From a virus (lineage: Duplodnaviria; Heunggongvirae; Uroviricota; Caudoviricetes): a stretch of DNA of 63,878 nucleotides. How positions within the stretch are numbered: the stretch's first letter is position 1; each line of letters begins with the position of its first letter. The stretch covers positions 64,001-127,878 of IMG/VR virus record IMGVR_UViG_3300010429_001387; one strand, 5' to 3'. A model generated the notes under the pieces. That model did not search any database and had not been told where the DNA came from. It was given only the letters and a program-made list of their open reading frames with translations. This document shows positions 1 to 63,878 of the stretch, one piece after another. A program made the translations under genes and the position numbers.

Positions 1-175
1 AATTTTGAAACTTAAGATTCAGCAGCTTTGCCAAAGCCTTACCACGATTGATAGTTTCAGTTCGATTGGTGCATACAAACAGAAGATACTGATGCTTCTC
101 TTCTGTTTCACGGTAAACACCGTATTCATCCCCAATGGTAAGTTTGGTAAGGATTCGCTTAATGCCTTTAAGCAT
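1..175 (-). CDS. hypothetical protein, runs off window start
   Basis: ATG at 175 with GGAG upstream; frame MLKGIKRILTKL... stays open to position 1; downstream of a promoter-like element at 215-253. Confidence 0.5.
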   Translation of the reverse strand, partial: MLKGIKRILTKLTIGDEYGVYRETEEKHQYLLFVCTNRTETINRGKALAKLLNLKFQN

Positions 176-214
176 GCTAATTTCTCCAAACAATTATAAG
201 TTAGATGGTCACTT

Positions 215-253
215 TCTAATTAAAGTATACCTTATAATTGTGGAAAGCCAAAT
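215..253 (-). promoter_or_regulatory. degenerate copy of phage promoter element
   Basis: minus strand ATTTGG-N18-TATACT-TTAA, directly after the stop of the upstream gene. Confidence 0.55.
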
Positions 254-256
254 TAT

Positions 257-547
257 TTAATCTTGAATCAGTAAAGAAATTATAAATAATCCCAGAAGTG
301 CAACCACTGTCCCAGGCACAGCCCAAACCTCAAACAGCATAGCACGGACGATTCCCCAAGCGACATTACCATTATCCACATTCCAATTATCGATTGCTAA
401 CTTAATACCACCATACAATCCCCAAACAAGGGACATGTAAAAATCAACCAAAATCCCCACAATAATACAAATCAACCCAAAAATACCTGCTAGCAACTTA
501 CCCATGTTTTTCCTTTCAAAAGAAACCCTTGATTGATTTTTCTGCAT
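257..547 (-). CDS. small membrane protein
   Basis: two hydrophobic segments; tiles with neighbours. Confidence 0.55.
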   Translation of the reverse strand: MQKNQSRVSFERKNMGKLLAGIFGLICIIVGILVDFYMSLVWGLYGGIKLAIDNWNVDNGNVAWGIVRAMLFEVWAVPGTVVALLGLFIISLLIQD

Positions 548-791
548 TTGGTTCTGTTACTTGACTTTTAACGTTTTCTTTAATTTCTTCCAAAACATAA
601 TCCTCGAAACATTCCATTATACGATTTACACGTTCACTGAATCTTGGATAATTTGGATCATACCAAGAATTTCCAGGGCGTGTAAGAATGTGCATGATCA
701 ACATCATCTTATACAACTCTTCAATTAAAGAGGCGTCATCAAATGGTGGATCAGGTAATGTAACCTCTTTTAGATTTTCAAGCATTTTCAA
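516..791 (-). CDS. hypothetical protein
   Basis: 91 aa ORF in a tiled minus-strand run. Confidence 0.55.
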   Translation of the reverse strand: MKMLENLKEVTLPDPPFDDASLIEELYKMMLIMHILTRPGNSWYDPNYPRFSERVNRIMECFEDYVLEEIKENVKSQVTEPNAEKSIKGFF

Positions 792-800
792 CTATCCTAT

Positions 801-1271
801 TCAATCCCACCAAGAAAACAAATGCTTTTTCATTAACTTAAACAGGAGATCACGATCCTGCTGCTTCATCTCATCTTCTCTCTCAGAAGCCCATCGAAAT
901 TCGCGTGATAGTTTTGGATCCTCAACATAACCTTCTGTAGAATGGATAATTAAGTTCCCAAACTTTTGCTTATTTCCAGCCAGATAATTCCACATTCTCC
1001 ATGATGATTCCCTTGCTCCTACATCCCATGGAGTTGTATATTTATTATCAACCAATCTCTTACACAGAATGGCACAAGTCAACATTTGCTTGGCACGTCT
1101 TTCCCCACCAACTGCGATATGATACTTCATGTAGTGTTCTGCATCATATCGCAATTTCTTTTCCATAATTTGGAGCAGGTATAAGGAATCGAACCATCTA
1201 TCATTCCAAATTATGGGAATCCAATACCAAACTTTCTTCAGATTGCAATAAAATTCTCGAAAAAATCTCAT
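801..1271 (-). CDS. hypothetical phage protein
   Basis: 156 aa ORF with GAGG upstream. Confidence 0.6.
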   Translation of the reverse strand: MRFFREFYCNLKKVWYWIPIIWNDRWFDSLYLLQIMEKKLRYDAEHYMKYHIAVGGERRAKQMLTCAILCKRLVDNKYTTPWDVGARESSWRMWNYLAGNKQKFGNLIIHSTEGYVEDPKLSREFRWASEREDEMKQQDRDLLFKLMKKHLFSWWD

Positions 1272-1370
1272 GTGATCCTCAATGGTTTATTACCACGTTC
1301 ATGATACCACTTAATATCAAAGACAATTATCAACAACCACAACCCCAACCACACCATATTTTTCGAATCC

Positions 1371-2603
1371 TTACAAATTATCCTCTACATCCCCAATGCC
1401 AGCGTCTTGCTGAGAAGAATCCTTCATCAAAAATTCCTCCGACTTCAACTTCAAGCAGTCCCATTTCCCACTTTTATCCATAAACCAAACAACAATTCCT
1501 TCTCGAATCGTGTTGGCGTCCAAAGCCGATTTCCCTTCGGCATACTCTTTCAAATCTTCTAATTTCCAACGTTCCACTGGATCGTGATAAGCTTCCACAA
1601 ATTCATCTTTAACAAAATATGTTTTTCCCAATAATTCAGGTTTCTCTAATCCAAGCTCTTCTGCACGCTTGTACACCATTTCTCTTGGAAGATCAACACA
1701 AAATCCATCAGGTGTGGTAATCGTCACACGATAAAGCATAACACGATACTTGCCACCAATACAACCATAACGACACCAATCAGCTTGTACTGGTGAACCA
1801 TTCTTGCAGTTCCCAAAAATTTCATAGTATACTTGCTCACCTTGATGGAGATGTGGAGCAAGCATTTCCTCAACTTCTTTACGCTCATCTGGCATATGAT
1901 TGCCAATTTGATCTACTCTACGAGTTCCACTAACAACCTTCCACTCTTCTTTAGGAAGCCAGAACTTCCACCAAGGTCGATTTGTCCGACATAGAACATT
2001 GCCTGTACGAGCACTGGTTCCATGAATCTTTTCCTCAATATAAATCATTCCTTCAGCAATTCGATGACTTTCACGCATCAAATGTTTGGTATCCCAATGC
2101 TTCCAAAACATTTCGGAAATGGGTTGTTTAGTTCGCTTTAGTCCAGCCCGATCCCCAGAATAGTTCGTCGGGATAATATACTTCTCACAAATCTTCACTC
2201 CATTCACATGTGTGAACTCATCTCCAACTTGCAGATCCAAATCATCATAGTATTTAACAGCTCCACAGGTAATAAGCGTATCCATTGTTGCCACATACCC
2301 ATTTGAAACTTCTCCACGAAATCTCTGAGCTTTAATCCGACCATGTTTTCCGAAATAACCTTTCTTGGTTGGATCAGCATTCAATTCTGCATTTGAATAG
2401 AGGTTGTTAGTTTTGAGATATTCTGGGGAAAGACAGAGATTTGAATCAAAATAGATTACCACATCACCATCTTTAGCATCCAAACCAACAACAACTTGCG
2501 TTCCCAACACTGTTGCAAGCTTCAATCGGTCAGCATTTGGATGTGGTCTGACATTGCAAAGTTCTGCAATAATAGCATTGTTATTTTCCGATTTAGTCAG
2601 CAT
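1371..2603 (-). CDS. ATP-dependent RNA ligase, Rnl2/DRB0094-like, with N-terminal OB-like module
   Basis: N-terminal RPHPNADRL; motif I EEKIHGT; motif IV REGIVV; motif V KLKS. Confidence 0.85.
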   Translation of the reverse strand: MLTKSENNNAIIAELCNVRPHPNADRLKLATVLGTQVVVGLDAKDGDVVIYFDSNLCLSPEYLKTNNLYSNAELNADPTKKGYFGKHGRIKAQRFRGEVSNGYVATMDTLITCGAVKYYDDLDLQVGDEFTHVNGVKICEKYIIPTNYSGDRAGLKRTKQPISEMFWKHWDTKHLMRESHRIAEGMIYIEEKIHGTSARTGNVLCRTNRPWWKFWLPKEEWKVVSGTRRVDQIGNHMPDERKEVEEMLAPHLHQGEQVYYEIFGNCKNGSPVQADWCRYGCIGGKYRVMLYRVTITTPDGFCVDLPREMVYKRAEELGLEKPELLGKTYFVKDEFVEAYHDPVERWKLEDLKEYAEGKSALDANTIREGIVVWFMDKSGKWDCLKLKSEEFLMKDSSQQDAGIGDVEDNL

Positions 2604-2606
2604 TTT

Positions 2607-2948
2607 TCACTCCGTCATGCCAAGAAATATATCAATTGATTCTTGATTCCAATATGCGAATTTGTTGCCACTTTCATCTTGCAAGCACTTAAAATGACAT
2701 GGGCCACTATCCCATGGTTCTTCCTGCTGCACTTCGAAAATCTTCCGTCCATCGTGTGTCAGATATGTATTATAGTCAGGACCATCACTATAAAAATGGT
2801 CTTCATGCCGAGTTTCAACAACCCTTAAACTTGTCTTAGTTGGCTTGCCACAATGTGGGCAAGGTTCTGATTGCTCTTTTTGACAATTTTCATTTAGCCA
2901 ATTCCAGGCTTCATCTGACAAACCGTACTCTTGGAAGCATCTACTCAT
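2607..2948 (-). CDS. hypothetical protein with CxxC
   Basis: CPHC; GGAG RBS; preceded by promoter-like element. Confidence 0.55.
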   Translation of the reverse strand: MSRCFQEYGLSDEAWNWLNENCQKEQSEPCPHCGKPTKTSLRVVETRHEDHFYSDGPDYNTYLTHDGRKIFEVQQEEPWDSGPCHFKCLQDESGNKFAYWNQESIDIFLGMTE

Positions 2949-2959
2949 TTGTTAGCTCC

Positions 2960-2996
2960 TAATTAAATTATACTTTTGGAATTTACAAAACCAAAA
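2960..2996 (-). promoter_or_regulatory. degenerate copy of phage promoter element
   Basis: minus strand TTTTGG-N18-TATAAT-TTAA, immediately after the stop at 2997. Confidence 0.55.
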
Positions 2997-3626
2997 TTAA
3001 AAAACCTGACATGGACGTTTATATTTCTTCAGATCCACACCATGAGGAGCATCCAAGCTCGAAACCGGACCATTTTGGAGAATCTTTGTATTTTCATATG
3101 GTCGAGCAATCATGTGATACAATTCCATCTGTACACAAACTACGATCCCTAAGAAAGCATCAAACATCTGTAACTGATCAGCATGTCCTTTCAAATTAAC
3201 TAAAATACTTGTAAAATCTAATTTCAGTCTCTCAAGAGTTCCAATAACATTATTCAGATTTGTATATGAAACACTAACCATATTCAAATATGTATGGATA
3301 ATATACGTCATGACATAATTAACTTCCCCTACTGACGCTGGATGAAATTCTCGGAGAAAATTTGTGATTGTAGTTTGCAAAAATGGGACAGTTCGATAAG
3401 AAACAACACTCTTTAATTCATCGATTTTCTTTAAAACCGATGGATGTAAAATTTTTGAAGAATCATAATGAGAAAATTCTTTTGCTATGTGAAGATATTG
3501 ATACGCGACCGCTGCTAACGCATAACCCAAATCGGAAGTATCTCTAATTGATGCAGCAATATTACTCAGAACATCATCTTGGATGTTGTGTATCTTATCT
3601 CGATCTTCTTGTTTGATATAAGGCAT
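2997..3626 (-). CDS. DUF6899-like helical phage protein (extended)
   Basis: MPYIKQEDR start, GEVNY, and ELY..ARPYENTKILQNGPV end. Confidence 0.55.
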   Translation of the reverse strand: MPYIKQEDRDKIHNIQDDVLSNIAASIRDTSDLGYALAAVAYQYLHIAKEFSHYDSSKILHPSVLKKIDELKSVVSYRTVPFLQTTITNFLREFHPASVGEVNYVMTYIIHTYLNMVSVSYTNLNNVIGTLERLKLDFTSILVNLKGHADQLQMFDAFLGIVVCVQMELYHMIARPYENTKILQNGPVSSLDAPHGVDLKKYKRPCQVF

Positions 3627-3638
3627 GTTTTAGTTTCC

Positions 3639-4211
3639 TTAAAGAATTTCTTTCGAAACAACATTAATGTTTTCATGATACCAACAATAGAACTTACATT
3701 TTTCACAATTGTTAGAACATGTGAAATATTTTTCTGAACCTGGAGTCCCCTTTATTGCATGAACAGGAAAATAAACACCACCATTTCGTGTAATATCGAT
3801 TGATTCCCGCACAACAACATTTTGAGGAAAAACTTCAAACATTAATTTCAACAAATCTCTACGACGAGTATTTGTTCGGAAAATAATACTCGGAAAATGT
3901 TCTGCTATCTCAGCCCACTTCTCAACATAACACGAACTATAAAAATCGCCAGTGATATGTATCCTTACAAATGTAATAGATTTTCTTCGATTTAATTCAT
4001 TAATCATTTTGGTTACAAAATCAGGTTTCTTGCTTTCTTGTAGTCTCCATTCATATGCTTCTAATATCGTTTTCCACGTAAATCTTCTCTTTAATGCATA
4101 ACAATTTTCTCGACACCAATCAGATGGTGTACATGTTTTTAAAGGTGGAATATTAAAAATGCCAACACATTTTGGCATTGTAGAATTGCCCGCAATTAAC
4201 AATTGTCTCAT
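3639..4211 (-). CDS. GP88-family phage protein
   Basis: FNIPPLKTC...CYA...RIHITGDFYS...W pattern; C-terminal CxxxCxxC. Confidence 0.7.
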   Translation of the reverse strand: MRQLLIAGNSTMPKCVGIFNIPPLKTCTPSDWCRENCYALKRRFTWKTILEAYEWRLQESKKPDFVTKMINELNRRKSITFVRIHITGDFYSSCYVEKWAEIAEHFPSIIFRTNTRRRDLLKLMFEVFPQNVVVRESIDITRNGGVYFPVHAIKGTPGSEKYFTCSNNCEKCKFYCWYHENINVVSKEIL

Positions 4212-5683
4212 AAATTCCTCAATTCATATTTTCGAAGATAATCCATAATTCCTTCGATTTCGGTCCACCGATCCGCTTGGTTGGCCTTAGTTGTTTCATT
4301 GATTGTTCCCTGTAAAATCAATTCATATACCACAGTTGGGTCTGTCTGTCCTTGCCTCACCATACGTCCTACACACTGTGTTCTTAACTTTGGTGAAGCA
4401 ACAATATCCCAAAAGATAATTACTTTAGCGGCATATCCATCCCAGCCTTCGGAGCCTCCAGCTATCTGCACTAAAATAACTTGAGTATCCGGATCTTCTT
4501 GGAACTTTCGTTCTTGTTCCAAACGATCTTCTAATTGCATTCCTCCTCGCATTACAGAATATGATATTTTCTCCTTTTTTAATGCTTGTTCTAATATACT
4601 CCCCACTTCCAAAAACTCATAAAAAAGTATGGTTTTTTGCCTTGTATTTTGCAGTATATCCAAAGTTGCTTCTAACTTAGGATTTTCTTTCAATCGATAA
4701 ACGTTTCGATTCGTTTCATCTCCCAAATATATAAAACCTCCTGTTAACTGCTTTAGCTTTGTCCCTTTAACAGAAGGTTGTGGGAAAATTGCATCCGAAG
4801 ATGCAACTTGAATTGGCTTGTTTGTAATAACTCGATTTTCTAATTTGAAAAATTCTAGTGTAGGATCCAAAAAGATTTCTTCATTTTGACATGGTGGAAG
4901 ATCCATACATTCTTCAGAAGAAAAGCTTAATGTCACCGGAGCCATCTTTTTAAGAAGTTTTTCCTTATGCCCTTTCTTGATAGACCAATCAAAAAAGTTC
5001 TTGTCAAAATGATCTAATCGAAATTTCCAAAAACTGTTTCCTAATGTTTTTCCCAAATCTAACACATAATAGATGTTAAAACACTCCAACAGAACCTTAT
5101 CAACTGGTGTTCCTGTAAGACCAATAACATGTGACGCTTTTCGACTTAATTGAACCGCTATTTTAGATTGCAGTGAATCATAATTACTACAACGATGCAT
5201 TTCGTCGAAAATAATGCAATCAAATTTCTGACAAAACAAATCAGGGTTTATATGCCAACCATTTTTTGATTTTCCCTTCTTCCCATAATCGGCATATATC
5301 GTTTTAAGTGATTCATATTGCACAATGGAAACATCTTGAGGACCATTAATTTGTTGCTTGCGTTCTTCTGTAGTTCCATTTATTAACAGATAGGTATAAT
5401 CCGTCCATTTATTGTCTCGTATCCAAGAAGACAATGCTGATTTTGGAGCTACAACAAGAATTTTCTTACACCCCCACAATTGAGCAGTGTAATATGCTGC
5501 CAGAGTCTTTCCTGTTCCAACCCCATGCCAAAATGCAACTCGACTTTTATCCATAGCAAATGCAAGTGAGATCATCTGATGTTTTCTAGGAGGTCTCTTA
5601 AATTCAACTCCTCGGAAAGCCCAGTTGAGTTGCTCTAAAGTTAAAGATTTCCAATCAAAATCCTGCAATATTACATTCTCCAA
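4208..5683 (-). CDS. SNF2-family SF2 helicase/translocase
   Basis: GVGTGKT, DEMH, LTGTP, QCVGRMVRQGQ. Confidence 0.85.
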   Translation of the reverse strand: MENVILQDFDWKSLTLEQLNWAFRGVEFKRPPRKHQMISLAFAMDKSRVAFWHGVGTGKTLAAYYTAQLWGCKKILVVAPKSALSSWIRDNKWTDYTYLLINGTTEERKQQINGPQDVSIVQYESLKTIYADYGKKGKSKNGWHINPDLFCQKFDCIIFDEMHRCSNYDSLQSKIAVQLSRKASHVIGLTGTPVDKVLLECFNIYYVLDLGKTLGNSFWKFRLDHFDKNFFDWSIKKGHKEKLLKKMAPVTLSFSSEECMDLPPCQNEEIFLDPTLEFFKLENRVITNKPIQVASSDAIFPQPSVKGTKLKQLTGGFIYLGDETNRNVYRLKENPKLEATLDILQNTRQKTILFYEFLEVGSILEQALKKEKISYSVMRGGMQLEDRLEQERKFQEDPDTQVILVQIAGGSEGWDGYAAKVIIFWDIVASPKLRTQCVGRMVRQGQTDPTVVYELILQGTINETTKANQADRWTEIEGIMDYLRKYELRNL

Positions 5684-6534
5684 GTGCTGTAAATTGTGTT
5701 AAGATGCTTCTCAAATCCCAATTCTTCAAACAACGGAATCAATTTCGCGAAGTTTGGTATCGTCCAAACCATATCTTCGATTTTAACTTCGATTGGAACA
5801 TTTCTTTCAATAGTTGCAAGCTTCTGGCTTAAGAGAGCATTGCTCTTCCCAGCCACTAATTTCTCTCGCAGTTTACCCTTAATCTGCCAAACATTATTAT
5901 ACAAACTTTCTAATGTTCCGTATTCTTGAATTAACTTTAATGCTCCTTTTGCACCTATGCCATACACCCCTGGGATATTATCAGAAGCATCCCCTTGCAG
6001 TGCTAAGAAATCCACAAATTGGTTCGGTTTCAATCCGTACTTCTCATACACACCAAGAACAGTCAACTCTTTCTTAGATTTCATCTCATAAATCGAAACG
6101 TTTGGGCCGACTAGTTGACACATATCTTTATCTTTAGTACAAATTCGAACTTGATGTCCGGCATTTACAAGCTTCTTTGCTAATGTTCCTATGATATCAT
6201 CTGCTTCATATCCATCCATTCGATACACAGGAATATTAAACGCTTCTAATATATCAATCATCCTTGCCACTTGGATCTGTAGGTCAGGTGGCATACCATC
6301 AGGACGTGTTCCTTTATAATGTGTATAGATTTCTTTGCGAAATGTTTTAGCTGGAGAATCCAATGTAACAGCTAACATATCTGGTTTTTCATGGCGAATC
6401 AGATTAAGGATTTCTCCTGTAAAAATATGGGTTGCAGTAGTAGGTTCTCCTTTTGGAGAAGTTAGTTGGAGATTACTAGCTAAGAAAGAAGAATACAGAT
6501 AGTAATACCCATCAATAATATAGGCTAAACCCAT
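5671..6534 (-). CDS. 5'-3' exonuclease / flap endonuclease (PolI N-terminal-like)
   Basis: IIDGYY, YKGTR, EADDIIGTLA, TKDKD, GDASDNIPGVYGIGAKGA. Confidence 0.92.
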   Translation of the reverse strand: MGLAYIIDGYYYLYSSFLASNLQLTSPKGEPTTATHIFTGEILNLIRHEKPDMLAVTLDSPAKTFRKEIYTHYKGTRPDGMPPDLQIQVARMIDILEAFNIPVYRMDGYEADDIIGTLAKKLVNAGHQVRICTKDKDMCQLVGPNVSIYEMKSKKELTVLGVYEKYGLKPNQFVDFLALQGDASDNIPGVYGIGAKGALKLIQEYGTLESLYNNVWQIKGKLREKLVAGKSNALLSQKLATIERNVPIEVKIEDMVWTIPNFAKLIPLFEELGFEKHLNTIYSTWRM

Positions 6535-7973
6535 GAACTGTCTCCAGTAGATTGCTGGTTAGCAGCATTACTTACTTGATTTGCTGCATTTGTAGTATCT
6601 CTCCGACGAGGAGGAATGTAAGGCCAACTGCTGAGACAAAATTGACCTATTTCTAAATTCTGTGCGAACACCGCCGAAAAATCCATCGCACCATGGCGAT
6701 TTGCGAGCACCGTCCACATCATACGATTCTCAAGAGCTTGTTCTTCGGTTTGGGAAATCGCAAACACCATATCCGTATTTCCTAGCTTACGAATATCCTC
6801 AGCAAAATCCTTTTGATCTAATTTTCGCTTCCGGAGAGCTTCGCGTGTAACCTGACTAACTGTTATCGTTAAATGCTTACGGTCATCCGCAATCCCTTTT
6901 GTTTTAATGTAAAATTCATTAATAAGATCTCGCTGTTGCCCATTTGCTGGAATTCGCATCTTCTCAATATAGTCATTAATTACAATATCAGGAACATATC
7001 CTTCAAATGATTCCAAGTAGTCTAAATATCTAACAATTTCTTCCATAGTGCAAGTACCCATTGGATACTTACGAATTATCAAATCCCCACCTAATCGTCG
7101 CAATCGTTTTCGGACAGTCCGAACAGCCTCAATATCTGATATTGTGGGTTTTTGCAAGATTGTTGTGCCAAATGTCTCACCAGATTCATTAATTTCTTCA
7201 ATCGTAACATCTTTTACTTTCGAAGTTAAGGATCCAGCCAATCCTCCAACAGACATATCATATCTCATTTCCGTATCTTCAAGACTTAATTCATGTGTTA
7301 TATGCAAAACCTTTAATCCACTTAAAAGTCCCTGAGTGCCAAGATGTACACACCCCCAAGACTTTTTACCCTTATATCCACCCAACAAACAAACAAAATC
7401 AGTCCGACACAATCCGCGTGGTAAACGAATATCGATAGGATCCAAACCTGTACCCATCAACTTTTCATTGGATCGATGAGGTTGCAAGTAGGTTGGAGAC
7501 AAAGTATCAAAATAACGTAACCCAACTTCTTCTTTGATTATACCAGTCCGCAACATTGCCTGCATATGTTGACGTGCTTCTTCTAATTTACCATCCTTAG
7601 CCATTTGTGCAATTACGAAAATTCCCTTCTCCAATTCCTTGGATTGCACAAATTGATTAATACGGGAAATGACATATGCTGTGTTGGGAGGTTCAAGTTG
7701 CTTAATTCGATCAACATAAGTTAAATACAGATCGATTTTATCATCAGATTTGTCTTTGAGAAAGTGAGCTAATTCGTCTCGAAAATGCTGCTGTGGAGCC
7801 TCTTTGAATTGATCAAAGTAATTATAACACAGTTGAATTATGTTGGAAGTAACTTCCGAACCAAAGTAATGTGGTTGGATTGATGCTCTGGCAGCTTGCA
7901 AGAATTTCGTGTCTGATACAGCTAAAAGCACAAAGGCATCTTGTATCCGTTGTGCAATTTGAGCTTCGGCCAT
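6525..7973 (-). CDS. DnaB-like replicative helicase
   Basis: Walker A-like GGYKGKKS, ITHELS, IVINDYIEKM, SQVTRE, AEDIRK. Confidence 0.8.
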   Translation of the reverse strand: MAEAQIAQRIQDAFVLLAVSDTKFLQAARASIQPHYFGSEVTSNIIQLCYNYFDQFKEAPQQHFRDELAHFLKDKSDDKIDLYLTYVDRIKQLEPPNTAYVISRINQFVQSKELEKGIFVIAQMAKDGKLEEARQHMQAMLRTGIIKEEVGLRYFDTLSPTYLQPHRSNEKLMGTGLDPIDIRLPRGLCRTDFVCLLGGYKGKKSWGCVHLGTQGLLSGLKVLHITHELSLEDTEMRYDMSVGGLAGSLTSKVKDVTIEEINESGETFGTTILQKPTISDIEAVRTVRKRLRRLGGDLIIRKYPMGTCTMEEIVRYLDYLESFEGYVPDIVINDYIEKMRIPANGQQRDLINEFYIKTKGIADDRKHLTITVSQVTREALRKRKLDQKDFAEDIRKLGNTDMVFAISQTEEQALENRMMWTVLANRHGAMDFSAVFAQNLEIGQFCLSSWPYIPPRRRDTTNAANQVSNAANQQSTGDSSWV

Positions 7974-7975
7974 GA

Positions 7976-9150
7976 CTAATCTCCTGCCTGTAGAAAGCGT
8001 CTAATCACCGCAGTTCGAATACGATGAGGCCATTCATGTAGATGGTGCCACGCTCCACAAGCACATGGGCCTATCAACATATCACATGGCTCTGTGCAGG
8101 CATTCCAGAAGTGACCCAACCACTCCTTGGGCATCGACATCAGACCATTTTCCGGGTTGTATTCATCATCGGTCATGAAGTATCCCCATCAATTAATTTA
8201 TTAAATCAACATCTCCTCGGAGCAATTTTGCTTCGGCTTGATCTAAAGCCCATTGTTGTTCAGTATACGAAAGTTCTTCCCAATTCACTGGCAACCAGTA
8301 TTGATCATCATTTACAGCTAGCTGAAAGAAAATTTCAAATGCTTCTTGTTGCAATGTATCTTTAGTTATCATTATCTTCACCATCCTCCTTATCTGACTC
8401 TAAGTCAAAGTCGGATGAGCCGCACAACGGACAGAAAGCATCTTCTACAAATCCACCCTCTCTGTTGTATTCAAGGTAGGCTTTATAAAACTTACCTTCA
8501 CATTCATTGCAGATATACATTCAATCTCCTTCCTCAGTAATCCAAGCCCAATTAATCGTTATGAAATCTTGCAGAGCGTCCGCATCATTTTTATAAGGAC
8601 ACCCACACGACTTCCCCAATCTCTTAGCTCGCTCTATAGCTTCCTGCACTGTAATCTTATAATGGATATTACCCTCAACAGGGCCAGGATCATCCCACTC
8701 TACCCAAGCAGTCATATCATTTTTCTCCAATATTGTCCCAATCTCCTACTCCAATAATTTTGGTGAGCAATGCCCATATTCCTACTAACAACATTGTAAT
8801 CGAAATGCAGAATCCTATGTAAGCAAAACATGATCCTATACCAGCCAGAAAATAAGTCTTAAAATCTGGCATAGAGCCATTATATGGTGGTACTCTATAG
8901 GGCCACCACCACCATGTAGATAGAAAGATCAGTCCAATGACGGATAACCGAATACAGAAACTCGTTTCCCATTTCATGCCTTTATCTCCAAAGTAAACTA
9001 ATCCCGAAACCTAAACAAACTGCCGATACCCCCATTAAACAAAATTGTGCCTTAAGGGGTAATTTATCAAAAACACTCATACACCCACAACATGACAATA
9101 AAGCTGAAAGAATCATTAATGAAAATGCCACCACCACCATTATTCTTCTC
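7976..9150 (-). other. run of small hypothetical ORFs (7976-8176, 8193-8384, 8521-8730, 8717-8977 membrane, plus shorter ones)
   Basis: tiled minus-strand ORFs with GGAG-type RBS. Confidence 0.5.
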
Positions 9151-10248
9151 CTAAACTAAACCAACTTCATGTAAATACTGTGGCATTAATATATCCCAAG
9201 TTGTGTCGGAGCACATTGTACCAGGATACACTATCCCACTTTTGTTAGTATACGCTTTTTCCAAACAAGCAGTCAAATAACGAACCCAATTTTTAGGATC
9301 TAATGCTCTTCCCTCAAAAAACTTAATCGCTCGATTAGATGCTTCAATAAATTTCTGTAGTTGGGCAGGTTTTGGATCGAAATTAAAATTATTAGAAAGT
9401 GCTCTGTAAGCTTCAATTATCTGAGATGTAAGTTGGGGGTTTGGATCGTCTACAGGGGATACGTATCCAGCCTCTTGCATAGCTTTGCATAGACGATCCC
9501 AATATTTGCGTAAACTTGTAGCTGATAATACATTTGGCTTCCAGAATGTGTCCGTTTGGACCCAATCAAATACTCGAAGGATTTCTTCCGGAGTACGCTT
9601 ATCAATGCGAATCATAAGATCAACATTATAAGCTTGATTTTGAATGAGTGCTTCTCTTCCTTCTATGGAAGTTAAATAACGAGCATATGTGTTCTTGTGT
9701 TCGTCAACACAATCTATAATGTGTGAACCTAAGATGTAGGGATCAGAATCAATAGGGAAGTCTTTGGTGGATTCTCTGTGCGGTATCTTCTTATCGGTGT
9801 TTAAAGAGTCTGAGACCTCAGACAATTCATCAGTTTTTATTTCCATATAGTTTGTATTAATGTTAGTATTAATTAGATTAGGACTGCCCTCACTGTGGAT
9901 TTCACCCACTGCGGTGATGACCATGGAATTATCAACTTCTGTTGGTTCATCGAACACATGCCATACTCGTTCTACAAATTGTCCTGTATTAGGATCCCTT
10001 ATATTCTCAATATAAAGGTATTTCTTTTCTTTTAATTCACCAGTGATTCTATAAAATTTGTCTGCCCCTATTTCATACAGATTCATGAAATATGTACCAA
10101 CGATTTTCCAATCTGGATGTCGGGAAAGTAAGTCTACTAAAAATCCTTTAGCCTCTAAAGAAAGAGCATTGCATTCTCTTTGAGCTAAATTGTTTGGGAT
10201 CATGACAAAAGGTTGTCGTTTTACATGTTTGCATAATTTTGTTTCCAT
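9151..10248 (-). CDS. replication initiator-like protein (N-terminal wHTH; lambdoid O/P22-type C-terminal motif)
   Basis: LSLEAKGFLVDLLSRHPDWKI; FWKPNVLSATSLRKYWDRL; adjacent to helicase and exonuclease. Confidence 0.65.
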   Translation of the reverse strand: METKLCKHVKRQPFVMIPNNLAQRECNALSLEAKGFLVDLLSRHPDWKIVGTYFMNLYEIGADKFYRITGELKEKKYLYIENIRDPNTGQFVERVWHVFDEPTEVDNSMVITAVGEIHSEGSPNLINTNINTNYMEIKTDELSEVSDSLNTDKKIPHRESTKDFPIDSDPYILGSHIIDCVDEHKNTYARYLTSIEGREALIQNQAYNVDLMIRIDKRTPEEILRVFDWVQTDTFWKPNVLSATSLRKYWDRLCKAMQEAGYVSPVDDPNPQLTSQIIEAYRALSNNFNFDPKPAQLQKFIEASNRAIKFFEGRALDPKNWVRYLTACLEKAYTNKSGIVYPGTMCSDTTWDILMPQYLHEVGLV

Positions 10249-10257
10249 ACAAAATCC

Positions 10258-10840
10258 TTACACACTAGTATTAAATCTTCCCCGTATCTTCAAGACATCG
10301 TAGAACATTTTCCAAGTCATCTGTGCTGTAGAACCAGCTATTTGAGGATATCCCTTAACATCAATTACATAATACTTGGTCGATCCTTCTACCAAAGCCT
10401 TTAATTCACATTTTGCTGTTGGCTCAACTTCGAGGCACTTTTGTTTGTAGTCCATAGTTTAAATGATCCTAAGAAATTTTGTGTTTTCAATAGTAATTAT
10501 AATCCCAAGTCCCTGATTCATTAACAATATTGGCGATGTGACCAACATATTCAAAGTTTTCTCCGCTAAACGCCAATTCCAAATCTTCTTGACTGATGTC
10601 GAAATGAGATGGAGAATTCTGAAGAACCCTAGGATTATCCCAACGTTGCCCATCATCAAGGGAAACTAAACAGATTTGCTTCCACTCAACACCAGCTAAC
10701 AAATAAAGATTGGTTTCATCTTCTTGTGCAGAACGATCAACCAATCGATAAACATCACCGATTTGAATCTTTCTCGCCGACCGATTGTTCGGTAAGGAAT
10801 TGGATGGATACAAAACATCATGTGAGAATGGAAGATTCAT
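10258..10840 (-). other. two hypothetical ORFs (10258-10455, 10487-10840)
   Basis: tiled ORFs with RBS. Confidence 0.5.
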
Positions 10841-10851
10841 TGTCTTTCTCC

Positions 10852-11373
10852 TTAACTAAGCATCTTTTCAAATATTGATTGTTTCACACGTTTTTCATCT
10901 TGAAATGTGAGGCCTAACTGTTTGCGAATTACTGCTGTATGTGAAATTGTATTTGTTGTCGGTCTGTCTAACCACAACTCAATATATTCTCTCTCGAGTT
11001 GTGTTAATGTGTTGTAACGCTCTTCCATTAACAATATATCAATGGGTGAAGGTATTGGGCAATCAGGAATATAAGAAGGTGTAAAGATTTCATTATCTTC
11101 TTCTATCTCCAGAGGCTTATTGTTCAAGTGCCGACACGACTTGTCGATTAAGTCCATGAATTTAGAGCACACTGCCTGATATATGTATGTCCTAACCGAT
11201 GTACCTTTCGATGGATCATACCATCTTTGCATTGCAACAATTGCTCTTAAGCATCCCTCTTGATAAAAATCTTCAATGGAAAGTATTGTTGGTTTAGGAA
11301 CTTTATAATATGCGTAACTCGCCATGTCTTGTATCAAGTCAGAAAAGTCATTGATGATTTCTTGTGGAGTCAT
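10852..11373 (-). CDS. phage sigma-70-family sigma factor (small, region 2 plus degenerate region 4)
   Basis: EDFYQEGCLRAIVAMQRWYDPSKGTSVRTYIYQAV matches region 2; C-terminal HTH-like IRKQLGLT. Confidence 0.75.
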   Translation of the reverse strand: MTPQEIINDFSDLIQDMASYAYYKVPKPTILSIEDFYQEGCLRAIVAMQRWYDPSKGTSVRTYIYQAVCSKFMDLIDKSCRHLNNKPLEIEEDNEIFTPSYIPDCPIPSPIDILLMEERYNTLTQLEREYIELWLDRPTTNTISHTAVIRKQLGLTFQDEKRVKQSIFEKMLS

Positions 11374-11383
11374 TTAGGTTCCT

Positions 11384-11701
11384 TTAAGGTTTAAACAATT
11401 GTAAACGAACAATATCTTCAATATCATCCTTTACAAAAGTTGTTTCAATTACAACAGATTCTTCTAAGGCTTTGAAGTAGTGTATTGTTCCAGGAGGGAT
11501 TTCTAACACCGCATCTGTTAACAATGTTTTCTCAAAACCATGAGCCCAAATTGTTATTTTCCCACTAATAACATAGAATTTGTTGTATTTTGATCTATGG
11601 AAATGATAAGAGCATTCACCCCCTGCATTAATATGTAATACAGAAACACTGCAACTATCATTTCGAAAGATTTCCGTTACTTCACCCCAATTCTTTTTCA
11701 T
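11384..11701 (-). CDS. cupin-domain protein
   Basis: CSYHFHRSKYNKFYVISG...IPPGTIHYF. Confidence 0.75.
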   Translation of the reverse strand: MKKNWGEVTEIFRNDSCSVSVLHINAGGECSYHFHRSKYNKFYVISGKITIWAHGFEKTLLTDAVLEIPPGTIHYFKALEESVVIETTFVKDDIEDIVRLQLFKP

Positions 11702-11711
11702 GTGTTTGTCT

Positions 11712-12068
11712 TCACTTTGAATTTAAATAGTCAAACTCCTTGTGGAACTGCTCCCAGAAGATGCTTCGGATTTGACGAGTAGTTTTCTGATTAATAAAAA
11801 AGGTAGCTGCCAATGAACTTAACGCTCGAGTAAATGCAAGCTTCTTACCTACAAACTTGCTGTATTGATCCTTTGGATTTTGATAAGCATAGCCGAGGCT
11901 AACCAGCAACTTTCCTTCAGGACACAATTGAAAGATTTTGCACACAGTATTAATGGTGTTTTGATTCTCTGAATGATCCTTAATAAACTGTACCTGGAAC
12001 TTACCAACATTTCCTACTTCGACGATCATGATCTTTCTCCTAATAAGTAACGTTTTCGGTTGCTTCAC
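11712..12068 (-). CDS. hypothetical phage protein (start probably internal, MIVEVGN)
   Basis: tiled ORF. Confidence 0.5.
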   Translation of the reverse strand: MKQPKTLLIRRKIMIVEVGNVGKFQVQFIKDHSENQNTINTVCKIFQLCPEGKLLVSLGYAYQNPKDQYSKFVGKKLAFTRALSSLAATFFINQKTTRQIRSIFWEQFHKEFDYLNSK

Positions 12069-12386
12069 CCCAATATTTAATTTCTGTATATGTCAAAAAT
12101 TCTTTGTTTTCTTCGACCCACTTAATTGCTTCTTCTTCAGTTTCTGCTTTTACTAAAGTCGTAAATGTAACTTTCCACCATTTTGGTCGCATAAATACAG
12201 TTCCTTAAAATTAGTTTCGGTCATGAGGTATTACACAACAAATAAATGCCGCTACTCCATATATGGAGGCACAAATTGCCCTTGTATTTACATCTAATGT
12301 TGAAATTGGAGGAAGGTCTTGAGCAAATACCGCAAAACTAATAAAACATGTAACTGCAAACACAATCTTCATATGTTTCTCCTTTA

Positions 12387-13565
12387 TCAACCTTTTAAAA
12401 CCGCAATCGGTTCAAGTTCAACAATTGGTGTAACAAGATCCTTCTGATTCTCCATAACAATATCAATAGATTTGTATGCTCCAGGAGCCTCATCTAAATC
12501 AGAAGCATTCCGCATTCCATGGATAATTCCCTTAGCATCCATTGCAGCCTTTTCTGTATCCAAATCCAAACATTCCTTAGCTTTAGATCGAGACATAGTT
12601 CGTCCAGCACCATGCGAACAAGACATGAAAGATTCAGGATTTCCCAGACCTTCCACAATATACGATTTTGTTCCTTGCGATCCTGGAATTATTCCGATTT
12701 CTCCCAATCGAACTCGTGTGGCTCCTTTACGATGCACCATCACATTCTTACCAAAATGATGTTCCATTGCTGCATAATTGTGAGCAATATCAATGGGCTC
12801 AGCAAATCGAATTTCCTTAAATTCGTTTTGAAGAATATCTTTGATCAAATTCATCATCCTTTTTCGATTTGCTTTAGCAAATTCAACACACCACATCATT
12901 TCTTGCATATAATCATATCCTTGATCCGAAGACAATGGCAAGAATGCAAGTTGATGATGCTTAGGAACACTTGTTTTCCATAATTGATTCATGTTTATAG
13001 CAAGCTGGTTGTAAAACTGAGCAACCTTATACCCCACATTTCGAGAACCAGAATGCAGCATGATCCAAATGTATCCATCAGAACCCTTTTGCAATTCCAG
13101 GAAGTGGTTGCCTCCTCCGAGTGTGCCCAGCTGATATCTTGCATTATCAAACTCTTGCGTTACAATTGTCAAACCCATTTCTGGAAAACATACTGGGAGC
13201 AAAGTATCTGGCAGTATTTCTTTATGATGCTCTCTACCCATGGGAATTACGTCTCGAATCCTTCCGATAATGTTCTTCCAAATCCATGAAACTCCAGCAT
13301 ACTCCTCCACCGAAAGTGATGTTTTTACAGCACACATTCCACAGCCAATGTCAACTCCAACAGCATTAGGAATAACAACATCTTGTGTAGCAAGAACACC
13401 CCCAATAGGCATTCCATAACCCGAATGACAATCAGGCATCAGAGCAATATGCTTAAATGCAAACGGAAGCTGTGCCAGATTATATGCTTGCTGCATAGCT
13501 TCTGGTTCAACTTCATCAAACCACATTTTGATTGGCAACATATTTTGATGTGCTTCAACTCTCAT
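12387..13565 (-). CDS. rtcB: RtcB 3'-phosphate/5'-OH RNA ligase
   Basis: MPDCH, GVDIGCG, GTLGGGNHF, HSGSR, HRKGA, SHGAGR, DEAPGAYK all intact. Confidence 0.95.
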   Translation of the reverse strand: MRVEAHQNMLPIKMWFDEVEPEAMQQAYNLAQLPFAFKHIALMPDCHSGYGMPIGGVLATQDVVIPNAVGVDIGCGMCAVKTSLSVEEYAGVSWIWKNIIGRIRDVIPMGREHHKEILPDTLLPVCFPEMGLTIVTQEFDNARYQLGTLGGGNHFLELQKGSDGYIWIMLHSGSRNVGYKVAQFYNQLAINMNQLWKTSVPKHHQLAFLPLSSDQGYDYMQEMMWCVEFAKANRKRMMNLIKDILQNEFKEIRFAEPIDIAHNYAAMEHHFGKNVMVHRKGATRVRLGEIGIIPGSQGTKSYIVEGLGNPESFMSCSHGAGRTMSRSKAKECLDLDTEKAAMDAKGIIHGMRNASDLDEAPGAYKSIDIVMENQKDLVTPIVELEPIAVLKG

Positions 13566-13620
13566 TACTCATCCCATCCATAAATTGGAAATGTAGTTCA
13601 AAAACAATTGGTGACCGTTC

Positions 13621-13806
13621 TTACTTGAAACACACACTATTGAATTTCTTTTCCGGATACTCGGCAAGAATGTATTTGGTATGCCACATGTGTTCTTCGC
13701 TTTTGGAAACGGTGTATTGATGCCCAATCGTTAACAATGATCGCGGGTCATCGCAACTTCCCCACCTAACTTGTTCATCTGAACATCCAACGTATGTAAC
13801 TTTCAT
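13621..13806 (-). CDS. small hypothetical protein
   Basis: AGGA RBS; 61 aa. Confidence 0.5.
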   Translation of the reverse strand: MKVTYVGCSDEQVRWGSCDDPRSLLTIGHQYTVSKSEEHMWHTKYILAEYPEKKFNSVCFK

Positions 13807-13844
13807 TGACTATTCCTTAAAATGGGTTGCTATTTTTTCTATAT

Positions 13845-13917
13845 TACCCCAGGATGGATTCGAACCATCACTAAACGAGGCTTAAACTCGTTGCCTCTGC
13901 CGTTGGGCTACTGGGGC
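13845..13917 (-). tRNA. tRNA-Leu(UAA), short variable loop, no encoded CCA
   Basis: GCCCCAG/CTGGGGT acceptor; ACGAG-TTTAAGC-CTCGT anticodon arm; GATGG-TTCGAAT-CCATC T arm; discriminator A. Confidence 0.9.
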
Positions 13918-13927
13918 ATTTCAAGAA

Positions 13928-13970
13928 GGTTTCTCTTATACTTAAAGTATACCCTATAGTTTGAGAAACC
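13928..13970 (-). promoter_or_regulatory. 43-bp promoter/inverted-repeat element, copy A
   Basis: GGTTTCTC-N27-GAGAAACC containing TTTTGG-N17-TATACT. Confidence 0.75.
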
Positions 13971-14129
13971 AAAATGGAAAAATGTAAGTTGGTTATTTTA
14001 CACATTCCTTAACCAAATTAACAATCCACAACACACCTTCACGAACTGTATCCCAACCTACAACAGATACCAGGACACCAATTATGAAACCTTCAATTAG
14101 ACGGATCATACATATGTTCCTGAGATTCA

Positions 14130-15895
14130 TCAAGGCTTTTCTGTCGGAGCAGCAGCAATAACCAATTGCAAGACTTTCCTGCGAAACTCGAGCAAATTAG
14201 GCTCGGAATTTCCCAAATCCAAAATTGCAATTTGAGTATCAGTCAGCTGTTGCACTCTCTGAACCAGCTGGATTTCCGATTCTAAATGCTGAATCAACTG
14301 ACTTCGGAGGTCCTGAATTTCGTTGTATTCGAGATCATTCATTTTTAGTCTCCACAAGTTTGACCATTAAAAAATCCAAATTCCGAGTTCAATTCACCAT
14401 ACTCTTTGATTAGCTCAAGAGTAATATTACCACGAGCAAACATGTCTTCTAATTGACGAATTTCCTTTTCAACCACTGAACAATAGAGGGGTGTATCACT
14501 ATCCTCAAAGTAGATAATATACACTATAGACCAAGGGCCAGAATGCTCCTCTAAGATCTTTTTAATCTTTCTAAAAACCATGCTATACTCCGATTCAACA
14601 AGATCTTTTTAACTGTGTTTATCTTTCCAATACTTACAAACAAAGCACTTTGGAGGCTTAAAACCACTGTCAAGAAAATGCACCATACCGTCGTTAATCA
14701 TTTTCCGGATCCGATGATTGAGGCAGTTTTTCCCCGTCCCAAAAGTTCGCTTGTAATGCTTACAATTCTCACATTGTTTTCTGGACATGTTAATAACCTC
14801 CTACCAGATGAGTTCCACAAGTTCTTCATATTCTGAAACAACTTCTAACAGCCCACCAGAATGTCCTCTGCTCCAGGCCAACTCCCACAGCAAATCAGCC
14901 TTAGGATGTCCAGCTGTTACAAAATCCTCCTCAACAGCCTCCTTGAAACGCTTAAAAGCTTCGGCCGATCCCCGACGATAGGCATCAAGCTCTTTCCGAC
15001 GATCTTCCTTGTTTGAAACCGGATACGAAACTTTGTTGTCAAATTCACCAGCATTAATTCTATCTCTAAGACTGTTCATCAGCTTCTTCCTCAACGATAT
15101 CAATCGTGTTCTTAATAAAATTATCAACAGTACCCCAAAGCGAAACCAAAAGATTCTCAGCTTCGGCTTCCGAAATTTCGTTTGCATCTACCATATCCAC
15201 AACAGTTTGAGTCAAAATCCAACGATCTTCTTGGCTGTATTCTTCCATTTTAGTTTTTCCTTATTTAAAGTGCACCTTCAAGTTAATTCTCCGGGATCAA
15301 TGAGCATTCAATATCCAAACACCATTTTCGACATGATCCAATGTCCAAAAGCATCCCTGCCCATACTCACGTTCCCAATAAATAGCTCCACCCATCATGA
15401 GGAGTAGTCGCTGCCGAGTGTAAAAAATGCCAGGATTAACTCGGATTTGATTCATTTTTGACCCTTTTTCAGAAGTTTTAATTTTCACCCTATACTTATA
15501 GTATACCCCATAATTTATAAAAGCCAAATGAAAAATTAAGAAAATTTTTGAAATACGAGTTTTGATGTGAGGTAATATATGATTTAACCACAATAGGTAA
15601 ATATGTATGTTTTAATTTCAGTTAGGTACTCTTCTAATCCAACAGAAATTAAGTATTCTTGAATTTCTTGCTCTGATTTTTCCGATGTCAATGGAAGTTC
15701 TCGATTTTCAATATAATCTTCCGAAAGAATTACACAACCTACAAAAATATATGGAGTATATTCATCACCTTCGATAATACCCAAATCCCCCGTATTTGGT
15801 ATACATGGACTATAATGATCTTCTTCCCAATCTAAGAATTTCTTATTTCTTGGCAAACAGACACCACGTACAATATATGTTGTGTTAGTCATCAT
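14130..15895 (-). other. run of small hypothetical ORFs (14130-14357, 14345-14581, 14801-15079, 15066-15248, 15297-15593, 15584-15895)
   Basis: tiled minus-strand ORFs with RBS. Confidence 0.5.
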
Positions 15896-15911
15896 TCATT
15901 TCTCCTTTCAA

Positions 15912-15999
15912 CGGATGGTGCAGGAGTCGAACCTGCAAGGCTGTGTTAGAGCTCGACGGTTTTCAAAACCGCTACCATCTCCCATTGGTTTGACCATCC
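15912..15999 (-). tRNA. tRNA-Ser(UGA), long variable arm
   Basis: GGATGGT/ACCATCC acceptor; GCGGT-TTTGAAA-ACCGT; GCAGG-TTCGACT-CCTGC; discriminator G. Confidence 0.88.
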
Positions 16000-16000
16000 T

Positions 16001-16195
16001 CTACTTATCACCCAGAAGTATTTTACCTAATTTGGGGTCTATAGGTTGAACGTTAGCCAATTCATTCAATGTTAACTTTGGCAACGGTGCTTCTATTTTA
16101 GGAAGCGTAAATCCCCGACGTAGAAACCAAAAGAATCTCCATTTAATAACTAATCTCTGCCACCAACTAAGTTTTGGCAAATCAGGGTGAAACAT
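16001..16195 (-). CDS. small hypothetical protein
   Basis: GGAG RBS. Confidence 0.45.
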   Translation of the reverse strand: MFHPDLPKLSWWQRLVIKWRFFWFLRRGFTLPKIEAPLPKLTLNELANVQPIDPKLGKILLGDK

Positions 16196-16216
16196 CGTTT
16201 GTCTCCAAGGAAGAAA

Positions 16217-16603
16217 TCATTGAACCGGCTCAACCTTAATAATAAATGGGTAGGATTGAAACAAAAATCCAACTCGTTTGTTCCCCTTCACCGTTAACGT
16301 ATAAACCTTATTAATTTCCAACCTTCCGTAGATTTCATCAGCATTCCACAACCAAAGCCAAAAACTGTTATCTACTTCAAATGTGCCTTGATCTGTCGAT
16401 ACCATGTAATTTGTGCGGGTCTCTTTTCCACTCTTGCTGACATCAACATGCTTGTTAAGAACAGTACAAGTAATTGTCTTTGTTGGTCCAAATGGAGCCA
16501 AGCCAAGAATTGGATCCATACCAATCACTGCAATCATAAGAACAAACGGGAACAATACTAGCAAACCTAACAACATGAGCAACGTGTTTCTTTTACGATA
16601 CAT
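16217..16603 (-). CDS. membrane-anchored beta-rich protein (DUF1523-like)
   Basis: N-terminal TM helix; YMVSTDQGTFEVDNSFWL...ADEIYGRL. Confidence 0.5.
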   Translation of the reverse strand: MYRKRNTLLMLLGLLVLFPFVLMIAVIGMDPILGLAPFGPTKTITCTVLNKHVDVSKSGKETRTNYMVSTDQGTFEVDNSFWLWLWNADEIYGRLEINKVYTLTVKGNKRVGFLFQSYPFIIKVEPVQ

Positions 16604-16639
16604 TGTTCTTTCTCCTAAATTTAAAGTTAAGAATTCTTA

Positions 16640-16891
16640 TTACTTCTTACCATATTCCCTATAGAATTTTCTCTTGTTAACCTTTTGAATTGAACCTCTC
16701 CGAGGAAGTTTGAAATTAGGAAATTGCTTTTTGAAATCAGTTATCTTAAAAACAATAGCACAACTCAGCATACGGTCATTTCCAACCCAAAATCCATCTG
16801 GACGTAATTTACATGTAATTCCATGCTTCCAAAAGCAAATCCAATCATATCGACCAGGTTCATTAATAGGCTTATCTCTTGTAATATACAT
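16640..16891 (-). CDS. hypothetical protein
   Basis: AGGAG RBS. Confidence 0.5.
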   Translation of the reverse strand: MYITRDKPINEPGRYDWICFWKHGITCKLRPDGFWVGNDRMLSCAIVFKITDFKKQFPNFKLPRRGSIQKVNKRKFYREYGKK

Positions 16892-16933
16892 TGTTCTTTC
16901 TCCTCAAAAATAGTAATATTGAATTTTAACAAA

Positions 16934-17006
16934 AGCCACAGGAAGGATTCGAACCTTCAACCCCTGCTTTACAAGAGCAGAGCTCTGCCAATTGAGCTAC
17001 TGTGGC
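16934..17006 (-). tRNA. tRNA-Thr(UGU)
   Basis: GCCACAG/CTGTGGC; CTGCT-CTTGTAA-AGCAG; GAAGG-TTCGAAT-CCTTC. Confidence 0.92.
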
Positions 17007-17008
17007 AA

Positions 17009-17094
17009 TGCCAGTTGAGGGTATCGAACCCACTAGGTCCCTTTCGGGAACCAGATTTACAGTCTGGGTCGCCTCCTTAACGAGCTACACTGGC
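17009..17094 (-). tRNA. tRNA-Tyr(GUA), long variable arm
   Basis: GCCAGT acceptor stem; CCAGA-CTGTAAA-TCTGG; variable hairpin TCCC-GAAA-GGGA. Confidence 0.88.
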
Positions 17095-17105
17095 AAACTA
17101 TGAAA

Positions 17106-17178
17106 TGCTCTTAGTAGGATTCGAACCTACACTAATCTGGTTCTAAGCCAGACGCCTCTGCCGTTGGGCTACAAGAGC
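17106..17178 (-). tRNA. tRNA-Leu(UAG), short variable loop
   Basis: GCTCTTG/TAAGAGC; TCTGG-CTTAGAA-CCAGA; GTAGG-TTCGAAT-CCTAC; discriminator A. Confidence 0.9.
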
Positions 17179-17200
17179 AATTTATGTTGATATTGTATAA

Positions 17201-17273
17201 TGGGGGCACTGGGACTTGAACCCAGGACCTACGCATTAAAAGTGCGTTGCTCTACCAACTGAGCTACACCCCC
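17201..17273 (-). tRNA. tRNA-Lys(UUU)
   Basis: GGGGGTG/TGCCCCC; ACGCA-CTTTTAA-TGCGT; CTGGG-TTCAAGT-CCCAG. Confidence 0.92.
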
Positions 17274-17279
17274 AAGATT

Positions 17280-17800
17280 TCACAAACTAACTGCTACTTC
17301 TTCCAAATGATCCTCGAGCCAACATTTCCAACCAGCATCACTTGGGAATCCTGACCCATCAAGACTTAAATCATCCTGTTGAGTTCGAATAAACATTCGA
17401 TGCTCACCAAGTGGCCCCATTTCAGCAATATGCATATTGTATTTTAAACACAGTGCTCTGTATTCTCTAAAGAAACCTGTTTTATCTATAGTTCTTCTTT
17501 TACTCATTTTACTGCCCCAACTCCTGCAATTCCTCGTCAATCATACATTCTAATACGGTTTTGCAGAATCTCAACTTTCTTTTCCAACCAAACAATATAT
17601 CTCTCTTGAAGCATTCCCCACCATTGAGGTTCACTACTATCAAAAGTATCAGCAATTGCACTTAGTTTCTTTCCAAATTCTGTGGGAAAAATTCCGTGCT
17701 TACGAAAATACTTATAGGCAGCAAAATGTTCTGGGTCGTCAAAATTGAACCAATCCCAAAAATATTGCTTTTGCTTAGTTGTCATTTTGGATCTCCTCAA
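17280..17800 (-). other. two small hypothetical ORFs (17280-17540, 17537-~17785)
   Basis: downstream of element copy B; GAGGAGATCCAAAATG start. Confidence 0.5.
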
Positions 17801-17802
17801 AA

Positions 17803-17845
17803 GGTTTCTCTTATACTTAAATTATAACTTATAATTAGAGAAACC
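17803..17845 (-). promoter_or_regulatory. 43-bp promoter/inverted-repeat element, copy B
   Basis: GGTTTCTC-N27-GAGAAACC containing TTTTGG-N17-TATAAT. Confidence 0.75.
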
Positions 17846-17856
17846 AAAATGGAAAA

Positions 17857-18234
17857 TTATAAATCTTGTTGCTTTTCCTCAAAATCAAACAATTCGTTCA
17901 TAACCTCATTGATGCTTACGTATTCAAACCCATTCCACAACATCAGATGGATTCGCACAACTAATGAAACTCTGGTATCAATATCAGCACCAAATTTAAA
18001 GATTCCGGCATTAAACATCTTCGCGAATTCATCTTCTAATGACTCAACATCATTTAGTTCCGGAAAGATTTCTCTATGCTCTTGCAGGAAATGATCTCGT
18101 GCATCAATGAACAGTCTTCCAAATGTGGATTGAGAAAACAAATCCTGCAATGGTTTCTGAGGCTTAGGAGGAGATTTTGTCCCTTCCTCCGTTTTCAATG
18201 CATATTGAGCATAGTATTGAAAGATGTTTAACAT
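17857..18234 (-). CDS. hypothetical protein
   Basis: 125 aa; stop abuts element copy B. Confidence 0.55.
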   Translation of the reverse strand: MLNIFQYYAQYALKTEEGTKSPPKPQKPLQDLFSQSTFGRLFIDARDHFLQEHREIFPELNDVESLEDEFAKMFNAGIFKFGADIDTRVSLVVRIHLMLWNGFEYVSINEVMNELFDFEEKQQDL

Positions 18235-18240
18235 TCTTGC

Positions 18241-18495
18241 CTACCAAGGAATCTCATCATCACAAGGATCGAAATCATCTTCATCCCAATCTTCATCAAC
18301 ATCCTGCATCCAATCTTCAACAGTAGTATTCAGCCAATCTTCATCATCCTCCTCATCTTCTTCCCAATCATCTGGTGCACATTCAACACACAGTTCTTCA
18401 TAATGATTAAAACAATCAGCACAAACCATGGCACCACAATTCATACAATCAAACAATTCATCAACCATCTCTTCACAAAATTCACACTTAAACAT
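18241..18495 (-). CDS. 4xCxxC Zn-finger protein with acidic tail ending DDEIPW
   Basis: GGAGG RBS before ATG 18495; CEFC, CMNC, CADC, CVEC; D/E-rich C-terminal half. Confidence 0.7.
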   Translation of the reverse strand: MFKCEFCEEMVDELFDCMNCGAMVCADCFNHYEELCVECAPDDWEEDEEDDEDWLNTTVEDWMQDVDEDWDEDDFDPCDDEIPW

Positions 18496-18637
18496 ATTTA
18501 GTCCTCCCAAACAATTATTGTGTGATTGCCATTAATCAATTCTTGGCACTGCACGTCAATAAATTTCACCATCTCCTCTTCCGTTTCAACTCTACGGAGA
18601 GAAATATCAAAACCTCGCTTATACTTATCTCTATATG

Positions 18638-19414
18638 TTATCTGGAACATTCGTTTCGCCAAGTTTTAATGATTTCGATGGAAAGATCGTCAATCTTTTC
18701 CCAATCAACAGTTGCTGGTAACGTTGATTTTACATACGCTTCATGAGCTAAGGTCAACAATCGATTTGACTCTTCTAAAACTTTCTCTAACGACCATTCT
18801 CCTCTTTTAATAGCTACTAATTCTTCAGCATCTGGACGAAAAACATGCAGTTGACCTTCTAGTAGAAATTCAATTCCCATTCTCAAAAGTCGAATTGCAT
18901 GAGCCCCATTTTTACAATCCCACCCAAACTTTTCCACCAATTGTTTGCGTTTTGCTCCAAGATAACCCTTACATGGGCTATGTGTCATACGATGAATCTG
19001 ACCATGAGCATAGCCAACAAAACTATGAAAAATTATCTTAGAAGAAAACAAATCTCGATTTTCTAACAGTAATTCTCCTGCTTCAGAAGTTTTGATATAA
19101 TCTTGAGTTCTTAACCACAATAAAGAAAAGATGTTAGGATTGCCTTTGCCAAGCATTCGAAGTGCTTTTCGAATCTCATACAATACAACATCCCATTCAT
19201 TTCTCTTTATCTCTTTGGTACCTCGAGAACCAAATTCTTTAAGACCATAATAATACTGATCCGGAGGCACAACTAAACCAACCACATCAATATCGTCTAC
19301 AGAATTAGGATCTGTATTTGGGCGATAAGTACCATGCGAAATGGATCCCCGATATGCAACTAAAATTGCATGTTGCATTGATTTCGGATCAAGATCATAA
19401 ATTTCACTAAACAT
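18638..19414 (-). CDS. Pol-beta-superfamily nucleotidyltransferase (RlaP / T4 NrdC.11-like)
   Basis: RGSISHG...DDIDVVG (GS plus DxD); GNPNIFSLL; KNGAHAIRLL. Confidence 0.8.
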   Translation of the reverse strand: MFSEIYDLDPKSMQHAILVAYRGSISHGTYRPNTDPNSVDDIDVVGLVVPPDQYYYGLKEFGSRGTKEIKRNEWDVVLYEIRKALRMLGKGNPNIFSLLWLRTQDYIKTSEAGELLLENRDLFSSKIIFHSFVGYAHGQIHRMTHSPCKGYLGAKRKQLVEKFGWDCKNGAHAIRLLRMGIEFLLEGQLHVFRPDAEELVAIKRGEWSLEKVLEESNRLLTLAHEAYVKSTLPATVDWEKIDDLSIEIIKTWRNECSR

Positions 19415-19423
19415 TAACTTTTC

Positions 19424-19609
19424 CTAACCCAAGAGTCTCTTTCCAACTTCAAGCAGTTCAGCAGACTTGACTTGAACATATTGATCCAAATTAACACCAA
19501 TAAATCCAAGCTCAAGTTCACAACGAAAACACAGTGGATGCTTCCCAGAATATTTTGACTTTCCAGAATTTTTCCCACATCGGAGACACTTCATAGTCTC
19601 ATCAATCAT
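19424..19609 (-). CDS. small Zn-ribbon protein
   Basis: CLRC...CFRC. Confidence 0.5.
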   Translation of the reverse strand: MIDETMKCLRCGKNSGKSKYSGKHPLCFRCELELGFIGVNLDQYVQVKSAELLEVGKRLLG

Positions 19610-19621
19610 AATTCTGTCCTT

Positions 19622-19963
19622 TCAAAATGGTGCATGTTCATCACCAGGAAACGGATCAATATACTCAGTTGGGTGACCACGATGTTGTTCCATAGGAAGT
19701 TCTTCGAGATTTTCCTTCCGGTTGTCCAAAACATTTCGATTGATATGATGCACATCCATCCCCGGAGCAGCGTTCATAATCAAACGATGTAATCGAACAG
19801 TTGTATGTTTTCGATTTATGGTTCGTGATGCACAAACATATTCTTTATGAGCCGATTTCTTTAATCGCCAAGAATATTGACAAACAAGAAGATAGTCTTC
19901 GTCATCGATCATAATTTGATCGCTTGAATTTGCTAATTTAATGTACACTGTTTTCTTTTTCAT
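19622..19963 (-). CDS. HNH endonuclease
   Basis: RLHRLIM...DVHHINRNVLDNRKENL. Confidence 0.85.
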   Translation of the reverse strand: MKKKTVYIKLANSSDQIMIDDEDYLLVCQYSWRLKKSAHKEYVCASRTINRKHTTVRLHRLIMNAAPGMDVHHINRNVLDNRKENLEELPMEQHRGHPTEYIDPFPGDEHAPF

Positions 19964-20119
19964 TCCTGAGGTTCAATTAGTTTAATGAACTTTCGACAAT
20001 GATGGCATTGTGAATCAGAACCAATTTTCGGAGTTGGGAAAAATGGAACATTATAATGTCCACATTCCGGACATTTGAAATAATGATATGATCCCATCCC
20101 AGTTGTTTGCTTCTTGTAT

Positions 20120-20332
20120 TCAGCCTGTGGATTTTCCATAGAGATTCCTTTCTACCAAATCGAAATAGTTGTTAAAACAAGATAAAACAACATCTTCGGA
20201 TGCCAAAAATCCTGGATTGCATTCGTTATCGTTCTCATACTCATAGTATAAATTATAAATGAGGAAAACCAAATGAAATTTATCAATTATTTTCCCGTTT
20301 CTTTTCCAAGATCGACGCCATTCGTTGACCAT
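20120..20332 (-). CDS. hypothetical protein
   Basis: tiled ORF; start uncertain. Confidence 0.35.
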   Translation of the reverse strand: MVNEWRRSWKRNGKIIDKFHLVFLIYNLYYEYENDNECNPGFLASEDVVLSCFNNYFDLVERNLYGKSTG

Positions 20333-20918
20333 GTTTTCGCATTTTCTCTAATGCTTCCAGAGAATATTGAGGTTTGGGATTTGATTTAACTCCTAGCTTT
20401 TTGTAGCATTCTTTAAGCAGCTTTCGTGCTTCGGAGCCAAATTCGTGTCCAATCAATTCAAGAAAAGTTCGAGCATAGAATCGACCATGTCCTGTTCCAT
20501 ACCCAGATGGATGCAGAACATGAGCTAATTCATGTAAGACAATAATCTTGTTAAATCCCCAAGGAGGTAAATATATTGTCGCAAATCGGACATAAGCACT
20601 TCGGGAAGAATCCGAGATTTCATTGATTGGTGGAGCATATGTCTTTCGGATCCTAAATCGTTTTTGTAACCAAGCGGAATTCCATAGTTGTGTCACATAC
20701 TGTTCAACTTCCTGAATTGATTTGAATTTAATCTGTTCGTATTCTGGCTTCCAACCCCTATCAACTTCCCAAAAGAAAAGCCTTTTAAACCTTGACTCCG
20801 CATCATACAATTTTTGACGCTGTGAATCTCTCCAACTCCTTCGATTTTCTCTGACGGTTGACATCTCCTGCCAACGATCTGCCGGAAGTTCATACCATTC
20901 AGGATTCTTGGCTGACAT
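20283..20918 (-). CDS. HExxH zinc metalloprotease-like protein (SprT / TIGR04338-like)
   Basis: VLHELAHVLH...GHGRFYARTFLELI; probable start MSAKN. Confidence 0.7.
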   Translation of the reverse strand: MSAKNPEWYELPADRWQEMSTVRENRRSWRDSQRQKLYDAESRFKRLFFWEVDRGWKPEYEQIKFKSIQEVEQYVTQLWNSAWLQKRFRIRKTYAPPINEISDSSRSAYVRFATIYLPPWGFNKIIVLHELAHVLHPSGYGTGHGRFYARTFLELIGHEFGSEARKLLKECYKKLGVKSNPKPQYSLEALEKMRKHGQRMASILEKKRENN

Positions 20919-21432
20919 TTCTTTCATCTCCCATCCAGCGAAGAATAATGTAATCAAAATCAAACTCAAGCAAATCCATGTCCTCCCCAATATGATCCAT
21001 CAAATAACAGCGATTACATCGGGGATAATAAACCTCTTTATTACCAGTCTGCTCATCAAAACGACCAGACCAACCTCCATACGAATTTCCCAGATCAGAA
21101 TCAGAACAAGAAGTTCGGCCATGCTCCGGACAAATGAAGTCAACGATTTCTTGAGTGATAATTCTAGACATTAATCAATCCTCTCCAAGAGATTTTTCTT
21201 TCAATACTCTTTCAACCGTTTGTCTTACACACTTTTGAAACAAATCTTCTAAATCTTTCTTTGCCTTTTCCAGAGCATCAATTTCTCTGCTTCCGGCCCA
21301 TCCCCAAGAATATCCTTCATAATCATTATATGCTTGATTGTAAGCAATTTGAGCTTCGGCTAAAGTTTCAATTGCTTCAACCACTTTTTCAAATCCAATG
21401 AGTTCTTCAGGAAGCTCTTTCTTTCCCATCAT
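20899..21432 (-). other. two hypothetical ORFs (20899-21171 Cys-containing; 21175-21432)
   Basis: tiled ORFs downstream of leftward promoter. Confidence 0.55.
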
Positions 21433-21462
21433 TTTATCCTTTCAACTTGAATTGTCCCAATC

Positions 21463-21505
21463 ATACTCATACTTAAATTATAAACTTTTTCTGGGAAAAC
21501 CAAAA
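21463..21505 (-). promoter_or_regulatory. leftward promoter of divergent pair
   Basis: TTTTGG-N17-TATAAT-TTAAGTATGAG. Confidence 0.65.
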
Positions 21506-21528
21506 TTAAAAAATTTTATAATTTTTCT

Positions 21529-21568
21529 ATTTGGCTTTTTGCAGATATAGCGTATACTTAAGGTATAG
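21529..21568 (+). promoter_or_regulatory. rightward promoter of divergent pair
   Basis: ATTTGG-N18-TATACT-TAAGGTATAG upstream of DUF932. Confidence 0.65.
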
Positions 21569-21609
21569 GCAATGTAAAATCAAACAAAACTTTAGAGGAG
21601 AAACAAAAC

Positions 21610-22620
21610 ATGGCACATGAGATCGAGATTCGCAATGGTGTAGCAAGCATGATGTACGCTGGTGAGACTCCCTGGCACAAGTTGGGTCAGCATGTCGAAA
21701 CTGAGGTCACCGCAGCTGCTGCTATTAAGTTGGCCGGTTTGGATTGGAACTGCATTTCCAAGCCTCTGTACACTGCAGGAGATGCCGATGTTGATGGCAT
21801 TCCGGTGATTGGTAAGATGGTCCCGGGAATCCAGGCAATCGTTCGCAGCGACGACAAGAAGGTGCTGGGCACTGTGGGTGATCGCTATCACATTATTCAG
21901 AATAAGGAATGCTTCGATTTTCTGGATGATGTCATTGGTTCTGGTCAGGCTGTGTATCATACTGCTGGTGCTCTCCGTGGTGGCAGTCAGATCTTCATGA
22001 CGGTTAAGTTCCCCAACGATGTCAAGATTGGGGATGACATCATCGAGAAGTATCTGCTGCTCACGAGTTCCCATGATGGATCGCTGGCTCTGGAGGCTCG
22101 CTGGACTCCGACTCGTGTTGTTTGTGCCAACACTTTGGGGATGGCTCTTAACGAGAGAACCACCAACAACATCAAGATTCGCCACACTCAGAATTACCGC
22201 ACCAAGGTTGAGGAAGCTCGCAATGTTCTCCAGCTGACGGATATCTACTACAGCCGGATGGAGGAAGAGTTCAACCGAATGTTGGATGCTGAGTTTGGTC
22301 ATGCCCAGATGACCAAGCTGGCTGAAGATCTTCTTCCGGCTGATGGCACTCCTTCGACTCGCACCAAGAACATCCGCAACAAGATTGTGGAACTGTTCTA
22401 CACTGGCAAGGGTAACAAGGCTGTTGCCGGCACCAAGTGGGCAGCTTTCAATGCTGTCACTGAGTATGCTGACCATTTCATTTCGATTCGCAACAAGGAG
22501 GATGATAACACCGATGAGCGTCGCATGCTGTCGGCTATCTATGGCAGTGGTCAGGATCTGAAGCAGAAGGCATACAATCTGCTCCGGGCAGAGCCCAAGA
22601 TCATGGAGGCTGTTGCTTAA
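21610..22620 (+). CDS. DUF932 / TIGR03299 phage-plasmid family protein
   Basis: MAHEI...ETPWHKLG; YHTAGALRGG; SHDGS; RVVCANTL; GTKWAAFNAVTEYADH. Confidence 0.9.
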   Translation: MAHEIEIRNGVASMMYAGETPWHKLGQHVETEVTAAAAIKLAGLDWNCISKPLYTAGDADVDGIPVIGKMVPGIQAIVRSDDKKVLGTVGDRYHIIQNKECFDFLDDVIGSGQAVYHTAGALRGGSQIFMTVKFPNDVKIGDDIIEKYLLLTSSHDGSLALEARWTPTRVVCANTLGMALNERTTNNIKIRHTQNYRTKVEEARNVLQLTDIYYSRMEEEFNRMLDAEFGHAQMTKLAEDLLPADGTPSTRTKNIRNKIVELFYTGKGNKAVAGTKWAAFNAVTEYADHFISIRNKEDDNTDERRMLSAIYGSGQDLKQKAYNLLRAEPKIMEAVA

Positions 22621-22649
22621 AAATCAATGGGTCGTGACGTTGTGGTATA

Positions 22650-22672
22650 GGGGACTACTTGTTGTAGTCCCC
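22650..22672 (+). terminator. intrinsic terminator
   Basis: GGGGACTAC-TTGTT-GTAGTCCCC followed by AACTTTTT. Confidence 0.75.
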
Positions 22673-22695
22673 AACTTTTTATAATTTTCCATTTT

Positions 22696-22738
22696 GGTTT
22701 CTCTGATTATAAGTTATACTTTAAGTATAAGAGAAACC
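22696..22738 (+). promoter_or_regulatory. 43-bp promoter/inverted-repeat element, copy C
   Basis: GGTTTCTC-N27-GAGAAACC; TTTTGG-N17-TATACT; inner palindrome TTATACTT-T-AAGTATAA. Confidence 0.75.
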
Positions 22739-22746
22739 TTTCTTGT

Positions 22747-22968
22747 GTGGAGATTGAAATGGCAACAAACCGATCGAATTTAGAATATGATTATCGTGAT
22801 TTGTTGATTGACACAATCGAAGCGTACACAGGCTCACTCCTCTCTGTAAACTATTCCGAGATTTCAACTGATGATCTCTTTAAGCTGTTTCATTGTATTG
22901 TGCATTCAGTCGATGAACGTTATAGTCGAGCTCTTAACCTGAAGAAAGATCTGGAGAAAATTTTATAA
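22747..22968 (+). CDS. small hypothetical protein bracketed by element copies C and D
   Basis: GGAG RBS; stop abuts copy D. Confidence 0.6.
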   Translation: MEIEMATNRSNLEYDYRDLLIDTIEAYTGSLLSVNYSEISTDDLFKLFHCIVHSVDERYSRALNLKKDLEKIL

Positions 22969-22978
22969 GTTTTCATTT

Positions 22979-23022
22979 GGTTTTCTCCAAATATCGCTTA
23001 TACTTTAAGTATAAGAGAAACC
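22979..23022 (+). promoter_or_regulatory. 44-bp element, copy D
   Basis: GGTTTTCTC-N27-GAGAAACC; TTTGG-N18-TATACT. Confidence 0.75.
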
Positions 23023-23038
23023 TTTTCAGGAGTTAAAA

Positions 23039-24534
23039 ATGGCACTTGCAGAGATGTATCAAAACTGGCTGGAACACGATGGCAAGAAAGTCAAGATTGA
23101 TGGCACCGTTTACAAGATCCGAGTCGATTGTTACAGAGCCTACTATCCCTATGAACGCCAAGAGATCAAAGTGCATGCTGATGTGGTCAACAAGAACAGC
23201 AAGTTCTACCAAGACCTCAAGGCTGAGTACGGTGATGATTGGTCGACGGATGTCCTAGAAAGCTTTGAGTTCATGTGTGAAGCACTTCGACAGTTGGAGA
23301 ATTAAATATGATAACTCATGATGAAGTAACACACATCATTAGCAGTTTAGCAAAGGCAGAATTTGATCATCTTCAGCAAATCAGAACTTTTTTACTGATA
23401 CTTATTGCACAGCGTAAAGGTGTTACAGGAATTGATCTGCCTATAACCGTTGCTCGATTAGCAATGGAAGCTGCTGATGAAATTATTGCTAAATTTGTGG
23501 AGAATAAATCATGTGGGCATTAATTGGATATCGTTCTCAATACTATGAAGCACCTGAGTTGGAAGAAATTGTAGCTTTGTTTTCTTCAAAGGAAAAGGCA
23601 GAAGCTTATCTTGAAGCATCAAAACTGAAGAATCCTGGCCGCGAAGCATTTGAAGTCTTTCGCAACAAGAGTTATCTTCACATATATGAAAGTGCTTGGA
23701 TTGAAAAGTATGATCCAGAGCAATATCCCATGGATCCAGAACTTTAAGGATACAAAATATGCTGACCGGACAAGATTATATTCAGAATATTTTGTCAAGT
23801 CTTTCCATTCTTCAGGACGTTGAAACATTTAGTGAATATGATCTCAAAGAATTACAGAAAATTGATGAAGATCTTGGATTCATGGCAGAGGCATATTATG
23901 AATGATCCCTTGTATGAAACTATTGAACGTATCAATTGGCACTTTGGTAAAGGAGATATTGTTTGCATTGATCCTATTAGACAGGAAGTCCACCGAAATA
24001 TGCCATTTGCTGGCAATGATACTCGGAAATATCGTCTCTCCGATGACCAGCAATATGTAATATTTCTTGGACATAAGTGTAAAATATCTTCTGAAGGACA
24101 ATAATCATGATTGCAGGAACTGTGTGCTTTCTATTCCTTAGTTTGTTCTATGTCCTGCTATGGAAGCAAAGTAAGGTCGTTAGTTGTGTCGCATTTCTTG
24201 TGTTTCTTCCATTGTGGATAGCTGGAGCAATCGAAACATTGGCTTTAGGAGGCCTGTTGGTTGTTGGTGGAATACATTATTTAGCCTTCTTTGTATTGTG
24301 TGCACTTAGTTGGTTTCAACTTTAAGGAGTAGTAAAATGGACCAGAATCAAGAAATTATTCAAACAATCAAAGAATGTGAGGATTCCATTACCACCATCT
24401 TAACAAAATGCAACGAGTCGAAATTAATGGAGGCAAGTAACATATTACATATGGCCGGATACAGTAATTTTGCAGCGTTGCTTCATTATGCATTTGCCCG
24501 ACATCTGGCATTACAAGAAATTGAGATGGAATAA
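23039..24534 (+). other. operon of small hypothetical ORFs (23039-23305, 23308-23523, 23511-23747, 23820-24104, 24107-24325 membrane, 24310-24534)
   Basis: tiled plus-strand ORFs between copies D and E. Confidence 0.6.
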
Positions 24535-24553
24535 TTTTATAACTTTCCATTTT

Positions 24554-24596
24554 GGTTTCGCTGATCATAGGTTATAATTTAAGTATAAGAGAAACC
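24554..24596 (+). promoter_or_regulatory. 43-bp element, copy E
   Basis: GGTTTCGC-N27-GAGAAACC; TTTTGG-N17-TATAAT. Confidence 0.75.
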
Positions 24597-24612
24597 GTTT
24601 GGAGAAATCAAA

Positions 24613-26137
24613 ATGACTATTCGAGAACTAATCAACGAACTAAGCATGATCAAGGATCAAGATCAGGAAGTTGCCATCAGATTGGAATATGATGGCAGTG
24701 TTAATGGTATCTCAGCGACTCTTGAATCTGAACGATTCCACTTGACACAGGGCAACAACAATATTTTCATTGATGCTTACGCCAATTAATTTTGATGGAG
24801 AAATCAAATGAACCCTACTCCTGAATATGCTTGCTCACTCAAGGGGATTGGCTTATTTTGTCTTAGTCAATGGGAATGGTTTAGGAACCAGAAAATAGGT
24901 ACGATGGACGATGAAATGATTCGAACAGGACGAATGGCTGCATATTCATCTGTTTTACGTCAAATCACGGGAAAATCGGATTTACAAAGTTGGAAAGAAA
25001 TTCTTTCGCAGATGTGATATCGAGTTAACGAAAGATTCATTTTGGAGAAATAAAATGACAACGATCTGGAACATCATTGTTGTGTGTTACCTTTTTAAGC
25101 ATCTCATGGGGATCCGATTTGGATGGGAACGTTGTGGATGCTGTGGTAAGAAGATGCGTGATTGTGAAAGTCGTTTCAATGCTTACTGGGTAATTGGATA
25201 AGGAGAAATCAAATGGAAGTTTGCATTATAAAAGGACATGACAAACATGAAGGATTCGAAATTCTGCATGTTGCTAGCAACAGCCTGAAGGCCACACTGT
25301 GGGAACAGCAACACAGTGCTAAAATCGCGGAATATGATTGGATTAGTTACGAAATCTTTACTGTAGATGAGAAATAAAATGACAATACGACCACTTATAT
25401 CGTCAAACTTTCTTAATGTTGATCTAACATATCCATGTTTTCTCATCGGAATTGTGTGGGATCAATACTTAGAAGGTTTGTCAATTGGTTTTGGGTTTTT
25501 TAAGTTGGATCTTTGGAGATGGTGAAATGAATCGCATGTATTATCGCACATATTGGCCATCCCAAGGGTTGTATTGTCCGCTTGGAAGGATTATGTGTTA
25601 TCCTATAATTCGTGTTTGGGCTGTGGGAAGCCAAACAATCCCTTTCCGAGAAGTGGACAACTATGCTAGAACTATTTCTCGAGCAACCTATGAAGATGCT
25701 GCCCAAAAGATTGCAAAGTATCTAGTAGCAAATTATGGTGGACAGATTACTGTAAGAATAAGAGATCGGCATTTCTGGACCGACTATACAATTGGAGATC
25801 CAAAATGAGTCTGAATGCACATGGTGTGATTTGTTATGGAATTCGATTTCCAGGAGATTATAACGAATTTCCTTGGATTGATGTTCCTGATCAAGTATGG
25901 TGGGAAGCTGCTGGTGGCGAAGGCGAATGTCCTCTTGAGATGTATTTTTGTGGGGATAAGGAATGGACCAATATTATCTTTTTGAAGGATACGCTCATCG
26001 ATGCATCCGAAAATTACCCAGAATCTTTTGACACAAATCATTTTAAATTGGATATCTCATTAATCGACATTTGTGAACGATTTGGAATCGAAATTATTGA
26101 GAGTCCTAAGTGGTGGTTGATTGCGGGTGTTTGGTAA
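24613..26137 (+). other. operon of very small ORFs (45-110 aa), most starting with GGAGAAATMAAATG-like initiation signals
   Basis: repeated RBS near 24601, 24797, 25043, 25201, 25795; ORFs read manually. Confidence 0.55.
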
Positions 26138-26144
26138 TGAAAGT

Positions 26145-26173
26145 GGGATGAGTAGCAACGAGCCACTCATCCC
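26145..26173. terminator. hairpin at the convergence of plus island and minus-strand genes
   Basis: GGGATGAGT...ACTCATCCC 9-bp stem; no strong U-tract. Confidence 0.55.
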
Positions 26174-26229
26174 GAGAGGAGAAAGAGATTTGTGTAAATC
26201 CTTTTAACGCAAATTCAATCCATTGACAC

Positions 26230-27294
26230 TCATTCCCCAATAACATATCCATTTAATTTCTGGTGATAACTGCGATCATAAAATGGATAAAATGTGCAAT
26301 TCGCTTGTCCTAATGTCCCATCAACTCTCGCTCCTAATGTAACAACGCAAAATCCTACGTGAGCCGAGAGTTTCTTCTTCCGCATGAAGCTTGTTTGATC
26401 CTGCACACATCCAGGCATGATGGTCAACACTTCTCGGGGATATGACATATCAAACTTGTGGAAGTGTCCCATAATCAAGGCATGAGGCTTGTCTCCACCT
26501 TGGAAGCTCTCGACCATCTTCTGGCTTGGATAGCTAATGGCATATGGAGTTCCTCCACCAGGATGTATGATGCGGAGGCGAAATGTACCATGCGGTTGTT
26601 CAAACAGGACATCTTGTTCCAAATGCCCAATATGAACTAAATCATTGCGACCAGAATCCTCACACCAACGTTGCATATACCAACCAATATTAAGTCCAAT
26701 ATCCTTTTGCCACCAACCTTCATGACAATCACCCGTAATGTAATATGTTGTCATTCCGTCTCTTTGTGGGTAGTGATCTGCTAAATAAGCACATTGATCG
26801 TGAACCCCATGTGCATGCAACTCATAGCGATTAAATTTAAATTCCCCATCAATAATGTTTCCTGCATGGAATACCTGTGTGATACCTTCTTTCGCATATA
26901 AATCATATGCTGCTTCAAGGACATCTAATCTTTCATGATAACTACAAATGTGTGTATCTGACAGCACACCAATCTTTATCTCTTTACCTTTTGCAATTTT
27001 AATATTTAATGCATCAATGGGTGGAGTCACATCAGATAGAAAATACACGTCTCCTTGAGGAACAATATTAAAACCATCATAGAAGGAAAGTTGTGAAAGG
27101 ACTTCTTTTGCATTCTTAAGTGTGGTGTGAAGTTTTGAAGCTAATATTTCTAATGTGATGCCATTTTTCTTGGACTTTTGGATGATCTTCAATGCATCTG
27201 AACGAACCATTGGGTCAGCTGGATTGAACTTTGATGTGGCAACATTCTTAGATGTTGATGTTTTACACCCAGCCTTAATTTTCGATTTTCGCAT
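26230..27294 (-). CDS. calcineurin-like metallophosphoesterase with N-terminal HTH
   Basis: SDTH, AGNIIDG, GDCHE, HP, GHFH; N-terminal ITLEILASKLHTT; GGAGG RBS before 27294. Confidence 0.8.
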   Translation of the reverse strand: MRKSKIKAGCKTSTSKNVATSKFNPADPMVRSDALKIIQKSKKNGITLEILASKLHTTLKNAKEVLSQLSFYDGFNIVPQGDVYFLSDVTPPIDALNIKIAKGKEIKIGVLSDTHICSYHERLDVLEAAYDLYAKEGITQVFHAGNIIDGEFKFNRYELHAHGVHDQCAYLADHYPQRDGMTTYYITGDCHEGWWQKDIGLNIGWYMQRWCEDSGRNDLVHIGHLEQDVLFEQPHGTFRLRIIHPGGGTPYAISYPSQKMVESFQGGDKPHALIMGHFHKFDMSYPREVLTIMPGCVQDQTSFMRKKKLSAHVGFCVVTLGARVDGTLGQANCTFYPFYDRSYHQKLNGYVIGE

Positions 27295-27742
27295 TTTCAG
27301 TAGCCTCCGAATTGCTATATTTTGATGCAACTTCTTCAACAAACTTCCTAATCACGTTGTAATCACAATGCCAAATAAATTTTGTGTCGTTGATTGTACA
27401 GCCTAAATTATGACCTTCATAATTTGCTTGTTGTTCGCCATCCATACCCTCCGAATCTTCCCATCTGTGGAACAGTGTTGCATGACAATTATCCTTGATA
27501 ATGTAATAATCAATTTCTAAAACCTGTTCTACAGTTAAAAATCCTAAATCTTGTGCGACTTGAATAGGCTCATTAACCTCACCTGGACAATACCAATCAA
27601 CTTGGGGAAAATTATATCGCAACCATTTTACATTTTCAATTGCTTGTGCGATATTTGCATTTTCATGTGCCCGAAATTCCTGAGGATCGGTTGATTTGCA
27701 GTTGCCTCGCATAGGATGAGAGATGTAGATTCTAGGTCTCAT
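27275..27742 (-). CDS. nucleoside 2-deoxyribosyltransferase-like (DUF4406/DUF1937-type) protein
   Basis: RIYISHPMRG...WYCPGE...WEDSEGMDGE. Confidence 0.55.
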   Translation of the reverse strand: MRPRIYISHPMRGNCKSTDPQEFRAHENANIAQAIENVKWLRYNFPQVDWYCPGEVNEPIQVAQDLGFLTVEQVLEIDYYIIKDNCHATLFHRWEDSEGMDGEQQANYEGHNLGCTINDTKFIWHCDYNVIRKFVEEVASKYSNSEATENAKIEN

Positions 27743-29798
27743 TGTGCTCCTCTCTTTCTCGAAGTTCGACACGTTTAGCGATGTAAAATCCTTGGTGTCG
27801 CCTTAGTAAAGTAAATGCTAAACCATCAATTTCAAAGTATTTATCCTTGTTAGTATACGATCCTTCGAAAACTCGACATCCTTTACCAGCAATTTCCACA
27901 GTTACACTATCCATACTCAAACTGCAAGCCTCATTATCACATGCTATATCATATATATTTTTCCCTTCCTTTTCAACCATCTGAGCATAATTAACAGGCC
28001 TATATTTCCTAATGAGATCATTGAATTTGTGTAAATCATCTTCTGTTTTTACAGCTTGCCGAGGACAAAATGGGATGCGGTCATCAGCTTGGTCAGGAAA
28101 AAACGACATACCTCCAATCAAATCTCTGTTGGACCAAACATATTCTGTTATCCAATTCCATTCTTCCGGTTTAACTGTAACAGTGCAACTAATGTTGTGA
28201 CTAACGTTCTTGTCTGATCCTTCTTGAACCCAATTCTTGTATACTAAAAATATCTTGTCTAAGAAATCTTTCAGTGTTAAATCATCTTTAGTTATTCCAT
28301 CCGTTTGTACCGGAAAAACAATACAAGCTTCAAAATTCGATTTGTGCTCTAACATGTGAGGATTAACTTCTTCAAAATAAGAAGCTGCTTCTTCTAAGAG
28401 ATTAGTTGTTATTCGACGGAAATACTTCCTAGAATGATGTGGGTGTATTCCTGAACCAATACACCCTAACTCTAAGCTGCTTGTACCGGAAGGCTTAATA
28501 CATGTACAACGAATTGAGGGATTGATTCCACTAGCTTTTGCTATAATTTTATTTGATAATTTGACTTGTTGTGCTCCTTCGCGAAGCAACTCAGCATCAA
28601 AAATCCATGGACTGTCCATCATTCCGGAAATACTAACACCAATTAAAGGATTTTCAGTTGCAATTCTCTCGGAGACTTCTCCTAAATATGGAAATGATTT
28701 ATATCTAGCTTGTAACGTTGCAATTACTGCAGCTTCTTTACAAGCTAATAAAAATTCGTCTTGATCTTGACACGCTGCAGCATTAATTTCCACTAAATTA
28801 CAAAATGCAAATCCTGTATTCCCATCTTTGTCCTTAGGATAAAGAACAATTTCACCACAGGGGTTGGTTCCATAATCTAAGTCGTGGAGGAATACAAATC
28901 CGGGATCACCAAAATTCTTTCTGTTGATATCAATGATCTTGGAAAAATCTTCTTGTGTATTTTCTTTGGTTAATGCTGCACTGTTGTTTGCTAATGCTCT
29001 CTGGGAATTCTTACCCCCAAATTCAAAATTCTCCTTTTCTTTTGCAGTTAGCATTTCTTCATCATCAAAACTAAAAATTGACATGAGAGAACTTCTGCGA
29101 ATTCCACCCGCTAACACCGATGTTGACAGATGACAAATGATATCATGACACTCGATTGGTTTCAACTTCCGATTATTAACTTTTGATAATATATCACGAA
29201 CATTTTCCAACGAGACTTTCAAACTCCAGTGTCCTGGAGCTTTACATTGACTGCTGAGATCCGATCCTGCTGGCCGAATATTGCTATAGTTGAATTCGAC
29301 ATAGTAACCATGAATGTGCCCTTGGATTAGCGAATCGACAGCTTGAGACCAACCTTGAATACTGTCGTTAATTGTGTGATGACACACAAGAGTCGTATCT
29401 ACCTTTTTGAATTTAGGAAGTTGAGCAACATGTTGCTTTTGTACACTGTACCCAACACCACAACCACAAAGCAATAGATACATAATCTCAGCAAATACTC
29501 GTGGACGATCAATCAATGTAAAGGAACAATTGTACATACGAGCATTATGCTTAAGAATTGGATCACCTGCAAATTGCAGTGATCGCATTGAAGGCAAAAC
29601 TTTCTTACTGTAAACCAACTTGAAAGCTGTTTCAATAGCTAATGCTAATTCAGGGTATGTATTCAAATGCATCTGCTTAACACGTGAAACAGTCTCTGGA
29701 AATGTTTCGCGTCTTTGTTTTTCAGGAAGATACTTAGCGTATTTTGTAGCGTGGATATAATCTGAAATTGCATTGGGGTCAGGGACAATATTCTCCAT
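27732..29798 (-). CDS. nrdJ: class II (adenosylcobalamin) ribonucleotide reductase, monomeric RTPR type
   Basis: LPSMRSLQFAG, YNCSF, GGIRRS, TNPCGEI, FCNL, TCIKPSGT; no nrdB partner seen. Confidence 0.88.
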   Translation of the reverse strand: MENIVPDPNAISDYIHATKYAKYLPEKQRRETFPETVSRVKQMHLNTYPELALAIETAFKLVYSKKVLPSMRSLQFAGDPILKHNARMYNCSFTLIDRPRVFAEIMYLLLCGCGVGYSVQKQHVAQLPKFKKVDTTLVCHHTINDSIQGWSQAVDSLIQGHIHGYYVEFNYSNIRPAGSDLSSQCKAPGHWSLKVSLENVRDILSKVNNRKLKPIECHDIICHLSTSVLAGGIRRSSLMSIFSFDDEEMLTAKEKENFEFGGKNSQRALANNSAALTKENTQEDFSKIIDINRKNFGDPGFVFLHDLDYGTNPCGEIVLYPKDKDGNTGFAFCNLVEINAAACQDQDEFLLACKEAAVIATLQARYKSFPYLGEVSERIATENPLIGVSISGMMDSPWIFDAELLREGAQQVKLSNKIIAKASGINPSIRCTCIKPSGTSSLELGCIGSGIHPHHSRKYFRRITTNLLEEAASYFEEVNPHMLEHKSNFEACIVFPVQTDGITKDDLTLKDFLDKIFLVYKNWVQEGSDKNVSHNISCTVTVKPEEWNWITEYVWSNRDLIGGMSFFPDQADDRIPFCPRQAVKTEDDLHKFNDLIRKYRPVNYAQMVEKEGKNIYDIACDNEACSLSMDSVTVEIAGKGCRVFEGSYTNKDKYFEIDGLAFTLLRRHQGFYIAKRVELREREEHNET

Positions 29799-30252
29799 AT
29801 TTCAAATTTCCTAAAACCACAACATGAGTTCCGGCCTCTTTAAACATCTCGTCTGAAATTGCTTGAACTTCTGCCCAACGATCATTTAAAACTTTGTTCT
29901 TAACAATAACCGTTGAAATACCAGATTGAATAATTGCTCTCGCACAATCTGGACAGGGAAGTGATTGTGTATACATTGTTGCATTTAACAGTGAAATCCC
30001 TTTCGAAGCAGCATTGTAGATCGCATTACGTTCTGCATGTTCAGTCCACGAATATTTAGCAGGACGTTCATTGCGAGATGCAATCGTGTCATTGTTGCCT
30101 CTTGGAAATCCATTCCAACCAATTGCTAATACAACATTACGATCATCTACAATTACTGCCCCCAATTTTGTTGAAGCATCATGGCTCCAACTTGCAATTA
30201 AATCACATAATTGTAACCAACGCTCATTCCACTTATCATTCCAATGTAACAT
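29779..30252 (-). CDS. dCMP deaminase
   Basis: GWNGFPRG, HAERNAI, PCPDC. Confidence 0.92.
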   Translation of the reverse strand: MLHWNDKWNERWLQLCDLIASWSHDASTKLGAVIVDDRNVVLAIGWNGFPRGNNDTIASRNERPAKYSWTEHAERNAIYNAASKGISLLNATMYTQSLPCPDCARAIIQSGISTVIVKNKVLNDRWAEVQAISDEMFKEAGTHVVVLGNLKYGEYCP

Positions 30253-30255
30253 TCT

Positions 30256-30957
30256 CTATCTCCATTTTCTGTGATATCGAACAATACCACCTTTCATAAT
30301 CTTTCTTGGTCTACTAAGAGGTATAGGCTGTGGTTCTCCCGGAGTTGTTTCATACGTTGGAAGTGGTCCTTTATTAACAACCGAATTTCGTGCAGCACGA
30401 GAAGCCTGATAGTGTCGAATGACTGGATTTTCCACATCAGACATGTAATCAAAAATTGTGCAGTATTCATCCGGTAGAACATGAAATGGGTATTTTCGAA
30501 GGATTGACCACAATGCTACTTGATCCCACAATTGTCCAGCATTTGTACACATTTTAATCCACTCATCGATGATTGTGTACACTGTATTATTGTTTTTGAA
30601 ATACAAAGTGCCTGACAATAATTCTTCTTTGCGATTAGGGTGTCCTCGTTTTGCATGATCTAGGATATGTGCAGCTACATTGACTTCCGGACGTGCATCC
30701 AATATATGAAATAAATTTGGATACTGTAAAAATTCCGCATCGGCGTCAACATAAACAATTGAATGTGGATTGAATTGCTGCAACATATCTTTCAAGAAAC
30801 GAGGTTTATATTGCACACCCTCATACCAACTGTTGAAAGCATTAACTGGTGTTATGTGATATGGTATTTCAAATTTTCGCAAAGAAGTGATTAATCGCTT
30901 GACTTCTTGTTCATAGACTGTGTTCTTACTATAGTAAGCAACAACAATGAAATCCAT
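30256..30957 (-). CDS. GT-A glycosyltransferase (nucleotide-diphospho-sugar transferase-like)
   Basis: YKPRFL, VYVDADA, LLSGTLYF, WDQVAL, IRHYQASR. Confidence 0.75.
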   Translation of the reverse strand: MDFIVVAYYSKNTVYEQEVKRLITSLRKFEIPYHITPVNAFNSWYEGVQYKPRFLKDMLQQFNPHSIVYVDADAEFLQYPNLFHILDARPEVNVAAHILDHAKRGHPNRKEELLSGTLYFKNNNTVYTIIDEWIKMCTNAGQLWDQVALWSILRKYPFHVLPDEYCTIFDYMSDVENPVIRHYQASRAARNSVVNKGPLPTYETTPGEPQPIPLSRPRKIMKGGIVRYHRKWR

Positions 30958-30960
30958 TTC

Positions 30961-31797
30961 TCACATCTCCTGAATTTGTTGTGGCAAAGAAGGAATATGT
31001 AATTGATTACAAATATCACTAACCGACTTTAAAGCTCTGTTTGTATATGATCCTGATTGAACTTTATCAATAGTTAGATTCAAATTAAATTTACCATTCA
31101 ACATTTGCAAAAGTTCATATTTTGTTACTTGTTGAGGCGAAAATACATGTGTTAAAGACGGTTCCCACAAATCATTTTCAATGATTTGAACACAAATCTT
31201 GCCATATTGTTTGGTTGTAATACCATTCCAAATGTGGTCAGAAAATCCTCGAACTGTATTTCCCCTTTGAGATTTAACCCAAGCAATCAATGAAGCATCT
31301 TTATGAATTTCCTCACCAATAATTGAGGTACGGATGACCATTGCATTTTTTGGCTCACCCAAAGATTTAGATTGACCATATAAATCCGTTGCATCATGTT
31401 TATCATATTCATCATAAGGTCCAAACTCACCTGAAAACACACAATCAGTTGTAATATGAATAAGCTTTGCACCAACCTTTTCACAATGATTTGCCAGCAG
31501 ATGTGGAAATACAGAATTAATATAAATTGTGTTGGCAGGACCAACTTTCTCAACAAAAGGCTTAATGACTCCAATACAATTAATTACATAGTAGCCTTCT
31601 TTAATCAATCTCCAGTTTGGTGGAGTTTCAGCATCTAATTCAAACGAATATATGGGACGTAAAGGAAATTTGGCACATGTTAAATCATATGAACTTCTAC
31701 GGGAAGTTAAAATCGGCTTATATCCAGCAGTAATAAATTGTTTGGTAACCGCATTGCCCAACATCCCGGATGCACCCAATATAATCACTTCATTCAT
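30961..31797 (-). CDS. RmlD/WbvR-like NDP-4-keto-6-deoxyhexose reductase
   Basis: GASGMLG, VINCIG, HITTDCVFSG, YGQSKSLGE. Confidence 0.88.
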   Translation of the reverse strand: MNEVIILGASGMLGNAVTKQFITAGYKPILTSRRSSYDLTCAKFPLRPIYSFELDAETPPNWRLIKEGYYVINCIGVIKPFVEKVGPANTIYINSVFPHLLANHCEKVGAKLIHITTDCVFSGEFGPYDEYDKHDATDLYGQSKSLGEPKNAMVIRTSIIGEEIHKDASLIAWVKSQRGNTVRGFSDHIWNGITTKQYGKICVQIIENDLWEPSLTHVFSPQQVTKYELLQMLNGKFNLNLTIDKVQSGSYTNRALKSVSDICNQLHIPSLPQQIQEM

Positions 31798-31903
31798 TTC
31801 TTTCTCCTGTTCGTAGGATCATAAATATCACACAAAATACACGCCACAATTGCAGCAGCAACTATTATAACAATATCTAATCCAACAAGTGTTATCAAAC
31901 CAC

Positions 31904-32455
31904 TCATCGGTATTCAATGCTCCACAAATCTGCACCTAAATAATCCCAATCCATACGAATGTCATCACCAGTACTTTCTTCCAATGTTTTATCTGAAAAG
32001 AACTGTAAAATGGTTCCATCCGTTATATTCATGAAGCCATTAAAATTTCCTGCTGGAATTTTCAAAATCATTGGATGCTCATATGTTAAAATGGTTTTAG
32101 TGATGTTTAATTTTGCAAACCTATCATTAAAAGCAGATAAGGCATCTTCCTCGTCCATACGGTCATCATCAACTTGTTCTTCTAACAAATCAACGTCCCG
32201 TTGCAAAACATTCACATCCTGAATTGAAACTGTACGAATTAGTGCTGTGCCAGCAAGCACCGTCACATATTTTGTCTCCTGTTGATGCCCATGCCAAGCT
32301 CGAACAAAGAACTTACCATGATTTCTCACAAGATATGTTCGCTTGATATTTCGTTCTACAAAATTAAAATCATTATAGAACATCAATGAACCACGATCGT
32401 CAACTGAAAGACCACCTTGAATTGTTTCCATAAGTAAATTCCTAACTAAATCCAA
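31904..32455 (-). CDS. RmlC-like cupin NDP-sugar epimerase
   Basis: DDRGSL, VRAWHGHQQE, IPAGNFNGF, DDIRMDWD. Confidence 0.8.
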   Translation of the reverse strand: MDLVRNLLMETIQGGLSVDDRGSLMFYNDFNFVERNIKRTYLVRNHGKFFVRAWHGHQQETKYVTVLAGTALIRTVSIQDVNVLQRDVDLLEEQVDDDRMDEEDALSAFNDRFAKLNITKTILTYEHPMILKIPAGNFNGFMNITDGTILQFFSDKTLEESTGDDIRMDWDYLGADLWSIEYR

Positions 32456-33396
32456 CGTTTGTAAAGCTGTTCGATCGCTGCTTGATTACTATATATGGGA
32501 TCCGCAGGGTTTTTAATGCGTGCTTCTTGGATCACTAATGCTATTTGTTGAATTCCTTCTTTTAACATCCAGGCTGGTTGCCATCCCAAAGCATCCCATT
32601 TTGCAGTAGATACTCGATAGTTACGTTGATCTTCATAACTCATGTCAACTTTTTCAACGACACACCCAGGAATAAGATCTTGGATGGCATGAGCAATTTC
32701 CCAAATTCGAGCATTTTGACTACTTAAGTTGTACAACCCTGAAATGCTGTATTCCAATCCATGTATAATCGCTCTAGCAACATCTCGCACATGCAACAAA
32801 GGACGCCATTGATCACCACCAAATACAGTCAGCTTCTCTCCACACACTGCACGCTTAGTTAGAATGTTCACGACCAAATCTAATCGGATGCGTGAATGGG
32901 CATCTCCAAGACCATATAGCGTCCCTAAACGGAAGACCAGAGCATCCGGACGATTTTTCAAAATGTATTGTTCCGCTTCAAGCTTAGTAGATGCATAAAC
33001 TGAAAGAGGATTTGGTGTTGATGTTTCGTCAATTAAGTCATTGTTAACACCGTAAACACTGCATGTCGACATGTAAATTAACTTGCCTTTAAAATTATCT
33101 ACAATCCATTTTACTGCATCGCAATTAATTGATTGTGTTAAGAAAGGATCAGCAGCACACGCTCCATCTCCCACAATCGCTGCTAAAAGCACTACATTTT
33201 TAAAGTGAGGAAGAAGTTTAGAAAGTTTTGGCCGATCTCGAATATCCCCATAAATGAAGGGAACTTTTTTCATGAATCGTGTTTCATAAGCAAGATTATC
33301 ATAAACAGTTGGCCTATAGGCTAAATATTGTAATTGGTCCGTAAGATATCCACCGATGTACCCACAACCTCCCAAAACTAGAACACTTTCATCCAT
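32446..33396 (-). CDS. NAD-dependent NDP-sugar epimerase/dehydratase (extended SDR)
   Basis: GGCGYIG, STCSVYG, YASTK, RLDLVVN. Confidence 0.88.
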   Translation of the reverse strand: MDESVLVLGGCGYIGGYLTDQLQYLAYRPTVYDNLAYETRFMKKVPFIYGDIRDRPKLSKLLPHFKNVVLLAAIVGDGACAADPFLTQSINCDAVKWIVDNFKGKLIYMSTCSVYGVNNDLIDETSTPNPLSVYASTKLEAEQYILKNRPDALVFRLGTLYGLGDAHSRIRLDLVVNILTKRAVCGEKLTVFGGDQWRPLLHVRDVARAIIHGLEYSISGLYNLSSQNARIWEIAHAIQDLIPGCVVEKVDMSYEDQRNYRVSTAKWDALGWQPAWMLKEGIQQIALVIQEARIKNPADPIYSNQAAIEQLYKRWI

Positions 33397-33436
33397 AATC
33401 CTTTCTCCTCAACCCTTAAATTTAAACATTTCTTTT

Positions 33437-34286
33437 TTAAAAAAAATCTTTTATAGACATATCCATAACTTTGTGATAGTACAATGCATCCTGCCAAAGT
33501 TCGTCTAGTGTTTTGCCTCGAGCAACAGTTTTCTCTTCAAGATATTCAAATGTTTGAGGTTCATTGTCTTGATTAAACCATTCATTTTCACTTGTTTTAT
33601 ACCAACCAAGAATCAAGAACTTTTCAGATGTGTGCTCAAATTCTACAATACGAGCTTCATCACATTTGAAGAGTTTGATTGCTGCTTGAATAAGAATATG
33701 CGATTTCATGATTAAAACCAATGCGTAAAAACTATATATTTTAATTCGTTTCCGGATATTTGCTCATTCATCATTTCTGACATTTTTAATGCTTTTAAAG
33801 CTTTTATAAAATCATTGGGCATTTCTAACTCAGTTATTGGCAAACCTTCATATGAATTTGCAACAGAAATTACCTCACCAATCACAACATAACGACTATT
33901 CATTCCATCAAAAATAATGCAAAAATCTCCTGGCTTCACTTTACGATGGTCCATATAGTATTCATGTTTTTCATACCACTCTTCTGTAAATTTTTCTTTG
34001 TCAAATTCAAATTTTTTGCCCAAAACAACGAAATGTTGAAAAGAAGTACTCATATTATTCCTCTTTGAAGCGTTTAATTGCTGCTTTAATAAGACTATGT
34101 GATTTCATTTTTATCTTCCACAGGACAATTTAAAGCCTGAAAACAGGCAACCATGTGCTCTTCAGTATCCCAAGAATCAGTAAGAGGATCATAATAATTC
34201 ATGGCTAAAGCATATTCATATGGATCTTCTGCTCCGCACTTTAAACAAAATGCTCCAGGCCATCCAGACCATCTATGTATTGCCAT
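33437..34286 (-). other. three small phage hypothetical ORFs (33437-33721, 33712-34053, 34095-34286)
   Basis: tiled ORFs inside the sugar cluster. Confidence 0.55.
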
Positions 34287-35149
34287 TAGAAAAAACTCCT
34301 CTTCAAATTATCTTGACTTGGTAACGTTTGATGTGCCACAACTGAAGCATGTAACATTCGAGGATCATTATTCCGAAATCGCATGCACGCTCTACGATGC
34401 AAATCTGCGAATCCTGCAAATGGAAGTTCTCGGATAGTCTTCGGTTGCACATAAATAGCAACATTTTGAGCTTCTGATGAGGTGTCAAAATATCCCAGAT
34501 CCTTCCAAGCTTTAGTAAAACCAACTTCAATTCCAATGTCTTTGTAATTTTTCATACCATAGGAAATTAACTTTTGAAAGGTCACAGTTTTTGTAATTGC
34601 AGCAGGGAAACATAGGTAATACTCGTCTGCGATTTCAGGACCTTTAATCAAGAATTCATCATCATTAACCTTAATCCAATTGTGGTACAGGTTAACAAAT
34701 TCAAGATACTTTTCTTTATTAGGTCTCTCAACAAATCCGGGAACATTAAGAAGATTTTCTTGAAATACATGAGTGTTGTAATTTATCCACCCAATATTAT
34801 ATCCATCAAATATAGCTTTCAGCATATATTTAGAGGGAATTCTATTAATAAGTACATGATCTTCGCAGTAGAAAAGATATTCCTCATTAATTAACTGGAG
34901 TCCCCGGAGAATGTTGTTGAGCATGGTTCTATTTCCACTGCAAATGCCTGACGTCACTTGCCAGCCAAAGTCGTGAGCCCAATCCTCCAAGGCATGTTCA
35001 CAGCCATCAATGCCTGGTTGTAAATCAATTGAAAGAACCTTGTTATCAAATGTTTGGTCGTCTTGTTCTTCAATTGATTGCAGAAGATTTAATGTTCTCT
35101 CTAAACGATGTGGAAGATTAGTTGTAATAACTAAGCAAGCAAAACTCAT
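34286..35149 (-). CDS. putative GT-A (GT2-like) glycosyltransferase
   Basis: N-terminal LVITTN...RTLNLLQSI; EEYLFYCEDH. Confidence 0.55.
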   Translation of the reverse strand: MSFACLVITTNLPHRLERTLNLLQSIEEQDDQTFDNKVLSIDLQPGIDGCEHALEDWAHDFGWQVTSGICSGNRTMLNNILRGLQLINEEYLFYCEDHVLINRIPSKYMLKAIFDGYNIGWINYNTHVFQENLLNVPGFVERPNKEKYLEFVNLYHNWIKVNDDEFLIKGPEIADEYYLCFPAAITKTVTFQKLISYGMKNYKDIGIEVGFTKAWKDLGYFDTSSEAQNVAIYVQPKTIRELPFAGFADLHRRACMRFRNNDPRMLHASVVAHQTLPSQDNLKRSFF

Positions 35150-35150
35150 A

Positions 35151-35915
35151 TTAATCCTCTTTCAGATTTCCATACTTAGCATCAAATTCATCATTAAATT
35201 TCTTCCATTCACGCCGTTCTGTACGAATATCAAGACAAACATTATGAAGCAAAGCATGCAGGTCAATGAAATCATAGTCAGGATTTTGTGGACATTCTTT
35301 TAGATTAGGATCTTTTCGCCAATTAAATCTTGGTTCATTCCATTTCCTAAATGGTTCAAAATCCATAAGAATGTGGAATAACGCTTTATTGATATCACAC
35401 AACGATAATGAAGCAAACCAACAGTCACCATAATCCTTCCAAGAAATATCTTTGTGAAGACAAGCATCTGCATATCTTATAACAACTGCTAAGTCTTCAG
35501 GACAAGCATATGGGGATTGTATAACAGCATATTTTGCCAATGCTCCTAGAATATCAGTTAAAGAAGTAATTTCTTTAGTTGACCATTCAGGTTCATTCGC
35601 CAATCGTTCATACGTGGGAGGCATGTTATTAATTACTGCTGCTAACTCATTCATACAAGCAGGATTAACAAAACCTTCATCGGTTAATAGTGGTTGGCTT
35701 AGGAATTCAATATCCTCAAAATTGTCCATTTATTTCTCCAAAAAACCTTTGCATTTACCATCAGATCCAATTTTAATCACGGAAGGCATTACACAACAAT
35801 TTCGATAATTAAAAGAACAATTTCGATTTTCACATTTAATCTCTGGCATATCCCAATCTCTTGAATATGGATGGCGTCCAGATCCAGGACTATGTCGGAA
35901 TGATTTTGTTTCCAT
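35151..35915 (-). other. hypothetical ORFs 35151-35729 and 35730-35915 (Cys-rich)
   Basis: abutting ORFs. Confidence 0.55.
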
Positions 35916-35917
35916 GA

Positions 35918-37003
35918 TTATTTCTCCAGATTTTCAATTATTTCAACAATTTTAGTGGCAGTTGAACCATCCCCCAACCAACTTGAATCAATTTGTCGCA
36001 CCCCACCAATAATGTCATCCAACCAGGATAATGATTCACTCCAAGGAGAATCCAAATCTTTCAATAAATATGAACAATCGGCGTCCATGGACTGAGGACG
36101 TTCTGTAAATTCTCTAGGAACAATAACAGGTGTATTTAACAATGCTGGCTCTTCTTGGGCTGTTCCAGAATCCGAGATCATAAACAAGCTGTTGTATTGT
36201 GCTGAAAGAAATTCTTTGTAGGACATCAAATTAACAGCTTGGATCCGTTCCCCTAACGAAAGGTCAAAATCTTGAATTGCCTGAACTGTTCGCCCAAACT
36301 TCACGAATTTAACTGGAACCGAAAACTCAAATGAGCAGTAATTCGCATATTCTAAAATCTTCTGCAGTCTTTCTCGACTGTGGAAATTCTCTGGACGGTG
36401 TATATCCATCAAGATAAAATCACCTGATTTCTTAGTGGCAAAAATAGGGGGAGTTAATGGTGAGCAAACTTCAACAATTGTATTCCCAACGATATGAATT
36501 CCCTTATCAGGAATGGCTTCCTCAAGCAAATTCAACATATAATCAGGATGATATACAAAATGTAAATCAGAACAATGATCACACACAATTCGATTAGTTT
36601 CTTCCAACATTCGACGATCATATGATCGCATACCTGCTTCTATATGTGCAATTCGAAATCCTGCTTTCTTCAACTCAACTGCACAGGTTACTGAATTACT
36701 GTCGCCAAGGAATACAATTAAATCAGGTTGCAAGTTCTGAGCGTAAATTAAATCTAACAAAGCAATCGTGACTTTTGAAGATGTTATGTAGGCAGGTTGT
36801 CCTTTTTTACCACAACCTAAATTGAAATCAGGTTGACGAATATTTAATTCTTGAAAGAAAACATCCGAAAGCATCTGATTAAAGTGCTGTCCGGTATGCA
36901 CAAGTATATGATTGATCTTTTCAGAAGCATCTAATTTCTTGAAAACCGAAGACATTCTTACAAAATCAGGACGTATACCACTAACAGTCAACACATTTAA
37001 CAT
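35918..37003 (-). CDS. non-hydrolysing UDP-N-acetylhexosamine 2-epimerase (WecB/WbvD/FnlC family)
   Basis: GIRPD, VHTGQH, GDSNS, HIEAGMRS, HRPEN, SDSGTAQEE, TERP. Confidence 0.92.
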   Translation of the reverse strand: MLNVLTVSGIRPDFVRMSSVFKKLDASEKINHILVHTGQHFNQMLSDVFFQELNIRQPDFNLGCGKKGQPAYITSSKVTIALLDLIYAQNLQPDLIVFLGDSNSVTCAVELKKAGFRIAHIEAGMRSYDRRMLEETNRIVCDHCSDLHFVYHPDYMLNLLEEAIPDKGIHIVGNTIVEVCSPLTPPIFATKKSGDFILMDIHRPENFHSRERLQKILEYANYCSFEFSVPVKFVKFGRTVQAIQDFDLSLGERIQAVNLMSYKEFLSAQYNSLFMISDSGTAQEEPALLNTPVIVPREFTERPQSMDADCSYLLKDLDSPWSESLSWLDDIIGGVRQIDSSWLGDGSTATKIVEIIENLEK

Positions 37004-37413
37004 TGTTTTCCTCTTATTTTCTGTTTTAATTCTGAGGTTGAAACACCTTCTGTTCTTGGAAGGAATATCATACGTTTATTATACTTCATCCAAGCAATGC
37101 CTTCCAAATCGGAATCCTTCCAATCATCTCCCAAAACTAAAATATCTGCATTTAACACGAACAATTGTGCAACAGGCAACAGTTCTGATTGTTGAACAAC
37201 TTGATCCACACATTTTAATTCTCTGATAATCTCATATCTTTCTCGATATGGCATGATTGGCATGTGGTGTTTATAGGAATATACTAACTCATCCGTTGAA
37301 ACACCTACAATTAATTTTGTACCAAACATCCTTGCTCGACGAATTATATTCAAATGTCCTATATGAAACAGATCCCACGTTCCTGCTGTATATACTACAC
37401 TCTCGGCCTCCAT
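36997..37413 (-). CDS. TagD-like polyol-phosphate cytidylyltransferase
   Basis: GTWDLFHIGH, LIVGVSTD, GDDW, RTEGVSTS. Confidence 0.88.
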   Translation of the reverse strand: MEAESVVYTAGTWDLFHIGHLNIIRRARMFGTKLIVGVSTDELVYSYKHHMPIMPYRERYEIIRELKCVDQVVQQSELLPVAQLFVLNADILVLGDDWKDSDLEGIAWMKYNKRMIFLPRTEGVSTSELKQKIRGKQC

Positions 37414-38078
37414 TCCAAATCCTTTCGTTCCCTCAATAATTCACCAATATTAACTTCTGTTATAACTGCTCCTTCAGATAATTGTAAACAACTAAGAATC
37501 AAGGTAGCAATATCACCTGGAGTTGTAACAGGATATCGTTCTCCATTTTTGTATGGAATTTTAGAATCTTTTCCATAAATTGGTGAATCTACAAAACCTG
37601 GACGAATAAGAGTGATCTTTAATGTTGGAAATTGTTGACGCATGGTTAAAATAAGCATATCAACAGCAGCTTTATTTATGCAATACGTCATGTTTTCATG
37701 GTTTGGAATTTGACTTCGCTGTGAGCCAATTACAAAAACTCTCGCCTCAGGAAAGAGTAACCCAGTAACTCCTAATATATGATCTAAACTTAGCACATTT
37801 ATGGCATATGAATCACCCTTAATGGGTGTAGTAGATCCAATTGCAATTACAACAACATCAACTCTTTTAAATTTCATTTGCAGATCAACAAAGAAATTTT
37901 CAACTTCCTGATAATAAGTTGCGTCCCCAGATTTAGCTAAAGTAAAGTTATCACTATAATCTTTTTGGCTTCTTGAAAATAAACCCAAATTATAATTCAG
38001 TTCTCGAAAATGAGCAACAATCTGACTACCTATACCCCCAGTAGACCCAAACACAACAGCAACTTTAGAATTTACCAT
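37395..38078 (-). CDS. classical SDR oxidoreductase
   Basis: GSTGGIG, YCINK, IRPGFVDS. Confidence 0.8.
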   Translation of the reverse strand: MVNSKVAVVFGSTGGIGSQIVAHFRELNYNLGLFSRSQKDYSDNFTLAKSGDATYYQEVENFFVDLQMKFKRVDVVVIAIGSTTPIKGDSYAINVLSLDHILGVTGLLFPEARVFVIGSQRSQIPNHENMTYCINKAAVDMLILTMRQQFPTLKITLIRPGFVDSPIYGKDSKIPYKNGERYPVTTPGDIATLILSCLQLSEGAVITEVNIGELLRERKDLEWRPRV

Positions 38079-38632
38079 AATAACAACCCCACACGGTAAT
38101 ATTCTGATTCTGGAGGAAATGGGAGTTGTATATCAAATTTGAGCAATGTATCCACTAAATTAACACCCATTGCTTCCACAGGAATTCGACTAATTGTCGG
38201 ATGTTGACAAGGGATGGTGCTTCCGGTTTTTGTATTTTCACAAATCTTACAACTGCCCCCACCAAAACACACAGCTAAAGGATATCCTGAATCATGTAAA
38301 TTATCTTCCAGTTCTTTAAGAAGATTAAATAGTAACATAGAAGATTTTCGTCGACTTTCTTTTGTAATTTCATATTTAAATGGAGTTTTATGATAAACAA
38401 ACATTCCATTTTCATATTCACTTACAAGCTGTTTCCAATCTAAATTTGGAATAAGAGGAGGACAAGTTCGTTTCTTCCCATATTTTGCACAGTAGAAACA
38501 CAACAACTTTACCCGCTCTTCAAATATCAAATCCTGTGACGGATTAATATCACAAAAACCAAATTTCTTTTCAATTATGATATTATGCAAATCGTGTTTA
38601 TGATCCATACCATTCCAATCGTTGCATTTCAT
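38072..38632 (-). CDS. DUF2284 metal-binding protein
   Basis: CFYCAKYG..RTCPP, GSCKIC, CQHP..SRIPVEAMGVN. Confidence 0.8.
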   Translation of the reverse strand: MKCNDWNGMDHKHDLHNIIIEKKFGFCDINPSQDLIFEERVKLLCFYCAKYGKKRTCPPLIPNLDWKQLVSEYENGMFVYHKTPFKYEITKESRRKSSMLLFNLLKELEDNLHDSGYPLAVCFGGGSCKICENTKTGSTIPCQHPTISRIPVEAMGVNLVDTLLKFDIQLPFPPESEYYRVGLLLW

Positions 38633-39260
38633 TCAAAAGTTGTGGATCATTTATACGCTTTCCCATCCAATTTCTTACTTTAGGTGTTTTCCAATCCTCT
38701 CCATAATGTGCTCGTATGGACTCTTCTGGATTAGAAGGACAAGGAAATTCTCTTCCTTCAAAAACAATTGTACTTAAATTCAAAACATTTTGCAAGGGTT
38801 GGCAACAATCTGAAGCTTCCCAACACCAAACCTTTTCATCATCATGCCCAAACGCAAAAATATCTACATGCAAACTATTTATCTTGGACAAGTAAACTGT
38901 TAAACTTAACGGAATTATTAATCGTTCAGCAACATCAAAACCGGATGTAATTCGCTTCCAATGGCTGTGATCACGATCAACAAATACCGGGTTACGAATA
39001 TACAATCCCTTCGCAACAATCTCAGGAATCAGATCAATTAATTTTGGAAAATCGTCTTCCAAAATTCCCATATCAGCATCTTCATCCCAAGGGATAAAAT
39101 GTCCCGTTCGTAAAGCTCCTAATCTAGTTCCAAATGCAATCCAATGTCGTAACCCATGCTCCTGAAAAAGATCTTCTAGGATATTTAAAATAACAAGAAT
39201 ATTTTGGTGGCAACATGTCGAAGTGTGTCGACATCTAACTGTATCTGGACGACAAGACAC
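38598..39260 (-). CDS. LicD/fukutin-family phosphotransferase
   Basis: GTRLGALRTGHFIPWDEDADMGI; VDIF; YGEDWKTP. Confidence 0.88.
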   Translation of the reverse strand: MSCRPDTVRCRHTSTCCHQNILVILNILEDLFQEHGLRHWIAFGTRLGALRTGHFIPWDEDADMGILEDDFPKLIDLIPEIVAKGLYIRNPVFVDRDHSHWKRITSGFDVAERLIIPLSLTVYLSKINSLHVDIFAFGHDDEKVWCWEASDCCQPLQNVLNLSTIVFEGREFPCPSNPEESIRAHYGEDWKTPKVRNWMGKRINDPQLLNEMQRLEWYGS

Positions 39261-39264
39261 AATA

Positions 39265-39777
39265 TTAACCTTTCAACCCGTACCAGTCATCAATAGCAGT
39301 ATCAATTGAAGGAGCATGCTCAAATTTAAAATTAAACCCTTGTGAAAATTCATTAACAGCTTGTTTGACTCCAACCCAAATATCACAATAATCATGACCA
39401 CTTAAAACGCCACCAACTTTCACTTTAGGATACCAAGCTAAGATATCGGCTTTAACTGATTCATATTGATGATTTGCGTCAATATAAACAAAATCTAACG
39501 AATTATCTTGAAACATTTTTACTGCTTCTAAAGATAGTTTCCGAATAATCTTAACGTTTTGAAAGTGTTCTAAATTTTTACATGTTGTTTGATAGAGATT
39601 TTCTCCTAATCCACTGCCCCAATAATCTTTACCACATTGTTTAAATTCAATCCAGGGATCAATACAATGAAGCAATTTTACATTTAAACTTTGTAAAATC
39701 TGAAGCGAATGTTCTCCTTTTTCAACCCCAATTTCGGCTCCAAATAGGGGTTTGTCTCCAAAGATTTTTTTTAACAA
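39265..39777 (-). CDS. class I SAM-dependent methyltransferase (Methyltransf_24-like)
   Basis: GAEIGVEKG, IDPW, FVYIDANH, GGVLSGHDY. Confidence 0.85.
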   Translation of the reverse strand: MLKKIFGDKPLFGAEIGVEKGEHSLQILQSLNVKLLHCIDPWIEFKQCGKDYWGSGLGENLYQTTCKNLEHFQNVKIIRKLSLEAVKMFQDNSLDFVYIDANHQYESVKADILAWYPKVKVGGVLSGHDYCDIWVGVKQAVNEFSQGFNFKFEHAPSIDTAIDDWYGLKG

Positions 39778-39805
39778 ATTGGATTGCTTTTCTCACTATT
39801 ATTTC

Positions 39806-40453
39806 CTATTCAGCAACAACATAATAACGCTGGTTTAATTCGTTAGTCTCACCAAGCACAGCATTGATATTATTCTTTGCTGACCATTGTCTCCAAGCTA
39901 AATTTTCCCCCCATTCTTTTGCTCCTGCTGGATTAGTTTCATCTCTGGGATCCCGGTAGTCATCAAAATAAATTACTAATCCCGGTCGCATCATTGGCTT
40001 AACAAAATCCAAAGCTTGAATTGTTGAAAGATGTATGTCAACATCAATATTCACAAAAATCAATTTTTCTTGCATCAATTTATGTTGCAAATCTCTGGTT
40101 AAAGAATGCTCAAAAAGTCCTTCGATAATTTCAAATCTTGGATCTTCCAAAGGAATTCCACAAATTTCTAAATGTTGCTTCAAAACATCCCTTGGATACC
40201 AAAAACATCCTTTGCCATGGCGTTCAGGAGCCCAGACTCCTGGAGTTTCCGCAGGTAATCCTTCAAAGCTGTCAAATCCAATCAAATGAGAATTAATTGC
40301 CCAATCCATCATATGTTTAGCTTGCCAACAAAAACTGTGGCCCTGCCCTACCCCAAATTCCAAACACAAACCAAAATCTAAATTCTGGTGTGCTTGGATA
40401 AATGCTTTTTTAAAGATTTCTGTTGGTTCTGGCTTCCATAGTTCCATAAACAT
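39806..40453 (-). CDS. TylF/MycF-family sugar O-methyltransferase
   Basis: LEFGV, GFDSFEGLP, NIDVD, FDDY. Confidence 0.82.
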   Translation of the reverse strand: MFMELWKPEPTEIFKKAFIQAHQNLDFGLCLEFGVGQGHSFCWQAKHMMDWAINSHLIGFDSFEGLPAETPGVWAPERHGKGCFWYPRDVLKQHLEICGIPLEDPRFEIIEGLFEHSLTRDLQHKLMQEKLIFVNIDVDIHLSTIQALDFVKPMMRPGLVIYFDDYRDPRDETNPAGAKEWGENLAWRQWSAKNNINAVLGETNELNQRYYVVAE

Positions 40454-40457
40454 ATCC

Positions 40458-40934
40458 TTATTTACAAGATTCTTTAATCCAATGACCTTTTGAATCTCGA
40501 GGCCAATCCTTCATATCTTCTCGAAGACGATCTTTATCACTCGGATTCCATTCATATTGTTGTGTAAATAACAACGGAAATTCCGATATTTCATCCAATG
40601 AACATAAATTCATGTCTTCTTCTGCAACTAAAACAGGTATATTAAACCAGCCAAATTTAACTTGATAGAAAATATGAGATTTTGTAACTTTCAAATAATT
40701 TGGTTCATAGTCTGGTGATCCATCCCAATCATAGGATACCCCGCCACCAATTCGAACACCACTACTTCTTCGACACAACCCAACAATGCGTCCTATTCTA
40801 GGAGCCTTGAAGAATTCTGGTTCCCAATCAATTTGTGCCTTGTCTAGAGTTCGTTCATGTACAGCCCGAACAATAACCCAATCACCAATATCAAACTTCA
40901 GATCATTAAGCTTCATTTTTGATTGCCTTTCCAA
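40458..40934 (-). CDS. hypothetical phage protein
   Basis: tiled ORF. Confidence 0.55.
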   Translation of the reverse strand: MERQSKMKLNDLKFDIGDWVIVRAVHERTLDKAQIDWEPEFFKAPRIGRIVGLCRRSSGVRIGGGVSYDWDGSPDYEPNYLKVTKSHIFYQVKFGWFNIPVLVAEEDMNLCSLDEISEFPLLFTQQYEWNPSDKDRLREDMKDWPRDSKGHWIKESCK

Positions 40935-41772
40935 TAGTATTTTCTAAATCAACAATACTTCCGATCCGGCAATCCTTTACCCAATCATATGCACCTTTCA
41001 CCATCTTAGTATACTTTTCTGAGGGAAAGGTGTCTAACAATTTTGTTACTGCAGAATACTGTCTTGGCTGATTAATGGAGGGCCAAAACTCCCGAAAATC
41101 AATAAACAATTCTTTAGGTACATACTTTTCAATATCATAGCATCCAATATAAACAGGTACTGTGCCTGCTCGAAAACAATTAAGAATCCTCTCCGTTATA
41201 AAACCTGCTGACCAAAATGAATGATATGAACTTTCGAAACAGGCACAGAATTTATATTCTGAAATTTTCTTAAGATGCTTTTCATGACTATGGTGATATG
41301 GAGCTAATACTGCACCTTGATAACAATCTCCTCCCCACTTCCTCGTACAGTAGACATGTCTTTTTAGAGACCCACTAACATTCTGGATGAACTCATTTCT
41401 CAGCCAGTAGATGTCCCCAACACGTCCTGTTCCATACAAATTGTTTAGTATACATACCCCATGAATCTTATTTTCATAGGGAACAAGCTCCGATAACCTT
41501 TCTGGTGGATTACATCCTAAACATCCGTTGACTAATTTCAAATTCAAAACATGCTTATATTGCTGATAGAATTTCGGATTCCACGTAATGATTGTTTGAT
41601 ATTCACGAATTAAATTAAGGTCCCAATTCTCTGGCATTCCAACATATGGTTCCGCTTGCACTAAAACCTTAAATCCATTTGCAGGTGAATTCATTTTTCC
41701 TGCAACAAAAGATTTAACGTTAAATGCAACTTGAGGGTAAGTATCTATAAGTCGTTGCCAATCTTCAGACAT
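40906..41772 (-). CDS. GT10-like (fucosyltransferase-fold) glycosyltransferase
   Basis: YKFCACFESS...FITERILNCFRAGTVPVYIG. Confidence 0.8.
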   Translation of the reverse strand: MSEDWQRLIDTYPQVAFNVKSFVAGKMNSPANGFKVLVQAEPYVGMPENWDLNLIREYQTIITWNPKFYQQYKHVLNLKLVNGCLGCNPPERLSELVPYENKIHGVCILNNLYGTGRVGDIYWLRNEFIQNVSGSLKRHVYCTRKWGGDCYQGAVLAPYHHSHEKHLKKISEYKFCACFESSYHSFWSAGFITERILNCFRAGTVPVYIGCYDIEKYVPKELFIDFREFWPSINQPRQYSAVTKLLDTFPSEKYTKMVKGAYDWVKDCRIGSIVDLENTIGKAIKNEA

Positions 41773-41783
41773 TTCAAAATTCC

Positions 41784-42050
41784 TTAATCATCCAGCAGTG
41801 GGAACCCAAAACGCTTAAGCATATTTTCAGCAATCTGCCCAGCAACTTCTGGATCAATTTCACTTCTCATAACAATTTGAGCAGCTGTTGCCCAAACTGC
41901 TTCAGCAGCCATACGCTTAAGATGTTCACAATTAGGACAATTTGAGGGATGGGCAGAAACACAACCATTATCTTCTAATTTTGCCATTTTCTTTAACCAC
42001 CTCAAAGAATTTGTCATTTTAAAGCTCATGTGATTTCCTTTTGTAAACAA
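41784..42050 (-). CDS. small hypothetical protein
   Basis: tiled ORF; CPNC. Confidence 0.45.
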   Translation of the reverse strand: MFTKGNHMSFKMTNSLRWLKKMAKLEDNGCVSAHPSNCPNCEHLKRMAAEAVWATAAQIVMRSEIDPEVAGQIAENMLKRFGFPLLDD

Positions 42051-42885
42051 CTTTTGCCATTAAGCAAGTTGAATTGTGTTGGCAATATCGTGTTCCAAAT
42101 GTATAATCCTTTTGGTATTTCTCATTAACCAGGTCATATGGACATTGAATGATTTTTCCACCAATAATGTAGTTCGCAAAATGACATTTGTTGTCAACAA
42201 CACCAGGTAATGTACTCTCAAACACTCCTCGTTTGGAAACATGAATTTCCATGTTTCCATCATATCGAGCAAGAAATTTATGAACCAATTCTTTGTATTG
42301 AAGCACCGGCATTGTTAAATCAGTATCATCAAAAAATTCTTGTCGCGGATTATCAAGTTCTCGAAGGCTGGAAATAAAGAAGACCTTACATTTGAAACAC
42401 TTCTCTGCTTCAAATGCAGTTTGTAACAGATCTTCAACTGTTGTCACACGAGACACCATAAAATTTGCATCAAACCGAATATCGGAATTTTCTATAAACC
42501 TTAAATCTTTGTTTGTTGTGGGGCCATAAAATGAGATTCGAATTTTAGTTAAGGCCAGTTCAAATGATTTGAAATTGTGAAGAAAATATCCATTAGTGTA
42601 AATAGTCGTTTTCAACTGATATTTTCGATTAAGGGCTAGCATTTTTAATAATTCAGGATGAAGCAATGGTTCACCACCTAACAAATTTATTTGTTCTCCA
42701 CCCTCACATACAAATTTAGAAATCGCTCTTTCGTACTCCTTCATTGAAATATCAACTTGATCCTTCATTACTTTGCGAGCAAAACATCCTTGACATTTCA
42801 AATTGCAGCGATTTGTTATAAATATCTGCAATGTGTTCCTTCTTGAGACAGGAAGTTCTTCATATTTGTGCCATGGAAATTTCAT
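42019..42885 (-). CDS. radical SAM enzyme with Cys-containing C-terminal (twitch/SPASM-like) region
   Basis: CNLKCQGC, GGEPLL, YTNG, QCPY. Confidence 0.85.
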   Translation of the reverse strand: MKFPWHKYEELPVSRRNTLQIFITNRCNLKCQGCFARKVMKDQVDISMKEYERAISKFVCEGGEQINLLGGEPLLHPELLKMLALNRKYQLKTTIYTNGYFLHNFKSFELALTKIRISFYGPTTNKDLRFIENSDIRFDANFMVSRVTTVEDLLQTAFEAEKCFKCKVFFISSLRELDNPRQEFFDDTDLTMPVLQYKELVHKFLARYDGNMEIHVSKRGVFESTLPGVVDNKCHFANYIIGGKIIQCPYDLVNEKYQKDYTFGTRYCQHNSTCLMAKVVYKRKSHEL

Positions 42886-43718
42886 TTACCTTCACCCCAA
42901 TTTTTATTCTTGTTGCGGAAATAATCATCCGGACTTTTCTGAATAAACAATTGCCTCATCTTCACTAAATTGTCCGGTGTACAATCCCCTGCTCGTGGAT
43001 GCCAAGGATGTATTGCACAGCATGAATAATCCGGCACTAAATCAACTCCAATGTTATACAATCGACAAAAAACGTCGCTGTCCTCAAAACCATAATGTGT
43101 ATATTCCTCGTCATATCCTCCAATATACGGAAATAGAGAGGTTTTACAAGCAAATGCATAGTGAAAATAAGATGTGGGATTTACTCGACCATCAGCCCCT
43201 ACAATAATTTCCTTAAGTTCATAGACATTACGAACAATAGGCATTTCAATCAATCTGGTTGGAGCACATGTTTCAATGATCTTTTGAGGACCAGCTTGTT
43301 GCATTTGTTGAGTTTGTTCTTCATTAAGAACATAGATTTTTCCTGCTCTCCACGCATTGCGAAAATGGATAGTGTTGTAAATGAAATCACCCTCAATTAC
43401 AACTTCTCCATCCTTTTGGCAAACTAATTCACTCTCACATCTCTTGAGAAAATAGTTCCGAACAAATGCCCCGTTACGCGGAGATTTATCATCCCGAATG
43501 ATGTTAAAGTATCGAACATTTTTACCATGATACTTCTGCCAATCAAAAGGTATTCCATCATTCCCAATTACAATAAGATAATCCTTCGGATCAATTTTAG
43601 TTTTGATTTGATTGATCGAGAATTCTGTTAATTCTGGATGATTAAAGTTAGGCATAAAAACGACAAGCTTCTTAGATCGCGTTTCTGCCCAATCAAAATT
43701 ACATCCGACTTGGAACAT
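42882..43718 (-). CDS. GT2 / GT7-C-like glycosyltransferase
   Basis: GGYDEEYTHYGFEDSD; HPWH. Confidence 0.8.
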   Translation of the reverse strand: MFQVGCNFDWAETRSKKLVVFMPNFNHPELTEFSINQIKTKIDPKDYLIVIGNDGIPFDWQKYHGKNVRYFNIIRDDKSPRNGAFVRNYFLKRCESELVCQKDGEVVIEGDFIYNTIHFRNAWRAGKIYVLNEEQTQQMQQAGPQKIIETCAPTRLIEMPIVRNVYELKEIIVGADGRVNPTSYFHYAFACKTSLFPYIGGYDEEYTHYGFEDSDVFCRLYNIGVDLVPDYSCCAIHPWHPRAGDCTPDNLVKMRQLFIQKSPDDYFRNKNKNWGEGK

Positions 43719-43727
43719 TAGAAATCC

Positions 43728-44585
43728 TTAAACGGAAATATTGTTGTTAACTCTGTGGATTAACCAACTAACAATATTGTCAAATTTGTGATAGTTTTCT
43801 TCTGTGACTTCTCTTTGGTACTGCCCTGCCGATATAGCACCCCCATACCAATGTATCCCAATAACTACCGGATTTCGAACAACCTCAGCCATAAATCGAC
43901 CAGCTGGTTCTACACAAATATGGTTTGCGGCTCTTGTTGGATAAACCATATTATTGTCAAAATTAAACAGATTAGGGTCTTTATCAAAATGAGCATCATT
44001 CAACAATGTTTTATAGAATGTTGATCCAGCTGATTGATATTGAGTTGTATCTAAATTTTGCTTAACCCCATCAAATAACATCCGATAGTATTTATTCCCA
44101 GGAGCACCTGCTAAAAATCCAATGGCGTGGAATTTCGGATCGGACCCAAACTGTGTCGGACCACCACGTCGCCAACAAAAATATGCTTGATGATTTGTCT
44201 GCTTCAACGTATGGGTTAATGGACGAAAGAACAGGATATCACTATCACTCCAAAGCCCACCAACAGTTGAAAGCAAATACAATCGGATAATATCAGATTT
44301 GATGACTTCTGAAAGATCATTTGAAAATCCTATTGACTCCATATCAAACGGAGCAATTTTCACACCCAACGATTCCAAACGATCAGAATAGTCTTTTACC
44401 CCGTCAAACCCTTCTTTGTTTTCCCATGTGGTCCAAGTCTGTTTAGTTGTTAATTGTGTTGGAACATATAGAACAACTTTCCAATCAGGATTATATTGAA
44501 GGAAAGACTTGAAGCACATATATCGGAGATATGGCACTACTGGTGCTCCCCAATATAAGAATGCTACTTTTGGTATATTTTTCAT
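43728..44585 (-). CDS. GT32-like DXD glycosyltransferase
   Basis: IPKVAFLYW; SDIIRLYLLSTVGGLWSDSD. Confidence 0.8.
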   Translation of the reverse strand: MKNIPKVAFLYWGAPVVPYLRYMCFKSFLQYNPDWKVVLYVPTQLTTKQTWTTWENKEGFDGVKDYSDRLESLGVKIAPFDMESIGFSNDLSEVIKSDIIRLYLLSTVGGLWSDSDILFFRPLTHTLKQTNHQAYFCWRRGGPTQFGSDPKFHAIGFLAGAPGNKYYRMLFDGVKQNLDTTQYQSAGSTFYKTLLNDAHFDKDPNLFNFDNNMVYPTRAANHICVEPAGRFMAEVVRNPVVIGIHWYGGAISAGQYQREVTEENYHKFDNIVSWLIHRVNNNISV

Positions 44586-45021
44586 ACTACTTTACCCACC
44601 ATTTGATTTTCACTTTCTCTACCATAAATCTTGTATATGTGCCGGGAAAGTTTGATCTTTATTTACACCACGTTGACACTCACAATTTACAATTCTATTA
44701 CCACATATTACAAATTGTTCATCGTGACAAATGGGACATCGTATGGATTCAATTTTAGTTCCGTCTGATTTCTCACCCATTATTTAATCTTCTCCTTTTA
44801 CACATCATATATGTTGAAAGGGGAACATGCCCTTTAAGAACTTGAATCCACCACCAAGCCCAGTATCTTTTCAATTGCTTCATGATTTTTCCTTTTTCCA
44901 AAGTCGCTGAACTTCACTATTAAACTTTAGTTTAAAATCAACATCAAATTCTTCCCAATATCTATTCAAAAACCAAATCGCTCGAAATGTGTTGATTTTC
45001 ATCCATATCCAGCCCAACATA

Positions 45022-45792
45022 TTATTTTCTCCAATCCCAAGATATTTCACCATGAAGTATTTGATTGTACAGTATACGATTTTTCTCCCACAAAGGACAC
45101 CCTCCTCGTAAAGCGGGATTTTTTGAATGCCATTGATGTACGACAAAAGCTTTTTCAACAGGAGGAGTTTGAATTTGCAGTTTCAATTTTTTGATAGCAT
45201 TAACAAAAGCATTGTCCTCAAAACAATAACCATTTGCAAATCGTTCATCAAAACCACCAATTCTATTTAAATTGTACTGGGTTAAGGCTGAAGTAAAGTG
45301 ATAATTAGTCGAATTATGCTCAGGATGATGATACCACATTTTGGAATTCATAGCATAAATTTTTGACCAATCTTTAATATCAGATATACACATTTTCTCA
45401 AAACATTCTTTAGTTGAAGCATATGCTGCAAACGTTAAATAATTTTTATCTGTTACTTGTTCACGAACAATGTCAACAACTGGACCAATGTGAGCACATT
45501 CTGAATTCTGAATTATAACAATATCACTAACAACGGATTTGAATCCAATATTGTAAGGTGAGCCAGGATTGACCCAATGTTTGTTTTCTGGTTTGATATA
45601 AATCAAAAATCCAGGAACTTTTGCTTCTTTAATCACTTGTTTTGCAGATAAATTAGAATCGCTTGCATCATCTACAACAATTATTTGTAAATCGGAAGTG
45701 TTAACATTATTATAATATTTTATTGATTTCAGCGTGTTTAACAACTGAGCAGGACGATTATAATATGTCATGACTATCGAAACCGAACGCAT
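45022..45792 (-). CDS. GT2 glycosyltransferase
   Basis: SIVMTYYNR, IVVDDAS, GGFDERF..GYCFEDN, HQWH. Confidence 0.85.
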   Translation of the reverse strand: MRSVSIVMTYYNRPAQLLNTLKSIKYYNNVNTSDLQIIVVDDASDSNLSAKQVIKEAKVPGFLIYIKPENKHWVNPGSPYNIGFKSVVSDIVIIQNSECAHIGPVVDIVREQVTDKNYLTFAAYASTKECFEKMCISDIKDWSKIYAMNSKMWYHHPEHNSTNYHFTSALTQYNLNRIGGFDERFANGYCFEDNAFVNAIKKLKLQIQTPPVEKAFVVHQWHSKNPALRGGCPLWEKNRILYNQILHGEISWDWRK

Positions 45793-46466
45793 TATATATT
45801 CCTGAAATCAACGTATTGGATATAGTCATTTAATCTGCTAATGTGACTACAACTAAAGACATTTATTTTCAAATCCTTTGTAATATAGCTCAAAGCTTGT
45901 TCATATGGAATTAAAAATTCCTCCAACTTTTTATTATACGTTTTATGATCTCGAGGCACATAATCATGATGTGAATGGGTTTCCTTTCCTCGTGTACAAA
46001 AATCTAACCCAAACAAATATATATTCTTATATCCTAAAATAACTGCTAATTGCAAAGCTGCATAACCTGATTCGCTACCACAATGAAACTCTTCAAAATT
46101 TCTTCCAATACCTCCATAAGCATAGGTAAATACAATTTTATCAAACAAGGTTAAATCATATATCAATTTATGCTGTCGATCTTCAATATGATGATCATCA
46201 ATTATATGTAGACGATCTCCGCTGAATGTTACAACAAAGATTTTTTCGGCAAGGTGATTTTGAAATTTTGTTCGGTTGGCGTGACGTTTGGAACTAACAT
46301 GACTTTTATGTAGCCATGTACCATCAATCGTTATGAAATACTTTGCTTTAGGTAATCGAAAAATCGATTGGTTTATTGCAATAGAATCTTTGTCATCGAA
46401 GATTTTATAGTTAAATTCTGGGGATAGAGATGGCCCTGAACCAACTATAAAACAGGTGTCTTGCAT
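45792..46466 (-). CDS. DUF115 / Maf-like (sialyltransferase-type fold) protein
   Basis: FIVGSGPSL, IAINQ, SGYAALQLAVILGYKNIYLFGLDF...HSH. Confidence 0.7.
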   Translation of the reverse strand: MQDTCFIVGSGPSLSPEFNYKIFDDKDSIAINQSIFRLPKAKYFITIDGTWLHKSHVSSKRHANRTKFQNHLAEKIFVVTFSGDRLHIIDDHHIEDRQHKLIYDLTLFDKIVFTYAYGGIGRNFEEFHCGSESGYAALQLAVILGYKNIYLFGLDFCTRGKETHSHHDYVPRDHKTYNKKLEEFLIPYEQALSYITKDLKINVFSCSHISRLNDYIQYVDFRNI

Positions 46467-46477
46467 TTTCTCTTTCT

Positions 46478-47215
46478 CTATTTGTTTAAAAACGTTTTAA
46501 TATCAGATTTTGGGTAGTTTTGCAACAAACTTTTTTCACTTAAGTTTATAACTTGGATTCCTAAATTTTCAAAACCCGAAGCAAACGCATCAATTGTATT
46601 TCGAAACTTAATTAACTTCTTTGCTAAATTCTCGGGATTTTGATTTTTATATCCATCATGAAAATGGGTTTTGTTTTTCTCAACGTAAAAATCAAATCCT
46701 AATAATCCAATTCGTTTACTCCCCAAAGCGGCTGCAAGCATCATGGCTCCAAATCCAGAATTGTCTCCTGGATAGATTCCCATGCTTAAATCAAACGAAA
46801 ATCCCTTTTGTGGAAGAGCATTCACATAGTAAACATCTGAGGCAAATCGCTCTTGTTTGTGGCGAACAAAAACCTTGATACCTCGATAGGATTTCCAAGC
46901 AATATATATATCATGGTTTGGTTTGTCCACACCTGGGTCATAATTAACTAAATCAAAAAACACATTATCCATCGCATAGTTTATTTCTGCGGGATAGGTT
47001 AAAAACGATTTGTTAATTCCAATTACTTTAGATCCTTGTAGCCACCGCCAATCAAAAGCACTAAGACTTGGGCCACCACCAATAATAAAACAACTTTGAT
47101 CTTGCCAACAACCTGAATTCAATATTTTGGTAATTGGTTGGGCCAAACATTCTTTATGCACCAATTTAACTTGGGATACCTTGCTACCTTTGGAATGATT
47201 AATTAGATTTCCCAT
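46478..47215 (-). CDS. DUF115 / Maf-like protein, second paralog
   Basis: FIIGGGPSL, IGINK, NSGFGAMMLAAALGSKRIGLLGFDF...HFH. Confidence 0.7.
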   Translation of the reverse strand: MGNLINHSKGSKVSQVKLVHKECLAQPITKILNSGCWQDQSCFIIGGGPSLSAFDWRWLQGSKVIGINKSFLTYPAEINYAMDNVFFDLVNYDPGVDKPNHDIYIAWKSYRGIKVFVRHKQERFASDVYYVNALPQKGFSFDLSMGIYPGDNSGFGAMMLAAALGSKRIGLLGFDFYVEKNKTHFHDGYKNQNPENLAKKLIKFRNTIDAFASGFENLGIQVINLSEKSLLQNYPKSDIKTFLNK

Positions 47216-48375
47216 TATTTCAATTCAACTGCTTGGAGATATCGTTTATATATCGATCCAGATTGTGTAATATTTGCTTGAGATCTATACCATTGGAGAT
47301 CAATAGTATGTGTTCCAGCAGAAAGATTTGCATAAAAATTAATATTCCATTCAATCATTCCTTGATCATCACCTGTTTCCAATTCCCTAGTAAACTGCAC
47401 AGAACCATTTATTCTTAATCGAAAGTCATTATAGTATCCACCACCAGGCCAGTACATATTCACACTCCCAACAATATGTACTAATCCACCTGTTGTAGTA
47501 ATGTTTAATGTCATATTGGGTATTGTTGCCCAAGCTGCTGTTGAATATGAAACATCATTTGTTCCAGTTGATTCGATAAAATTATTGGTGGATTGCTGAG
47601 GATAGGCTAAAAAGGCTCTTGCATCCGTAATGCGATCCCAAGTTATATTTGTATCACCATTTACCAATCTAACTTCCGCAAGCACTAGCTTATTCGCGTA
47701 TGAGGGAGCTGACGGAGAAACAGCTGCCGTGCCCTGTTGAATTTGAATATCACCATCTGCATCTACATACACAAGGTCTATCCGAGAATTGGGGGAACTA
47801 GGAGCAGTAAAAGGACCAACTTTTTGATCACCCACCACAACTTTAGCTGTTCCTGTATTAACAATACCTCCTCGAACTCGAACATAGAGCTCCGTGTCTG
47901 GTGTTGCTTCAACAGACAAACATCGGCTTAACATTCCCGGAAATGTTCGCTCCGAATAATCGAAACTGCTTAATGTGGATCCAACGAAAACACATTTTCC
48001 GATGACCACATCATTTTGTTGCTTAGCTGATAATGATGCTATCGCATGAATATCAACATAATTAGTGACAAGTGCTTCATATGCCCAGCGTAACACTAAA
48101 TATGGAGTAGCAGAGGAAATAGCTCCCGAATTTAAAGTGGAAGAATTTAATGTTGCTGCTGCAGCAGTATGCACCGAAATTTGGTTTGACCCATCACTAA
48201 TTGCCGCATCAAACGTACTCAGCGTTACCTCCGAATTGGAAACTTTTGTTAAATACCCCCCATTATATATTCCAGGAGGCAGAATATTCAACATTTGTTT
48301 GCCAAAATTCGCTCCAGTAGCTTCAAGGAAATACGAAAAATTAATTGATTGTGTTCCATGATTCGTTGCACCCAT
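47215..48375 (-). CDS. tail fibre / baseplate-associated structural protein, paralog 2
   Basis: position after baseplate genes; GIYNGGYL, RIDLVYVD, KLVLAEV shared with upstream paralog. Confidence 0.65.
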   Translation of the reverse strand: MGATNHGTQSINFSYFLEATGANFGKQMLNILPPGIYNGGYLTKVSNSEVTLSTFDAAISDGSNQISVHTAAAATLNSSTLNSGAISSATPYLVLRWAYEALVTNYVDIHAIASLSAKQQNDVVIGKCVFVGSTLSSFDYSERTFPGMLSRCLSVEATPDTELYVRVRGGIVNTGTAKVVVGDQKVGPFTAPSSPNSRIDLVYVDADGDIQIQQGTAAVSPSAPSYANKLVLAEVRLVNGDTNITWDRITDARAFLAYPQQSTNNFIESTGTNDVSYSTAAWATIPNMTLNITTTGGLVHIVGSVNMYWPGGGYYNDFRLRINGSVQFTRELETGDDQGMIEWNINFYANLSAGTHTIDLQWYRSQANITQSGSIYKRYLQAVELK

Positions 48376-48386
48376 TGCTATATCCT

Positions 48387-49652
48387 TTATTGTCTGCTAA
48401 TGTTTAATGAACAATGTACAACTTTGCTTCGGCGAGATGATCCATTGCTTGTTAATGCTTCTAATTGTAATGTGGAATTTGAGGCTGGAACAATACACAC
48501 AGATCCAGATAAGGTCAAATTTATGAGGTCTGTTACTGCCCCATCATCATGTAATTTTCTCGAAACGTTGTTGTCATCATCTTTTAATTCCCAAGATAGA
48601 TCTCCCGTTAGTACACGAATCCTTAACCCACAATACATTGGATACGAATCACTGATATATCGAAAAATTGCCGAGAATGAAACTTGATACATGTATCCAG
48701 CCGTCAATGTAACAACACTACTTGTTTGTGAAATCCCAGAAGCTTTTGCCTGAGTTAACGACAATTTTGTCCACGAACTTTGTGCACTACATTGCTCTGT
48801 TGTACTATACATTACAAGATATTTTGGATCAATGGTTTTTAATAGCCCAGCTGAACTTAATTCTATAGTTGTATCATCCACTTCCATTGGGCGAGCAGAA
48901 ACAAACATTCGTTTGTCTTTAATATTTTCTGCCTCAATCGTCGTTGCTGTCGAAGCTAATGTCACTTCAGCCAAAACTAATTTTCCATTGTATGCGGGAG
49001 CAACTGGAGAAGCTGCTGCAGTTCCAGAAGTGTCAATTTTAATTGTACCATCCGAAGTATCAACATAAACCAAATACACTTTGCTGTTAGATGCCGGAAG
49101 AGTGAAATAATCCGTCTGCTGTAAAGGAATATTATATGTCTGACTTCCTACCTGAACTTTACCGGGATTAACCCAAACTCGTAAATCTGTTTCGATCGGA
49201 GGCAGGACTTTCAAATTCAATGCTTGCACATTTGGATGACTTCTAGGATAATCCGTATCCTCATAATCAAATCCAATTAGTGTTGCACCCCCTGAGAAGG
49301 AACATTTCCCAACAATCAAATCTTCCTCCAAAATGGAACCTGCTCCAACTGCCAACAATTCCATATAATCTGTTACTGCTCCAGTATATGTCCATCGGAG
49401 CACAATATATGGAATAGAAGATCCAACCAGCAGATTAACAGCTGTTGTCGTCTCTACCCGGATTTGATTTCTTCCACTAGCAATTGAACAAACTAATGGG
49501 GAAATCGAAGCATGTGAACTATCCACAACAGACAAATACCCACCTTGATAAATTCCTGTGGGTTCAATATTTACCTGTCGGCGATTGATTTCAGTTGAGT
49601 TTCCCACAGATCCATATCGCAAGCTTTGGTTTGCATTTCCTTGTTCGGGCAT
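48387..49652 (-). CDS. tail fibre / baseplate-associated structural protein, paralog 1
   Basis: GIYQGGYL, VYLVYVD, KLVLAEV. Confidence 0.65.
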   Translation of the reverse strand: MPEQGNANQSLRYGSVGNSTEINRRQVNIEPTGIYQGGYLSVVDSSHASISPLVCSIASGRNQIRVETTTAVNLLVGSSIPYIVLRWTYTGAVTDYMELLAVGAGSILEEDLIVGKCSFSGGATLIGFDYEDTDYPRSHPNVQALNLKVLPPIETDLRVWVNPGKVQVGSQTYNIPLQQTDYFTLPASNSKVYLVYVDTSDGTIKIDTSGTAAASPVAPAYNGKLVLAEVTLASTATTIEAENIKDKRMFVSARPMEVDDTTIELSSAGLLKTIDPKYLVMYSTTEQCSAQSSWTKLSLTQAKASGISQTSSVVTLTAGYMYQVSFSAIFRYISDSYPMYCGLRIRVLTGDLSWELKDDDNNVSRKLHDDGAVTDLINLTLSGSVCIVPASNSTLQLEALTSNGSSRRSKVVHCSLNISRQ

Positions 49653-49663
49653 TTTAAATCCTT

Positions 49664-50896
49664 TTAAACACTAAGATCACTTTTGTAAACTTGAACGATC
49701 ACTCTTAATTCTTCTGTTGTGGTTTTATTTATCCTAGGGAATGAACTAACAATAATTAATTCATCACCAGCATTATATAATCCTAATTCAGTTATATCCG
49801 CTTGTTCAGTTGTCTTTGGAACAATAAATTCCCATTGATAATAATCTTCGGTTTCAATAATATCTTCAACATCGATTGTTCCGGTTAAAGCTGGGGTTTG
49901 AATATCAGGATTAGAACCATCAATATCTGGATCACCTGTTCCCAACACCCATTTTGTTATCGTTTGTATAAATGTTAATGCTGATGCATCAAATTGCATC
50001 GAACTATCATCAAAATTCCAAGCTTGACCACTACCTGTTGCATCAAAATACTTGACAGAATATTCCCAATTCGCAGTGATTTTGGTTTTGATCTCACCAT
50101 CAACTTCAATTACATTTCCAAATTCATCAGTCTTAGGATTAAGCAAAATTAGAAAATGTGGCACAGTATGCACCGGACGTGTCTCATTAACTAATTTTAT
50201 CATGTTATCAAAATAATTATCATACCACAGATATTCTAAAGAGCCTTCAGTATAGACTTTATTTAAAATTACTTCAACTCCAAAATGTGGACTTTTATAG
50301 TATGTGTTGTCCAATCCAGGAGGATTTTCATTCTCATCACCGACAAACCAATCGGTTAACAAGAATGTGGAATAATCCGCTGTATACATATCATATATAT
50401 TAACATTATACCCAGAAATCAAAGCAATGATATTTATGGACTTATAAGTACCTTTAAGCTTGTACCAATCAATTGCTTGTATTAATGTTTTACGAATTTC
50501 TTCAGGGGTTGATTCATCTTCTGGAGGAAAAACAACCCCAATTAATGCCCCCAAATTTCTCATGTTCTCAACAGATGCAACTGTATATGGACCTAACAAT
50601 TTGACTATGTCTTCCACAGAAGTGAGGAAAGTTCCAAATTGTAGTCCAGCTTCACGTAAATATGTATGGAGAATATCAAATGTGTCAGCATCTAAAAATT
50701 TTGCAGGCAACAGACGTGTCAAATCCAAGGGAATAGCATGAGTAACATCAATTTCCCAGGTATTTGAAATCACATCTTCAATATCGGTAAAAGGAGCATG
50801 GTTATAGGAAAGTTCTGAATCAAATGTATTTGAAGCAGAGATGAATTCCCTGTTTTCATAATCTAAATGGAAACCTTGATCAAGATACCAAGCCAT
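49664..50896 (-). CDS. baseplate wedge protein (P2 gpI / T4 gp7-like)
   Basis: IRKTLIQAIDWYKLKGTYKSI; RPVHT; ITELGLY. Confidence 0.6.
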   Translation of the reverse strand: MAWYLDQGFHLDYENREFISASNTFDSELSYNHAPFTDIEDVISNTWEIDVTHAIPLDLTRLLPAKFLDADTFDILHTYLREAGLQFGTFLTSVEDIVKLLGPYTVASVENMRNLGALIGVVFPPEDESTPEEIRKTLIQAIDWYKLKGTYKSINIIALISGYNVNIYDMYTADYSTFLLTDWFVGDENENPPGLDNTYYKSPHFGVEVILNKVYTEGSLEYLWYDNYFDNMIKLVNETRPVHTVPHFLILLNPKTDEFGNVIEVDGEIKTKITANWEYSVKYFDATGSGQAWNFDDSSMQFDASALTFIQTITKWVLGTGDPDIDGSNPDIQTPALTGTIDVEDIIETEDYYQWEFIVPKTTEQADITELGLYNAGDELIIVSSFPRINKTTTEELRVIVQVYKSDLSV

Positions 50897-50899
50897 GTA

Positions 50900-52450
50900 T
50901 TAGCTCCGGTCAATATCCAATTGCATATTAAAAAGATTGTAAGTAAAGGCTGCTTCAACAACAGTTATAATAATTGGATCTGTTGTATCTGACCCTTCAC
51001 TATTCGTAACAACGCACGTGTATGTATGCGATCCTAATGTTGTAGCATAAAACGAATAGGAACTTGATGTTGCTCCATCAATAATCGCACCATTCAATTT
51101 CCATTGATAGGTTGGTGCTGGTATGCCATTTGCTGTAACAGACAATGTGACATAACTATTTAATATCACACCATGGCTTGCCGATTGAGAAGTAATTTCT
51201 GGTGCCCAGTAAGGAGAGAAACTCCAAACATCTCCTGTTGTAGTTCCATAGACATTTGTTGCATCAACTCTCCAATACCAAGTATCAACTGTTCTATCAA
51301 GCCTGTAGGCTTCCGGAATTTCTAATGATGTTCCGGCCTGAGCAGATGAGGCAAGGACTAATGATCCTGGTGCTTCACCAACATAAATATCATAGGTGTC
51401 AGTCAGCCCACCAGTTTCCCAACTAACTGTGTAATCTGAGAAATCTACACCAACCTCTGTATCAGATGGATCTGGATTTATAGGCTTTCCAGGAAGTGGA
51501 AACATTCCATTATATAACCTGCCACCATAGATACCAACCAAGGCATTATTGGTGTTATCAACACACACACCACCATACTGACTATCTACATCTCCGGCAG
51601 GTTGCGCATCTACCCAGGAAGAACCTGAATTCTCCGAACTCCAAAGTCTACCTAAAGTCGCTGGTTCATTGGCTAGAAAAATCATAGATCCATCGTAATT
51701 CAGATCCCCGACCGCCCATTTCATGTCAACATCACCCTCTGGACGAGTCTCTGTCCAGTTGGACCCAAAGTTGGTGGATATAAACACCCTTTCGGCATTT
51801 CCCGCCATCAGGACATTTCCATCCCCACTGATTTTACTCAACCACCAATACTTGGTTACGGCACCCGCTGGTTGAGTTTCCGACCAGGACCCAAGTGCAC
51901 CGTAGTTACTGGATTTGTATACCCTACCGGAAGAGGATCCGGAACTAACTATACACTTACTACCATCGGAACTGATATCTCCGTCATAATAATACATGTT
52001 ACCACCCGGAGTAACATCCGTCCAGTTTGCACCATAATTGGTAGAAACCCAAACTTTTCCGGTTACAACTCCACTACGTGCCTGGGCCACCAACATATAC
52101 TGACCAGTACTGCTTATTGCAGTAGTTCTCCAATAACGGTTTACATTTCCATCCGGTTGAATTTCCGACCAATTAGCTCCATAGTTAATAGAAAGATAGA
52201 GTCTTCCATTATCAACCCCAGCAAGCATGTACTGACCGTTTCCACTAACAGCAGTCCGATACCAATTTAAGGAAACATCACCGGCAGGACGAGTCTCAGA
52301 CCAACTACTACCGGAGTTGGAAGATAAATACAATCTATTCCCGTTAATTGGAGCCAAACGGTACACACCATCACTACTACATGATGGGTAGTACCAATTC
52401 CAACTAAAATCACCAGCGGGACGAGTTTCTGTCCAGGCAAGAACACTCAT
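50900..52450 (-). CDS. virion beta-propeller (about 7 Asp-box-like repeats) plus Ig/FN3-like plus I-set Ig protein
   Basis: repeats W(S/T)ETRPAGD with SxNxGxxW; WYWRVDA; PAPTYQWKLNG...YTCVVTN. Confidence 0.75.
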   Translation of the reverse strand: MSVLAWTETRPAGDFSWNWYYPSCSSDGVYRLAPINGNRLYLSSNSGSSWSETRPAGDVSLNWYRTAVSGNGQYMLAGVDNGRLYLSINYGANWSEIQPDGNVNRYWRTTAISSTGQYMLVAQARSGVVTGKVWVSTNYGANWTDVTPGGNMYYYDGDISSDGSKCIVSSGSSSGRVYKSSNYGALGSWSETQPAGAVTKYWWLSKISGDGNVLMAGNAERVFISTNFGSNWTETRPEGDVDMKWAVGDLNYDGSMIFLANEPATLGRLWSSENSGSSWVDAQPAGDVDSQYGGVCVDNTNNALVGIYGGRLYNGMFPLPGKPINPDPSDTEVGVDFSDYTVSWETGGLTDTYDIYVGEAPGSLVLASSAQAGTSLEIPEAYRLDRTVDTWYWRVDATNVYGTTTGDVWSFSPYWAPEITSQSASHGVILNSYVTLSVTANGIPAPTYQWKLNGAIIDGATSSSYSFYATTLGSHTYTCVVTNSEGSDTTDPIIITVVEAAFTYNLFNMQLDIDRS

Positions 52451-52478
52451 TAGTTGTTAATCTCCAAAATCCGTTATT

Positions 52479-52976
52479 TTACGTCATTTTGTCTTTGATT
52501 TGCATAGTGATAGTGTCACCGGACAAAATAGTTCGTTCCACCCCAAAAGCAAGATAACTAATAAGTGTTCCGGTGTTGTCTTCAGATGTTCCCAGAAAGG
52601 CTCCTTGTACTGGACCAATATTGCCTCCCGATGCAGATAATGTGACTTCTTTAGAAACAATTCTCCAATTACCTTCATTGATTTCTAATGTAGGCCAACC
52701 GACAACAGAACGTTCAATTCGCTGTCGACTATATCCATTTCCTGAAGGTTCACCAGGAACAGTTGCTAACACTGTCGATGTGGAAACGGTTCCATTGTAC
52801 ATTCCAATGAAAAAGTCAGTGTCCCCAAAATAGTTCGAAGCTCGATCTCGGAATATTGTTTCCAAGAAACATTTAGCTCCTTCTAATACAAGACCGTTTT
52901 TCTTGTCAACAATTTCCCAAATCAAATTTCCTTGACGAAAATGTCGAACTGTCCAACGTGTGTCTAAATTAAACAT
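52479..52976 (-). CDS. small virion structural protein
   Basis: FIGMYNG...EPSGNGYSRQ pattern; lies in baseplate operon. Confidence 0.55.
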   Translation of the reverse strand: MFNLDTRWTVRHFRQGNLIWEIVDKKNGLVLEGAKCFLETIFRDRASNYFGDTDFFIGMYNGTVSTSTVLATVPGEPSGNGYSRQRIERSVVGWPTLEINEGNWRIVSKEVTLSASGGNIGPVQGAFLGTSEDNTGTLISYLAFGVERTILSGDTITMQIKDKMT

Positions 52977-52987
52977 TCTCTATTTCC

Positions 52988-54721
52988 TTAAGAGACAACT
53001 GTAATTGATTGAATATCTGTTGTGTACAATTTTCCAATTTGTCGTAAAGCGGGTTCAATATTCCGATTTTGTTCGTAATCATCTGAAGGTTGCTGTTGAT
53101 ATCGAACGTAAACTGTGCTAGCTGCTGGACTAATATCTAACAAGATTTCCCCAGTTTCATAATCAATTGTTCCTGAAATTGTGTAACTTCCGGCTGAAGA
53201 AAAAGTTCCCGTCCCATCTCCATTATCAACATCAGTAGTTACGTAGGTATCATCAATAAATAAACGTGTCGATTCTGGTCGTATTGGAAGAGCATCTAAT
53301 TCCTCACCCCAATCGTATGTCGAAGAATATGTTGAAGAAAGCTCATGATATATTTCTAAAATCATATTTACGTAGGCAACACTGTCTAAATCGTGCAATG
53401 CTGCTAAAATCGATGAATACTTAACAATTGTCCCTAATTTGGCTGTATCACCTAACAAGAATTGAGCAGCTAATTCTTCTTCAATATCCGCTTGTGTTTG
53501 AGAAAGTGAATATCCCTGATTAACTTTCACAATAAGTAGCGGAATGATGTTAAGAATGACAGGATCAACAAATTCATATTTTACAGTCAACATTGATTTG
53601 TCATACACATCCGCTGCTACTGTTGTTTTGAAATCATCGTCGGGAAGAATCCACTCTTGCAAAATTAAACAGATCTTAACCTTATTTAACATGCTTTGTA
53701 CAGCTGATGTACCAGCTAATTCAGCTTCTTCATTTTCACCCCAAACATTGACATCTGCAACACCTGAAAAATTACTTATTATTGCAACAAAATCTTCTTT
53801 GGTGACCGCTCGATCTCCAGTCTTAAAAACTAATGGAGCTTCTTTCCGAATTTCTTCAATAGATTCTTCATCATCCCCACCCAGGAATGTTCCAGAATTT
53901 GTAACGGAAACAGTTACAACACTTCCATCTTCATCATAAATGGAATCATTAATTGTGGTGATTCTGTCGGTTGAAGTTACATTCCCACTTAATCCTGCAG
54001 ATTCAACATATTGAATTACAAGGGTTGTTCCAGATTCAGGAGCCATTCCAGCCGAATCATCCCCAAACAATACCGAAACTGTTCCCTCCATATTATTTAA
54101 GATTCGATAAACTTTCGAAGATGAGTCATAGCCTAAAAATGAGGAAACTGGTGTCCACAATTCACCATCAATCAATACCCGTAATGTTGGGTTGGTGGTA
54201 TCAATCGAATTTTCCACATTTTGACTATTAATAGTATATTTTTGATCAGGTGATCCATCAGGGGAAATTTCAGTCTGTATAATTTCACCTTGAATGGCAG
54301 CAACTGACACAGAGGTTTGCCCTTTTTGAATCGCTGCAGGAGCATTCGTTATAAATTTAATTCCATCTACAGATTGACATTCTGTATATTTTGGGATATA
54401 GACGATTTTAGTTAACGCTTCATCAATAGAAAATGTCAAGCTACCTGAGGATGATGTCTTTCGTTTTGGTTGGTAATTTAACAACGATACTAAATTCACG
54501 ATACTAGATCTTAATTGTGCTGTAGACAGATATGACTCTTCTGCACGACGTTCTGCATAGAACATTGCTAGGTTCAAAACGTAGCCCAGCAATTCAATCA
54601 ATGTTTGTCCCGTGGAAGAACGATAAACATCTTTCCAAGCAGCAGTGTTTCGAAGATGATCTTGAAGCTGTGTTACTATAGAATCAAAGTCGAAATCAAC
54701 ATAATTCAATTCGTTTGCCAT
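52988..54721 (-). CDS. baseplate wedge protein (T4 gp6 / baseplate J-like)
   Basis: DFDFDSI..QL, ESYLSTAQLRSS, FGDD..G..P, GGDDEESIEEIR, RAVTKED. Confidence 0.9.
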   Translation of the reverse strand: MANELNYVDFDFDSIVTQLQDHLRNTAAWKDVYRSSTGQTLIELLGYVLNLAMFYAERRAEESYLSTAQLRSSIVNLVSLLNYQPKRKTSSSGSLTFSIDEALTKIVYIPKYTECQSVDGIKFITNAPAAIQKGQTSVSVAAIQGEIIQTEISPDGSPDQKYTINSQNVENSIDTTNPTLRVLIDGELWTPVSSFLGYDSSSKVYRILNNMEGTVSVLFGDDSAGMAPESGTTLVIQYVESAGLSGNVTSTDRITTINDSIYDEDGSVVTVSVTNSGTFLGGDDEESIEEIRKEAPLVFKTGDRAVTKEDFVAIISNFSGVADVNVWGENEEAELAGTSAVQSMLNKVKICLILQEWILPDDDFKTTVAADVYDKSMLTVKYEFVDPVILNIIPLLIVKVNQGYSLSQTQADIEEELAAQFLLGDTAKLGTIVKYSSILAALHDLDSVAYVNMILEIYHELSSTYSSTYDWGEELDALPIRPESTRLFIDDTYVTTDVDNGDGTGTFSSAGSYTISGTIDYETGEILLDISPAASTVYVRYQQQPSDDYEQNRNIEPALRQIGKLYTTDIQSITVVS

Positions 54722-54724
54722 TGA

Positions 54725-55111
54725 TTATCCTTTTAAGCTAGTTTGATATCGGAAGACATCTCCAAATCCACGAATAACAAAAAGTACTGTAAGAGATATT
54801 TCTCCTTTATCCGGGTCAGGAATCATCTCCACATCGGACACTGTTACTCTTGGTTCCCAAACCTCGATCATTTGTTTAACTTCTCGAGAAAGAAATTTAA
54901 TCAATGTGGAATTCATTGATTCAAATACAAAACCATGGAGATTAGCCCCGAAGGATGGCAGCATGCATCTTTCACCCCGATTAGTTCTAAGTATGTTATC
55001 TATAGAACTATATACAGCAGCAAGATTCTCGACCAATTTCAATCGGCCTTGTGAATCCTCAACAAATCCCGGATCAATATCACTCCAAATTGTTTCAATT
55101 GTTACAGCCAT
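54725..55111 (-). CDS. baseplate wedge / sheath initiator (gp25-like)
   Basis: SIDNILRT.RGER.M.P.FG...WEPRV. Confidence 0.9.
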   Translation of the reverse strand: MAVTIETIWSDIDPGFVEDSQGRLKLVENLAAVYSSIDNILRTNRGERCMLPSFGANLHGFVFESMNSTLIKFLSREVKQMIEVWEPRVTVSDVEMIPDPDKGEISLTVLFVIRGFGDVFRYQTSLKG

Positions 55112-55121
55112 TTAAAATCCA

Positions 55122-55742
55122 TTACATAATCTGTGTTATAATTCCTTTTTCAACGGTTATACTTTTGTCATCTTTCGATGTAAAAGTGCCATCCACTCCT
55201 GGTGTTCCATTAATAATGTAACCGTCTCCGGATTCAATTGTACCATCAGCTTCTACATTTCCACCAACATTAGCATTCGCAGAAATTGTCACATCCCCAG
55301 AAGATCCAACAGTTATTGTTCCACCAGAAGGAAGAGTCAATTTTAATGTTTTTGCCGAATCATCAATATAAATTACGATCCCATTTGCAGTCTTGAATAC
55401 TTTTCTATCAGGATAATTTGCGGTTCGTTCAGTTGGAAGGCCGTGCACACCATCAGGAGCTTCCGCAAAATAAACAGGCTGATAAATATCTCCAGCTTCG
55501 AAAAAGACGAACACATGTGATCCAACCTCTGGAACTGCAAAACAACCATATCCTGCACCAGCACCAGCAAACAAAGGCATTGCCGGAACAGCCCAAGGAA
55601 TTGCGGCTGTCGGAATATCTTCAGTAAAAACTCCAAAAACTCGAACTTTAACACGCCCTAACTTGTCGGGATCTGCATTGTCCAGAACTGCACCCCTATA
55701 CATGCCTCGATGATATAGTGATTCTCTATCTAAATCAGTCAC
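55122..55742 (-). CDS. baseplate central spike (gp5-N OB fold / gpV-like), no lysozyme domain
   Basis: YRGAVLDNADPDKLGRVKVRV; VPEVGSHVFVFFEAGD..QPVY. Confidence 0.85.
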   Translation of the reverse strand: MTDLDRESLYHRGMYRGAVLDNADPDKLGRVKVRVFGVFTEDIPTAAIPWAVPAMPLFAGAGAGYGCFAVPEVGSHVFVFFEAGDIYQPVYFAEAPDGVHGLPTERTANYPDRKVFKTANGIVIYIDDSAKTLKLTLPSGGTITVGSSGDVTISANANVGGNVEADGTIESGDGYIINGTPGVDGTFTSKDDKSITVEKGIITQIM

Positions 55743-56920
55743 TTTACAATCCTATTTTCGGCTTCAATTAAGGAAGTTGAAATATCCGTATCAATACCAC
55801 ATCTGGTTAATAATAAACGTGTCTGGAAGCTATCCCCAATTAAATGCACAACACGCTTAACCAGCCATAATCCTGAATGTTGGTACAAAAATAACTGTCC
55901 TCGGACCAGACCTTCACTAAATACAACACGTACAATATCACCCGGTGATATATTCTCCAATCCCCAAGTGGATGCCCACATATGTACAAAGTTGTTAACA
56001 CGTTGGAAATAATTGTTTTTTACTCGACCTTCAAAATCAGATGTAAATTGATTGCTTCTTCCTGTTTGATCAAATAATACTCCTGTTGTTCCACCACTTG
56101 ACTCTAGCAATACAAATTCTGAAAGTGAAGGACAATCATCTACAGATACTTCGGAATATACAGGTGTGCCTGTTTCGTAGTCAAAATAGTAAAATTGTTG
56201 TGTTTCGGCTCCCATATCAGCTAACAATTTTGAATCATCAAAAATCTCATATTGACTGATTGGGAGATAATCCAAATATGGTTTATATCCGACAATAAAG
56301 TTATACGAAATAGGATTCTGCATTAACTCATGATAACTTTTGAACACAAATACTGGGATTCCACGAACAACTTTTACAAAACAGAAATACCCTGTTTCAG
56401 ATCCCTTGCCAATTAAATTGGATCTTAAATATTGAAAAAACTTAGCATCTGTCCAATTTGGTTGTAGAAGGTTCTTTGCATAATCAACCGATGCACCAAT
56501 CTCCGTATCTTTTATTGTCAAATCTTGATCTGCAATATCAATCAATGTATTCTTAATACTGCCGGAAAATGCTCGAGTTTTTCGATTCGTCAAAAGTTGT
56601 GGAATATTTAAAGTACCCTGTATTCGATATTTGTCATCTGGCGAAACAGCTGATCGACGCTTAACGGAAAATTGAAATAAATTTAAGTTAGTGGAATCTA
56701 TTGTTTGTCGAGCAATTTCAATTTTTACGTTATTAGAAGTACTATCATACGGAACAATATCAGATAATGTTTTGGTGGCATCCAACAAGGTCATTGAAAA
56801 TGTTGGTAAGAATCTATCAATATCCTGAGAAATCGTCAATTCCTCAATCATCTGAGGATTAATTGGAACTGGATTATCTCCAATTTCCACATTTAATGTA
56901 TAGTTGCCAACTACTTGCAT
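55739..56920 (-). CDS. baseplate hub protein (gp27-like)
   Basis: size and position; QPNWTD; ISPGDIV; GLWLVKRVVH. Confidence 0.65.
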   Translation of the reverse strand: MQVVGNYTLNVEIGDNPVPINPQMIEELTISQDIDRFLPTFSMTLLDATKTLSDIVPYDSTSNNVKIEIARQTIDSTNLNLFQFSVKRRSAVSPDDKYRIQGTLNIPQLLTNRKTRAFSGSIKNTLIDIADQDLTIKDTEIGASVDYAKNLLQPNWTDAKFFQYLRSNLIGKGSETGYFCFVKVVRGIPVFVFKSYHELMQNPISYNFIVGYKPYLDYLPISQYEIFDDSKLLADMGAETQQFYYFDYETGTPVYSEVSVDDCPSLSEFVLLESSGGTTGVLFDQTGRSNQFTSDFEGRVKNNYFQRVNNFVHMWASTWGLENISPGDIVRVVFSEGLVRGQLFLYQHSGLWLVKRVVHLIGDSFQTRLLLTRCGIDTDISTSLIEAENRIVK

Positions 56921-57234
56921 TATCGACTTCTTCTTACTCTCCGTGATCTCTGGAAATTATAAATATCAATTTTGTTTGGGATTTTTAATACTTGCCCCAA
57001 TTCAATATCCACCAACGGATTACTAATATTATTTACAAGGCAAATAACCCACCAAAAATCCACAACACCATACACCTTAAAACTAATAAGATCAGGCCTC
57101 ATAACATCGGTTGCTGAAACCCTGTAGTATGTAGGCTCATAGTCCATCTTAAAATCCGACAATGAATTCCAAAGGAAATCCAATTCCTTTGTACCATTAA
57201 CAGTGACTTCATGGTAAAAATTCGTTCGGTTCAT
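56920..57234 (-). CDS. gp53-like LysM baseplate protein
   Basis: RPDLISFKVYG..FWWVICLVNNI..P. Confidence 0.8.
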   Translation of the reverse strand: MNRTNFYHEVTVNGTKELDFLWNSLSDFKMDYEPTYYRVSATDVMRPDLISFKVYGVVDFWWVICLVNNISNPLVDIELGQVLKIPNKIDIYNFQRSRRVRRSR

Positions 57235-58045
57235 TGTTTAAACCTGTCTCATATTGGGATAATGTTGTTTTATTAAACACTTCGGCTAATGCTTCAACCG
57301 TCATCATTTCGTAGGTTTCAAACACCATATTCAAAGAGGCACTAATTGGATTCCCAAGATTATCAAACTTAACTGGTGTTATACACGAAACACTTCGAAT
57401 AATCACATTGAAGAAGGAAACATACCTCCCCACTTCAATCATTATTAGATCTCCACCTTTAGCTTCCTCTAGATAACTCCCTATCTTTTCTAAACGACTT
57501 CCTTTAAGATTTAAAATTCCCTCTAATGAGAATGGAGTTGGACCAGGAGGAGATAAGAATGGGACAATATCTAATGCTCCTGCAAGATCTTGAACACTAT
57601 CAAATTTTGATGATGAAGTACCTTGTGTTTCTTTTGGGCCAGAAGGTAAAGCCATTGACATCAATATTCTGCAAGGCTCTAAAACCTCTTTAAATGTATC
57701 TTGTACAGCTTCAAACCGCATTCTAAGTGAAATGGACATCGGAGATGTCCCAGTCCAAATGCGACGGCTTGTCGCTCGAGTAACAACCGATTTTCGTCCG
57801 AATGTTCCAGCTTGCACTAAGGTGTTAACATTGGATAAAAGCGAAACAGGAACAAGTGGTACCCAACTAGAATCTACACTTAACATTAAATCTTCTTGTA
57901 GGGGACAAACAACGGTTGCCTGATTTCGAATTGAAGTAACACGAACAAGATATTCTAAAGGCAGAGCATTTCCATCAGGAACATATCCATATTCCTGTAG
58001 AGCAAATTTCTTTTGATTAGTTCGTTCTGCTGTAAAATCTGGCAT
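57209..58045 (-). CDS. tail tube initiator / baseplate-tube junction (gp48-like)
   Basis: position between tape measure and gp53; tube-like beta pattern. Confidence 0.5.
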   Translation of the reverse strand: MPDFTAERTNQKKFALQEYGYVPDGNALPLEYLVRVTSIRNQATVVCPLQEDLMLSVDSSWVPLVPVSLLSNVNTLVQAGTFGRKSVVTRATSRRIWTGTSPMSISLRMRFEAVQDTFKEVLEPCRILMSMALPSGPKETQGTSSSKFDSVQDLAGALDIVPFLSPPGPTPFSLEGILNLKGSRLEKIGSYLEEAKGGDLIMIEVGRYVSFFNVIIRSVSCITPVKFDNLGNPISASLNMVFETYEMMTVEALAEVFNKTTLSQYETGLNNEPNEFLP

Positions 58046-58047
58046 TG

Positions 58048-59589
58048 TTATTCACCTAATGTTAAATTACCTTCAGCATATCGTTGCAATAACACATCCC
58101 CAGCATCATGCACATTTCTTGGAACTTTTGGAGAAGGTGTATTCGTTGATTGTGTTTGCATATTTTGAACAAAATTTCGTAATTCTGTGGTCATTTCTTT
58201 CAAGGAAATTTCTAATCCAGGAATTGTTGGAGGACCAAAAGGTAATGGAGCAGGAGCAGCCATTTTCTCCATTTCTTTTTTCGCACCAGAAACAATCTCA
58301 TCCAGTTTGTCTGGTGTTATTACAGGAGAAGTAGGAGCTTCCATTTTTGCACTTGCGGCACCAATTACTTTATTTTCGTCTTTATACGGAGAATAAATAT
58401 CTCTTATTGCCTGACTCCATAATCCCGCTTCTCTTAAGATTTTTCCAAAAAATCCAGGCTCTTTAGTTCCCTGCACACCGTGCTTTTTCAACACTGCTTG
58501 TTGCTGTGCTGTTCTAGAAGCTTCCCAATCTTTCCAAGTCTTTTCTGCCTTACCAATATCTGAAACAGCTTCATGTGTTTTAACAGCTTCCGGAATAAAT
58601 TTTCGAGCTACTAAAGATGCCACAGTAACAGTTCCAATTGTTAATGCTGCCATACCTAAACCAGAGGCTCCGGCAACAGTTAATCCCATTGCTCCAAACA
58701 AAGCATCTTTAATTCCAGAAGCTATGCCTCCAAGATACTTTTCACCGCCATCTGGACGATTCTTAGCAATCTGTTTAGTGTAATCTAAAAGTTCCTTAGT
58801 CCATTTTGCTCGAAAAGCATCTTTATCATAGAATGCTTTTAATGGGGCAACTTGATGTTCTAATGATCGAACCCCATAGAAATCTCGAACATTTGGTCCT
58901 TCTTGTCGAGCTTGCGTTAAATTCTGAAATGCTCTATATGGTAATCCTGCTGATACTGGGGAAAGTTTTTCAGCAAAAGATTGTTCCTTAGCCGCACGCT
59001 TGGATGAGGCTCCAGGACCAAACAATTTTGTAACATCCGAAAATACATCAAAAGCTTGTTTTGCTACTGGATACAGTGGACCTAATCCAGCTGCTGCTGC
59101 ACCCTGAAATAACTCTTTACCTAATCCGAATGCTTTTGATTTGGTAAAATCACCCCAGTGCCCAGATTTTGGAGTAGTGGCTTGTTTTACACCTGCTCTA
59201 GCAATCTTCAATGTTGCATTAAGATCAAATGGAGAAATTCCGGTTTTTTCAGTGACTTTATCTAATCGATCATGTAAAGCTTGATTCTTGTAAGATTGCC
59301 GAATCCAATAATCTTTTTGCTCTTCTATTTCCTGAATATTTGCAAGAAGTTTGTCGGCTTGTTCCTTAGAGAGTGAATATCCACCTAAAACATCCTGGAT
59401 TTTCGCAATCGTATTTTCAATTAAGACAACAAGCTTATCTAGATCTTTCTTTGGACCTTTGATATACATATCAGCAAGTGTCTCAAAGAAATTCAGATAG
59501 TCTCGAGAGTATTTCCGTTCTAATGCTTCTAAGATTTGAGCATTACGTTTATCAAAATAGAATTGATTAATAGAAAGATCCTTCTTCAA
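58048..59589 (-). CDS. probable tape measure protein
   Basis: Ala/Gly/Lys-rich and helical; follows the chaperone gene. Confidence 0.6.
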   Translation of the reverse strand: MKKDLSINQFYFDKRNAQILEALERKYSRDYLNFFETLADMYIKGPKKDLDKLVVLIENTIAKIQDVLGGYSLSKEQADKLLANIQEIEEQKDYWIRQSYKNQALHDRLDKVTEKTGISPFDLNATLKIARAGVKQATTPKSGHWGDFTKSKAFGLGKELFQGAAAAGLGPLYPVAKQAFDVFSDVTKLFGPGASSKRAAKEQSFAEKLSPVSAGLPYRAFQNLTQARQEGPNVRDFYGVRSLEHQVAPLKAFYDKDAFRAKWTKELLDYTKQIAKNRPDGGEKYLGGIASGIKDALFGAMGLTVAGASGLGMAALTIGTVTVASLVARKFIPEAVKTHEAVSDIGKAEKTWKDWEASRTAQQQAVLKKHGVQGTKEPGFFGKILREAGLWSQAIRDIYSPYKDENKVIGAASAKMEAPTSPVITPDKLDEIVSGAKKEMEKMAAPAPLPFGPPTIPGLEISLKEMTTELRNFVQNMQTQSTNTPSPKVPRNVHDAGDVLLQRYAEGNLTLGE

Positions 59590-59592
59590 CTG

Positions 59593-59751
59593 TTATTCCT
59601 TTTGAGTATCTTGCAGGTCTTTGATAACTCTTAAATAATACCAATCTAATATTCTTGCGGAGGTCTTACGTATTGTTCCAACATCAAAACCCGGAACAAA
59701 TTTACAGATAGTATATTCACGATTTAAAACAGTTTCTAAGGTCCTCACCAT
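59593..59751 (-). CDS. small second tail-assembly-chaperone-like ORF
   Basis: overlaps the 3' end of the upstream chaperone; ..ARILDWYYLRVIKDLQ. Confidence 0.5.
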   Translation of the reverse strand: MVRTLETVLNREYTICKFVPGFDVGTIRKTSARILDWYYLRVIKDLQDTQKE

Positions 59752-60439
59752 ATGGATAAAAGAGTTCAAGGCGAAAGGGAACCGCAACTTCCTCCTCTTC
59801 TCCACATTTTGGACAAGCAGTCAATATAGATGTTTTTGGTCCGTGATCCATATCTTCCTGGAACATGCGGACTCGAGCAAGATCTTTTGCAGGCCATTTC
59901 TTCATTTCTTGAATTAATGTCACAACATCTTTATCACCAACAATTGACCGTGCCCACCGATAGAAATACGCATCAGCAGGATTGTTTTCTTGGAATTTTT
60001 CAACTTCAACTTCATCACCAACAGTGAGAATTCGCAGTTTTACCATTTGTTTCGAAATTGGTAATTCAACATCCTGTATAACTGGGATTCCCTCCGACAG
60101 AGAAACAACATCTAATTTTCGCAAATCAACAACAAAATCAGATTTCTTCAAGCAATGACTACAAACAATATCCTTAACTCGAATTGTTTCAGAATATGAA
60201 TTAATGTATTCCCAAATAATAATATACAGACGATCTCCTAATGTTAGTTGTTTGGGATCGATCCCCTGAACAACTCTCTTTAAAACCGTGAGGAAATTTC
60301 GCTCTAAATTAACCGGATTGATTTGTGCCAGCAGCATTTCATCTTCCCCATTGTATGGGCGAATTGAAATACTTTCTGCCGGAACATTATATGTTCTGCC
60401 TTGTGATGGCAAATTGATAGGTAAATACATATCGCTCAT
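59717..60439 (-). CDS. tail assembly chaperone / hub assembly protein (gp26-like)
   Basis: LPSQGRTY, IRPY...DE, LTLGDR, CSHC, CPKC. Confidence 0.75.
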   Translation of the reverse strand: MSDMYLPINLPSQGRTYNVPAESISIRPYNGEDEMLLAQINPVNLERNFLTVLKRVVQGIDPKQLTLGDRLYIIIWEYINSYSETIRVKDIVCSHCLKKSDFVVDLRKLDVVSLSEGIPVIQDVELPISKQMVKLRILTVGDEVEVEKFQENNPADAYFYRWARSIVGDKDVVTLIQEMKKWPAKDLARVRMFQEDMDHGPKTSILTACPKCGEEEEVAVPFRLELFYPYGEDLRNCFKS

Positions 60440-60462
60440 TTCTCTTTCTCCTTGTCATGTTA

Positions 60463-61137
60463 TTATCCAAATAGAACATTGCCAGATTCAGTTAATGTAC
60501 TATCCCCCAATAAACCACCGACTGAGCCTAATGATGCAAGTGTATCCTTAACCACACTATTGTTGAAAATAGCAGATCTTACGGAGCCAATTAAGCTGTA
60601 TGTCTTAATTTCATCAACATTAACATTAAAACTGATTCGTTGAAGATCATCTGCCCCATAACTGGGATCAAAGACTGGACGTTGGACAACAAATGCACCC
60701 TTTAATTCAAATCGAACGGATTCAACACCCGAACGATCATAATAATGAACATAGATTGTTTTCTTGTAGCGATTTTTTGGAGAATAATATCCCTCCTTTG
60801 AGATCATTAATTCATACCACCCATTGAAATAATCCAAAACGGAATTATCAATAGGCATTACAAATGTCATGCCAACATTATTGATTGTTTGGATGCCAGC
60901 GTAGAATCTTTGGAATGCTCCATACTGCATTGTACTCAGTGAAGAAATGCTGTAATCACCAAATCGGATGTCTTGACAATACGGCGAAATTAAATGCCCT
61001 AAAACCCCATTAATGAAGTTCGGCATGAATAATTGCCACTGATATTTTCTCTGCAGAATCCAAGTCTTCGATAATGTTGAATATGTTATCCCTGAAATAT
61101 CAAATCCAATAGGTTGTATTCTTGGGATACCAGCCAT
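60463..61137 (-). CDS. tail-tube-like paralog (gp54/gp19 family)
   Basis: YQWQLF, YSPKNRYKK, FELKGAF; directly after the tube gene. Confidence 0.55.
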   Translation of the reverse strand: MAGIPRIQPIGFDISGITYSTLSKTWILQRKYQWQLFMPNFINGVLGHLISPYCQDIRFGDYSISSLSTMQYGAFQRFYAGIQTINNVGMTFVMPIDNSVLDYFNGWYELMISKEGYYSPKNRYKKTIYVHYYDRSGVESVRFELKGAFVVQRPVFDPSYGADDLQRISFNVNVDEIKTYSLIGSVRSAIFNNSVVKDTLASLGSVGGLLGDSTLTESGNVLFG

Positions 61138-61138
61138 G

Positions 61139-61657
61139 TTAACTCACTTCTTCCCATCTATCATATGCCCACGTAACTGGGAATACCAACTCACCAGTAT
61201 CATCATAGGACATACTAACTTCTGCAATGTCAGCAGGGTAACACCCAATAAGTTGGATAGTTAACCACGTATCACCAGCTTGTGTCAATGTTTTGAAATA
61301 GATATCTGATTTGATAGTTGTATCTAATCCACCAACACCAGTCCGAGCATTAACAATTGCCTGATGCCAACCATACAATGCATCAAATGTTTGTTTGTCT
61401 GTAGATTCAACAAACACAGTACGCCAGGAATGTGACATTTGCAATTTACCAGGATAAATCAATCCAGGTGTGCCTTTGTATGGCAGTATGATTTCTCCCA
61501 CAGATCGGCCTGGCAGTCCAGCCGATCGACATCTAGTATCTAGAACATCAGCATTACCACCGCCAATTGGATTAACAAACATTGCTTCCCACAGCCACAA
61601 TTTAGCTGGATTGGAAAGGTTGGTTTTAAGGGTATCGGCTCCCATGTTTGCTGCCAT
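61139..61657 (-). CDS. tail tube protein (gp19-like)
   Basis: CRSAGLPG, LIGCYP, FPVTWAYD; follows the sheath gene. Confidence 0.85.
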   Translation of the reverse strand: MAANMGADTLKTNLSNPAKLWLWEAMFVNPIGGGNADVLDTRCRSAGLPGRSVGEIILPYKGTPGLIYPGKLQMSHSWRTVFVESTDKQTFDALYGWHQAIVNARTGVGGLDTTIKSDIYFKTLTQAGDTWLTIQLIGCYPADIAEVSMSYDDTGELVFPVTWAYDRWEEVS

Positions 61658-61700
61658 TTGAAACTCCTTTTATAAATGCAGTTATCCTTAAATTACTCTA

Positions 61701-63323
61701 TTACAGCAGACTGCCCCTGGCAATTAATTCCTGGAACGATGCGGCAGTTGGTGTAATAATTGACCGCAACAGGATCTTTTCAGCTGCACGAGCAGGTTTA
61801 ATAAATACGTCAATATTAAGTTGCAAATCATCAATTACATTAGGAGTATTGTTTGTCGCATCGCACACAACATGGAAACCTTCATCCCCACCCTCTGTCT
61901 GGAAAGCACCTTGAGCAGACAATCCACTAAGATATGAATCTAGCAATGCTTTTGCTCGGAATCTAGTTGTTTCGTTGTTATTCTCAAATACAAACGGTCG
62001 CAACGAAATAGCCATTGCCTTTTCAATAACAATCAACAGACGCCGAACATTAACACTTGAGAGAGCAGAGGTTTTCTTTTGGAGAGTTTTCTGGCCCCAG
62101 ATCACATTACCTTCACCACGGAACATTTGCACCGGATTAATCTGCAGTGGATACAGAACATCACGTTCGCCCTGTGTAAACACATAGGATGTGGAGATGA
62201 TATCAAGTTGTCCCCTACGGAAACCAGCAGGAGCATTCCAAGGATTTCCAACATAATCATTGTATGCCATTTGTCCTGCAACATGCCCTGACGGTGGAAC
62301 ATAGATAAGCTTGTCATTGTATTGGTCGTAGATTTGCAGCCACGGAGTATACAATGCACAGTAAGAGCTATTGAAGTTCTGAGTTGTAGAACGGAATGTG
62401 GTCATGTCTGTTACTGACTGCACAGAAGCCCAAGGAATATCCAACACAGCAATACAATCTGCTCGAGCTTCCGCAACAGTTTTCATTTTAGTTTGAACCG
62501 TAACAGATGTCTCGCCTCCATTGATGAGAATTCGAATATCAATATCATCAGGATTTGCAAATTCATTCCATCCTGTCACTAAATCAGAATCCGAAATAGC
62601 ACTTCCATCAGAACCTTCTTCTAAATCTAAACGTGTTGCTTGCTCTTTAGGCAGTGCTGTATCAGCTAAAGAAGTATTATCTGCAACAAGGATATATTTG
62701 CTGACACCATTAATTTTATCTTCCAGATAGAGATCTTTACCAAAACCATCTACTTTCGTCTTACGTGAGACCGTCCATCTTTCAACTTCACTGTAATTCC
62801 CATCTGCATCCTGCCAATATACAACAATATCAAATGTATATTGATCTGTGGGAACTTCATCGGAACCATCTTTGACATTTTCAATTGTTACACCGATTTT
62901 ATCATTCCAAACCCCAGGATTAGCCCCCACCACTTGAAACAGCACATCAGCATCTAATCCCGAATCCACATCAAAGGCCGAAGAAGATTTTCCAGTTGAA
63001 ATTGCTGCATTGGATTCAGATGATGTCGAAACCATAATATTAACACCACCATACAAAGCACCATTCTCAACCCGGAGGCAATACAAAGTATTTCCACGAG
63101 CTAAATATGCTAATGCAGCGTAATGAAAATAGTGTCCTGATGTTGGGTCTGGTTCACCATACTCATCAATAAATTGCTGATCACTAGTAATAAGAGTTAT
63201 GGCATCCGAACTTCCTTTTGCTGAATATCCGACAATTGCAGCAGATGCAGATGCTATGGTTGGGACGATATCACTGATATCTTTTTCGTTTACATAAACT
63301 CCAGGACTTAAAAGTACAGGCAT
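61701..63323 (-). CDS. tail sheath protein (gp18-like)
   Basis: SPGVYVNEKDIS; VPPSG; WNAPAGFRRG; WGQKTL; VNVRRL; VFENN. Confidence 0.95.
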   Translation of the reverse strand: MPVLLSPGVYVNEKDISDIVPTIASASAAIVGYSAKGSSDAITLITSDQQFIDEYGEPDPTSGHYFHYAALAYLARGNTLYCLRVENGALYGGVNIMVSTSSESNAAISTGKSSSAFDVDSGLDADVLFQVVGANPGVWNDKIGVTIENVKDGSDEVPTDQYTFDIVVYWQDADGNYSEVERWTVSRKTKVDGFGKDLYLEDKINGVSKYILVADNTSLADTALPKEQATRLDLEEGSDGSAISDSDLVTGWNEFANPDDIDIRILINGGETSVTVQTKMKTVAEARADCIAVLDIPWASVQSVTDMTTFRSTTQNFNSSYCALYTPWLQIYDQYNDKLIYVPPSGHVAGQMAYNDYVGNPWNAPAGFRRGQLDIISTSYVFTQGERDVLYPLQINPVQMFRGEGNVIWGQKTLQKKTSALSSVNVRRLLIVIEKAMAISLRPFVFENNNETTRFRAKALLDSYLSGLSAQGAFQTEGGDEGFHVVCDATNNTPNVIDDLQLNIDVFIKPARAAEKILLRSIITPTAASFQELIARGSLL

Positions 63324-63351
63324 GTGTTTCCTCCTTGAGTACTAAATTCCA

Positions 63352-63759
63352 CTACCTCAATTCTTTTTTAAGATCAACTTCCACAGTAAAAACTTCAACC
63401 ATATGTTTGTTATTGGTTGCAATAAAATCACGATGAAATTCCACTTTCGTCATGCTTTTCTTTTCGATGCTCCACTTTCCAAACATTTTATTTAATGCAT
63501 CATCAGCCAAACGATCCACAAATTGAGCAGGAGTTACTTTATGAGCCCACCGACTCTTTTCAGGATCCTTATGCTTAATTGTAATCTTACCCCAATGTCG
63601 GATTCGTTCTAACCAACCTGGAATTGTAACATCGAAAGTACATGGAAGAATCTCTGGTGTCGCTAATTCAGACCGCAATTGTTTAATCTGACTAGCACTG
63701 AGAGCCTCTGTTAACAGAGGATTTCGTTCCATAATATAGATAAATATATCATCAAACAT
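63352..63759 (-). CDS. hypothetical protein upstream of sheath
   Basis: 135 aa ORF. Confidence 0.5.
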   Translation of the reverse strand: MFDDIFIYIMERNPLLTEALSASQIKQLRSELATPEILPCTFDVTIPGWLERIRHWGKITIKHKDPEKSRWAHKVTPAQFVDRLADDALNKMFGKWSIEKKSMTKVEFHRDFIATNNKHMVEVFTVEVDLKKELR

Positions 63760-63878
63760 TGTTGGTCCTGGATTATAAATAGTCTCGTTTAACTGTTTGT
63801 TTTAACTGTTGTTCAGGGACAGGATTACGATAACAATCAAAATATCCTCCAACATGTGCAGGTGCACCTTGGAGAGAT

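Follow-up and report, generated by a model that had tools for sequence, protein, structure and literature searches.

A conserved cluster of soluble glycan-assembly enzymes beside the receptor-binding protein genes of a T4-like phage

What does a T4-like phage build with about 20 soluble sugar-making and sugar-transferring enzymes encoded directly 3' of its receptor-binding fibre genes, and on which acceptor does it build it? We addressed this question for an uncultured wastewater phage in a window of 63,878 nucleotides (positions 64,001 to 127,878 of IMG/VR record IMGVR_UViG_3300010429_001387; the record is 128 kb long, with a CheckV completeness estimate of 82%). Open reading frames and Pfam and NCBIfam searches define a glycan-assembly cluster of about 25 closely spaced genes on the minus strand, at 30256-47215, whose enzymes are all soluble (Table 1). 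Each enzyme class listed in the preliminary description of this DNA is present there.

Table 1. Features of the glycan-assembly cluster and of the adjoining tail genes (window coordinates)
Position	Strand	Feature	Basis
30256-30957	-	Nucleotid_trans (GT77-like) glycosyltransferase, last cluster gene	Pfam PF03407, borderline (22.4 bits vs cut-off 22)
30961-31797	-	RmlD-like reductase (SDR)	Pfam; matches RmlD and MAT2B
31904-32455	-	Cupin	Weak matches, below Pfam cut-offs
32446-33396	-	SDR of nucleotide-sugar remodelling triad	Pfam; best solved relative 6vo6, E 6.7e-40
34286-35149	-	GT-A-fold glycosyltransferase, virus-specific family (viral GT-A), fourth member of transferase core	Structure neighbours and motifs
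35151-35729	-	Tad5-like protein, inserted in cluster, not a glycan enzyme	Pfam PF25190, E 6.9e-22
35918-37003	-	UDP-HexNAc 2-epimerase, WbpI/CapG-like branch	Pfam Epimerase_2, E 1.3e-62
36997-37413	-	Small cytidylyl/adenylyl-transferase	Pfam
37395-38078	-	Classical SDR of phospho-alcohol module	Pfam
38072-38632	-	DUF2284 protein of phospho-alcohol module	Pfam
38598-39260	-	LicD	Pfam
39265-39777, 39806-40453	-	Two Methyltransf_24/TylF-type sugar O-methyltransferases	Pfam; orthologues in relatives
40906-41772	-	GT10-like (fucosyltransferase-family) glycosyltransferase	Pfam PF00852, E 3.6e-10
42019-42885	-	Radical SAM enzyme	Pfam Radical_SAM and Fer4_12
42882-43718	-	GT-A glycosyltransferase, C-terminal part Glyco_transf_7C-like (GT7C-like), transferase core	Pfam PF02709, 25.3 bits vs cut-off 23
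43728-44585	-	GT32-like glycosyltransferase (Caps_synth / Gly_transf_sug, DXD sugar-binding region), transferase core	Pfam
45022-45792	-	GT2-family glycosyltransferase	Pfam PF00535, E 2.8e-9
45792-46466	-	GT42-like transferase B, paralog of A (~28% identity)	Pfam sub-threshold and profile
46478-47215	-	GT42-like (CstI/CstII-type) transferase A, start overlaps last fibre-like stop	Profile and Foldseek
47215-48375, 48387-49652	-	Two receptor-binding-protein (RBP) paralogs	BLASTP, PHROG, Atlas
49664-52450	-	Conserved tail protein (410 aa) and BNR/sortilin-type propeller plus Ig-domain protein (516 aa)	Pfam, PHROGs

The genes are tightly packed, with gaps of at most 15 nt at 18 of 24 junctions and overlaps at 11. 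The stop codon of the last fibre-like gene and the start codon of the first GT42-like gene share a TAATG overlap, and a second TAATG joins GT42-like gene B to the GT2 gene. From the fibre genes to the cluster, neither sigma-70-like promoter matches nor terminator-like hairpins exceeded shuffled expectation, and no late-promoter motif was definable in the phage. The two RBP paralogs share their N-terminal ~265 residues (38% BLASTP identity over residues 1-268) and differ in their C-terminal domains. Weak PHROG virion and baseplate matches, low-TM Atlas neighbours drawn entirely from phage tail or receptor-binding families and an all-beta AF2 model of low confidence give a weak indication that these are fibre genes. 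Next to them, the 410-aa and 516-aa proteins are peripheral baseplate or fibre components with synteny kept in relatives, and PHROGs confirmed baseplate wedge, hub, tube and sheath genes upstream.

The first two transferases of the cluster had been described as Maf/DUF115 proteins, and although two such genes do lie where that description placed them, the label fits less well than CstI/CstII-like. Both fall below Pfam cut-offs; the matches of transferase A are MptE-like and CST-I. A profile of eight orthologues (alignment A2) matched the CstI/CstII sialyltransferases over their full length (E about 1e-6), and a Foldseek search with a model of transferase A (pTM 0.74) ranked CstII first (9e-8) and the Maf structure 5mu5 14th. 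Because profile and structure searches both favour CstI/CstII over Maf, we use the term GT42-like. GGGPS and G-x-D-F...T-H-x-H motifs are conserved in these proteins.

The relationship to Maf nevertheless bears on the acceptor, since the GT42/DUF115 superfamily includes the Maf flagellin glycosyltransferases. The glycan might be placed on a host protein such as a flagellin, pilin or S-layer precursor or a translation factor, on a small molecule or glycolipid, or be released as a free, decorated oligosaccharide with a role during infection. The solubility of all cluster enzymes and the presence within the cluster of a radical SAM enzyme and a DUF2284 protein of unassigned role would suit such an acceptor, but the GT42-like proteins comprise a catalytic domain only (224-245 residues, vs 666 in the solved Maf chain), Maf profile matches are weak (E 0.2) and no neighbouring gene indicates a particular host protein or metabolite. 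We consider an acceptor of this kind unlikely.

Six further glycosyltransferases are of GT-A/GT10 type, and the GT32-like, GT7C-like, GT10-like and viral GT-A enzymes form a four-transferase core. The viral GT-A has no Pfam or NCBIfam match; in the Atlas its structure neighbours belong to GT2 and HtrL_YibB clusters, an E-D-(H/D) motif is conserved (alignment A1), and orthologues occur in two phages outside the clade described below, L104 and L106. The GT10-like gene is the best conserved of the core (62-66% identity inside the clade and 43-46% in L104 and L106). Identity of the GT32-like protein is 56-58% in the relatives G001, L103 and L108 and 45% in the distant L104; the GT7C-like and GT2 genes are likewise conserved among relatives. 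The borderline Nucleotid_trans gene has orthologues in G001 and L103, and PF03407 is found at the same position in two more relatives.

From the remaining enzyme families we infer the probable sugar chemistry of the pathway. The SDR, cupin and RmlD-like reductase are conserved in relatives as a complete triad. The SDR's best solved relative, 6vo6, which we take to be Cj1427 of the Campylobacter jejuni capsule-heptose pathway, is followed by a next-best match of only 62 bits. An oxidase/epimerase/reductase scheme has been described for that pathway (PMC10680097). Among solved structures the 2-epimerase scores highest with WbpI-type enzymes (168 bits) and CapG (146 bits), vs 72-100 bits for MnaA/WecB enzymes. 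The cytidylyl/adenylyl-transferase matches RfaE domain II (84 bits) and TagD (80 bits) in NCBIfam, both under cut-off. Methylation and phospho-alcohol decoration of the glycan, as previously suggested, are plausible from these families. The phospho-alcohol module (36997-39260) is, however, absent from G001, L103 and L108, every relative with comparable DNA, and is therefore accessory to the present phage rather than part of the core. The radical SAM enzyme has only generic, N-terminal NCBIfam matches and an orthologue in L103 only (59%). The Tad5-like gene, absent from the compared relatives, is likely an anti-Thoeris gene; ThsB co-purifies with Tad5 (PMC13728456).

No cluster protein contains a hydrophobic 19-mer scoring at least 1.8, and such segments number fewer than four in every ORF of the 128-kb record. 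The reported absence of a flippase, Wzy, ligase or membrane-bound glycosyltransferase therefore holds for the DNA at hand (an estimated 82% of the genome), and the lack of transmembrane proteins in the cluster and of multi-pass proteins in the record indicates that the product is assembled on a cytoplasmic acceptor. Nor did the 128-kb record yield a hexose-1-phosphate nucleotidyltransferase, CMP-sugar synthetase or nonulosonate synthase, so the donors must derive from nucleotide sugars of the host and the pathway, contrary to the earlier proposal, is not near-autonomous.

The missing membrane machinery had also been read as arguing against a host target. Extension of LOS or LPS core, however, needs only soluble or peripheral inner-leaflet transferases and host export, so the lack of flippase, Wzy, ligase and initiating transferase fits a host target equally well. 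The soluble transferases could thus lengthen or cap a glycolipid of the host on the cytoplasmic side of the membrane (LOS or LPS core on lipid A, an Und-PP-linked O-unit or capsule, or a teichoic-acid intermediate), with host flippase and export moving the product outward; the altered surface would block superinfection or keep progeny off debris. Several key enzymes point this way, their nearest solved relatives acting on bacterial surface glycans: the GT42-like pair most resembles CstI/CstII, the LOS sialyltransferases of C. jejuni, the SDR's best match is presumably a capsule-heptose enzyme, the closest matches of the 2-epimerase are O-antigen and capsule enzymes, and GT10 is the family containing the Helicobacter LPS fucosyltransferases. 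With no CMP-sugar synthetase of its own, the phage would draw on the host's pools of CMP-Kdo or nonulosonate. Analogous islands of pelagimyophages and cyanomyophages have been proposed to modify host O-chains or cell walls (PMC7029224; PMC12801897). Against a host target, the cluster is translationally coupled to the RBP genes, the phage itself encodes no membrane component of any kind, and each of a dozen phage transferases would need to fit a lipid-linked acceptor specific to its host, presumably in different hosts. We regard modification of the host envelope as a serious though doubtful possibility.

Comparison with relatives also bears on the acceptor. In at least seven related phages from metagenomes, a 14-gene core occupies the same place, in the same order, just after the two RBP paralogs. 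The recurring order, taken from G001, L103, L108, L109 and three contigs (gene tables only), is [Ig/propeller protein]-[RBP x2]-[GT42-like x2]-GT2-GT32-GT7C-(MT)-GT10, and synteny persists even where identity of the viral GT-A has fallen to about 40%. Between the present phage and G001, cluster proteins are 36-67% and baseplate proteins 39-55% identical. Divergence like that of the baseplate is in keeping with a core trait passed on together with the particle genes and not with a hypervariable host-derived island, and it counts against a host-envelope target across so deep a clade, since published host-recognition islands are hypervariable. The cluster is vertically inherited within a T4-like myovirus clade from wastewater and sediment. 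On the constant core, tailoring sets differ by lineage: LicD and a nucleotidyltransferase in the present phage, and sulfotransferases with APS kinase (PAPS supply), or a sulfotransferase with PIG-L and a formyltransferase, in relatives. In the distant T4-like phage L104 the four-transferase core lies between NrdD and an NrdG-like gene, with replication genes alongside, and in L106 no structural genes lie beside it in the 15.7 kb compared. Fibre adjacency is therefore a trait of one clade, reflecting one evolutionary event, and the nucleotide-metabolism setting in L104 is compatible with a host-envelope target.

The same setting recalls DNA hypermodification, in which an oligosaccharide built on a modified genome base would evade restriction. 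Phage transferases akin to LPS and teichoic-acid enzymes add mono- to tri-saccharides to 5hmC, and such clusters can adjoin structural genes (bioRxiv 10.1101/2023.12.21.572611); RB69 and DLP3 carry poly-arabinosylated 5-hydroxycytosine (PMC13326640). The downstream side of the present cluster adjoins dCMP deaminase and RNR genes and a nucleoside deoxyribosyltransferase-like gene, and in L104 a thymidylate-synthase homologue and a UDG-family gene lie near the core. Yet the 128-kb record (estimated to be 82% complete) contains no ThyA/ThyX-type thymidylate-synthase homologue, Tet/JBP dioxygenase (a search run without a positive control) or C5-cytosine methyltransferase, and therefore no known route to a hydroxylated acceptor base. 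Starter genes are also lacking near the cluster in G001, L103 and L108 and in the relatives' gene tables, and a set of eight transferases plus methyl, phospho-alcohol or sulfate tailoring goes far beyond every DNA glycan described. Genomic DNA is thus a most improbable acceptor.

We prefer, tentatively, the reading that the phage glycosylates its own outer tail proteins. Host nucleotide sugars would be remodelled by the C4-oxidase/3,5-epimerase/C4-reductase triad and the WbpI/CapG-type 2-epimerase; about eight transferases (two GT42-like, GT2, GT32-like, GT7C-like, GT10-like, viral GT-A and GT77-like) would then build a hetero-oligosaccharide, which would be O-methylated and, in the present phage, may also receive a phospho-alcohol substituent via LicD. 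The proposed acceptors would be next door: the RBP paralogs lie immediately upstream, and their translation is coupled to that of the first transferase. New particles would thereby acquire a decorated glycan coat peculiar to their lineage. The soluble cluster, its conserved continuity with the RBP genes and the variable tailoring of a constant core favour virion glycosylation, as first proposed; the position of the L104 core among nucleotide-metabolism genes speaks against it, as do the genes of that kind on the downstream side of the present cluster, the surface-glycan acceptors of the key enzymes' nearest solved relatives and the finding that no ORF of the genome carries a Ser/Thr-rich or other repetitive acceptor tag (maximum 10 S/T in 20 residues).

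A precedent for virion glycosylation exists in mycobacteriophages, where transferases of the phage add sugars to capsid and tail-tube subunits (Freeman et al. 2023, as cited in PMC12619734). At the gene level, the giant-virus-like complexity earlier attributed to this tailed phage is not new: fibre-adjacent glycosyltransferase islands have been published for the marine T4-like pelagi- and cyanomyophages, with 13 glycosyltransferases and 22 cell-wall genes in cyanomyovirus S-SCSM2R (PMC12801897), and fibres interspersed with glycosyltransferases in the host-recognition clusters of pelagimyophages (PMC7029224). Unlike those hypervariable islands, the present cluster has a core conserved about as well as the baseplate; what is new is this 14-gene core at the RBP genes, with its lineage-specific tailoring sets.

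The cluster lies directly behind the fibre and receptor-binding protein (RBP) genes (window 30256-47215, minus strand; about 25 genes), and searches with Pfam and NCBIfam bore out the enzyme inventory that the preliminary description had given for it (see table). Its genes are closely packed: 18 of the 24 junctions measure 15 nt or less, 11 are overlaps, and TAATG overlaps are found at the fibre/GT42-like and GT42-like/GT2 junctions. The largest gaps are not empty; two of the three encode Cys-rich or zinc-ribbon-like peptides of ~60 aa, which fall under the ORF cut-off used. The genes for nucleotide metabolism adjoin the cluster directly on its downstream side.

Features in and around the glycan cluster, in order of transcription (window coordinates)
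Feature	Position	Strand	Content or source
Sheath	61701-63323	-	Contractile-tail module (PHROGs)
gp6-like wedge	52988-54721	-	Contractile-tail module (PHROGs)
516-aa protein	50900-52450	-	BNR/sortilin-Vps10-type beta-propeller, C-terminal Ig-like domains
RBP paralogs	48387-49652; 47215-48375	-	
GT42-like A	46478-47215	-	
GT42-like B	45792-46466	-	
Cluster genes, group 1, after fibre-like genes		-	Two GT42-like, GT2, GT32-like (Caps_synth/DXD), Glyco_transf_7C-like GT-A
Cluster genes, group 2		-	Radical SAM, GT10-like, two TylF/Methyltransf_24 methyltransferases
Cluster genes, group 3		-	LicD, DUF2284, classical SDR, small cytidylyl/adenylyl-transferase
Cluster genes, group 4		-	2-epimerase, Tad5-like protein, 287-aa protein (viral GT-A)
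Cluster genes, group 5		-	Extended SDR, cupin, RmlD-like reductase, Nucleotid_trans (GT77-like)
Largest gaps in cluster	44586-44879; 35730-35917; 34054-34285	-	
Tad5-like gene	35151-35729	-	192 aa, Pfam PF25190
Viral GT-A	34286-35149	-	287 aa
Nucleotide metabolism	26230-30252	-	dCMP deaminase, 688-aa ribonucleotide reductase (RNR), nucleoside 2-deoxyribosyltransferase-like gene

The whole virus record is 127,878 bp long (37% G+C), with the window as its second half; it has no terminal repeat and a CheckV completeness estimate of ~82%. Every gene beyond ~26 kb in the window is encoded on the minus strand. The contractile-tail module also includes two tube paralogs and hub and wedge proteins (PHROGs), and the gp6-like wedge is only ~24% identical to the wedges of T4-like cyanophages. 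The cluster had no megablast match among 50,697 phage records, the GT10-like protein had no tblastn match, and the sole tblastn match of the GT42-like protein was to one unannotated 462-kb uncultured phage; no cultured phage was found to be related to the cluster in sequence. Metagenomes of anaerobic digesters and activated sludge from several studies contain the phage itself at no less than 99% identity. Contigs from two anaerobic-digester metagenomes depart from the window sequence at 33449-36046 and 46489-47079. The phage population probably holds alternative alleles or cassettes at the latter interval, which falls in the first GT42-like gene, and probably also at the former, which takes in small ORFs, the genes for the viral GT-A and the Tad5-like protein, and the start of the 2-epimerase gene. 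The Tad5-like gene, flanked by the 2-epimerase and viral GT-A genes and missing from the relatives described below, matches the Pfam family 'Type I Thoeris inhibitor Tad5' (E 6.9e-22) and on this similarity is likely an anti-defence gene parked within the glycan cluster; Tad5 co-purifies with ThsB (PMC13728456).

Two transferases are indeed present where a Maf/DUF115 pair had been proposed, but the Maf label does not hold, and a GT42-like assignment fits better by profile and by Foldseek. A profile built from eight orthologues matched CstI and CstII over its full length (positions 3-216; E 9e-7 to 2e-6), whereas the same profile gave E 0.2 against the solved Maf 5mu5. Foldseek with an AlphaFold model of the protein (pTM 0.74) placed CstII first (E 9e-8, TM ~0.48, with only ~20% identity to CstII in the alignments) and Maf at rank 14. 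G46, G48, P49, G173, D175, T183, H184 and H186 are invariant across the eight orthologues. With the G-x-G-P-S nucleotide loop, the G-x-D-F strand, the catalytic His region and the full-length CstI/CstII match by which we define GT42 membership, the pair is best placed, on profile and model, in the GT42 sialyltransferase-like superfamily; this is membership of the superfamily rather than the family, because the Pfam CST-I score of 22.9 lies below the cut-off of 25. Maf proteins carry acceptor-binding domains on either side of a central GT42-like catalytic domain, and the solved chain 5mu5_A has 666 residues. The phage proteins consist of the catalytic domain only (224 and 245 aa), and their scores for the Pfam MptE-like family (31.7 and 21.9 bits) are under the cut-off of 34.6. 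Identity as Maf flagellin glycosyltransferases was therefore rejected on short length, sub-threshold MptE-like scores and the weak Maf profile match.

The 287-aa protein matched nothing in Pfam, and its profile found nothing significant among PDB sequences. An alignment of five homologues conserves an N-terminal strand and an E-D-(H/D) motif, and the structural neighbours in the Atlas are GT2 and HtrL_YibB clusters that are mostly viral. On this modelled fold and motif we count it as a putative sixth GT-A-type transferase. One of the neighbouring HtrL_YibB clusters has 3,145 members, 99% of them viral, and a second consists of 790-aa viral fusions of HtrL_YibB and TylF/Methyltransf_24 domains, so that transferase-methyltransferase fusions appear to be widespread in tailed phages.

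Among solved structures one, 6vo6, stands far above the rest as a match to the 316-aa SDR (E 6.7e-40, 140 bits over 290 residues; next best 62 bits); we take it to be the GDP-heptose C4-dehydrogenase Cj1427 of Campylobacter jejuni. The cupin has no significant solved relative among PDB sequences. Together with the RmlD-like reductase, these two enzymes would form an oxidase, C3,C5-epimerase and C4-reductase series acting on a nucleotide sugar. The heptoses of the C. jejuni capsule are modified by the same succession of oxidase (C4-dehydrogenase), C3,C5-epimerase and C4-reductase (PMC10680097), whose logic the phage triad would by analogy reproduce. The 2-epimerase scored 168 bits for WbpI-type enzymes, 146 for CapG and 72-100 for MnaA/WecB, and by these scores appears to group with WbpI and CapG, which act on modified UDP-HexNAc, rather than with MnaA/WecB. 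Identity as NeuC was rejected (50 bits versus 177 for wecB). A wall-teichoic-acid module of MnaA and TagD was likewise rejected as the core function, since the 2-epimerase is nearer to WbpI/CapG and the TagD-like gene is accessory.

Neither a hexose-1-phosphate nucleotidyltransferase nor a CMP-sugar synthetase nor NeuB was found in the record. A nonulosonic-acid pathway was rejected on the lack of the last two and because the 2-epimerase does not resemble NeuC. With no donor-activating enzymes encoded, the pathway must begin with nucleotide sugars of the host, whose pools would also have to supply any CMP-sugars that the GT42-like enzymes use; to call the pathway near-autonomous, as had been done, was an overstatement. 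The LicD protein has a Pfam match of 68 bits (cut-off 22.6), the best stretch of which covers only the N-terminal 54 residues, and the small nucleotidyltransferase gives about equal, sub-threshold scores for RfaE domain II (84 bits) and TagD (80 bits). We defined a LicD module as a LicD-family transferase with a nucleotidyltransferase that forms a CDP-alcohol. Judged by these family matches, LicD, the nucleotidyltransferase and the SDR plausibly add a phospho-alcohol to the glycan.

Pattern scans of IMG/VR, run with one protein at a time (fibre-like, GT10-like, GT32-like), had no hits, and a first relative, the 68-kb IMG/VR contig G001, was reached through the RNR downstream of the cluster. 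Look-ups in protein databases with the GT10-like and viral GT-A homologues added six members, namely the contigs L103 (also on a 125-kb contig), L108 and L109 and three contigs known from gene tables only. The synteny check proposed in the preliminary description came out in its favour, with an ordered 14-gene core beside the RBP genes in seven relatives. In G001 the cluster has the same arrangement between baseplate/fibre genes and RNR, and in all seven the order is an Ig or propeller protein, two RBP paralogs, two GT42-like, GT2, GT32-like, GT7C-like, in some cases a methyltransferase, and GT10-like, followed by methyltransferases, the viral GT-A, the 2-epimerase, the SDR/cupin/reductase triad and usually the GT77-like gene. 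Identity of the window proteins to those of G001 is 36-67% for the cluster and 39-55% for the baseplate/fibre genes; with divergence like that of baseplate and fibre proteins, the cluster behaves as part of the core genome of the clade. In the window the first position of this order, just upstream of the RBP genes, is taken by the 516-aa propeller/Ig protein, and Ig or beta-helix proteins are found there in the relatives.

The tailoring genes vary among these phages. The module of LicD, DUF2284, SDR and nucleotidyltransferase, like the Tad5-like gene, occurs in the window phage only, and the radical SAM enzyme is common to the window phage and L103 only. According to the gene tables, other sets take the place of the LicD module in relatives: two sulfotransferases, an APS kinase and a TauE-type membrane protein in one, and sulfotransferase, PIG-L-type and formyltransferase genes in another. 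The pattern is one of variable decoration chemistry on a constant transferase core. Four of the transferases (GT32-like, GT7C-like, GT10-like and viral GT-A) also occur together in two distant contigs. In L104 they lie between a split NrdD gene and an NrdG-like gene, beside gp32, DnaB and a thymidylate-synthase homologue, and in L106 no structural genes are in view; fibre adjacency is thus robust in one clade and not general to the transferase core. The NrdD gene of L104 (L104:1-12300) is split around an adenylosuccinate-synthetase gene, with a UDG-family gene, a radical SAM/SPASM gene and the thymidylate-synthase homologue nearby, directly upstream of the four transferases, and this stretch may be a DNA-modification neighbourhood.

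We tentatively prefer the reading that the glycan goes on virion proteins, which may well be so although we stop short of calling it probable. The coupling to RBP genes, clade-wide synteny at backbone-rate divergence, all-soluble enzymes and the mycobacteriophage precedent argue for it. Against it stand the lack of Ser/Thr-rich acceptor tags in any ORF, the non-structural context of the transferase core in L104 and L106, and the closest characterised relatives of the enzymes, which serve to make LOS, LPS and capsule in bacteria. The virion interpretation of the preliminary description is therefore upheld in its RBP coupling and synteny and weakened by the missing tags and the non-structural settings of the core elsewhere. 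Structure prediction for the RBPs was of little use: the AF2 model had a pLDDT of 52, too low for a fold search, and the predicted complex of the RBP encoded at 47215-48375 with GT42-like A scored 0.00, which has no bearing either way.

No cluster protein has a 19-residue hydrophobic window of 1.8 or more, and no multi-pass membrane protein (an ORF with at least four such segments) is encoded anywhere in the 128-kb record. Nor did the cluster give a Pfam match to the integral membrane components by which we defined an exportable O-antigen or capsule locus (Wzx/Wzy or ABC): initiating phosphoglycosyl transferase, flippase or ABC transporter, polymerase or ligase. Such a locus was rejected on their absence. 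The earlier observation that flippase, Wzy and ligase are lacking thus stands, but it does not serve to exclude a host target, since extension of the LOS/LPS core uses only soluble or peripheral transferases on a lipid A-core acceptor, with export by host MsbA/Lpt. Remodelling of the host envelope by the cluster enzymes is accordingly only slightly less likely than the virion reading. The gene content is compatible with it, all enzymes being soluble and the GT42-like pair being nearest to CstI/CstII, and islands of fibre and transferase genes in pelagimyophages and cyanomyophages have been read, without experiment, as modifying the host surface (PMC7029224; PMC12801897). Nevertheless, the conserved and ordered core is unlike those published islands, which are hypervariable and non-syntenic.

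Glycosylation of phage DNA would call for an enzyme that makes a hydroxylated base, either a thymidylate-synthase homologue or a C5-methyltransferase with a TET/JBP dioxygenase. PF00303 and PF02511 (ThyA, ThyX), PF00145 (C5-methyltransferase) and PF12851 (Tet/JBP) had no match in the 128-kb record, which is ~82% complete, the PF12851 search being run without a positive control, and eight transferases with such tailoring go beyond any known DNA glycan. With these enzymes absent, a DNA target is very unlikely. Other cytoplasmic acceptors are improbable, though less so than DNA.

Returning to virion proteins as acceptor, a deep T4-like clade from wastewater and sediment might, on a reading we hold to be rather less likely than not, coat its own RBPs with a complex oligosaccharide built by a conserved phage-encoded set of ~8 transferases and diversified by lineage (phospho-alcohol; sulfate with a phage PAPS supply; N-formyl), as a phage 'serotype' system.

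The cluster is flanked by the late structural module on one side and by the nucleotide-metabolism genes on the other. The T4 late promoter TATAAATA has zero occurrences on the coding strand of the window, intergenic k-mer enrichment recovered only an early sigma-70-like element and RBS-linked words, comparison of 13 relatives gave no shared motif upstream of sheath/tube genes, and sigma-70 and terminator scans showed no excess over shuffled expectation. No RNA data set was listed for a 7-kb stretch. Seven contigs of 150-280 nt from one activated-sludge metatranscriptome match at at least 99% identity and are spread over the cluster and the RBP gene; they come from an RNA library that may contain DNA and so indicate neither transcription nor timing.

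If the glycan is on the virion, particle glycosylation would extend beyond the few-transferase actinobacteriophages to a multi-enzyme, lineage-diversified T4-like system, with consequences for how hosts are recognised, for the stability of particles, for grazing or immune recognition and for the engineering of phages; a serotype system would be comparable to bacterial O-antigens and giant-virus fibril glycans. If the host envelope is the target, a lytic phage would have a conserved system that rewrites LPS/LOS, unlike the usual variable island. Either way, the two RBPs and 14 core genes are a compact, defined set that can be tested by heterologous co-expression without culture.

At the gene level the phenomenon is already published for marine T4-like phages. 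Zaragoza-Solas et al. 2020 (PMC7029224) described the host recognition cluster of pelagimyophages and cyanomyophages as hypervariable and non-syntenic and read it as modifying the host O-chain, and the large cyanomyoviruses P-SSM2, S-SCSM1 and S-SCSM2R have cell-wall gene sets (PMC12801897). Like the window phage, these are T4-like, mix fibre genes with many glycosyltransferases and nucleotide-sugar enzymes, and have no reported export machinery; GT10, TagD-type cytidylyltransferases, and RmlC-type and NDP-sugar epimerases are held in common. Membership of the hypervariable type was nevertheless rejected: the mix of fibre and transferase genes is present, but 14 genes are conserved in order and content across seven relatives and diverge at backbone rate, only the tailoring modules varying, and the window cluster starts with a GT42-like pair coupled to RBP genes. 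What is distinctive here is this ordered 14-gene core headed by the short GT42-like pair and coupled to RBP genes, with its lineage-specific tailoring modules and with transferase families, the viral GT-A and the short GT42-like pair, that are virus-specific.

To glycosylate their virions, the chlorovirus PBCV-1 and the Mimiviridae encode nucleotide-sugar tailoring enzymes, soluble transferases and sugar methyltransferases in a cytoplasmic, lipid-carrier-independent system, and Megavirus pairs 6-deoxy-HexNAc enzymes with a 2-epimerase. These are eukaryotic viruses, and the likeness is one of gene repertoire, not of demonstrated homology; the phage cluster, which lacks donor-activating enzymes, is less autonomous than their machinery.

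Mycobacteriophage virion glycosylation uses few transferases, and the hosts are Actinobacteria. In Che8, Corndog and Myrna the virions are O-glycosylated, with glycans at the C-termini of capsid and tail-tube subunits (Freeman et al. 2023 via PMC12619734), and these are the only tailed-phage case with measured virion glycans in the literature cited here. In both systems the phage itself supplies soluble glycosyltransferases and methyltransferases, whose genes lie among or next to the structural ones. The window phage differs in having ~8 transferases and sugar-remodelling enzymes and no tagged acceptor, and belongs to a different virus family.

The other close likeness is to the LOS and capsule loci of C. 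jejuni. That species is also the source of the closest solved relative of the 316-aa SDR, if 6vo6 is Cj1427 as we take it to be. Among solved structures, CstI and CstII come nearest to the GT42-like pair, and the SDR/cupin/reductase triad follows the same logic as that of the C. jejuni capsule (PMC10680097).
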